Virus record (IMG/VR): IMGVR_UViG_3300032237_001348
Location: 1 to 39,311 of that record
Strand: one strand, 5' to 3'
DNA: 39,311 nucleotides
Source of the DNA: a virus
Lineage: Duplodnaviria; Caudoviricetes
Both the position numbers and the translations under genes were made by a program. Shown here in pieces: positions 1 through 39,311 of this stretch. Numbering within the stretch: the stretch's first letter is position 1; the number at the start of each line of letters is the position of its first letter. Below the pieces are notes generated by a model that saw only the letters and a program-made list of their open reading frames with translations, was not told where the DNA came from and did not search any database.

Positions 1-862
1 CAGCGCCCACCTGACCTAGGATAGCTTTCATAGTTAGCTGTCCGGTCTTTAGGTTTTGTTTAGCTCCGGTCTTAATGACCATATCGTCGCCATAGGTCAT
101 AAACCTTCGCCAACCCTGCTTTGCGCCGGCTGCACCAGCCTCAAATGGAAGCATCATACCAACGGCATTTTTAGCACTTTCGCTGACAAAATCTGTGACG
201 ACATCTAATGGATTAAACCAATTCACCTTATCTTTTTGTTCTTGGTTTGTTCCCATCAATGGGTCAACTAAAGCTTTTTGGGCGACATAGAATGCAGGAA
301 GTTCGTATGGCATCCTTCTAGCTGCTGACACAAGCCTAGACTGTATTTCATCACCAATGTGCCAAGCTGCAGGGGGTGTCCTGCCAGTCCTAAGTGCCTC
401 TAGGCTTTCTTCTCGCGTTATAAAAAAAGATCTTGTTTGGGTTAAGGTTCCACTATCTATTTCGGTAGAACCATTTTCTAAAATCTTTCTACCAAATAGC
501 TGATCAGCCTGTAAGGCCCCTTGCTCATAGGTTCTTGTAACGCCCTGGAAAGCATCAAGTTGATCTCTAATTGTTTTAATATCTGTGATAGCTTGGGTTG
601 CCCAAGGTTTACCGACATCTTCAAGTTTTGAGAAAAGTTTTAATCCGCCTTTTCTCGTAACGCTAGTTGCAACACCCGCAACAAGCATGGTTGCCGCACT
701 TGCGGCAATAAACTTCATTGCTGGATTTTTTGACAGGAGTTTCGATACAGCCCCAGATTCTGGGTTTACTCCACGTTCCTCTTGTGAGCCCTCCCATCTT
801 GGGAGGCTCCTACTATTAACACCATAACCCAGATTGTAAATAGGCCCTTGGTCACGGATCAT
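1..862 (-). CDS. Probable tape measure protein, N-terminal part (runs off the window edge; absent from the ORF track)
   Basis: ATG at 862 with AGGAG at 869-873. Frame is open to position 1 (MIRDQGPIYNLGYG...MKFIAASAATMLVAGVATSV...AILGQVGA). Gly/Ala-rich with hydrophobic segments, and lies directly after the tail chaperones. Confidence 0.65.
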   Translation of the reverse strand, partial: MIRDQGPIYNLGYGVNSRSLPRWEGSQEERGVNPESGAVSKLLSKNPAMKFIAASAATMLVAGVATSVTRKGGLKLFSKLEDVGKPWATQAITDIKTIRDQLDAFQGVTRTYEQGALQADQLFGRKILENGSTEIDSGTLTQTRSFFITREESLEALRTGRTPPAAWHIGDEIQSRLVSAARRMPYELPAFYVAQKALVDPLMGTNQEQKDKVNWFNPLDVVTDFVSESAKNAVGMMLPFEAGAAGAKQGWRRFMTYGDDMVIKTGAKQNLKTGQLTMKAILGQVGA

Positions 863-874
863 TAATAGCTCCTA

Positions 875-1471
875 TTAGCCTCCATATAAGGCTTGCTGTA
901 GTTTTAGTGCAGTGATATCTTCTGTTTGTTCCTGTACTCTATCTTCTTCTTCTGGTTGAGAAAATGATATTTCGAGTTCTACAGATGGGTCATAAATAGT
1001 TTTTTGTATTTTAATAATTTGTTCAGCTAAAGTGACAGTTTCACATATTTGATGAAAAGTCATATTATTTAAATCTTCTAATGAAATATCTAAAATTGGC
1101 TTTAATGAAAGTACAGTTGCCTTCATTACGTTAGTAATGGTATTTGATTTATCTCTAGCTTCTAATAAAATATTTTGAGCTATATCTATACCAGAAAAAC
1201 CAGAAAGCTCAAGTATTTCTTCGGATAACGAACTTATGACTCCAGGTTGATATTTATTAACATCAAAATTTTCAGGCCAAAAAACACAAGAAGAAACAAC
1301 TATATCTTCCGCCTCAACAGAAGATAAGTTGCCATCTTCAATAAATTCGTATTCCGACACGGTCAATGGGCGGAAAATGCATTCTGTACTACCCGTTAAT
1401 GGAGCGGAATAAACTTTCCCATACTTAGATTTATTATATTCTATGTTTTTTGTACGGGTATTGTCAGACAT
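875..1471 (-). CDS. Tail assembly chaperone, long paralogue (gpGT-like)
   Basis: KSKYGKVY...IFRPLTVSEYE...CVFWP...GVISSLSEEILELSGF aligns with the neighbouring ORF, plus a ~100 aa C-terminal extension. Lies between the tube genes and the tape measure; TGATG overlap with the upstream gene. Confidence 0.6.
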   Translation of the reverse strand: MSDNTRTKNIEYNKSKYGKVYSAPLTGSTECIFRPLTVSEYEFIEDGNLSSVEAEDIVVSSCVFWPENFDVNKYQPGVISSLSEEILELSGFSGIDIAQNILLEARDKSNTITNVMKATVLSLKPILDISLEDLNNMTFHQICETVTLAEQIIKIQKTIYDPSVELEISFSQPEEEDRVQEQTEDITALKLQQALYGG

Positions 1472-2028
1472 CAGAGTTGGCGTACCTCAAGGGCTACGAA
1501 TCCTGAAGCTTCCATTACTTCTTGGGCGATGATTGATGGGACCCCAGCCAATTCACCGTTTAACTTAGCTCTATCAAACTTGGGGTAAATAATACACATT
1601 TCGGCAATCAGTTCCTCATTTAGCATCGAGACATCTGCTTGGCTGATTTGGTTGCTTTGTCCGATCTTTTCTATGTTTTTCACATGAGTTTTATACTCGG
1701 ATCTATTCATTGTGCGCCAAATTATATGCTGGTCCATCGTGATTGATGTGACGTAAACATCGCCATACTCGGCCTTCCATGCGACTATATCACCCGCAGT
1801 TGGGCCACCCGGCCATAGTTCTTCTTTGGGGTCAAGATCTTCTACGGCTAAACCGTATTCTTCCTCAGCTTCTTCTTCCATATCTAGAACCTCGATAATA
1901 AAATTACCTTTCTGTTCTTCAGCGATATTTACTTCTTCTACGACTTCAATTGTTTCTTCTGTGACTTCATTCAAATTCCCTACTGGCTCCTCAACAGAGT
2001 CGCCCATACTTACTTTAGTATTACTCAT
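1471..2028 (-). CDS. Tail assembly chaperone, short paralogue (gpG-like)
   Basis: Acidic N-terminus, then WKAEYGDVY...IWRTMNRSEYK...CIIYP...AGVPSIIAQEVMEASGF. Synteny after the tube genes. Confidence 0.6.
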   Translation of the reverse strand: MSNTKVSMGDSVEEPVGNLNEVTEETIEVVEEVNIAEEQKGNFIIEVLDMEEEAEEEYGLAVEDLDPKEELWPGGPTAGDIVAWKAEYGDVYVTSITMDQHIIWRTMNRSEYKTHVKNIEKIGQSNQISQADVSMLNEELIAEMCIIYPKFDRAKLNGELAGVPSIIAQEVMEASGFVALEVRQL

Positions 2029-2041
2029 TTATTACCTTTCA

Positions 2042-2917
2042 TTACTTATCATAAGACGATAAATCTCTAGCTAAAAAGCTATAGGTCTCACCAAGTGGTT
2101 GTCCATCTGGTGTATACTCTATCTGCATGCTTGTTAACTCTACATTTTCTATAACTAATCTAGATGGTATTAGCTCTCTAGATACTAAACGTTCATTTGT
2201 ATCTGTCATTAAACTTGGTGAATTTTTATATTTCTGTAATGCTTCTTTATATGTGCTATCTTGATACATATTTGGCGCGCTGACATTCTGCACACCATAA
2301 ACTATAATAAAATTAAAAGGCGGATGGGAACTCCATATATGCCTAGTGTCAGTTTCTACCATAGTTGCTGAGTCTATATTCCTACCCCAATATTCTGATA
2401 TATTTTTCTCATCCATATCAAGACCTCTAATACGATGCATCCCCCCGTCTTGTTCGGCCCTATTTACGGCCGCTTCAGATAGTAGGTCCTTCATATAATT
2501 TAGAGAACTTGTGGCAATTGTAAACGCCCCGTTTACAATACGATTACCACGCATTATAGCATCAAATGTATAACTCCAAAAACCATATAGTGGAAGTTTT
2601 TCTTGCTTTATATTAAAAGCAAAACTAACTATAGGAATAATTCCTCCTGTAGAGTTAGAGCCCGCACCCTCTATACTAACTTGTATGTCTTGGCCAGAAT
2701 AATAGTAGTCATAATATGTATTAAAGTCCTGGGAAGCACCGCCGTATTCGTAAGCCCATTGCATATCCTGCTCACGATTTAAAACCTCTATCGGTGATGA
2801 TACACCAAGATTTTTGATATTATTAATAGTTTTATTATAATTTTTTTCATTAGGTGATACACCACCAACTGAACCCTGGCGCTGTTCCTGCTCCGTTAAG
2901 TCCCTTGATGTAGTCAT
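2042..2917 (-). CDS. Tail tube-fold protein (probable baseplate tube initiator)
   Basis: YSGQDI...FAFNIKQEKLPLYG...RGNRIVNGAFTI...PPFNFIIVYG...ETYSFLARD parallels the two adjacent tube paralogues. Confidence 0.65.
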   Translation of the reverse strand: MTTSRDLTEQEQRQGSVGGVSPNEKNYNKTINNIKNLGVSSPIEVLNREQDMQWAYEYGGASQDFNTYYDYYYSGQDIQVSIEGAGSNSTGGIIPIVSFAFNIKQEKLPLYGFWSYTFDAIMRGNRIVNGAFTIATSSLNYMKDLLSEAAVNRAEQDGGMHRIRGLDMDEKNISEYWGRNIDSATMVETDTRHIWSSHPPFNFIIVYGVQNVSAPNMYQDSTYKEALQKYKNSPSLMTDTNERLVSRELIPSRLVIENVELTSMQIEYTPDGQPLGETYSFLARDLSSYDK

Positions 2918-2919
2918 AT

Positions 2920-3750
2920 TCAGCGACCTGTCGTATTAGGAGTGGCTAACTCAAGTACGGAACGAGTTAGTAAGTAATCTTTTTCTGTTATTTCTGCTAA
3001 ATCTTCTGGTATATAGTTTACCATAGGTTGGATGCCTCTCGCCATATAGGTAAAGGTTTGCTCAGTTATGAGATCGTCAACAGACATTGTAGAGCCTTCA
3101 TCCACGATAGTTATACCATATATCCTCATCTTAGAAAATGATCCCATCTCATTAGCAAATGAGATAGTGACGTCAAATGGTGGAAGCATGTCTGAAAGAG
3201 GAAACAAACCGGTCTTTAAATGTTCCTTAAATGTCTGAAGCTTATAAAAAGCATACTTATCAAACTGAGTGAAGATGAGGCTTCCAGCGATTGTTCTTGG
3301 CCCCTTCACGAATCCTCTTGGCCCAACTCTACCTAGGACCCTTACGGGTGAATTTTCCCTATGTATAGAATATGAGATAGTCTGAAGTTCACCAAGCTCT
3401 AATGGCTTATCTTGTCCAGGAATTATCATAGAGGCAACTATATCAACACCTGCGTAAGATGTATAAAGTCCAGTCGCGCCAAAGTCGCTTGAATAATTAA
3501 ATTTAGAATTTATATTCCTATTTATTGGAATAGCCCTAGACTGATCGAACTTTCCGTACTCATCAACTAAACCTTTATCAGTAGGATAAAAATATGATGG
3601 AAGATTAAGTTCATTTTCCCTATTGACTGGAAGTTCTTGTTCCGATGGTGGCTCATACCAGCTTGGGGCTGTGACAGGAGCAATACTCATAGCCTGTATA
3701 TCTTGCTCTTCTGTCGGATACCACCAATAAGGTTTTTGTTGATCAGGCAT
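2920..3750 (-). CDS. Tail tube-fold protein (minor tube / initiator paralogue)
   Basis: YAGVDIV...LQTISYSIHRENSPVRVLG...GPRTIAGSLIFTQFD...LPPFDVTISFANEMG...EQTFTYMARGI is clearly homologous to 3822-4496. Confidence 0.75.
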   Translation of the reverse strand: MPDQQKPYWWYPTEEQDIQAMSIAPVTAPSWYEPPSEQELPVNRENELNLPSYFYPTDKGLVDEYGKFDQSRAIPINRNINSKFNYSSDFGATGLYTSYAGVDIVASMIIPGQDKPLELGELQTISYSIHRENSPVRVLGRVGPRGFVKGPRTIAGSLIFTQFDKYAFYKLQTFKEHLKTGLFPLSDMLPPFDVTISFANEMGSFSKMRIYGITIVDEGSTMSVDDLITEQTFTYMARGIQPMVNYIPEDLAEITEKDYLLTRSVLELATPNTTGR

Positions 3751-3759
3751 GCGTTCTCC

Positions 3760-3795
3760 AAATAAAAAAGGGGCACTAAATATATAGTACCCCTT
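3760..3795 (-). terminator. Intrinsic terminator after the major tube gene
   Basis: Minus strand AAGGGGTACTA-TATATT-TAGTGCCCCTT followed by TTTTATTT: 11-bp stem with one G-U pair. Confidence 0.8.
3781..3790 (-). promoter_or_regulatory. Putative late promoter motif GTACTATATA, inside the terminator hairpin
   Basis: Matches the recurring TTACTA(T/A)AT motif; about 30 nt upstream of the start at 3750. Confidence 0.5.
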
Positions 3796-3821
3796 CTTAG
3801 AAAATCTAAACGTTAATATTA

Positions 3822-4496
3822 TTAAGGAACAATAATATTGGTATTGATAGTATCATCAACACCAGTGAAGTCAAGGACTCCATCACGGGGCTGACCAGAA
3901 GCATACATGGGGCCAACATCTCTAGCAACGTAGGTCATCGTCTCTTCGATTACGATATCATCCATAGAGGCACCAGAGCCTTCATTGAGAAGTTCTACGC
4001 CATAGATGCTGCGAACTGCAGCCTGGCCGTATTCGTTGGCGAATGTTATGGTAATATCAAATGGGGGAATCTGGTCGGCATAGTAGGGGAATGCTGAACG
4101 GATATCTCTCGTCTGATAATCGGGGGGAGTAATACCTCTGTGGGTTACGTTACCATTGGTGTCGAAACCTGGAAGAACGTTTGATGAACGAGTAAAGTAC
4201 TTCATAGAATCGTTATCGACGTTCTTTAATAGCAAGGCATAAAGTGATGGACGGTCGAAGGTTGTGAAGATCAGTGAACCAGCGATACCTCTTTTACCTC
4301 TTGAAAATGAACGAGGGTTTGGTGATCCCATTGTATAAATTGGCGCTTTTTCTCTTGTGACCGAGTATGTGATTCCGGATAAGGTACCAATTGGGACCGA
4401 ATCAAAACAGCATACGATGTCAGCACCGGAAAATGTTGTGTATGTATCGGTAAAGCGACCAATTTGATTGGTTGCACTACTTTGTGCTGCAGGCAT
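3822..4496 (-). CDS. Major tail tube protein
   Basis: Immediately downstream of the sheath and followed by a terminator. TFSGADIV...ITYSVTREKAPIYTMG...GKRGIAGSLIFTTFDR...IPPFDITITFANEYG. Confidence 0.8.
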   Translation of the reverse strand: MPAAQSSATNQIGRFTDTYTTFSGADIVCCFDSVPIGTLSGITYSVTREKAPIYTMGSPNPRSFSRGKRGIAGSLIFTTFDRPSLYALLLKNVDNDSMKYFTRSSNVLPGFDTNGNVTHRGITPPDYQTRDIRSAFPYYADQIPPFDITITFANEYGQAAVRSIYGVELLNEGSGASMDDIVIEETMTYVARDVGPMYASGQPRDGVLDFTGVDDTINTNIIVP

Positions 4497-4547
4497 ATTT
4501 ACCCCTTACCGCGATTCATTAAAATCGCATCTAAAGTTAAAGTTAAA

Positions 4548-5879
4548 TTATAGTTGTACAGATACTCTTACTTCGATGTTACGAAGTTCGAAAGCTGGCT
4601 GGAGAACAAGGTCAATAATAGCCTTGTTTTCTACACCAATGTATGTGATGTTGAAATCACTTGCAAGAAGTGCACCCATTTGCTGCATACCGCGAAGACC
4701 TGATGTGACAGAAGTTTCAAGAGCATTTCTGGTTGCGGTACTAGCTGCTTCGCCAATGAACTTCTGAGAAATCTGACGAATTAGTAGAACGGCATCGTAT
4801 ACGATACGCATAGTGGTAAGGCGACGGTAGTCGGATCCATCCTTAGCGAACGTTTGGGCATCAACCCAATTTGGAACCCTATTGAAGTTAAGGGCAACGG
4901 GGACGACACCCTTATCAACTAGACTGCTTTGGGTAGTCCTAGTTGGGTTATACCTTACTCGCTGAATATTGAATATGGTTTTTCCGGTTGGAGCTGACCA
5001 AGAATCAAGCTTAGTGATTGCACCGGCATATGATGCGGCACCGTTAGCAAAACCGAAATTAACAAACTCATTATAACGAAGTGGCTCTATTTCGCTAGCG
5101 ACAACCGATACGTAGTGGCCGATAAGATTGAGTGCATCACCAGTGTTTCGATTAACAAGGTTTGAAAGGCTAAGATGAGTAGCTACCTGAGCGGGAGTCA
5201 TACCCCCATCGGCAGTGGCAGCGCCAGTATAAGGCTTAACGCCCATAACGGCAAAGCAAGGATGAGAATCTTCTGTAATTCTCTTACACTGCGCAGCTAC
5301 CTTGTAAGCCCAGCTGTTAGCTGCGGTAGGCGAATTGTCTGCGTAGAAACCGAAATGGCCATCATCATCGCCAGGAGTAGCAGGAGACTGGAATTCGCTT
5401 GGACCAGAACCGCGACCCCAAGGGACAATAATATCTGCACGGGCGACCTCAGCAGCTGCAAATGCATCTGCAAAAAGGTTTGTGCCACCGGCAGCATTAT
5501 AGGTAGCGCTAGTAAGTGTACCTGTTGTATGGGCGTATACAGTATCGGAGGGTAGTGCGATGAGGGTTATAAACGAAGCGCCACCTCTTTGGGCTTCTAT
5601 GTAACCCCTATGTAGATCAGAACCAATACCAAAGTAGTTTATAACTTCTTGCTCATTGGTTGGGCTCACTGGATCAAGGTCAGGGACGAGTGAAGACAGA
5701 TTCACTGTAGCTGGATAATTGGGGTCATTGAATGCTGTGTAGCCAGTAGAAGGTGTAGCACCCTGAAGTGCCGACTTTCTGCGCCCAATGATGGCTACCC
5801 TAGGGCCGATTGGGACATCAGTTCTTGATATTCCGAGAAACTGATCTTTTATAACTAGATTAACGCCGGGGAGTGCCAC
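4548..5879 (-). CDS. Tail sheath protein (main)
   Basis: N-terminal LPGVNLVIKD. C-terminal sheath domain DYRRLTTMRIVYDAVLLIRQISQKFIGE...IIDLVLQPAFELRNIEVRVSV. GTG start with GGAGG RBS; precedes the tube gene. Confidence 0.88.
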   Translation of the reverse strand: MALPGVNLVIKDQFLGISRTDVPIGPRVAIIGRRKSALQGATPSTGYTAFNDPNYPATVNLSSLVPDLDPVSPTNEQEVINYFGIGSDLHRGYIEAQRGGASFITLIALPSDTVYAHTTGTLTSATYNAAGGTNLFADAFAAAEVARADIIVPWGRGSGPSEFQSPATPGDDDGHFGFYADNSPTAANSWAYKVAAQCKRITEDSHPCFAVMGVKPYTGAATADGGMTPAQVATHLSLSNLVNRNTGDALNLIGHYVSVVASEIEPLRYNEFVNFGFANGAASYAGAITKLDSWSAPTGKTIFNIQRVRYNPTRTTQSSLVDKGVVPVALNFNRVPNWVDAQTFAKDGSDYRRLTTMRIVYDAVLLIRQISQKFIGEAASTATRNALETSVTSGLRGMQQMGALLASDFNITYIGVENKAIIDLVLQPAFELRNIEVRVSVQL

Positions 5880-5926
5880 TTAATTACCTCCGTATACGGA
5901 TTTATAGAATATTGGTTGGACCTATG

Positions 5927-5936
5927 ATATTAGTAA
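5927..5936 (-). promoter_or_regulatory. Putative late promoter motif TTACTAATAT
   Basis: Intergenic copy of the recurring motif upstream of the sheath gene. Confidence 0.5.
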
Positions 5937-5985
5937 CTTGTATATTCAACAACTTTAGTTTTGGCGCAAATTCATTTTATATATG

Positions 5986-8091
5986 CTATCCGACACCAGA
6001 AAGAAGGGCTTGTCCAGAACTATTCGGATCCGTAAATAGCCAACCCGAATTGCCGCCACTATCAATAGACCGAGAACCAGCATACCAAATAGCATTATTA
6101 AATACGCCACCATATGCAGATGTGTCTGTAAGGTTTAAGTAGTTGGTACGTATAATTTTAAGATTAATCGAAGGTGGTACCTGTACTGAAGCGGGAGTAC
6201 CGGGCGAATCAGACTTAATGACAACTTTCTCATTTTCTGATCCACCAAGAAAAAATTGAGTACCAGTTAACACTACTGCATAGAACGTTGGTAAGGTTAC
6301 TGTAACCCCACCGGTAACAATAAATCCATCAACGCTAGATTGACTCAAGGAAGAAAAGTTCAAATTAAAAGAACTTTTGTATATAGTAATTAAACCAAAT
6401 GTTTCATTATACGATGAGATTGTTTTGTCGGCTGTATTATCTGTTATAACCAAATTTGGCATACCGGCTACCGCATTCACTGCATTAGTTTGCCATATCG
6501 TACCAGTTCCAGTTAATGTCACTTTATCGGGATAGGATTTAGGACTTGGAAACTGCAAAAACGCCCCTGAGGTAACAGCTATTGATTTCGCTTCAAAATC
6601 ATAGCCACTTGGGTAAAATGTTCCGGCTAGTATACTAAAAGTAACAGTACAAGTAAATGATGAACCCATTTGATAAGATCCAGTAGTATTAATATTTGGA
6701 AATGACTGAAAGCTAGTACCTGCTGTAGTTAATGTATAATTGCCCCTGCCGATAAAGTATAGATTATCCACAAGCCCGCCCTGATTTAGCGCTTTAGATG
6801 GAGATAATATAAGGTCACCGCAAAAATATTTATTTTGAAAATTAGCAGTAAAGTTTATTGTTGTTAAACTGCAGTTAGTCATATTTATAGAACCGAAACA
6901 TATTCCAAGTATACTTAAGGTACCAGTTCCAGAGTTTTCATTGTATATTGCAGTATCTTGGGGTAGTGGGGCCCTTTGTGTTCCGGCGGTTCCGCCAGAA
7001 GTACTTGCGTACTTGCTTGAATCATTAGAATTTCCTGTGCCACCAACATAATATGTGGTTACTGGTGTTGCCCCAGTTATATTTGTAGTACTAGATGGGA
7101 CTACCCCAAAACCAGAGTTTGACCAAGGAGATGATGCTCCTGCTGCGGTTATATCGGTAAAATCTACGAAACCATTCGTAACCATACTTGCGGCTGTTAT
7201 TGTTCTTTTAGTATTTATAACGGTTGACTGCATTAATATTCTATTTGCGGAACTATTTCCATTCATCGTTAAGGTACCTGTGACAGTTTGGTTAGCCGCC
7301 AATCTGTAAGAACCATAAGAATTATTCCCACCCGAAAATGTTAAATTGGCAAAAGTGTTAGTACCAGTTATTTGAACCATATTATTCGGACCTGTAAAAG
7401 TAACGTTATTATACGTTAAATTAGCTCCAGCGAAAATTATTTGACCTAAACTTGTTCCCGTTCCGATAATAGTTATTGATCCAGTATCTGGAGTAAATGT
7501 TAAGTTAGTTGTAGTCGTAGTCCAAACCGTAGTATTCAATCCAGTAATCGTGATTTGTGCTCCAGAAAAAATAATAGTTTTTGCAGTAGTTGTTGTGCCG
7601 GACCATATCCCTATGGAATGTGTTCTTCCATTCAAGTTTATAGTTCCGCTTTGGTGGTTCAATGTAGCAGCTGAGTTAACGGTTATGGCATCTGAGAAAA
7701 TATAACTTGATCCTGCACCAGCAAACGTAACATTTGAAAAAATTTTTCCTGCAGTAGTTATAGTTTGCTGAGTAGCCGATGTAGAAATGAATCTAACGGC
7801 TGAAGTGGTAGTACTTGCCCTAGTATATGTCATGCTTGAGGAAAATATTAATGCAAAGTTACTAGCATTTACAGTTGTAGTGCCAATGTTTAGGTTAAAA
7901 GCATTGTGCGTTAGGGTGCCGGTATACGTCGAGCAATCAAGCGACCGACAGTTAGCGGTTGCATTGATAGTTATACTTCCCGAGGTAGATGCAAGAATTA
8001 CATCATCTGCTGCAGTTGGGGCAACGCCGCCAACCCAAGTACTAGTAGCCGCCCAGTTTCCACCGCCGCTTGCAGCAGTTATAGTTGCCAT
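5986..8091 (-). CDS. Thr/Gly-rich beta-solenoid-type adhesin or fibre tip protein
   Basis: N-terminal GGGNWAATSTWVGGVAPTAADDV (G8-like or autotransporter-passenger-like opening), repeated internally as GGTGNSNDSSKY...APLPQDTA. Ends QALLSGVG. Confidence 0.55.
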   Translation of the reverse strand: MATITAASGGGNWAATSTWVGGVAPTAADDVILASTSGSITINATANCRSLDCSTYTGTLTHNAFNLNIGTTTVNASNFALIFSSSMTYTRASTTTSAVRFISTSATQQTITTAGKIFSNVTFAGAGSSYIFSDAITVNSAATLNHQSGTINLNGRTHSIGIWSGTTTTAKTIIFSGAQITITGLNTTVWTTTTTNLTFTPDTGSITIIGTGTSLGQIIFAGANLTYNNVTFTGPNNMVQITGTNTFANLTFSGGNNSYGSYRLAANQTVTGTLTMNGNSSANRILMQSTVINTKRTITAASMVTNGFVDFTDITAAGASSPWSNSGFGVVPSSTTNITGATPVTTYYVGGTGNSNDSSKYASTSGGTAGTQRAPLPQDTAIYNENSGTGTLSILGICFGSINMTNCSLTTINFTANFQNKYFCGDLILSPSKALNQGGLVDNLYFIGRGNYTLTTAGTSFQSFPNINTTGSYQMGSSFTCTVTFSILAGTFYPSGYDFEAKSIAVTSGAFLQFPSPKSYPDKVTLTGTGTIWQTNAVNAVAGMPNLVITDNTADKTISSYNETFGLITIYKSSFNLNFSSLSQSSVDGFIVTGGVTVTLPTFYAVVLTGTQFFLGGSENEKVVIKSDSPGTPASVQVPPSINLKIIRTNYLNLTDTSAYGGVFNNAIWYAGSRSIDSGGNSGWLFTDPNSSGQALLSGVG

Positions 8092-8093
8092 AG

Positions 8094-8327
8094 TTATACC
8101 TCAGGTAAATCAGATACTGCAAATGGAGTATTAAAAACTATCGGAAAATCATTTTGACTATTCGCCAAAATTTCGTTATTAAAAACTTCCATAGCTATTT
8201 TAATATTGTTTTCTAATTCTTCGCTACTTGAGCCAATTGCTATATCTTGATTTAATACTCTATCATCAATTTTCATTTCTACAGTTACAGTATTATTATC
8301 ATTTTTTCTTAATATTGTATATTCCAT
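8094..8327 (-). CDS. Small hypothetical protein in the fibre cassette (possible assembly chaperone)
   Basis: Fills the gap between the adaptor and the adhesin. MEYTILRK start at 8327, preceded by GGTAGAG, is preferred to the track start at 8357. Confidence 0.5.
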   Translation of the reverse strand: MEYTILRKNDNNTVTVEMKIDDRVLNQDIAIGSSSEELENNIKIAMEVFNNEILANSQNDFPIVFNTPFAVSDLPEV

Positions 8328-8331
8328 ATCT

Positions 8332-8901
8332 CTACCTATTCTTATCGTATACTGCATAAATACGTATGTCGGATACCGAAGAAGCGCACTGTGCTGTCCA
8401 GTTAGTATTAACAGTCGTTTGCGGTATTGGCCTCTGAAAAGAGATACCCCTCATATCGCTGTACGGAACGTAGAGTGAGAAAAGAACAGCGCCACCTGTA
8501 GTATCCCTGAAATCTACCCGAGTTGCAGTTGTGCTGGATGTATTGCTAACAACTATTGTAGTTAAATCATTATAGGTAGAAGCTGCAGCGGTGGCTATAG
8601 TAGTTTCTGAAGTTGATGAGGAAATTGTCGTAGATTGTGTCCCCACTAAATCACGAATCGTACCGTTCAATACAACCTTTCTACCGTACTTATCGGACAT
8701 ACTCCCAATCATATGACCTGGAGTTGCAGCCGTTTGTAATACTGTTGATGCTCTATTACCATCATAAAATGCGGTTGATGGAGTAGCAGAATATATTGAA
8801 CTGCCCCAAACTTGAATAGGTGACTGATTAGAGGAGACAACAACAGGCGCGCTGTTTGCCATAGTTGCTTGACCATTTGGATTCTTTGGTGTATAACTCA
8901 T
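8332..8901 (-). CDS. Fibre-associated adaptor protein (paralogue of 25566-26381)
   Basis: Starts MSYTPKNPNGQATMANSAPVVV. C-terminal beta-sandwich is similar to the paralogue. ATGA overlap with the upstream fibre. Confidence 0.6.
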   Translation of the reverse strand: MSYTPKNPNGQATMANSAPVVVSSNQSPIQVWGSSIYSATPSTAFYDGNRASTVLQTAATPGHMIGSMSDKYGRKVVLNGTIRDLVGTQSTTISSSTSETTIATAAASTYNDLTTIVVSNTSSTTATRVDFRDTTGGAVLFSLYVPYSDMRGISFQRPIPQTTVNTNWTAQCASSVSDIRIYAVYDKNR

Positions 8902-9115
8902 ATGATGCTCCAGTTGCTATTGTCAGAAATTAAATCTATTGACTCATTAGGCGCTAAAGATATAGTTGTTGTTCCATCAATTGTCTGCGCACTAGTTGAT
9001 TGGATAGTTATATTAGAAGTGTGTTTATTTTTTATGATATATTTACTTGTATTTGATATCGCCGTTGGTAGAGTGATTAAATGTTGCCCCGTTACTATGT
9101 AAACGTAATCCGTAT
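8830..9115 (-). repeat. Diverged repeat, copy 1: fibre C-terminal domain plus adaptor N-terminal peptide
   Basis: Matches 26310-26600. By eye 33/40 nt identical for 8841-8880 vs 26321-26360; protein TIDG...LISDNSNW followed by NPxGQxTMANSAPVV. Confidence 0.8.
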
Positions 9116-11630
9116 TACCAATTGATCCGAGTGTAATATCTCCCTTAGTAGTATTTACCACCCTTCCTTCAGTCTGAGGATTTAAAGGCAAAGAGTATAG
9201 GGCTTTACTTGTAGCAAAATTACCTATAGCTAGTTGTCCTTGAGCTACTGGATGAACGCCATCAGCGGACCAATAGTCAGGATCCCCCAAACCAACGCTT
9301 TGTCCAGCATCGTGAGAAGTTGCGCTAGATCCGTTATGTCCTCGCTTTACAGTTAGTACAGAGCCAGAGATGCTTCTTACTATCATCTTCTCGTAAACGC
9401 TAAGAATATTTCCAGCGCCTGCTCTAACCGTGATGACTGTACCTACAGTAATTGATGTACCCGGACTTGACGTTAGAGTCAATGTAGTCTGAGAACTTGT
9501 CATAGAAGATGCCAGTGTATTCACTGTTGTTGTTGATACCGCTATGGGACCTGTTAATTCTGCCCAATCCCATACTGCCGCGTTAAGATCATTAGCAGTG
9601 TTGTACATCTTGGCTAGAGTTAAATCCCATTGCTCTTTGGTGAGTGACCCTATGGGGTCTCTGTACGGCGGGATCATAAACACAAATGACGGTTGGCTCA
9701 ATCCACCGGCAGAATGACAGGCTTTGATCGTTGCTACCATAATCCGCATACGCGAATCTATCGTCAAATCTGCAACGCCTTGATCGTTTGTGCCAAGTGC
9801 GATAACGTACAGTGACGGTTTAACTAGTCCTTGTCGAACTGCACTCAACCAGCCTGTGTTAGCACTTGACATAGTCGGGGACGTGTAAGGTAACTGTACT
9901 TGGTAGCCAGATGTATGAGAGGCAACTGCTGTCCCGTTCTGTGCTCTCAGTACAGTTACAGTTGATCCGCTGATTCCCGTAACTGTCATCTGCTCATAAG
10001 TCAGATAGCCATAAGCAACGTCGTTTAGTACGAAAAGGGTAGAACCAACTGTAACACCAACGGAAGCCGCATCTGCTACTAGTGAAACTGAAGTCTGGTT
10101 CACGTTAGCCGTCAATGCAGCAGCAAGCGTTGTAATTTGATACTTCTCTGTGTTGTTCCAGTTGCTGTAAGTGGAACCAAAACGAGACGAGTTCCAAACT
10201 CTAACACCTTGCTCTTCTGTCCCGTCGTGTACCCATACGCCGTCAAATGTGGATGCGCCGTTGAAGGAGCCTGATGTGTCAGGGTTACCAGAGAGATTCA
10301 TAGTCAGTTGCTCTACGAGGAGCGTATACGTTCCACGAGAGGGAAACAGGATTTTCTCTACAGCAAGTTCCTGACCACCTGATGCTTGACAATAGGAAGT
10401 GCCACTGTTTCGGAACGTGAAAAATTGTGCTGTTGTTGCTGACACAGTAGCTTGAGAACTGTGTGACGCAGACACAGTACTATTGTAACCACGAGTTACA
10501 CCTAGACCGTAGTCAACGACTGAATCAACTAGCATCTGTTCGTTGTCAATCTGTATCACTGATCCAACCGTAATGCCTACTGTAGTAGCTAGATCAGCGA
10601 GTCCCAGAAACACGTCTCCTGGGGCTATCGTTGCCGAAAGCTTTGTCACCGGGAATACGACAGTTGCGTCTACACTATCTGTCACACTGAAGCGTATACC
10701 GCTTTGTGCAAATGCATTTACGTAGCGAAAAAAGATGTCTACGCTTGTGCCTGTGACCGTGGTTGACACTCTAGAACCACGCGGCATATCCATTGCTCGT
10801 AGACTGAAGCCTCTGGAAATCTTCTCTGTACCCAAAACACAGATACGAGAAACCCCAGCAGTCAATGCTGGAAGTAATGCATTGACTGTCACATAGCCGG
10901 ACGGAGCGTCGATGGAGACAATTGTGTACTGTGTTGCCGAGTTTGAGTCAATGATAAACTTGCCGCCAACAACTAGTTCTGTAGCTGACGTCACATACAA
11001 GTCCTGTCGACCAGAAATCTGGCTCGTTGCTACTGTTGTAGTCGTAGCGGGCGTAAATCGTGGAGTTGTGTACCAGACAGAAACACCATCACCCGTGCCT
11101 GCCGGTACCCAGTAGCCGTAACGACCATTAGTGTTAAACGATGAAGCTAACAGTCTCTGAAAAAGCTGAGGCCATGCTGTACCATTCGTCTGCGAGCCAA
11201 ACCAACCCTCACTTATGGAGTCACCAACTACTACAACATCGGTACTTTTGTTAAGGCTTCCTGAATCCAAACTATAACGAACTGAGTTTAAATTTCTATT
11301 CCAAGTTCTTAACGGTTCTAAGTTATTTCTCTCTATTTCAGATTCAATATATCCTGACTGAAAATCCAAAACTAGAGAACCATTACTACCTACGAGGCCC
11401 GATGAATATGATAGTGATATTTTTCCATTATCTAAGACAACCGGAGTTGCTGCCGTGATGATTGGGGATATACCCTGCGGACCTGTTGGACCTGTTGGGC
11501 CTTGTTGTCCCAAATATGATGTAGCTTTTGTTTTTTTTGTGACACCATTTTGAACAATTGGAATGTATTCATTTCCAGTTAAAGTATCTGCATCAGGGAG
11601 TTGTGAGATAGGTTTTTTATTCATTACCAC
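8898..11630 (-). CDS. Fibre/spike protein with SGNH (GDSL) esterase domain and inserted repeat domains
   Basis: VVGDSISEG, ALGTND and DGVHP catalytic blocks; short collagen stretch GQQGPTGPTGPQG; N-terminal KPISQLP...IPIVQNGVTKK fibre motif; C-terminal TIDG...DNSNW domain. Confidence 0.78.
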   Translation of the reverse strand: MVMNKKPISQLPDADTLTGNEYIPIVQNGVTKKTKATSYLGQQGPTGPTGPQGISPIITAATPVVLDNGKISLSYSSGLVGSNGSLVLDFQSGYIESEIERNNLEPLRTWNRNLNSVRYSLDSGSLNKSTDVVVVGDSISEGWFGSQTNGTAWPQLFQRLLASSFNTNGRYGYWVPAGTGDGVSVWYTTPRFTPATTTTVATSQISGRQDLYVTSATELVVGGKFIIDSNSATQYTIVSIDAPSGYVTVNALLPALTAGVSRICVLGTEKISRGFSLRAMDMPRGSRVSTTVTGTSVDIFFRYVNAFAQSGIRFSVTDSVDATVVFPVTKLSATIAPGDVFLGLADLATTVGITVGSVIQIDNEQMLVDSVVDYGLGVTRGYNSTVSASHSSQATVSATTAQFFTFRNSGTSYCQASGGQELAVEKILFPSRGTYTLLVEQLTMNLSGNPDTSGSFNGASTFDGVWVHDGTEEQGVRVWNSSRFGSTYSNWNNTEKYQITTLAAALTANVNQTSVSLVADAASVGVTVGSTLFVLNDVAYGYLTYEQMTVTGISGSTVTVLRAQNGTAVASHTSGYQVQLPYTSPTMSSANTGWLSAVRQGLVKPSLYVIALGTNDQGVADLTIDSRMRIMVATIKACHSAGGLSQPSFVFMIPPYRDPIGSLTKEQWDLTLAKMYNTANDLNAAVWDWAELTGPIAVSTTTVNTLASSMTSSQTTLTLTSSPGTSITVGTVITVRAGAGNILSVYEKMIVRSISGSVLTVKRGHNGSSATSHDAGQSVGLGDPDYWSADGVHPVAQGQLAIGNFATSKALYSLPLNPQTEGRVVNTTKGDITLGSIGNTDYVYIVTGQHLITLPTAISNTSKYIIKNKHTSNITIQSTSAQTIDGTTTISLAPNESIDLISDNSNWSII

Positions 11631-11938
11631 TCCAGTGCTATGGCTGTATATTCGTCTTGTGTGTAATTTTCCAGAATCAAAACAAAATTATCTTCAGTTT
11701 CTAGTACTGGGGCGAATGCTATAAGGATATAGTCATCTATTATGTGTACATAATAGGGCATACTCGAATAGTATGCTGGATTATAATGCTGGTAAAGGGA
11801 TTCAAAATCTATATCAAGGTTTCCAGTGTATAGATCGGTTAAGCTGACACTAAAAGTATCAGTTTGAACCTCAAGTGTGCTAGTCGGATTTTTAGGTTTA
11901 TTTAATGACTGGTAGTCATCAATAATTCCTATTTTCAT
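11624..11938 (-). CDS. Hypothetical protein
   Basis: Overlap-coupled to both neighbours in the operon; no recognisable motif. Confidence 0.55.
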   Translation of the reverse strand: MKIGIIDDYQSLNKPKNPTSTLEVQTDTFSVSLTDLYTGNLDIDFESLYQHYNPAYYSSMPYYVHIIDDYILIAFAPVLETEDNFVLILENYTQDEYTAIALEW

Positions 11939-12549
11939 ACTTCACCATCAACCGTATTGGTAGCCAAGAACTGTCTGACGTTAAGTATAATTTCCTCAAT
12001 CTTAGCAATCTCTGTTGTCCTTACCTTTTCTGTTACGACTAGGTATGCAACAGACCGCTTGTCTATGTCTTCCGCAAATCGTGACTGCTCATTATCTGGA
12101 GTGCGTCTACTATATAGTATCTCCGATAAGCCAAGGCGTTTAAAAACTGGTGTATGCTCAAGCATAAAATCTTCAAATGCTTCTATTATTTGTTCTGCTG
12201 TTTCTGGATCATTTTGTGTTAAGGCTGAAAATATAATTAAATTCTCAAACCTTTGACCCTGCACTATGTAGTTGACATCGCCATCAGTGATAATCTGCTC
12301 TCTTAATCTCATTTTTGGTTCATTAGCATTGGGCTTCCTTAACTCAAGTGAATAAACCATAACTGGAAACTGAGCATACGTGGCGCTTTGCACCGGCTTA
12401 AATGGAATATCCGGATGTGAATCTTCCCAAAGTTTTCGTACTAGCGCTATAAATTGCAAATATGAAAGATTATCTTCAGCCCTTAGAGGCTCCCTGCGCA
12501 TCTTTAGTGGTGCTTCTAAATTTATTGGAGTGTTAAATTCTAGTCCCAT
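11935..12549 (-). CDS. Probable tail completion/terminator (neck) protein
   Basis: Size and position after the head-tail connectors; pattern GQRFENLIIFSALT...AEQIIEAFEDFM resembles tail terminator alpha/beta folds. Confidence 0.5.
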   Translation of the reverse strand: MGLEFNTPINLEAPLKMRREPLRAEDNLSYLQFIALVRKLWEDSHPDIPFKPVQSATYAQFPVMVYSLELRKPNANEPKMRLREQIITDGDVNYIVQGQRFENLIIFSALTQNDPETAEQIIEAFEDFMLEHTPVFKRLGLSEILYSRRTPDNEQSRFAEDIDKRSVAYLVVTEKVRTTEIAKIEEIILNVRQFLATNTVDGEV

Positions 12550-14219
12550 TATTCACCAGTACCCGATCCAACTTCTACAGTAAAATATATTTCCCTAATG
12601 CTAAAGTAAGGGTGAATAACTAAATCGACATAAACAGTTCGATTTTCATCATTACCCCTATAAATATCTAACCTAAAATCTCTAATAAAGTTTCCAATTT
12701 TTAAACCATTTAAATAATTTATTACAGAAGACCTAAACTGTGCGTATTCAATAGTGCCCAGTCTTCTTCTACCGAGTGAAACTATTTGTTGAGAAATCTT
12801 ATTTATTAATCGAACTGTTGAGATAGACCAAAAAAAGTTATTTGCATCAGGGTTATTATCGGGCCATCCATTAGCTAAAGTATTATCTGTTGCAATATAC
12901 GTTTCGAAAATATTTCCTCGTCTACCTACTGGGGTCAAAGTAGCGACATTCACTCTAGCTTGTGCCAAAGATTTAACTTCATCTTTACTAAATTTATACC
13001 CAACTAGATTAGCGACACGTGGTAACTTCCTATGTATAATCCCCTCATTGAGATTTCTCGTTGCCATCAATGCCGCAGTGACAACTGCTAGAGAACTGGT
13101 AAATGGGGTGTCTATTTGGGGAACATTGAAGACGCCCTCTCCCGCAACTATCATCCCAAATTTGCCTATGTCTTGACCATTCAAGACTTGAGCTTGATTA
13201 GTGTTTGTCTTAAAAAGATCTATGCCATAATGGTATCTTAAGAGTAAAAAAATTAACTTTGTAGAAAAAATATAAGTACCATTTTGAAGACGAGATATCC
13301 TTGGGTCCGATAACAGCTTATCTGCTATGCCGACTGTAGCGTCACCTATGCGTGTTCCTATGATCCCTATAGATATATTTCCGGTTTCGCGATATCTTTG
13401 TAGACAGTTAAAGAGAAGTGGCGTTAAGAAATCAACATCTCCGGAATCAAAAAATGGGGCCTCTAGAGGAACAACTATTTCGGGGAAATCTTCCTCCCTA
13501 AGCATTGTATAGGTCTCATCTAGTCTCTGGGAGTACTTTTGGTAAAATGACAACCCACCAAGATCTGCCCTTTGGGCTTTTCTTTCATCTGGACTAGTAT
13601 GGGTAAATGGTATATATTCAAACATTGGGGCAGAGGCAACTAGCCAGATATCCCTAGCGCCAGCGTTATACGCTTCGAATAGCCCCCTTAAAAGAGGACT
13701 TTCAGCATCAGCGCCTAACATGTTAATAGTTTCTTGCATGTTTATTACGCGATGTGGCACGTTCAACTCTAGGCCATCGGCATGCCCGATGAGACAAATT
13801 CTATCCGTTGCCCCAAAATTCATATCATTATATGATGGTTTTTCTATTATTTTACCAGCTAAAGTTGGAGGATCAACTATTCTATTTACCGAATAAGCTT
13901 CTTCCATAACCTGGAATGTTTCATAATACGTATTAGTCACCCCGCCAATTACGTATTGCCATTTCGCCGAATATAAACCTGGAACAACAAATGATTCGAT
14001 GAATTGAGTAAATACGTAAACTCCTGTACCAGTTTTAGTAAAACCGCTACCAAGAGATGTTGATGTTGCACCAGAACCGTAAACATAGGGACCATATAAA
14101 ACTGAATTTAAATTCTTAACAATAGAAAAAGTAATAGATGTTGGATCTATGTATTGATTATTTGTATTCAAAAATACTTTATTAAATTTTATTTTATTTC
14201 CGTATATTACTGTTTGCAC
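12549..14219 (-). CDS. Second tail sheath-like protein with N-terminal Ig-like domain
   Basis: C-terminal DNTLA...SISTVRLINKI...VYVDLVIHPYFSIREIYFTVEV is a sheath C-domain. SPLLRGLFEAYNAGARDIWLV parallels SDLHRGYIEAQRGGASFITLI in the main sheath. N-terminal DPTSITFSI...GTGVY...PGLYSAKW is Ig-like. Confidence 0.75.
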   Translation of the reverse strand: MQTVIYGNKIKFNKVFLNTNNQYIDPTSITFSIVKNLNSVLYGPYVYGSGATSTSLGSGFTKTGTGVYVFTQFIESFVVPGLYSAKWQYVIGGVTNTYYETFQVMEEAYSVNRIVDPPTLAGKIIEKPSYNDMNFGATDRICLIGHADGLELNVPHRVINMQETINMLGADAESPLLRGLFEAYNAGARDIWLVASAPMFEYIPFTHTSPDERKAQRADLGGLSFYQKYSQRLDETYTMLREEDFPEIVVPLEAPFFDSGDVDFLTPLLFNCLQRYRETGNISIGIIGTRIGDATVGIADKLLSDPRISRLQNGTYIFSTKLIFLLLRYHYGIDLFKTNTNQAQVLNGQDIGKFGMIVAGEGVFNVPQIDTPFTSSLAVVTAALMATRNLNEGIIHRKLPRVANLVGYKFSKDEVKSLAQARVNVATLTPVGRRGNIFETYIATDNTLANGWPDNNPDANNFFWSISTVRLINKISQQIVSLGRRRLGTIEYAQFRSSVINYLNGLKIGNFIRDFRLDIYRGNDENRTVYVDLVIHPYFSIREIYFTVEVGSGTGE

Positions 14220-14602
14220 TATAGTGGGCTTTCTTTAGTGGCACCGACTGTCCAGAATGATATTTTACCACCTTCACCACGCATTGGTATTACACTCTCT
14301 ACAATATAAGTAACTATATTATTTGGGTAAGATTCTATATTTTCATAAATCCTATCCCCAGGAAGAGGTTTTGAGTCGGTCCTCATATAGTATTTCATGC
14401 TTAAGTCAAATACTATACCTTCCATCTGCTCTTGTTTTGAGTTAGTTAAGCTAGAAGCCGATACATGGCGTACGGTATGTCTTTCGAACGTATTATCGTA
14501 CCTTAATTTTTCCCCATTGAAATGCTCAATGACTCTTTGGAGGTATATATTATGCCCCCATTTTTTTAAGATTGAATCAAAATCTTTATTTATACTATTC
14601 AT
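14219..14602 (-). CDS. Probable head closure/stopper protein
   Basis: 127 aa following the adaptor. FDSILKKWGHNIYLQR...KPLPGDRI...YIVESVIPMRGEGGKISFW is typical of stopper beta-barrels. Confidence 0.55.
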   Translation of the reverse strand: MNSINKDFDSILKKWGHNIYLQRVIEHFNGEKLRYDNTFERHTVRHVSASSLTNSKQEQMEGIVFDLSMKYYMRTDSKPLPGDRIYENIESYPNNIVTYIVESVIPMRGEGGKISFWTVGATKESPL

Positions 14603-15951
14603 AATTGGATATCTAAGTTTGCTTGAATACTGCCAGTTCCATATACTGTTGTATCTATAGCGTCAAAGTCTCTAATTTTTCTAATAGGAATTGGATTTTC
14701 ATATTTAGATCCACGCACAACGCTCCTAAAACCACCTCTAGAAGTTGATGACAATAGCTCTGAGCGTAAAATAGAAGCAAGCTCACACCAAGATGTTGCA
14801 GTGCCGCGATTAAGAGTTCCGCTAGATTTGGGCTTATTGACCGTTAGGTCACCAAGGGTAAACGACATACTAAAGCCAGATCCAGTTGCATATATCTTTT
14901 CTAGTGAGCAGGATGTTGCAGCCTTTATATACTCCATTGCGACAAAAGGTATCTCTGTAACGTCTTCTTCTAATCCAAGAAGATTTTTTACCTCTAAAGA
15001 AAAATAGTGGATGTTTTCTGCTATCTCTACATTCCCGGCTTCTGTAAATATAGCTGATATTTCGTCTATATCTATATACATAGGATTCAAAACGCCGCAA
15101 TATAGCAGTTCTATATCGGATAGCATAGTGCATTGACTTGGTGTAGCTGCATTACTTAAGCCAACTAAAGATTTCGAAATAAGAATCCTATACTTATAAT
15201 TTTCTGCAAAGTAACTATAACTAGGTGTGTTGTATACTGAAGAAGTAGATGGAGTTGCTGCTAAAGGATAATGATCTATAGATGGTAAATCAACATTCAC
15301 CACAGAATGAGAGGAACCAAAAGAGATGCGCGCATCTACATCTACCCATCTTGTTGGAGCTTTTTTAATTTCTCTTTTTTGAACTTTTATATATGGAGAG
15401 GAAATGTAAGTGTTTGATACATTCATATTAAATGTTAATGAGATTCTTCCATTATTTTCATTCTCAAACAAATAATAAGAATTATCTTCGGGATACTGAG
15501 AGACTAAAGATAGAGCCGTTGAGCTAGATTGATTACCAACTGGGATATCAAATATATTGTCAGAAATTGCATAATCAACTATAACTGGTTCTGGAAATAC
15601 TAAATCACTTGTTTCGCTTGCTCCGGGGTCAATTACCTCAGTGGCGAAAGAAAAACCAGCATTTATGTATTCATTATCTAATACGTCAGTAAGGCCGGAA
15701 GTCGTAAAAGTGTAAGGTGAGTTAGATTGCAAAACGCCATCAGAGAAATACAAATACAGTATTCTAGAAATAGAATTATAATCTCTACCTAAACTTATAG
15801 TTTTAAAGGGATTAGAAATAGTAGATGGTGTGGCACTAGTTTTGTTTAAAAGAAAATTCCCGTTAACTATTGTCGAGACTTTCACTGTAACGCCAAATTT
15901 AATTTTTACGTAGATATCAGTAACAGTATACTCTTCAATTAAATCGGCCAC
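14599..15951 (-). CDS. Head-tail adaptor with N-terminal Ig-like domains
   Basis: First gene after the MCP. Two beta-rich N-terminal domains, then helical MYIDIDEI...YIKAATSCSL...SFTLGDLTV adaptor-like region. GTG start with GAGGAG. Confidence 0.6.
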   Translation of the reverse strand: MADLIEEYTVTDIYVKIKFGVTVKVSTIVNGNFLLNKTSATPSTISNPFKTISLGRDYNSISRILYLYFSDGVLQSNSPYTFTTSGLTDVLDNEYINAGFSFATEVIDPGASETSDLVFPEPVIVDYAISDNIFDIPVGNQSSSTALSLVSQYPEDNSYYLFENENNGRISLTFNMNVSNTYISSPYIKVQKREIKKAPTRWVDVDARISFGSSHSVVNVDLPSIDHYPLAATPSTSSVYNTPSYSYFAENYKYRILISKSLVGLSNAATPSQCTMLSDIELLYCGVLNPMYIDIDEISAIFTEAGNVEIAENIHYFSLEVKNLLGLEEDVTEIPFVAMEYIKAATSCSLEKIYATGSGFSMSFTLGDLTVNKPKSSGTLNRGTATSWCELASILRSELLSSTSRGGFRSVVRGSKYENPIPIRKIRDFDAIDTTVYGTGSIQANLDIQL

Positions 15952-15978
15952 TTCTATCTCCTCACTATAGCCTATGCC

Positions 15979-15988
15979 TATATAGTAA
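15979..15988 (-). promoter_or_regulatory. Putative late promoter motif TTACTATATA
   Basis: Abuts the 3' arm of the post-MCP hairpin; about 28 nt upstream of the start at 15951. Confidence 0.55.
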
Positions 15989-16020
15989 ACAAGGGACAGG
16001 CATAAAGCCCATCCCTTGCT
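15986..16020 (-). terminator. Terminator-like hairpin after the MCP gene
   Basis: Minus strand AGCAAGGGATGGGC-TTTAT-GCCTGTCCCTTGTT: 14-bp stem with G-U pairs and only a short U tail. Confidence 0.72.
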
Positions 16021-16045
16021 AAACTACTTAGATTGTTACCTAGGA

Positions 16046-17101
16046 TCAGGAAACAGTCTTTGTAAGCTCTACGTCGTAAGCCCTTGCTAGCCTGACATTC
16101 TTAGCGACGGTAATACCTTCGCCGTCACCCATCATAACGATGTCATAACGCTCTTTCATCTTAAGAGACTGAATGTCGCGTGCCGGATCATTCCAGCCAT
16201 CGGTTGTCATGTCATCCTTGACAAGAAGGACACCGATCTCATTGCGATCAATGAGGAAGACATCCGACTTGGCAGCGGTTGCGCCACTCTTAGCGGTAAA
16301 GTTTACGAAAGGCGACACAAGGACATTAAGGCCAAGTGGGGCAGTAGCGTTAGCTACCTGTTCCCTTGAGTTGGCTGGCATGCCCCATGCTGGCCATTCC
16401 TGGCCACCCATGCGGAATTCGTAGTTGCGGGCAAAAATGCTCCACATTAATGGATGAAGGATGAAATCAGTTGGTACGTGATTCTCAGCCATGAGTACAG
16501 CAGCCATTTCGATAACATCATCCCATGTAATCGTTTGATTCGCAGCACCAGTGGCGCCAAGACCAGTGGTATTGCCAATTACGTCAGGTGAATCATCATT
16601 ATCAAAAACTACTGTTGCAGCACCAGCAAATCTTGAAAGAGCAATCTGCTCCTTAAGACGAGCCATTGCACGACCAGCGGCACGAACGTGAAGACCAACA
16701 ATGTCCCAAAGGCTATCTGCGATAACTTCTTCGGTGAATGCAACCTTCACACCCTTTTTGCTGACCTTACCCTCGATTTGCTTTGCGAATGCAAGAGCTT
16801 GCTCTGGGTATTCCTGACCTTCGGGAATTTCATCGGCCTGAATTGCGTTAACTGCGGGGAACTCAAGTGAGCGACCCTTCCCAAGACGCACAACCGAAAG
16901 AAGTGGTGTAACCAGTAACTGTGGTTCTGCCGCTTCCTTTAGAGTGCGAGAAATAACTTTGGGGAAAAGGATAGGGGCATCGGGTGAAGCGAAAGCTTCC
17001 TTTACGGTAACTCTACGATCATCGTCGATGAAACCATCCTCAGTTAGTACAGATTCCCAGGCGTCATAATTCGCGAGGAGTTCTTCAATTGGTTTTGCCA
17101 T
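16046..17101 (-). CDS. Major capsid protein (HK97 fold)
   Basis: EIPEGQEYPE...KKGVKVAFTEEVIADSLWDIV...AGRAMARLKEQ...FILHPLMW...LKMKERYD. AGGAGG RBS; downstream hairpin; follows the protease and decoration genes. Confidence 0.92.
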   Translation of the reverse strand: MAKPIEELLANYDAWESVLTEDGFIDDDRRVTVKEAFASPDAPILFPKVISRTLKEAAEPQLLVTPLLSVVRLGKGRSLEFPAVNAIQADEIPEGQEYPEQALAFAKQIEGKVSKKGVKVAFTEEVIADSLWDIVGLHVRAAGRAMARLKEQIALSRFAGAATVVFDNDDSPDVIGNTTGLGATGAANQTITWDDVIEMAAVLMAENHVPTDFILHPLMWSIFARNYEFRMGGQEWPAWGMPANSREQVANATAPLGLNVLVSPFVNFTAKSGATAAKSDVFLIDRNEIGVLLVKDDMTTDGWNDPARDIQSLKMKERYDIVMMGDGEGITVAKNVRLARAYDVELTKTVS

Positions 17102-17126
17102 CTTAGGATTTTCCTCCTGTGTATTT

Positions 17127-17876
17127 TTATAGAGTAAGTGCTACTCGAACTGCACCGATAACGTTTGCAGTATCAAGGTTGGCACGAATACCAAGCTTGC
17201 CCTTATTAGAGCCAGTTTTAGTTAATTCGTAAACTGTCTTCAGCGCACCAGGATCTGAAGGAAGTTGCATATAGGAGAGGAGACCATCATCGAAGTTGGT
17301 AGCGAAATACTCAACTTCAATTACTGTACCTACAGCTATATAGTGTGCAGATGTTCCCTTAGTAAACTGAACTGGTCTACCTAGAGCATCTGCTCTGACA
17401 ATATCGCCAGGAACAAGGTTGGCGTTAACGCCAGCCACTAATGGCCATTCAACATAGCCACGGGTAATCCAACCGGCACCCTGTGAGGTACCCTTATCGA
17501 ATGGACGATAGAGGTCATACTGAGCGCAGCCGATAGGCATACTATTGGCTGGAACGGTTACGGTTGTTGTATCAGCGGCAGCCGCATTTGGTGTTGCGCC
17601 AGTCTCAAGGTTGATGATGTCGGTATCACTCCAAGTGACGGCAGAACCAGTGCCGTTAGCTGGGACAATGCGGGAATCATCATTGCTATCTTTTACGACA
17701 GAAAGGATGGTGCCCTTAGGAATTACGATTTCGAAGCGATCATCTTCGCTATCGGTATACCAGGTGGGTAGAGCTGGACTAGGAAGAAGGTAGCTAGCTG
17801 GGGCATTACCCTCAGAAACTACGAAACGACCTGAACCAGTTTTACTACCGACCTTACGAAACTTTGCTAAACTCAT
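17127..17876 (-). CDS. Capsid decoration/cement protein
   Basis: Lies between the scaffold and the MCP. EIVIPKGTIL...PIGCAQYD...LVPGDIVRADALG...AVGTVIEV is a beta-tulip-like decoration pattern. Confidence 0.65.
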   Translation of the reverse strand: MSLAKFRKVGSKTGSGRFVVSEGNAPASYLLPSPALPTWYTDSEDDRFEIVIPKGTILSVVKDSNDDSRIVPANGTGSAVTWSDTDIINLETGATPNAAAADTTTVTVPANSMPIGCAQYDLYRPFDKGTSQGAGWITRGYVEWPLVAGVNANLVPGDIVRADALGRPVQFTKGTSAHYIAVGTVIEVEYFATNFDDGLLSYMQLPSDPGALKTVYELTKTGSNKGKLGIRANLDTANVIGAVRVALTL

Positions 17877-17902
17877 TAAAGTTCCCCTTTATGTTAGGTT
17901 TG

Positions 17903-20500
17903 TTAAGCTTTTCTTTTACCAAGAAGGATATCGACAAAGAGGTTTTCTGCCCTTTCCTCAACACTAGGCTGAGTTGAAGACTCCACTAAGTCAGTTGTTA
18001 CTGTATTATGCTCATCGCCAACGACCTCGATTGACTCCTCAACCTCAAGTTGGACAGTGTTGCGAGATTTAGCTGGCATCGAGGCTAGATCACGAAGAGT
18101 GTCGGCTAGTGAAGCACCGGTTCTACCGGCATGCTCCTCTATTGCGTCGGCACGCGTTTCGTGTTCTACTATACCAAGAGAAATTTTTGTGTCCACAACA
18201 CGCTCTACGAGTGTGCGATGAAGAACATTCTTTAACTTGGCGTTTATTTCCTCAAGTTCACGAACCTTATTTTCAAGGGCTTGTATACGTGGCTCATCTA
18301 GCTCGTCATCGCTAGTGAGTTCGCTCTCCTCGATGAGTTCGTCTTGAGTTGCCGACTCTTCAGCTTCTGGCTCTTCAGCAGTTCCTTCTTCTGCCTCGTC
18401 CTCTTCTGATTCACGGCTAACCGGAGCACCTGCCGATGTTTCAGGATCAACGTCTTTGTTACCCGACTTTTCCTGCCCTTCGGGACGTTCACCTTCTTCT
18501 ACATCTTCAGCTTGCTCCTCTTCAACGATTTCCTCTTCTTCATCCTCTTCGCCTTCGGCGATTTCAGTGTCGATGATTTCGTCGTTAAGTTCTTCTGCTA
18601 CTTCTTCGGCCTCTTCCACGTCGGGAGCGGCAGATAAGTCAGCACTTAGATTCTCGATAACCTCGAGAATGTCATCTTCATAATCTTTCATTTCAGATTC
18701 TGCGCTTTCTTTTAAGATATCGGGTACTGGTCTGTCTGGTCCGTTGACCTTTTTCCAAGCAGCCCTTATTTTAGCTTTTACAGCAGCAAGGTCTTCTCTT
18801 GGGATCTGAACCTTGTTACCCCTGAAACCAGTAGACCTTAGTGCGGAAACAGCACGAGATACCTGAGCTATAGTCTCTTTCTGAGCTAAGCTATCCCAAA
18901 GACGCAGTTTCCATGTTGAGGGCATTTGAGGATCTGGCACATACGCAAAGGCAGCAGCAGGAAAATCTTCTCCGCCATCTCTTTTCGTAACCGCCTCTAT
19001 TACGTCCATATCTGGAACGTTTTTATCTGCCATTAAATTCTCCTCGGAGCTGTTTTCAACACCATCTTCATAATTAGTATCATTTATATTACGTTTTACA
19101 ACTTCTTCCGAAATTTTATTTATAATTTGCGCCTCGATAAAGGCGCCTTTCATTTTCATATGAAGTGATGATGCTTCTTTTTTCTTCATCTCTAAAAGTA
19201 TATCAAAATCTTCTGCTTCAGTGCATTTAATTATGCTTTCTTTATTAAGATCAAGAATAAAAAGTCCGACTGTAGATTCAAATGGATCTGGCATTCCATG
19301 GTCTGAGGAATCTAGATCAGGAATAGTAGAAACCGTTGACGATCTATGACCAGCTTTAACATCTGTAGGCGACCATGAGTTCCCATCTTTTTTCCAAACC
19401 TGAATCAAAAGCGCTGGATCTTCAGGTGTACCAGTAATTTTGAAAGATGAATCTGGAACTTTAATTACTCCATTAGAAACTATTCTAATAACTTTACCTC
19501 TAGCTATTCCGCCTGATGCATTCCATTTTACGAATGTTCCAACGGATGGAGCATCTGCTTCCGTGAAAGATTCGTCACCCATAGCAGAAGCTGTTATTCT
19601 CGAAGACCAAGACATGCCTGCATCGCCACCCCAAAGTGCCCAGGCTATCCTACCATTACTTGGGTAACCTTCTTCGCCCTGATTAAATCCAGTAGCTTTC
19701 TTATCAACTTCATGGCGAGCAAAAAATGAATGCATGCGCTTTACTGTATCTAGCGGAAGACTTTTTCCATTGACTATATCTCGTGCGCGAGCAATACCAA
19801 TCCCTGTTCCACCCCTATTGTATTCGTCGCGCCAATCCAAGCCACGCCTAGCCTCAGCGACCATGCCACTTGTCGGCTTATAGGAATCGGCTTCTAATTC
19901 TGACTCTAAAATAGAATTAGATACAACACGAATTGTGGAGTTAGAATCAGCAGGAACATTCACAAATGAATACTCCTTGAATGAAATGTTGCGCATCTCA
20001 AGCATAGCTACTTTACCCTTATAGCTTTCACCCCTAGAATGTGCACATGGTGCGCCGGATCTACGCGTTGGGAGAGCCCAGTCTACACCACATACAGAGC
20101 AGACAGCCTCTTCAGCCTTGCCGCCCACTGAGCCGGTAAGATATCTCTTATCCATTACTCGTTCGACCGCTATAGGATCAGTTATTGCTGCTTGCAGTCT
20201 AACAAATGGACTGCCATTTGGTTCTTGATCCATTTTAGCACCGACGATCCTGCCGATAGGATCGCTATTAATATCATGGTTGATGATAATCGGTTTAGGG
20301 TATGGAGACAACCAACTTTCTAGAGACCTCTCTAATTCTACATCGGAATAATAATTGTAGTTAGCAGTTACGCCGGCATGAATTGCCGCAACCTCAACAA
20401 TAAGCCCATGGCTCTGTTTGAATTCACTTTCCTGGAATCTGTCTAAAGACTGAACCTCGGGAAGGAATAATGTAACGTTTTCGTTAAAATTGATTGCCAC
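17903..20500 (-). CDS. Prohead protease-scaffold polyprotein with three inserted domains
   Basis: N-terminal protease (PIIINHD...PIGRI...TGSVGG...FKEYSFVNVPAD) with a CSVC...CAH Zn-ribbon insert, then inserted domains, a Glu-rich linker and a C-terminal coiled-coil scaffold. Located between portal and MCP. Confidence 0.85.
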   Translation of the reverse strand: MAINFNENVTLFLPEVQSLDRFQESEFKQSHGLIVEVAAIHAGVTANYNYYSDVELERSLESWLSPYPKPIIINHDINSDPIGRIVGAKMDQEPNGSPFVRLQAAITDPIAVERVMDKRYLTGSVGGKAEEAVCSVCGVDWALPTRRSGAPCAHSRGESYKGKVAMLEMRNISFKEYSFVNVPADSNSTIRVVSNSILESELEADSYKPTSGMVAEARRGLDWRDEYNRGGTGIGIARARDIVNGKSLPLDTVKRMHSFFARHEVDKKATGFNQGEEGYPSNGRIAWALWGGDAGMSWSSRITASAMGDESFTEADAPSVGTFVKWNASGGIARGKVIRIVSNGVIKVPDSSFKITGTPEDPALLIQVWKKDGNSWSPTDVKAGHRSSTVSTIPDLDSSDHGMPDPFESTVGLFILDLNKESIIKCTEAEDFDILLEMKKKEASSLHMKMKGAFIEAQIINKISEEVVKRNINDTNYEDGVENSSEENLMADKNVPDMDVIEAVTKRDGGEDFPAAAFAYVPDPQMPSTWKLRLWDSLAQKETIAQVSRAVSALRSTGFRGNKVQIPREDLAAVKAKIRAAWKKVNGPDRPVPDILKESAESEMKDYEDDILEVIENLSADLSAAPDVEEAEEVAEELNDEIIDTEIAEGEEDEEEEIVEEEQAEDVEEGERPEGQEKSGNKDVDPETSAGAPVSRESEEDEAEEGTAEEPEAEESATQDELIEESELTSDDELDEPRIQALENKVRELEEINAKLKNVLHRTLVERVVDTKISLGIVEHETRADAIEEHAGRTGASLADTLRDLASMPAKSRNTVQLEVEESIEVVGDEHNTVTTDLVESSTQPSVEERAENLFVDILLGKRKA

Positions 20501-20533
20501 TATTTTCTCCGTGTTGTTAGATAGCGCTTCAGC

Positions 20534-20543
20534 TATATAGTAA
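20534..20543 (-). promoter_or_regulatory. Putative late promoter motif TTACTATATA
   Basis: Intergenic, about 33 nt upstream of the protease GTG. Confidence 0.55.
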
Positions 20544-20554
20544 AACTTATCAAA

Positions 20555-21337
20555 CTATATTAAACTATATGCTTGATGTTTTCTTGGGTCCCTATTGTTT
20601 AGGTAATTCTCCAACATCCACCTATGCATTATGTGGGTTACATACGTTCCGGAAGCACAATATAGATTTTTGTTGTGCAAATGACACTGGGTAGACCAAC
20701 CTAAGTCTTCCCCTTGTGCATGCCATTCATATTTAACGTTAGAATAAACATCTGGATTCATCATAACTGCGGCCATAATGATATCAGCCTTAAATGTCGA
20801 CCCAGAGCCTATTGGATAGGAGTCAAGTTGCCTTGCGGCCCTTCCTCCGGGGTGGTCAATCCATGTCATGACACTTGGAAAATCTATTCCATTTGGAAAC
20901 ATATAAGACAATGGAGATACTGCATCTACACCGTCTCTTTCCGATATATGGTATAGTTTTTCTAAAGTATGTGGATCTTCCATTATGAGATCAGAATCTA
21001 AAGAAAAATATTTGTCTGGCCTAATGCATGATGCCCGTTCAAGTAGGGAATTTCGTAATTCAACCATCTTAAAATATGCATCTTTTGTCCATGTCCTATG
21101 ATTTTCTTCATGGGTGCTATGATTTAAGTCTTCTCTAATAAATGCATCAAAATAGGCAACCTCTGGATGTCTACTTTGCCACTCCCATATTAAATCATGG
21201 GTTTCTTGATCATTTGGCCCAAGTTCAAAAAGGAATCCTATTTCACTTAAAGGGATCGATTGATTCTCTATAGATTTAAACCAATGTTCCAAAATCCAAG
21301 CGCGTTGGTAAACGGGACTACCAATTAGTATTTTCAT
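20555..21337 (-). CDS. GT-A fold (GT2-like) glycosyltransferase
   Basis: MKILIGSPVY first beta strand, LRNSLL, YFSLDSDL (DxD), QGEDLGW, terminal THIMH. ATG at 21337 preferred to the track start at 21406, which overlaps the upstream gene. Confidence 0.85.
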   Translation of the reverse strand: MKILIGSPVYQRAWILEHWFKSIENQSIPLSEIGFLFELGPNDQETHDLIWEWQSRHPEVAYFDAFIREDLNHSTHEENHRTWTKDAYFKMVELRNSLLERASCIRPDKYFSLDSDLIMEDPHTLEKLYHISERDGVDAVSPLSYMFPNGIDFPSVMTWIDHPGGRAARQLDSYPIGSGSTFKADIIMAAVMMNPDVYSNVKYEWHAQGEDLGWSTQCHLHNKNLYCASGTYVTHIMHRWMLENYLNNRDPRKHQAYSLI

Positions 21338-21353
21338 GATATGTACTATCCGA

Positions 21354-21620
21354 CTAAGAAGCGACTTCTTCAGTTTCCTTCTTAATAATTCGGGGCTTTT
21401 TAACATCTGCCTTAGGAAGTTCTTCTATTAGAGTTTGAGTTTTCTCATTTTCTGGTTCATTTAATTTATTCTCTAATTCAAATATGCGCTCTTCTAACCC
21501 TTCGATTATAGAAACCGAATATTCTAAAGCTAATCTAAATTGGCCATTCTTAACGGCATTTTTGAAACCTATCGACTTATCTTCCTTCAGCGTAAAACTT
21601 TGTGTTCTATTTTCCATCAA
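21354..21620 (-). CDS. Small coiled-coil hypothetical protein
   Basis: IIEGLEERIFELENKL heptads; AGGTGA RBS; between the portal and the glycosyltransferase. Confidence 0.6.
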   Translation of the reverse strand: MMENRTQSFTLKEDKSIGFKNAVKNGQFRLALEYSVSIIEGLEERIFELENKLNEPENEKTQTLIEELPKADVKKPRIIKKETEEVAS

Positions 21621-21651
21621 TAATCACCTAATATCCTATAATCAAATAACA

Positions 21652-23181
21652 TTATTCCATTATACCATCTATAAGCTCTGCCATCTCTTTCACTAGCATA
21701 TCATCCAATGATCTTCTAATGTTCGGAGACGTTTTAGTACCATACTGATTTGTAGGCCTAATAATATTATCGGAACCTTTCCGATTATTCTTTGGTGCTT
21801 TAGAATTACCTGGTGTTGCACCTGTTGAATTTTCTGGATTTGCGTTGGGCGAGATAGACTCAATGTCCATCTCTGGCTTCATCCCTAGTTCTAGTCGGCC
21901 TTCTGGCACTGTTTGGATACCTGCAAGAACCTTTTGTATAACGTATGCACCTTTTTTGACTTCGGTATCGGAATCTATTTCATTAAACTTAAAATAACAT
22001 CTATCCGATATCCCATTAAGTTCCGGATTATTGTAAGGGTCGAATCCACCTTCAAGCAAAAGTTCGTTAAATATGAATAGCCTCATTGAGTCTTCAAACT
22101 TGCGCTGATACTCCTTAATTTTATCGTAAAGGGCAATATCTAATCTGTCCGTCATAGCCTGAGAGGCATTTGATGTCATACCAAGATGATGAGGATAAAC
22201 GCCGAGGCCTATAGCAACCCTTTCTTTAAAATGGTCTAAATATTTAGAAGCATCTAAAGCGTTGCCGCTTGCACCAAGAACTTCTACATCATGCCTATTA
22301 GACATAACTAAAGCGCCTTCAGATCTTAATCCTTCGACTTCGTTTGCTGCTTTATCTAGTTCTTCATCTGTAGCGGGCTGCTCATCTGTCCCTACCTTGA
22401 ACTTATAAAGCGGGAATAATTCACGATGTACAAGATTTTGTATATCTTCTTCTATTTGACGTAATGCGATGATATCATCCATAGCCGAAGCTATGAACGG
22501 CGTGCCAAAGATTCTTCCAGGCTTCCTATCAGTCGCAATGTGTATTACGTCATCGGCCTTCCAACGTGGAGACATATCGGTAGAGCCTAATCCTGTCATA
22601 TCTGTTCTTTGCCTATACCAGAGAACTTTATTATTCTTATTCCTTAATATCTCTACTCTTTCAGTAGGGATAAGATAATAACCTATAATTGGTTTTTTAT
22701 TTTCTGGGGGGAAAAGCATGCCTGGAAAATATTCCTGAAGATCACCACGTGATTTCACTATAAAAACATTTCCAAATCTTACAAGCTGATCTGAAACTTC
22801 GCTAAGAAAATCATTCCAAGATTTTTTCATAGCTACTTCCATAAAATCTATACGCTGAAGTAAATAACCTCTAGCTTCTGAATTTTCGGAAACTATATTC
22901 CATCCTTCTTTCCAAAAAAGCTCACGGTATTTACTTATCGCCTGTCTAGCATATGAATCTGTATCTATAGCCTGTATAATCCTATCAAAATCAAATGGGG
23001 GAAGCTCAAATGTATCCCCCGTATATGATCTTGTTGAGAAATTTTGAAAACCTAAAGCTAAAGCCGCAACGCGAAAAGCCCTAGCTAAACCTTTTTGGTC
23101 ATCCTGAGGTAGGATAACTGCTTGTTTTTTAGGGGTTTTACTAGGTGCATTTTGAAATGGTAAAAAATCATTTAAGCGCAT
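21652..23181 (-). CDS. Portal protein
   Basis: 509 aa. DQLVRFGNVFIVK, DDVIHI, IFGTPFI, YLDHFKERVAIGLGVYPHHLG, TVPEGRLELGMKP are portal-type motifs; upstream of the protease. Confidence 0.88.
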   Translation of the reverse strand: MRLNDFLPFQNAPSKTPKKQAVILPQDDQKGLARAFRVAALALGFQNFSTRSYTGDTFELPPFDFDRIIQAIDTDSYARQAISKYRELFWKEGWNIVSENSEARGYLLQRIDFMEVAMKKSWNDFLSEVSDQLVRFGNVFIVKSRGDLQEYFPGMLFPPENKKPIIGYYLIPTERVEILRNKNNKVLWYRQRTDMTGLGSTDMSPRWKADDVIHIATDRKPGRIFGTPFIASAMDDIIALRQIEEDIQNLVHRELFPLYKFKVGTDEQPATDEELDKAANEVEGLRSEGALVMSNRHDVEVLGASGNALDASKYLDHFKERVAIGLGVYPHHLGMTSNASQAMTDRLDIALYDKIKEYQRKFEDSMRLFIFNELLLEGGFDPYNNPELNGISDRCYFKFNEIDSDTEVKKGAYVIQKVLAGIQTVPEGRLELGMKPEMDIESISPNANPENSTGATPGNSKAPKNNRKGSDNIIRPTNQYGTKTSPNIRRSLDDMLVKEMAELIDGIME

Positions 23182-23212
23182 TAAGACTCCAACCTATAAA
23201 AAATATTCTAAA

Positions 23213-23222
23213 TCATTAGTAA
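23213..23222 (-). promoter_or_regulatory. Putative late promoter motif TTACTAATGA
   Basis: Intergenic, about 32 nt upstream of the portal ATG. Confidence 0.45.
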
Positions 23223-23257
23223 CATAAACTAAATAGCGCTCAACAAACAGGATACTA

Positions 23258-23416
23258 TCAATCTTCAACATTGTTTGAACCAAGGACAGTTCTACTTAGA
23301 ACCATAGCTTTTGTAGTTTCTAACCAAAAAATAACTTCTGGGATTTCTAACTCTGTTTCCCAAGTTACTGAATCTTCATTTATATTTATAATAATTTGAC
23401 CGATTTCATTTGCCAT
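23258..23416 (-). CDS. 52-aa hypothetical protein (not in the ORF track)
   Basis: MANEIGQIIININEDSVTWETELEIPEVIFWLETTKAMVLSRTVLGSNNVED with a strong GGGGGTGA RBS at 23421-23428; fills an otherwise empty gap. Confidence 0.7.
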   Translation of the reverse strand: MANEIGQIIININEDSVTWETELEIPEVIFWLETTKAMVLSRTVLGSNNVED

Positions 23417-23427
23417 ATAATCACCCC

Positions 23428-24060
23428 CTATGCAGCTTCGTACGCGAAAGAGATATTGATGCTGTCTCCAGCTCCTAGACCAGGATTTGTTGCACTAATT
23501 CGTGACGTGCTAGTACTTCCCGAGCCCTGCATAAACATAACGCCTCCAGTTGTTACGACAGCTAAGCCCGTAAAATCTGCGGACGTTGAAGAATCAGAGT
23601 ACCAGAATGTACCGCAGGGGTTATTGGCCCCACGAACATTCGCAGTGACAGGAAGACTAATGTAATATGTCCCCGTCCCAACCGTAGGGCTAGAGCCTAC
23701 TACGCAACGCATATAGCCCGTTACGGTATTACCAACGCGGCTATAGTAGCCGAATAGGAACGGTGGTGTACCCCAGCTTGGTGCTGTACCACTCGACGTG
23801 ATTGCTGGAGTGTAGCCTTGCCACGTCCCAACTTGGGCAATTTGTGTATCTACATATTGCTTTCGCGCAAATTGATTGGAAGATGTTGGATTCGAACTTG
23901 GGCCCGATGGGATAGCCCAAGATGATCCATCCCAAACCAATAAAGCACCATTGTCTGTTTGGTATATAAACTGCCCAACGTAAGGTTGAGCAGGGCGATT
24001 ACCGGAAGTGCAAACACCAGGCTTTAAAACACTTGAGGGAAGAGAATTTGAGAGACCCAT
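23428..24060 (-). CDS. Short fibre / receptor-binding protein
   Basis: N-terminal CTSGNRPAQPYVGQFIYQTD...VWDGSSW fibre motif, ARKQYVD linker, WQGYTP...GYYSRVGNTV head domain. Confidence 0.7.
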   Translation of the reverse strand: MGLSNSLPSSVLKPGVCTSGNRPAQPYVGQFIYQTDNGALLVWDGSSWAIPSGPSSNPTSSNQFARKQYVDTQIAQVGTWQGYTPAITSSGTAPSWGTPPFLFGYYSRVGNTVTGYMRCVVGSSPTVGTGTYYISLPVTANVRGANNPCGTFWYSDSSTSADFTGLAVVTTGGVMFMQGSGSTSTSRISATNPGLGAGDSINISFAYEAA

Positions 24061-24061
24061 A

Positions 24062-24499
24062 TTAACCTACTCGTTTACCGCTAAAATTACAATAAGTTGT
24101 ATGCATTGTTCCACTTGAAATCCATAGCTCTATATAATCACCAGCAGCTAAAGAAATAATACCACTAGCTGTAGCTGATGTATATTGCTTTACCGTATAA
24201 CCTCTTGGATATGTTCCATTTGTCATTTGTGTTCCATTTTTCTTAATTATAAAAGAAAAGGCTGTCCCATCAGCTGAGGCGCTAAGTAAATCTATATTGA
24301 ATTCATAATAACCAGTTGTTGGCGTCGTAAACCTATGCTGTGCATCGTCCCAAACAGAACTGATATTAGTTATTACCTTATTGAAGGTAGCTTTTAAACC
24401 AGAAGCAACTGTACTACCGGCATCATTAGAAACGTAAAACATTGGCTGCACATAAGGCCTAAAATAGGCATACCTTGTTAAGGCACTATCTATTGGCAT
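24062..24499 (-). CDS. C1q/TNF-like domain protein
   Basis: FNKVITN...RFTTPTTGYYEF...IKKNG...IISLAAGDYIEL...NFSG is the C1q signature. Start MPIDS at 24499 via TAATG overlap (track start 24517). Confidence 0.78.
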   Translation of the reverse strand: MPIDSALTRYAYFRPYVQPMFYVSNDAGSTVASGLKATFNKVITNISSVWDDAQHRFTTPTTGYYEFNIDLLSASADGTAFSFIIKKNGTQMTNGTYPRGYTVKQYTSATASGIISLAAGDYIELWISSGTMHTTYCNFSGKRVG

Positions 24500-24831
24500 T
24501 AGACTTCCTTTTCCCAACCCGTAACGACTACATTGACTGCACCTATAGACGACAATCCGTATATACCTTCGCCAGCAGTGAGAACTAATGACGTGTCGAA
24601 AACAATAGTATCATTTGCGGCTATTGGAAGATTATAAAAGAAGCAGTTGCTTGGAAGTACAGTAGACCCTATAGCTAGGCGGAAACTAGCATCAATAGTA
24701 TTTGTGTTAGTGATAGTAATCTGCTTAGTGACCCATAACCTAGACGTGGGGACAGCTGCAAGTAGTGCATTACCTGTACCCAATACTGATGGACCTATTA
24801 ATCTTTTTTCTGTTCTATCTCCAACAGCCAT
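24499..24831 (-). CDS. Small beta-sandwich virion protein
   Basis: VPTSRLWVTKQITITNT...PIAANDTIVFD..LVLTAGE..VVVTGWE, a small jelly-roll type common in phage fibre clusters. Confidence 0.6.
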   Translation of the reverse strand: MAVGDRTEKRLIGPSVLGTGNALLAAVPTSRLWVTKQITITNTNTIDASFRLAIGSTVLPSNCFFYNLPIAANDTIVFDTSLVLTAGEGIYGLSSIGAVNVVVTGWEKEV

Positions 24832-24884
24832 TATTAATATCCTTTACTAAAAACAATAGTATAACATTTCCAATAAGTGTAAAA

Positions 24885-25562
24885 CTAGCCAACACCTAAT
24901 AAAAGAAGATTACTAGATACTGCCGGCCTATAAACAACAATACCCGCACCATAGGCGGCAAGTGTCCCCCAAGTCCAAGTAATAGATTTTGCAGTCTGAT
25001 CCGTAGCTATCTGGTAAGCGCCCCCAGAAAAACTAGCAACAGTAGCGTTAGCTGCTGTATATCCGACAGATGGAGTATAAGTATTTGAAGCACTAGTTCC
25101 AATTGCGGCAAAAACTAAAGATCCATTTGTAGTTAATGTAGGAGTTGGACCTGCTGTAGCAGTTGTTACCGCAGTGGCGTTAGCAGTTGAAATAGTAGAA
25201 ACAACATCTATTTTAGATGTAGGGTGGACACCAGAAAATTCATGTGCCACCATAGTTCTGTTAGCAGTAGCAGCACCAGTATACACGACTGTTATAGTAT
25301 CTGAAGTTGTCAATGTGGATGTCAATAAAGAACTTGCAATACTAACTGTAGCGTTAGTAGTACTATTACCAGTTCCATGATCTATCGTCCAAGTATTGCC
25401 TTTAGAATCAGAAACACTAGAGAAAACTGTCCCACCACCACCACGACCATAAAGAACGACAAGATTTCCGGCAGTAGGAGAGCTAGTAACTGCTAATGCA
25501 TATGTTCCAGTACCAGCAGCAGGGGTTGACTGAAGAACTCTTTTTATATATTCTATAGCCAT
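24885..25562 (-). CDS. Thr/Ala-rich beta-sandwich tip/adhesin protein
   Basis: PTAGNLVVL...SVSDSKGNTWT...AHEFSGV pattern; ends NLLLLGVG, like 5986-8091. Confidence 0.55.
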   Translation of the reverse strand: MAIEYIKRVLQSTPAAGTGTYALAVTSSPTAGNLVVLYGRGGGGTVFSSVSDSKGNTWTIDHGTGNSTTNATVSIASSLLTSTLTTSDTITVVYTGAATANRTMVAHEFSGVHPTSKIDVVSTISTANATAVTTATAGPTPTLTTNGSLVFAAIGTSASNTYTPSVGYTAANATVASFSGGAYQIATDQTAKSITWTWGTLAAYGAGIVVYRPAVSSNLLLLGVG

Positions 25563-25565
25563 CTC

Positions 25566-26381
25566 TTATGCCCCAGTAAACCCAGCAGCACTGACATATA
25601 TCGTTGTGCTTGCCGTGCCAGCAGCAAAAAATAAAGCTGTGTTAGCAGAAGTTGCTATCGGCACTGGGAGGGTAATATTAGAGCCACCACCCGGTGGGGC
25701 AATTGTATACCAAAGAACAGTACCACCAGAGCCATCTTGTAAAGTGATCAAAGCAGTCGCAGTTCCGGTATTAGCAATACTAATAGTATTTATATAATTT
25801 TTTAAACCAGAACCCGCAGCGGCAATCAAAGATGTAGAAGCAGTTGTAGTAGCGGTAGCGGAGCCTTTGATTAGATTAACTGTGGACGGAACTATATTTA
25901 CCACCCCAACAACATTCGATCCAGTCGCTAGTTTTACTACTTTATTAGACAAAGTAGCATTAGTAGATCTTCCCGTAACGGTGACTGAAGTTCCAGAAGC
26001 CCAAGTTACCCTAGCGCGAACTGAAGTTACTCCAGAAACAGATAAACGATATATACCTGCAGTTGCCGTAGAAGTGGTGATATCTCCAGAACCAAGCACC
26101 GTAGCAGATATTGCATACCAGTTGGTGCCATCCATTGACGCTTCAAAATTAACGGTTGCCGAGAATGTTCCCTTGATATCAATAATTGCTACACCATAAC
26201 CAGTGGTATCTAAAGTTGTTCCATTGCCAGTTGCTGATACAGCATTCTGCATTATGGTATTGGAAGTTGCCGTACTTGTAATTAAGTCTGCTTTTATCTT
26301 AGTCTGATCAGACGCAATAACAACCGGGGCGCTATTTGCCATAGTTTCTTGTCCATCAGGGTTCCTAGTTGAATATGCCAT
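25566..26381 (-). CDS. Fibre-associated adaptor protein (paralogue of 8332-8901)
   Basis: Starts MAYSTRNPDGQETMANSAPVVI at 26381 via TAATG overlap (track start 26396). Extra GTFSATVNFEASMDGTNW domain, then the shared C-terminal beta-sandwich. Confidence 0.62.
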   Translation of the reverse strand: MAYSTRNPDGQETMANSAPVVIASDQTKIKADLITSTATSNTIMQNAVSATGNGTTLDTTGYGVAIIDIKGTFSATVNFEASMDGTNWYAISATVLGSGDITTSTATAGIYRLSVSGVTSVRARVTWASGTSVTVTGRSTNATLSNKVVKLATGSNVVGVVNIVPSTVNLIKGSATATTTASTSLIAAAGSGLKNYINTISIANTGTATALITLQDGSGGTVLWYTIAPPGGGSNITLPVPIATSANTALFFAAGTASTTIYVSAAGFTGA

Positions 26382-26600
26382 TATAGTATTCTCCAATTGC
26401 TATTATCTGAAATTAAATCGACTGAGTCCTCTGCTGCAATCCCTATTGAGGAAGATCCATCGATTGTTTGAGATGAAGTAGTATTAACAGTGATAGATGC
26501 GGAGTGTGCATTTTTTATTGAATACCTATTAGTATTTGCAACTGCTGTCGGCATAGTAATAGTATAAGCGCCTCCAACAATATAGACATAATCAGTATCA
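26310..26600 (-). repeat. Diverged repeat, copy 2: fibre C-terminal domain plus adaptor N-terminal peptide
   Basis: Homologous to 8830-9115 at DNA and protein level. Confidence 0.8.
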
Positions 26601-29380
26601 GCCGCACTAGCTGCTGTTGTATTAGTGGATACAGTAAATATAGATCTTGATCTACCTTTATCCCCATTCCTAACGAACATTAGATAAAATATAAGTCCAT
26701 CTGTTTGTACGCTCCCTGTTATTGGCGTAACTGGTATCTTATAATAACCAGAAGCTGCAATAACGGATCCATTAACAGCAAATATATTTTGATGGCCTTC
26801 TATACTTGTAAAATAAAGATATCCTTTTACAGAGGATGTAGAATCATCAAATGTATCATACCAACTAGTCCTAGAACCAGCAGCGTCATTGTTGTCTATA
26901 TATATATAAGTTACAGCACTAAAGGGATCGTTATTATACCTAAAAAATCCTACCCCAGGATCGCCGTCAATGGTACTTGTGCTAAATGTATACCTTGGTG
27001 AATTTGCTACAGCCTTACCATTTTCCCAAACTGACGTTGAACTATCCCACCTCAAAACATCACCATTAGTTATGCTAGTTATGGTTACATCTGATAAATC
27101 ATCTAGCGCAACTGTTCCCATAGCGGTTGAATGGTCTAGCGCATCATGCCTGGCGGTATTTAAATATTGCGTGTGGTCATCATCGGCTAGGCCGGTTAGA
27201 GATCCATGATCCGATACTGGGGTTGACGTCACCCCACCTGCATTAGATATAGCTTGACGTAAATCGAGTACAGCAGTAAATCGTGCCTTAGGAGTATTTG
27301 AATAGGTTGTTGAAGTTTGATATATGACCTTATAAAGAAGCCTAAACTCAAAAACGGGGAATCCAGTTAAGTCTACGTTAGACCAGTCTTCGATTTCTGC
27401 ATCACCTTGGTTGGCATATTCGCTTTGTCCTAAAATAGCTAAAATTGGATATGTTAGATTATTAGTTGCGACAATCCAAGATATTCCAAACTTTCCATTT
27501 TGGGATATATCTGGAGTTGACCAAGTGCCCGCAGTATTTAAGTTGTACTGAACCCTACTAGTCCCCTGCTTGAGGGGATAAGTAGTTGGATTATCCCGCT
27601 TCCAAACAGTACCAGACCTATAAAAAATAGGTATTAAAGCAGGCCCTTGTATATCTTGCTGCCAAGTATTAGCCGTAGGGGTATTTGAGTGAACTACATC
27701 AACTTGTAAATCTTCATCAAAAAATGTACCATCTGCTATATCAAGCTGTGCATGTGTATTACTTGACCCATTTCCAGATATAGTATAATTACCAGCTCCA
27801 AAACCATTAGCTATAGCTGCGCCACGAGTCCTGTGCAGGTATTCATGTGTGGCCCAATCAAGCGTAACGCCGTGCCTCTCATCCGCAAAGAAGTATGCTT
27901 TACTATCAGTTGCATTCCAGTATATATAAGCGGTTGGGGTTTGGCTATCCCATTCAAAATAAGTAGTTTGATAGATAAGGTTTCCAGATGCATCATAACA
28001 AATATAATACAGACCAGAAGTATTTGGTATAGTAACTGTCTCTGCTGCCGACTTTTCGTATCTAGTTCCCTGACACCATACGTAATGGGATCCAGATACT
28101 GGTGAAATAGAAAATTTTCTAGCGTTAGCGCCAGTTTCAGTAAATGATATGGTGCTTTGCGTTTTATCTTCGTGACCTATCGGCTCTTTAGTTGCGGAGA
28201 TAACACTATCTATTTTTGGTGGCAAATTGATCCAAGCACCGTCCGCAAGATGTGTCAATACATCGCCATCCGCCAAGGCGCCAGCTGGCGCAATCCCAAT
28301 ATAGACATCGTCAAGCCCATCTAATGTAGTTGCCCCACCGCCACCAATCCCCGCTGGTAGCATCCAGTCTGGCTGAAAAAAGGAAACAATTTCAGACCAT
28401 TCTGATCTTTGATCATACACATCCACTACCCTATAGCAAAAGTAAAAATTACCATAATCATATAAACTTTGGGTTAGTGATGTCTTAACTATAACTTTTG
28501 TTCCAACATTATTTATATCTGGATTTGCCTCTGTTGTTGGCGTAGCTGCAGTATTTGTGGTTGCCGTTCTTGCTATAGTCTTAGATAGGTCTGGAGTTAC
28601 GATTAGTCTACGGGAAGAATATATACCCGTCCCATCCTGTAAGGCATCTATGAAAGACCAACTAACCTGAGGAACTTCTGTTGCAAAACAAAGTATTTCA
28701 AATTCCTTAAAATCTAAAGCATTCGTTGATGGATCAGGCATTTGAAGATAATTTGCCATCTTAAGTATAAATTCATTACCTATTTTTATTGCGCCAGTTG
28801 AATCTGTATAACTAGATGTTGTGACGTTTGGGTAACCTATAGGTGGCTTAACTGGTGGATTATTTTCAAAATCTAATTGTAGATAACTAGATTTATTTCC
28901 TGATATATTTACCGTGCGGACAGCGACACTTACCTTCGGCTGCGTAATCCCGCCAAATGCTGCTTTATTCTCTGCTAATGTGAAGACGTATGAAGTGTCC
29001 TGAGTAATCTTGGTGACCGATATACCTTCTGCCGTGAACATCACCTCGTAATGGGAAAAATCAGTCATTGGACTACCATCGTCGTTGGTAGTAGAAGCTG
29101 TCCATTCTACTGTTAAGTCGCTAGTTTCAAATCGTCCAGTTAAGTTAGTGAAATTAGCTGGTCTACTAGGTTTATTTATTGATGGAGGAGTTATAAACTC
29201 TACAGCATCTGACCATTCTGAATAAACATTAAAATTATTATATGATCTAACCCTAGCTAAATACCTAGTATTAGGAAGTAGATTCTGGATAGTTCGCTGA
29301 ATAGGATAGACTTCTCCAGTAGATGGAGTTGCACTTTCTTCAGGATAATCTGAAAGGTTAATGTAATCATTATTATTCAT
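26381..29380 (-). CDS. Long fibre protein with N-terminal FN3 domains
   Basis: NLLPNTRYLARVRSYN...SEWS (FN3), LDGLDDV/LDDLSDV..GDVL.W fibre repeats, HGSLTGLADDDHTQY, C-terminal TIDG...DNSNW domain. Confidence 0.75.
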   Translation of the reverse strand: MNNNDYINLSDYPEESATPSTGEVYPIQRTIQNLLPNTRYLARVRSYNNFNVYSEWSDAVEFITPPSINKPSRPANFTNLTGRFETSDLTVEWTASTTNDDGSPMTDFSHYEVMFTAEGISVTKITQDTSYVFTLAENKAAFGGITQPKVSVAVRTVNISGNKSSYLQLDFENNPPVKPPIGYPNVTTSSYTDSTGAIKIGNEFILKMANYLQMPDPSTNALDFKEFEILCFATEVPQVSWSFIDALQDGTGIYSSRRLIVTPDLSKTIARTATTNTAATPTTEANPDINNVGTKVIVKTSLTQSLYDYGNFYFCYRVVDVYDQRSEWSEIVSFFQPDWMLPAGIGGGGATTLDGLDDVYIGIAPAGALADGDVLTHLADGAWINLPPKIDSVISATKEPIGHEDKTQSTISFTETGANARKFSISPVSGSHYVWCQGTRYEKSAAETVTIPNTSGLYYICYDASGNLIYQTTYFEWDSQTPTAYIYWNATDSKAYFFADERHGVTLDWATHEYLHRTRGAAIANGFGAGNYTISGNGSSNTHAQLDIADGTFFDEDLQVDVVHSNTPTANTWQQDIQGPALIPIFYRSGTVWKRDNPTTYPLKQGTSRVQYNLNTAGTWSTPDISQNGKFGISWIVATNNLTYPILAILGQSEYANQGDAEIEDWSNVDLTGFPVFEFRLLYKVIYQTSTTYSNTPKARFTAVLDLRQAISNAGGVTSTPVSDHGSLTGLADDDHTQYLNTARHDALDHSTAMGTVALDDLSDVTITSITNGDVLRWDSSTSVWENGKAVANSPRYTFSTSTIDGDPGVGFFRYNNDPFSAVTYIYIDNNDAAGSRTSWYDTFDDSTSSVKGYLYFTSIEGHQNIFAVNGSVIAASGYYKIPVTPITGSVQTDGLIFYLMFVRNGDKGRSRSIFTVSTNTTAASAADTDYVYIVGGAYTITMPTAVANTNRYSIKNAHSASITVNTTSSQTIDGSSSIGIAAEDSVDLISDNSNWRIL

Positions 29381-30607
29381 TTATTCCCCAACCAAATTCC
29401 CTGACCAACCATAACCTTCATAATGCTCTTCTCTTATATCTTTTGCTATGCTGTGCTTTTTATATGATATAGATCTTAATTGAATTTTATTAGAAGAGGA
29501 CTTAGGATTTTTCTGGCCAGTTACCCTAATCCTAACCTCATGCATTCCGCTTCCAAGCTGTGAAGCTATTAATGTATATGGCGAGAAAGTAACCTTACAA
29601 TTAAGCCCCTCAGTGAATTGACTCACGGAACTATACATATGCGAACACTCTATTTCGAAGTAATCAACCTTACTTGAGACGCTGAGAATTCTAAAAATAG
29701 CATATTGCGACTCTAATACATTTGATTGCACTTTGATTTCGCAATTCATTGTATTTAATTCATTAAAATAATTTAATAAAGAATTTCCATCTTTATCTTT
29801 ATTGCTAATCCTAATAAATGATACAGACTTAAAATTTGTACTGTCAAACTTTATTATACCACTACTAGATATTAAATTATTTGTATTTTTTGTATAAGTA
29901 TAATTATTAATTTTATTTCCGGTTATCACACTATCTGCGTAAAGATCGAACTGAGTCCATTGGCCGGAGTCCACCTGTATCTCTGCTATGCCATAATTTG
30001 GTCCCTTATCTAGATTTACCTTTAATTGGGGACCATAAAACTGAAAATATGCTTTTGCGTCTTGCGTGCTCGATGCACCATCTACCCAATGCTCATTTGG
30101 CCTAGTATAGGATATTTTATTATCTGAATAACTTAACGTTATTGGCCAATCTAAAATTCTTTCGTCCTCAGAGGGAACAAAAGGAGATCCAAAGGCATAT
30201 GAATTAGTTTGGAATGGGTTTGCATAATATAAGTAATATTTATCAGTGCTTTCATTAGGACCTAATTCTTCTTGGAGAAGAAATCTAACTCTATAATAGT
30301 CGGATACACTATCTATTACCCTTGGTAACCTAATCCAAGTATCCGGTATTTCGCTTTGCAGGTATAATACATCTAGATCATTAAAACTATCCTGAATTTT
30401 TTTGTTGTAATAAACTTGCTTAGGAATAAACGCACTTATTGGATGGAATTGCCCTAGGCCATCATCTGGTGCAGTAATCAAAGTATTTCTTCTACATGCA
30501 AAATATTTATTCCACCAAACCTGAGATCGTAAAATAGATACATCGTTAGATACATCTAATGATGTCGTAACTTTCAAGTTTTGCGAACTTAGATATACGG
30601 TAGCCAT
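29381..30607 (-). CDS. Virion protein with a carbohydrate-binding-like jelly-roll interrupted by an inserted domain
   Basis: FQFYG...KGPNYGIAEIQVD...FDLY and LGSGMHEVRIRVTGQKNPKSS halves are separated by about 105 aa. Confidence 0.55.
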   Translation of the reverse strand: MATVYLSSQNLKVTTSLDVSNDVSILRSQVWWNKYFACRRNTLITAPDDGLGQFHPISAFIPKQVYYNKKIQDSFNDLDVLYLQSEIPDTWIRLPRVIDSVSDYYRVRFLLQEELGPNESTDKYYLYYANPFQTNSYAFGSPFVPSEDERILDWPITLSYSDNKISYTRPNEHWVDGASSTQDAKAYFQFYGPQLKVNLDKGPNYGIAEIQVDSGQWTQFDLYADSVITGNKINNYTYTKNTNNLISSSGIIKFDSTNFKSVSFIRISNKDKDGNSLLNYFNELNTMNCEIKVQSNVLESQYAIFRILSVSSKVDYFEIECSHMYSSVSQFTEGLNCKVTFSPYTLIASQLGSGMHEVRIRVTGQKNPKSSSNKIQLRSISYKKHSIAKDIREEHYEGYGWSGNLVGE

Positions 30608-31068
30608 TAAACTATATAGATCTTAATACTATTCTCTGGAACCACTAATGAATCCCCGGTATTCAATATGTATGCTGTTACAGGTGTTGCATCCGTATTA
30701 ATTATGGCATCAGAAAAAAGAAGATCCCCAGAATATTTATCTGTCCATATTCCGATATGGGAGATCTCAGATGCTGGTAGCCTTGGAAAAAAGATGCTAG
30801 CGTTATTAGAAATATATGTATTATATACTAACTCACCATTAGTTGGGGTAGCCGAAGGAAGTTCCGTTATTGGTGGGTCAAAGGAAATAGGTTGACGTTC
30901 GTACGCCCCACCCTCAAGTTCTCCTGCGCTACTTTCTACGTCAGATGGAGAAGATCTATGTAAAGCAATGTATAACGTAGATGGTCTTGCCTGGGCTGTA
31001 TATTCTGAATCTCCACGAAAAAAATGATTAGCTACTGCTTTTGCATACGTATTAGATAAACCACTCAT
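30607..31068 (-). CDS. Small tail/fibre-base structural protein
   Basis: LSNTY...TLYIALH..SP...ELEGGAYERQPISF...SN...IFFP...ISHIGIW...GDLLF, a widespread phage structural family. Confidence 0.65.
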   Translation of the reverse strand: MSGLSNTYAKAVANHFFRGDSEYTAQARPSTLYIALHRSSPSDVESSAGELEGGAYERQPISFDPPITELPSATPTNGELVYNTYISNNASIFFPRLPASEISHIGIWTDKYSGDLLFSDAIINTDATPVTAYILNTGDSLVVPENSIKIYIV

Positions 31069-31103
31069 TATTAAAACCTATCTTCACACAAAACGAATAT
31101 AAA

Positions 31104-31113
31104 CATATAGTAA
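31104..31113 (-). promoter_or_regulatory. Putative late promoter motif TTACTATATG
   Basis: Intergenic, about 36 nt upstream of the ATG at 31068. Confidence 0.5.
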
Positions 31114-32622
31114 CTAGTAAACGGGCGTAGCACTATCGCGTTGGACTATCTGTATCTCATACATCTGGTTTTGGTCTTTACTCTCCCAAAATAAATTTGC
31201 GCCCAAAAATGTAGTACTACCAAAAGTGCCGCCATCTTCAAACTGATTTAGCACTCTGAGATTTAACGGTTTTTCAATATGCTCATCTATATCTACTGTG
31301 TTAGATATAAGACTACCATCCACAATAGAGCTACCACTTATTTTTTGGGACCCATCTTTACCCGAGTGGGCATGGTGAGACAAATCTACTCCGTCAATTT
31401 TGATACCATCATCAAATAATATATTTCCAGTTACGGTATCACCAGCCTTTAGTAAGTACTGGGGATGGGCATCAAAAGCATCTCTGCCTACAAGGGTACC
31501 GTGGGTTGATGCAAACTCATCAAATTGACCAGTACCGGAAAGTGCTTCTGCAAGGGCTTTATCTGTAATTACATCTGGTTGCCCATTGACGAATGGGCTA
31601 TAGGTTACATTTGATTTCGACGAAAGGTGCTTAATGACTCCCTTAAGGCTCTCTCTTCGGCCTATGGTTTCTTCTATTTTATTCATCTTTACTGAGAATA
31701 TTTGATTTCTCTCTAGTAAATCAGTAAGTCCAGCTTGAGTGTTGATTCGTAAAGATTCTACAGCTTTCTTTATTTCGGTACCTAGAACTGTATTATCATT
31801 AGACTTTAGCTCAAGGTCCTTACCCACATTCACCCTAAATTTAATAGATGGCCCAAGAAATTTATTATAGAATAAATCAGATGATGTTGAAAAATGTTTT
31901 TCAAAACTAGAAAGATCTCTATCTAACTCTAAATTAACTGCATTTACTTTGGCCTTGAAAAGAGCTTGGTATTTTCCTGCGTCTTGCCCCTGGATAGCAG
32001 CCATTTCGGATTCTGGAATTTGGGATGTATTTTCCTTGTCTCTCTCCGAGAAGTAAGACCATAAGCGCCCCGAATGGACGAGCGCTGATGTCGCCCAGTC
32101 TTGTAGGAGTTCTTGTACTCTTTCCACGGCTGCATCATTTACATTACCAACATGAGCATTTAAGAATCCTTTAATGTTTGTTGCCTCTGTATTGAGGACA
32201 TTAGCCACCTTGCGTACGTCCAGTGAACCTGTTCCCTTTTCACTTCTTATGTTATTCAGATATTGGTCGCGAATATACTTAGAGGCCCTATCTAGCCTGC
32301 CATCTAATGCCTGATATTGCTTATATGTTACGTAATCTTTTACCTCAGGAATAGATTCTGGCCAAATTGTTTTTTGGGCTTCCATTAATTTATCTGTTTC
32401 AATTTTCAGATTGAAATTTCCTAGATCCTCATCAGCTGATAATATTAGTAATTCTGTTTGCTTAATTATCTCGTTTAATTGGCGATCTAATGCACTTCTA
32501 CTATAAGCTGACCCATCGAATGTTGGTATGTCGATGTTGGATTTAGGGTTGTTAGAACCTTTTTGCGCTTTGTAGTCTTTGTCTGGACCAGAAAAATCTA
32601 AGTCCTTGTAATCATTACTCAT
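31114..32622 (-). CDS. Helical virion protein with fibre-type C-terminus (paralogue of 32634-34241)
   Basis: DLDFSGPDKDYK...FYNKFLGPS...HPQYLLKAGDTVTGNI...HAHSGKDGSQKISGS...KPLNLRV. Confidence 0.6.
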   Translation of the reverse strand: MSNDYKDLDFSGPDKDYKAQKGSNNPKSNIDIPTFDGSAYSRSALDRQLNEIIKQTELLILSADEDLGNFNLKIETDKLMEAQKTIWPESIPEVKDYVTYKQYQALDGRLDRASKYIRDQYLNNIRSEKGTGSLDVRKVANVLNTEATNIKGFLNAHVGNVNDAAVERVQELLQDWATSALVHSGRLWSYFSERDKENTSQIPESEMAAIQGQDAGKYQALFKAKVNAVNLELDRDLSSFEKHFSTSSDLFYNKFLGPSIKFRVNVGKDLELKSNDNTVLGTEIKKAVESLRINTQAGLTDLLERNQIFSVKMNKIEETIGRRESLKGVIKHLSSKSNVTYSPFVNGQPDVITDKALAEALSGTGQFDEFASTHGTLVGRDAFDAHPQYLLKAGDTVTGNILFDDGIKIDGVDLSHHAHSGKDGSQKISGSSIVDGSLISNTVDIDEHIEKPLNLRVLNQFEDGGTFGSTTFLGANLFWESKDQNQMYEIQIVQRDSATPVY

Positions 32623-32633
32623 ATAAACCTAAC

Positions 32634-34241
32634 TTAATTAAAAAACAATTCATAATCTATTTCAGTAATCCACTCTATATAAAGTGGCGAATTAGCTTCA
32701 AATGGGGGAATATAACCTGGGATTACAGGTTCTGCGGGTATTTCTACTGGTGGGACGATAACTCCATTTTGCCCCGGATCTATAAACTCTACATCTGGTA
32801 TTAATTTTACATCTAATTCATAAATTGGATATTTTTTTTCTGTATGGAAAAATAAAATCGCAGACTGCAAACGATTGTCTCCGACATAATCTATAACCCT
32901 TACATTATGCGGGGCCTTTATTGATTCAGTCTTATCAACTATTTTACTAGTAATAGTATTATTAAGTATAGCTGATCCAGATATTTTTACGGATCCATCT
33001 GCTCCACTATGAGAATGGAGTGACGGAGAAACATTATCTATTTTAGATCCAGATAGAATATTAATATCTCCGGTAACTCTATCGCCATCCTTAAGCAAGT
33101 ATTGCGGATGGGCCGAAATATCAGATCTACCACTCAATCGATTATGCGTATTAGCTAAAGAATTTATACTAGCTTCTGCTGTTAGACCAACATCAGAAAT
33201 GTCCTGTGAATTTTGAACCGTTTTGCTATATGAGACACCAATCGGCTGCAACTGCCGGATATAACTGTTGTAGTTTTCCCTTAAAGAAATTCTATTTTCA
33301 ATCTCCATAAAAAGTTGATTAAAATCGTTAGCTCTCTCTAGGGTATCATATATACCTATAGTCATATTCCTGTCTGCTGCACTCGTTATATCGTTAATTG
33401 CACTAGCAAATGCTTCATCAGATCTTCCACTTGGTATGTTTTTTGAAACCCTTGTTCTCATAGAGAGGCTAGGTCCTAAGAATTTAGAATAAAATATATC
33501 AGAAGTATTTAAATATTTTCTTTTTAACTCATCAAATTTCATATCTATTTCTTGATTTAATGCATTATTTTTAACAGTAAATAGAGCTTGATACTGGGTA
33601 GCTTCATTCTTAGTTAGGGAGTCTAATTCTTCTTTTGGTATCTTCTTATTGCGCTCACCTAAATCTAAATTAAAAAATGAATTTAATCTAGTTAAATGCC
33701 TAGAGCAATCATTTGTCCACTCTAAAAATAGTTCGACTAGTCTGTGCTCTGCGCTATCTTTATTATCTGACATATGAACATCCAGTAATGAACTTATTTT
33801 TTCTGCCTCATTACTTACGACTTCTGCCATAAACTTAACATCTATTGCGGAACTACCATTTGGGTCTCGAAGTGCTTTTTTGAATTCATTATGTATATGT
33901 TTAGATGATCTATTAGTCGAATTTTCTAATTCTGAATAATATGAATAAGGTATTATGCTATGTTTGTCTTCTTCAAAATTTGACCAAGTTGCTTTTGCGG
34001 CAGACATCAACTTATCGGATGAGGTAAGGTCAAGAGAAAATTGTTTTAATTCATTATTCGAATTCTCTATAATTTCTGCTGATGTTTGGATTAACTTTGA
34101 TAGATTAGACTTCAATCTATTAACGTCTCCATAGCCGTACCCGGCTGTATGGTTTTGCTGGGTTTGAATTCGGCCAGATCCTGGTTGAGATTTATAATTT
34201 TTATCAGGACCCTTATAGGACAGATCTGACTGGTCACTCAT
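32634..34241 (-). CDS. Helical virion protein with fibre-type C-terminus (paralogue of 31114-32622)
   Basis: DLSYKGPDKNYK...FYSKFLGPS...HPQYLLKDGDRVTGDI...HSHSGADGSVKISGS...APHNVRV. TAATG-coupled to the terminase. Confidence 0.6.
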   Translation of the reverse strand: MSDQSDLSYKGPDKNYKSQPGSGRIQTQQNHTAGYGYGDVNRLKSNLSKLIQTSAEIIENSNNELKQFSLDLTSSDKLMSAAKATWSNFEEDKHSIIPYSYYSELENSTNRSSKHIHNEFKKALRDPNGSSAIDVKFMAEVVSNEAEKISSLLDVHMSDNKDSAEHRLVELFLEWTNDCSRHLTRLNSFFNLDLGERNKKIPKEELDSLTKNEATQYQALFTVKNNALNQEIDMKFDELKRKYLNTSDIFYSKFLGPSLSMRTRVSKNIPSGRSDEAFASAINDITSAADRNMTIGIYDTLERANDFNQLFMEIENRISLRENYNSYIRQLQPIGVSYSKTVQNSQDISDVGLTAEASINSLANTHNRLSGRSDISAHPQYLLKDGDRVTGDINILSGSKIDNVSPSLHSHSGADGSVKISGSAILNNTITSKIVDKTESIKAPHNVRVIDYVGDNRLQSAILFFHTEKKYPIYELDVKLIPDVEFIDPGQNGVIVPPVEIPAEPVIPGYIPPFEANSPLYIEWITEIDYELFFN

Positions 34242-37036
34242 TAGAAGCTTTTCCTTCTAAACTGCCTATTGCTGCGTTTCCCATTGTAAGACATTGATCG
34301 CCTAAACATAACCGGCGCAGAACCTGTATCTCCCCATATTTCTTCTATCATCTCTTCTTCGATACCCCTGTCTGAAGATGATGAGGAAAGGGTGAACGTA
34401 GGCAAGAATGCCTCGCTATTAATTGCTATAGTTTTTGTGCTAAATCTAGACTTCATTAACTCGCCGTAATTCTCATTAACCGCATGACAAGCTAGCATGA
34501 GTGCATCATGTGCATGATCTTGAGTGGTGCCTGAGGCCTCGTATACGGGTCTTCCAGACGAAGTTCTCCTAGCGACCACATATGCGCTTAATTGCTTATA
34601 CATCTCACTATCATCTGCCGGAAAAACTAGTTCATTTCTTTCCAGCATTTGGCGGACATTATCCACCATAAATGGTTTAATTTCTTTTTTAATCTTTTGC
34701 TGAGTAAATGGATCTCTGATCTCTATATTTTCTGCTGAAGATATACCTTTAACTTTTGTGGCTAAACCAGACATTCTATTCTCTGATCCATACTTATTCA
34801 AGAGTTCAATCTGGACTTCACCAAAACCACGGTCAACATAAATATGTTCTGGAACAAAAATTTCATTTAATTGAATTATCCTTTCAACAGCTTTCGTTAA
34901 TGTGTATTCTTCCCTAAGTGTTTCTTCTCGGTAAGCTAAACGAACCCTACCGCTATATTTATGATTAGAAGAAATCTCATTAACTTCTAGCACAACAATA
35001 TTTACACCAGCGCCATATTTATCCCAATCAACACCAAATATATATTTAGCTTTTTGCTCTTTGCGTTGAGCTTCATAGTGCCAACTTGGCTCCACGAAAG
35101 CGGCATCAATAAAGCGCCTTGGATATACACCTTCAGCATCTTCCCCCCAATCAGCTTCAACCTCATGGCGGTAAGCCATTTCTGAGGTATATTGCAAACG
35201 AAGTTCCCTTTCGGTCTCATTTGTCATCATTGGGTTACAATACGAAGGATACCAAAACTCCTTAAACAAACCAGTGCGATCTATATCTGTACACCAGTTA
35301 TAGAATATTTCTCTTTTACCAGTTGGGGTAGATGCGCCAATTAAAATTTTATCTGGTTGATTCTCACTAGTTTTTTGCAACATGGCCATAACTGCAATAA
35401 GATCATCAGGATGCATGTAGTCTAATTCGTCAAGGACTATAAGATGAGCTTCCTGACCACGAACAACATCACTATTACCCGTGACATGTATCAAGCCGTT
35501 ATGTCTAGCTAAAAATACACCGGTTTCCTCAACCGTAATACAGTGAATCTTTCCATCATATTTTATTGTCTCCATTAGATCTGGGTGTGTCATTACAGTT
35601 TTTCTAGGGTAAGCAGAAACAACCCAGTGTCTATTTATGGATCTGTTTGAAACATCTTTTTCTCGTAAGTTTGCTCTCAAACCAATTCTAATTGCTAATT
35701 CCTGAACATCATTTATAAGTGCCCACGAAGAGGAAGAATACTCCCATCCTTTCCTCCTGATGTAACCATCCCCACCTAGTAGACCATCCATTAATCTTTG
35801 TCTATTTTCTTCAGATAAAAGATCTCTTGGTATAAATTTATTATAGGCGTTTTGACCACAGTCAAGTGGAGGTCTCCACTCTATTCTTATTTCGCGAGCT
35901 GGACAAGTATAATGTAAACCCAGTTTGTTAGCTAAGTAGACTAATCTATCCCTTCCTTGCTTTTTAATTTGAGAAAATCTAGCCATCTTACCAATAAAGC
36001 CTGAGCCCTCAGCTAGCCACCAACCCCATAGCTCTAATTCATCTCCTGAATATGTATTAGTTAAAAGATCTGTTGGATTTCCTGCCGCTGGAAGTTTATA
36101 ATCCTTTAAATCTTCAGCTTCTATAAATCTATATTTAGATTCTTTAAATCTCGTTTTTGCTAAAAATTTATGATTTGGAGTAACGCAAAATGATAATTGT
36201 TTTCCACTATGTTTTATCATATCTCCAATATAATCATATTCCCATGCGTGAGAAACTTTTTTCCAAACTAAATCACCTTCCGAATAAGAGGCTACAACTT
36301 CCCCCATTTTAACTTCAGCTATAGATTTCCATCCAGATTCCGTTAAAACATCATGATCTGGCGTAAGGCATTTTCCGCCACTTCTCATTCCGGAGGTGAA
36401 AAAAGAAATTTGACTACCATTAGAAAATTCTATAACAAACTGAGGACTAGTTACGCTTCTGGTTATGGCTTGACTGACAAGCTTACTATTCTCGGCGAAC
36501 TTTAGAACTTCCTTGTATATGACTTCTACCTGAGCCTTCATTGGCGCAATAACTATTGACTTCGCGTTTTTGTTGGTATAAGAATAATGAAGTAATAGCA
36601 GCGACATACTCACAGTTTTGCCCAGACGTCGACCTGCTCGCAAAACTTTCCGTAAAGATGGATGCCTAAGGATCAGTGTTTGATACACCCGCGGCTCCAC
36701 TCCCAAAAAAGCTTTCGACCAAGTTACCACATCTTTAGCTACATGTAATTCTCTCTGTTGAGTAGCGCTGAGACCTATATCAGTTAGATCTTGGCTAAGC
36801 GAAAATGGCTCATCAATTAATAGTGCTAACTCTTCTTGAGTAAATTCACGCCCATCGATTGGCGTACCATCGTTCCAGGTTAGATGCTTTAACTTATTCG
36901 CAAATACATATTCTATTCTATTTATTTGCTTAATGTATTCAGGGTTCTGACCCTTGATGATATCAAGGAGTTCTTCCCTATCTAACTGTATTAATTTTTC
37001 TCTAAATTCTTTTGTTTTTTCATTTAACATAATCAA
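34241..37036 (-). CDS. terL: Terminase large subunit, intein-containing
   Basis: Walker A RAGRRLGKT, Walker B LIVLDE, coupling motif ASTPTG, nuclease GVDWD...VDRGFG...QDHAHDALMLA. Confidence 0.95.
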   Translation of the reverse strand: MIMLNEKTKEFREKLIQLDREELLDIIKGQNPEYIKQINRIEYVFANKLKHLTWNDGTPIDGREFTQEELALLIDEPFSLSQDLTDIGLSATQQRELHVAKDVVTWSKAFLGVEPRVYQTLILRHPSLRKVLRAGRRLGKTVSMSLLLLHYSYTNKNAKSIVIAPMKAQVEVIYKEVLKFAENSKLVSQAITRSVTSPQFVIEFSNGSQISFFTSGMRSGGKCLTPDHDVLTESGWKSIAEVKMGEVVASYSEGDLVWKKVSHAWEYDYIGDMIKHSGKQLSFCVTPNHKFLAKTRFKESKYRFIEAEDLKDYKLPAAGNPTDLLTNTYSGDELELWGWWLAEGSGFIGKMARFSQIKKQGRDRLVYLANKLGLHYTCPAREIRIEWRPPLDCGQNAYNKFIPRDLLSEENRQRLMDGLLGGDGYIRRKGWEYSSSSWALINDVQELAIRIGLRANLREKDVSNRSINRHWVVSAYPRKTVMTHPDLMETIKYDGKIHCITVEETGVFLARHNGLIHVTGNSDVVRGQEAHLIVLDELDYMHPDDLIAVMAMLQKTSENQPDKILIGASTPTGKREIFYNWCTDIDRTGLFKEFWYPSYCNPMMTNETERELRLQYTSEMAYRHEVEADWGEDAEGVYPRRFIDAAFVEPSWHYEAQRKEQKAKYIFGVDWDKYGAGVNIVVLEVNEISSNHKYSGRVRLAYREETLREEYTLTKAVERIIQLNEIFVPEHIYVDRGFGEVQIELLNKYGSENRMSGLATKVKGISSAENIEIRDPFTQQKIKKEIKPFMVDNVRQMLERNELVFPADDSEMYKQLSAYVVARRTSSGRPVYEASGTTQDHAHDALMLACHAVNENYGELMKSRFSTKTIAINSEAFLPTFTLSSSSSDRGIEEEMIEEIWGDTGSAPVMFRRSMSYNGKRSNRQFRRKSF
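35474..36370 (-). mobile_element. Intein (299 aa) with LAGLIDADG homing endonuclease in TerL
   Basis: K|CLTPDHDVLTESGW...VTPNHKF (block B)...GWWLAEGS and DGLLGGDG (blocks C/E)...IHCITVE...HVTGN|S. Removing it restores GMRSGGK-SDVVRGQ. Confidence 0.93.
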
Positions 37037-38586
37037 CCAAAATGTGCGTGCATTGCGCCAGCTTCAGAACCTAATACGCTTCTTGCATTTAGTCTAGAAT
37101 TTTGGATAGCCATAACACCACGTTGCCTAGAAGTTGCAGCTACAGTATTATCCCTGTAGCCCATTCCCATAACACCCTTATCGATTGAGCCTCGATATGA
37201 TTTTACTGCATCTTTTGCGAAATCAATACCGCTCTTTACTCCCTCCATGCCAAGCTTACCAATATCGACAACCATGTCAGCAAGCATTAAAGCGCCAACT
37301 ACCTGTCCTGCTATTGGAACAGCCTGAAGAGCCATAGCGGCACCTAATTTAGCGGCGATCTTTTGTCCGCCCTTTTCCAACGCTAGTTTACCTACAGTTT
37401 TCATGCCTACTTTCTCTCCGGCCTTAACTCCAAATTTCTCTAATACGCCAGGACCCATTGCTGTTGAAGCTCGAAAGAAGCCTTTGCTAGCTCCTGTGGC
37501 AGCAACTCTTTCTACACCCATAGATGCCATATGCTTAGCAGCCAACTCTGAACCAGCCATATACGCGACGTTTCCAGTCGTTTCTGCTGCCATCGTTGCG
37601 GTTTTAGATACGCCAGTTGACATAGTTGCCATATAACCAGTTGCTCTGCCTGTAATACTTCCCTGAGCCGACATTGCCAATAGGTGTGTTGCTTCCTTTG
37701 TTGTAGCCTGAGCATTAACTACTTTTGAGAGATCAGCTGGTAGTCCTGGAGTTTTTACAAATTTTCCCCCTGGACCATGAAACCTTTGTGAGGCGGGATT
37801 AAAAGAAATACCTTTTGAAGCATTAACAGAATTTATATATCTGGTTGATCTAGCACCTTTAAAGGCTTGTAGTAGATCTTTATCTGTTTCACCTATGAAA
37901 TTCAAAACATTAGACGTAGGCATTTTGCCTCTTGATATCCTACTCATTGCTGAAATTCGAGAAACAGCACCCCTGCTAAATGCTCCTTCTTCAGCACTTC
38001 CGTAATCCATCATTCTGAGTTGCATTCGCCCAAAGCGACTTTTGTTCATTGTATCTTTTACTTCTTGTACTGATTTACCCGTTAAGCCACTAGCTTTTGT
38101 GATACTTTTGTCAATCCTAGAAGACATTCTTCTTAGTGGACCATTTACGGAAAATGCACCTTTTTCTGCGCCCAAAACATTAAATGGGGTGTATGCTTCT
38201 CCAGCTGCATACCCACTAGATCTGAACATCTTTTGTGAGCTTTTGACACTTCTGCCACCCATAGCTTTCATGCTAGGCATGCTGCGTAAATAGCGGGGAT
38301 TAAACGTAGCACTTAACGATGTAGCCGTGTCGACACCTCTGGCGCCATAGCCTATAGTACGGGTCCCCCTATATGCGTTCCATGCTGTAGTCTTTGTCGC
38401 GCTAGGAATCGTATCAAGAACCTTACTAAAGAAAGAATCAGGAGACATAATTCCCATATGAGCAGCCATCCCACTTGCCGCACCTGCTGCCGTGTTATGT
38501 CCTGGGGTTAACGCATTCGCCGCAACTTTATCAAGCCCGTATTCTTCCTGCTGTATCGGCATTCCTGTATTTGGATCTACTACCAT
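37033..38586 (-). CDS. Basic Gly/Ala-rich protein with hydrophobic segment; candidate internal/ejection protein
   Basis: Lys/Arg/Gly/Ala/Met-rich, hydrophobic LGAAMALQAVPIAGQVVGALMLA segment, C-terminal TSRQRGVMAIQNSRLNARSVLGSEA. Coupled to terL. Confidence 0.5.
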   Translation of the reverse strand: MVVDPNTGMPIQQEEYGLDKVAANALTPGHNTAAGAASGMAAHMGIMSPDSFFSKVLDTIPSATKTTAWNAYRGTRTIGYGARGVDTATSLSATFNPRYLRSMPSMKAMGGRSVKSSQKMFRSSGYAAGEAYTPFNVLGAEKGAFSVNGPLRRMSSRIDKSITKASGLTGKSVQEVKDTMNKSRFGRMQLRMMDYGSAEEGAFSRGAVSRISAMSRISRGKMPTSNVLNFIGETDKDLLQAFKGARSTRYINSVNASKGISFNPASQRFHGPGGKFVKTPGLPADLSKVVNAQATTKEATHLLAMSAQGSITGRATGYMATMSTGVSKTATMAAETTGNVAYMAGSELAAKHMASMGVERVAATGASKGFFRASTAMGPGVLEKFGVKAGEKVGMKTVGKLALEKGGQKIAAKLGAAMALQAVPIAGQVVGALMLADMVVDIGKLGMEGVKSGIDFAKDAVKSYRGSIDKGVMGMGYRDNTVAATSRQRGVMAIQNSRLNARSVLGSEAGAMHAHFG

Positions 38587-39197
38587 TATCCACGCCTTAA
38601 GTTATACGCGCCAAGGACAACATCACCCGTGGCAGAATCCCATTGCCTTGAGGTCATTCTTTGTGGGAAAGTTGAATTTGGATATCTAGACGACTGCTGA
38701 TCGTAGTTAGTATTAGCTTCTGTTTTATAGGATTTGTTAATCTTATTCCTATCTACCTGAGCGTAGGCCAAAGCCTGCTTGTTAATCGATCTTCCAGACA
38801 TGATTGATGCTGGATTATCTTTTGGTCGCAAAACATCCATAGCATTGCTTGCTTCATCACCTAATATCCGCTTAAACGGGGGCTCAAATGCGCCAACAGA
38901 TGGAATAAAGTCCCTAAACCTCAGATCCGTACCCAAGATCATATTATCTATGTCGGGGGAATCAAACATTGCATCAAAACCGGCATTAATTCCATAATGT
39001 ACCGGATCTGCTTGGGCGGCACCTATGCCTAGCAATGTTGCCGTACCAGCAGCTACCCCGATAGCTTTACCTGCTCTAGATTTAGCAGCACTTTTCGCGC
39101 CTCCCGCGACTGCGCGCGATGCACCACCCACCGCCCTTCCGGCACTACTTCGAGATGCCCTACCTGCAGCCCTTCCAAGTTGCTTAATTATAGCCAT
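38586..39197 (-). CDS. Basic Gly/Ala-rich protein with hydrophobic helix; candidate internal/ejection protein
   Basis: Arg/Ala/Gly-rich N-terminus, AIGVAAGTATLLGIGAA segment, C-terminal ATGDVVLGAYNLRRG. Confidence 0.5.
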   Translation of the reverse strand: MAIIKQLGRAAGRASRSSAGRAVGGASRAVAGGAKSAAKSRAGKAIGVAAGTATLLGIGAAQADPVHYGINAGFDAMFDSPDIDNMILGTDLRFRDFIPSVGAFEPPFKRILGDEASNAMDVLRPKDNPASIMSGRSINKQALAYAQVDRNKINKSYKTEANTNYDQQSSRYPNSTFPQRMTSRQWDSATGDVVLGAYNLRRG

Positions 39198-39205
39198 AGC
39201 AAACC

Positions 39206-39310
39206 TTAATATCCGTTGTAGAGGGTTCCGTATTTTTGGATTCCCATTTTAGTATGACCAATTTTATTTTGATCTAAATCACTAACCATATAAGATGTTA
39301 GTAATGGGTC
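39206..39310 (-). CDS. C-terminal fragment of an upstream gene
   Basis: Open frame from the window edge, DPLLTSYMVSDLDQNKIGHTKMGIQKYGTLYNGY*, ending 8 nt before the next ATG. Confidence 0.55.
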   Translation of the reverse strand, partial: DPLLTSYMVSDLDQNKIGHTKMGIQKYGTLYNGY

Positions 39311-39311
39311 A

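Follow-up and report, generated by a model that had tools for sequence, protein, structure and literature searches.

The question raised by the viral DNA analysed here, a stretch of 39,311 nucleotides (the window) from a tailed phage recorded in IMG/VR, is why a single tripeptide, Ala-Thr-Pro (ATP), recurs throughout its virion proteins, and whether this word is read by the candidate glycosyltransferase (GT) encoded among them. The window falls within a clade of 0305phi8-36-like phages of ~190-230 kb, large aquatic phages with about 500 matching stretches in IMG/VR; no cultured member was found in our searches (including a tblastn of the GT against 50,697 phage records), and the window has no match in Rfam. 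A close relative carries a WhiB gene, which points to an actinobacterial host, probably also that of the window phage. Based on sequence comparison, we consider it likely that ATP is the sequon of the phage GT-A enzyme predicted at 20555-21337, by which Thr residues of the virion surface would be O-glycosylated.

An initial annotation of the window had listed 17 ATP sites by the low end of each 9-base stretch, and all 17 are indeed there, all on the minus strand; they are carried by 11 proteins and not by the 12 it claimed (its own list names 11). It had estimated a chance expectation of about 3, and the value computed from each protein's composition is 3.6, so that the excess is about five-fold (Poisson P 2.7e-7) and ATP ranks 1 of 8000 tripeptides over the 35 ORFs (12,797 aa). 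The excess stands against composition-shuffled proteins: a count of 17 was reached in 0/5000 within-protein shuffles and in 0/2000 shuffles of blocks of 10, 20 or 40 residues (each), which rules out local composition as its cause. It also stands against the 6.6 expected from the AT and TP dipeptides, and each of the five remaining arrangements of A, T and P occurs 3-8 times. Nor is ATP a DNA word, since 13 different codon triplets encode the 17 sites (varied codons had been noted before) and no ATP is read in either non-coding frame of the minus strand. Chance alone is nevertheless expected to account for about 3-4 of these sites. The tripeptide SAT is also frequent in the window (27 vs 8.6 expected, 5 of them within SATP), but was set aside as a second motif, being only about 1.5-fold over-represented in the relatives G001 and G002.

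The word had been described as a five-residue form, [S/A/G]-ATP-[S/T/V/G/N]. Although S/A/G does precede 14 of the 17 window sites, this form proved too strict: in 208 non-redundant sites from relatives, S/A/G stands at -1 in 93 (45% vs 26% background) and S/T/V/G/N at +1 in 130 (63% vs 41%). The core is thus A-T-P, with flanks that are mere preferences, driven by S and G at -1, S and N at +1, D/E/N at -2 and Y/S at +2. Ala-Ser-Pro is not enriched, while Ser, Gly or Thr may stand for Ala, which points to Thr as the acceptor. In one relative (L187), tandem ATP copies lie five residues apart.

The sites (all coordinates refer to the minus strand) are distributed over tail, neck, head and fibre proteins. 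LATPN (2938-2946) lies five residues from the C-terminus of a tube paralogue (2920-3750) and is found in 0/3 clade homologs. The tail sheath (4548-5879) carries PATPG (5373-5381), present in 5/6 dereplicated relatives, and, in an N-terminal insertion, GATPS (5751-5759), which is also found in G001 at residue 41; ATP occurs in 12/12 clade sheaths. GATPV (7063-7071) belongs to a 701-aa Thr-rich fibre-like protein (5986-8091) without a family match in Pfam or PHROG, and a 189-aa protein (8332-8901), for which 0.12 ATP are expected, has two sites, AATPG (8719-8727) and SATPS (8779-8787). In the 910-aa SGNH/fibre protein (8898-11630), which has GDSL and tail-fibre matches, AATPV (11442-11450) follows a short collagen-like stretch. 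The 999-aa fibre (26381-29380) carries AATPT (28538-28546) and, near its N-terminus, SATPS (29324-29332); the 40 homologs of this fibre together hold 48 ATP where 7.5 are expected. DATPV (30682-30690) and SATPT (30844-30852) are found in a 153-aa Gp80-family fibre protein (30607-31068; PF23140 above cut-off), whose G001 homolog has one ATP. Among the sites private to the window are GATPG (21811-21819) in the portal, within its C-terminal tail (0/82 relatives), and SATPVY-stop (31123-31131) at the C-terminus of a 502-aa protein (31114-32622; 0/19 relatives). The window is also rich in small fibre-like genes.

The neck/adaptor-like protein (14599-15951) has three sites, for which relatives were counted leaving out the 290-305-aa paralogues of the family. 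At residue 40 (SATPS, 15826-15834), ATP is found in 44/56 relatives and STP in 5/56; around residue 232 (AATPS, 15250-15258), ATP occurs within 10 columns in 43/54 relatives (the block has a model pLDDT of 66); and at residue 269 (AATPS, 15139-15147), the 10 relatives that reach it have STP in 3 cases and ATP in 1. These three, which were the sites mapped on a structural model (AF2), are all coil. The best-conserved site is GATPN (17589-17597) of the decoration protein (17127-17876, 249 aa), where it lies in a loop that is a variable insertion: ATP is kept in 100/102 clade homologs (31/32 after dereplication), while its flanks are 0-0.4 conserved, except Gly at -1, and the loop is otherwise hypervariable. 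As expected for an insertion relative to GT-less homologs, the site is absent in 17/17 aligned distant homologs, where the loop is absent or replaced. In the GT-bearing relative L200 the loop is lost and two ATP occur elsewhere in the same protein; a further decoration protein (P0241, 63% identity, not assigned to any contig) also lacks the loop.

In a baseplate-like protein the word turns over: the 55 ATP counted in 4 clade genomes fall on 32 aligned positions, of which 18 are private, against 2 ATP vs 1.7 expected in 13 homologs from GT-less genomes. The terminase, protease/scaffold, GT and major tube of the window lack ATP, as had been claimed. The same claim for the major capsid protein (MCP) holds for the window but not for the clade, where 28/104 relatives have ATP; a polymorphic site (16274-16282, residues 274-276) reads ATA in the window and STP, GTP, ATP or ATA in relatives. 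A conserved ATP is also found in many terminases. Outside virion genes, 4 ATP vs 10.2 expected were counted in G001 and G002 together and 12 vs 6.6 in G025, so that avoidance in non-virion proteins is not general.

The candidate initiating enzyme (20555-21337, 260 aa) would be of GT-A type, similar to Anp1 and to the N-terminal domain of COLGALT1. It has no Pfam or PHROG match of its own, and the label therefore rests on homologs and motifs. GT-A active sites are described, in the accessible part of the source, as a DxD metal/donor motif, an xED catalytic base and a C-terminal His (PMC7185993). In 28/28 homologs the DxD residues D114 and D116 are invariant, and so are G209-E210-D211 (xED) and H235, these last assigned by position. 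The AF2 model is alpha/beta (mean pLDDT 95.4), and the GT-A fold is inferred from sequence profiles: positions 5-142 match COLGALT1 (E 1.4e-8), with weaker matches to LH3 and R699, so that the nearest solved relatives are protein-modifying enzymes. A single-sequence PDB search gave no match. The nearest ESM Atlas clusters bear GT25 N-terminal or Anp1 names and are mostly viral. The Anp1 family (PF03452) does not match the window GT itself; it matches 10/28 homologs (best E 1.6e-6), and the only homolog seen to pass its cut-off is that of the distant phage G006 (64.7 vs 28.8 bits). The gene sits between portal and protease in 46/46 clade loci and 0/56 distant loci. Further GT genes occur in the relative G001, which has four of GT2 type together with an NTP transferase. 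Just upstream lies a clade-conserved 88-aa gene with an NGQxRLAL helix (21354-21620, 62 distinct homologs), for which no homolog was detected among the families common to the clade and G006.

The proposal that this enzyme reads the tag is supported by the co-occurrence of word and gene, a test suggested along with it, which holds in three phage lineages. In the structural modules of 6 GT-bearing genomes, one of them the window, the observed/expected ratio of ATP is 2.9-6.5; for 10 GT-less genomes it is 0.5-2.4. Over whole genomes the ranges nearly touch (2.3-4.2 and 1.4-2.05). None of the 46 clade loci lacks the GT, so within the clade motif and GT count as one event, and 31 other gene families are also clade-only. 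Fragmentary sister loci (L306, L307/L310, L308, L309) have no GT in the head module and 2 ATP vs 3.8 expected; a PF03452 scan of 16 records gave no match and, these records being incomplete, is uninformative.

The second lineage is that of G006, the one motif-rich genome among the distant ones tested, picked first for its ATP excess and then found to be the sole carrier of a GT homolog among 18 distant records (E 1.4e-37); on the MCP tree, the GT label needs 2 changes. Among 85 clade families, the GT is the only one present in G006 and absent from 4 complete motif-poor genomes, and a BLAST comparison again gave it as the sole family tracking the motif. Since lack of the GT was a condition for choosing the four negative genomes, only the uniqueness of the GT in this profile counts as a test. 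G006 is looser in its word (TTP 26 vs 7.4 expected, ATP 21 vs 6.6), with 14 [AST]TP sites in one Pro/Thr-rich protein, and its GT is the last gene of an operon concerned with sugars and polyol phosphates.

The third lineage, with a different capsid family, was found through the GT alone. Its head-to-tube modules have 18 ATP vs 1.5 expected in 5 GT-bearing loci; the 3 control records, which lack the GT, have 1 vs 1.1. The excess over whole genomes is modest (G050 10 vs 3.8, G047 7 vs 3.6). In G049, where no clade family but the GT has a match, ATP ranks 1 of 8000 tripeptides. In an alignment that left out the rows of the MT835481 decoration and L382 tube proteins, the decoration ATP of this lineage is a homologous site, present too in the GT-less phage PMBT24; proteins in the tube position also carry ATP. 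The exception to the co-occurrence, which weakens the proposal, is the archaeal Methanobacterium virus PhiF1, the sole match of the G006 enzyme in the phage collection: it has a GT homolog in its head module (37% to the G006 GT, HMM E 1e-23) and no ATP excess (4 vs 2.7 expected). L392, with a weak GT homolog, has 2 vs 1.1.

That the ATP excess follows the GT gene across three lineages makes the word a likely sugar-attachment signal. A competing and unlikely reading is that a GT-fold protein recognises ATP without starting the glycan, either as a non-catalytic or structural partner or by extending the sugar of another enzyme. This would explain the co-occurrence equally well, and it is favoured by the yeast Anp1-family enzymes, which extend glycans and are not known to attach them to protein. 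It is favoured, too, by the best-matching solved domain, GT1 of COLGALT1, which the accessible text describes as non-catalytic (PMC12003778). Against it, DxD, the xED base and the C-terminal His are invariant across the clade, G006 and PhiF1, and the clade and G006 share no second GT family, so that, if another enzyme started the glycan, each lineage would need a different one.

We regard as quite improbable that ATP is a docking peptide for a decoration or fibre protein of the virion, its link to the GT being coincidental. Outer proteins do carry the motif in their loops and termini, as would suit docking, and the small fibre-like genes of the window and the 31 clade-only families could include binders; however, only the GT is common to the clade and G006 while missing from motif-poor genomes, it is the sole clade family matching G049, and a three-residue word, with the tandem copies of L187 and 17 scattered sites in one protein, suits an enzyme better. 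Modification of Thr by a host Ser/Thr kinase or cytoplasmic glycosyltransferase seems marginally less probable again: one mycobacteriophage tail protein is reported to be modified in a host-dependent way (PMC13445384), and the WhiB gene points to an actinobacterial host, but the motif tracks a phage gene over three lineages, which probably infect different hosts, and relatives of these that have no GT do not show it. Finally, ATP might be no more than a word that suits turns or linkers of Thr-rich beta proteins and was inherited or arose by chance, a reading that is largely refuted and very improbable: a mild excess of TP throughout the structural modules (1.1-1.6) and the PMBT24 and terminase sites are in its favour, but block shuffles never give 17, STP, TTP, GTP and ASP are at chance level in the window, and GT-less homologs of the same proteins lack the excess or the site.

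According to the preferred reading, in which ATP is the sequon of the GT, the enzyme would transfer a first sugar to the Thr hydroxyl within ATP while still in the cytoplasm of the infected cell. Its acceptors would be decoration, neck, sheath, fibre and baseplate proteins, at their loops and termini. Other phage GTs, differing between lineages, would then extend the glycan, and the resulting coat would shield or stabilise the particle, or tune adhesion. We lean slightly towards a mobile Anp1/COLGALT-like family of initiating GTs, taken up separately by at least three lineages of tailed phages, with the ATP sequon evolving each time on outer loops of the virion proteins; if the code is portable in this way, the glycan of G006 may be teichoic-acid-like, a polyol-phosphate. 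Virion glycosylation would then extend beyond a few mycobacteriophages to an abundant aquatic clade and two other lineages, with many outer proteins coated by a rule readable from sequence. Glycosylation sites would be predictable from genomes, with the initiating enzyme named, and site-directed O-glycosylation of proteins would gain a small enzyme that works in the cytoplasm on a tag of three residues.

Among known systems, the closest phages are 0305phi8-36 (Bacillus), KLEB27-3 and MTATph1 (Moorella), with MCPs 38-44% identical to that of the window; the 0305phi8-36 group also shares the module, with tube paralogues, a pair of sheath genes and a decoration gene ahead of the MCP. A GT homolog is found in 0/3 of these whole records, and in the regions covered ATP stays close to background (1 vs 2.1, 4 vs 2.0 and 8 vs 4.1 expected). 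The window GT resembles, at profile level, the N-terminal GT1 domain of COLGALT1/GLT25D1 and, through its homologs, Anp1 (PF03452). As far as the accessible text goes, GT1 binds the donor, and COLGALT1 modifies hydroxylysine (PMC12003778). The window GT, unlike GT1, is a stand-alone 260-aa viral protein with xED and C-terminal His.

Virion glycosylation of the mycobacteriophages Che8, Corndog and Myrna was reportedly described by Freeman et al. in 2023. The window GT has no tblastn match at E 1e-5 in the 50,697 phage records (Che8 may not be among them); no homology to the mycobacteriophage enzymes was seen at this level, and it may exist at a remote one. No paper on a phage Ala-Thr-Pro sequon was found in a literature that lacks most subscription papers and supplements, and the accessible parts of the mycobacteriophage reports name no sequon (PMC12363180, PMC13445384, PMC12582341). 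Within what those parts cover, the likeness lies in phage-encoded glycosyltransferases, an O-linked virion sugar (here proposed) and a probably actinobacterial host. A difference may lie in the targets, although some clade MCPs and the tube-position proteins of the third lineage do have the word: the Che8-type systems are reported there to modify capsid and tail tube (PMC12363180, PMC13445384, PMC12582341), whereas the MCP and major tube of the window are without the word and it is here the decoration, neck, sheath, fibre and baseplate proteins that carry it.

The window is a 39.3-kb part of a phage structural module, with every gene on the minus strand, whose gene order matches that of Bacillus phage 0305phi8-36, KLEB27-3 and Moorella phage MTATph1 and whose major capsid protein (MCP) is 38-44% identical to theirs. 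Close relatives (the clade) are abundant, with 509 matching stretches in IMG/VR, on contigs of up to about 190 kb, of which 80 were kept for analysis. One relative genome, G001, whose MCP is 92% identical to that of the window, encodes WhiB, a hint at an actinobacterial host; at about 121-125 kb (L090:7077-11279) it also has ThiF-family and JAB-like genes near each other, suggesting a ubiquitin-like conjugation module. In the window, the terminase large subunit (34241-37036, minus strand, 931 aa) is interrupted by an intein that bears a LAGLIDADG domain, and several relatives have a shorter, intein-free version. At 865 aa, the protease/scaffold (17903-20500, minus strand) is longer than that of most clade relatives (about 450-690 aa), and phrog_2859, phrog_19463 and Hva1_TUDOR-like domains are inserted in it. 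After the terminase lie two similar neighbouring genes of ~500 aa (31114-32622 and 32634-34241, minus strand), without a family match and represented by a single copy in most clade relatives seen.

A six-frame scan recovered, at the coordinates reported by the initial annotation, 17 copies of the tripeptide Ala-Thr-Pro (ATP) on the minus strand, each in coding frame, although they fall in 11 of the 35 window proteins and not in 12 structural proteins as first counted. The enrichment claimed there holds: per-protein composition predicts 3.6 copies (P 2.7e-7) and the AT and TP dipeptides 6.6, no shuffle reached 17, whether within proteins (5000 runs) or in blocks (three block sizes, 2000 runs each), and ATP ranks first among the 8000 tripeptides. 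The other orders of the three letters occur 3-8 times each, while STP (4), TTP (2), GTP (5) and ASP (1) stay at chance level (3.5-4.3 expected). Thirteen different codon triplets encode the sites, in agreement with the earlier view that this is not a DNA repeat. The excess is real and at the protein level, although 3-4 of the 17 sites should be chance; several, including those of the portal and of the 502-aa protein C-terminus, are not common to relatives. After ATP, the tripeptide with the strongest enrichment in the window is Ser-Ala-Thr (27 vs 8.6 over all ORFs, five of them SATP), with a ~1.5-fold excess in relatives.

The candidate GT-A-type glycosyltransferase (GT; 20555-21337, minus strand, 260 aa) itself has no Pfam or PHROG match; among the 120 homologs listed, most carry PF13704 and some PF03452. 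Its structure model is confident (mean pLDDT 95.4), and its ESM Atlas neighbours are GT25-N-terminal/Anp1 clusters, mostly viral. We consider it likely that this protein reads ATP in accessible loops and termini of virion proteins and places the first sugar on the Thr, which lineage-specific GTs would then extend; two GT2 families are present in all four clade genomes and absent from G006, a distant genome. We infer the acceptor, donor, timing and purpose of this glycosylation. That a GT-fold protein only binds ATP, or extends a sugar without initiating it, seems unlikely. On its side is the profile match to the N-terminal part of human COLGALT1 (E 1.4e-8; LH3 and R699 weakly), which calls for caution because that domain is donor-binding and non-catalytic, according to PMC12003778. 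On the other, the DxD (D114, D116), G209-E210-D211 and H235 are invariant in 28/28 homologs, and DxD, xED and a C-terminal His form the GT-A active-site set described in PMC7185993. A small gene (21354-21620, minus strand) is fixed between portal and GT throughout the clade; its product has a conserved NGQxRLAL helix, an acidic/Lys-rich tail and no convincing family match.

Across the clade, ATP is found in 100/102 homologs of the decoration protein (both exceptions being short edge pieces), 83/96 of the adaptor-like protein and 12/12 of the first sheath, against 0/84 for GT, 0/82 for the portal and 1/32 for the terminase; avoidance in non-virion genes is not general. Of 32 dereplicated decoration sequences, 31 retain all three residues, with flanks 0-0.4 conserved except for Gly at -1. 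ATP is missing at this place from all 17 aligned distant homologs, the nearest (P0241, 63% identical) being without the ATP-bearing loop; in the GT-bearing locus L200 the loop is lost and two ATP stand elsewhere in the same protein. The baseplate-like protein, outside the window, holds 17, 17, 13 and 8 ATP in four clade genomes (mutual identity 27-37%). These 55 sites occupy 32 aligned positions, 18 of them private to one genome. Such gain and loss of sites points to something that reads the word. That ATP is instead a peptide on which a decoration protein docks seems decidedly improbable, sites so scattered fitting an enzyme better. As the glycosylation proposal anticipated, 13 baseplate-like homologs from GT-less genomes are poor in the motif (2 ATP vs 1.7 expected). 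In a basal clade member, L187:2162-3127 shows five ATP copies at five-residue spacing, a tandem expansion. Long collagen-like Gly-Pro-Thr/Gly-Ala-Thr repeats top the tripeptide ranks in the structural regions of the relatives G001 and G002, and are possible further acceptors for phage GTs.

The co-occurrence called for by the initial annotation was found in the clade, in G006 and in a third lineage. Portal and protease flank GT in 46/46 clade loci, found by capsid protein search, and in 0/56 distant loci; no GT-less clade member was found. Three distant loci stood out (L125, L127 and L128; 7 ATP vs 1.0-1.7 expected, in decoration, neck and sheath positions), and a whole-record search made after this excess was noticed gave a GT homolog (E 1.4e-37) in G006, the genome of L127. 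The same search found none in the other 17 distant records (completeness 90% or higher for 12), and three cultured relatives are also without one. In a capsid tree of 45 rows, G006 is nested in GT-less lineages and the GT label needs two changes. Observed/expected ATP ratios of structural modules are 2.9-6.5 in six GT-bearing and 0.5-2.4 in ten GT-less genomes. Among 85 families that three or all of the four clade genomes share (31 of them clade-only), GT alone occurs in G006 and is absent from four complete motif-poor genomes, with BLAST agreeing; since these negatives were chosen among GT-less genomes, the test rests on no other family behaving likewise. The G006 homolog passes the Anp1 cut-off and sits at the end of an operon (L264:14545-19514 and L265:162-1600, about 114.5-121.6 kb) with a UDP-GlcNAc 2-epimerase, two glycerophosphotransferase-like proteins, an IspD-type cytidylyltransferase, a short-chain dehydrogenase and two more GTs. 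This phage-borne sugar/polyol operon, whose GTs include a DxD-type enzyme and a GT8, resembles teichoic-acid synthesis.

A search with GT alone gave 20 loci, nine of them new and analysed: a clade member (L389), two PhiF1-like, a weak homolog (L392) and five others (L382, L385-L388). These five belong to phages of a different capsid family, with GT after the tube-position gene, and their head-to-tube modules hold 18 ATP vs 1.5 expected, against 1 vs 1.1 in three GT-less records of that family (PMBT24, Kirov, MT835481). The decoration-position site also occurs in GT-less PMBT24, and the count without it is 15. ATP heads the 8000 tripeptides in the record G049, where no clade family other than GT matches the contig.

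Other results count against the link. Methanobacterium virus PhiF1 has a GT homolog in its head module (ORF15, L380:14903-15610), yet its ATP count is 4 vs 2.7 and the one mild rise is in TP (71 vs 48; TP ratios as high as 1.1-1.3 occur in GT-less modules); this cultured archaeal virus is a ready system for learning what the family modifies. L392 shows no ATP excess, whole-genome ratios are closer (GT-bearing 2.3-4.2, GT-less 1.4-2.05) or modest (10 vs 3.8 in G050, 7 vs 3.6 in G047), and G006 favours TTP as strongly as ATP, with 14 [AST]TP in one repetitive protein. That a host enzyme acts on ATP instead of the phage GT appears very improbable beside an excess that follows GT through three lineages.

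The five-residue tag first proposed stands as a set of flank preferences, none of them required: in 208 non-redundant sites, S/A/G precedes in 93 (background 26%) and S/T/V/G/N follows in 130 (background 41%), with further preferences for D/E/N at -2 and Y/S at +2. Some homologous sites read STP or GTP in relatives. Mapping on an AF2 model placed all three adaptor-like sites in coil. That ATP is a mere structural turn is hardly credible.

Mycobacteriophage virion glycosylation is reportedly described by Freeman et al. 2023. No phage Ala-Thr-Pro sequon was found in the literature listings searched, and the window GT had no match among the records of the phage collection. We do not class the system as mycobacteriophage-type, because GT is unmatched, the main targets differ and the available passages on those phages give no sequon (PMC12363180, PMC13445384, PMC12582341). 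Glycosylation of ATP by GT would nevertheless work like the virion glycosylation described in those same passages.
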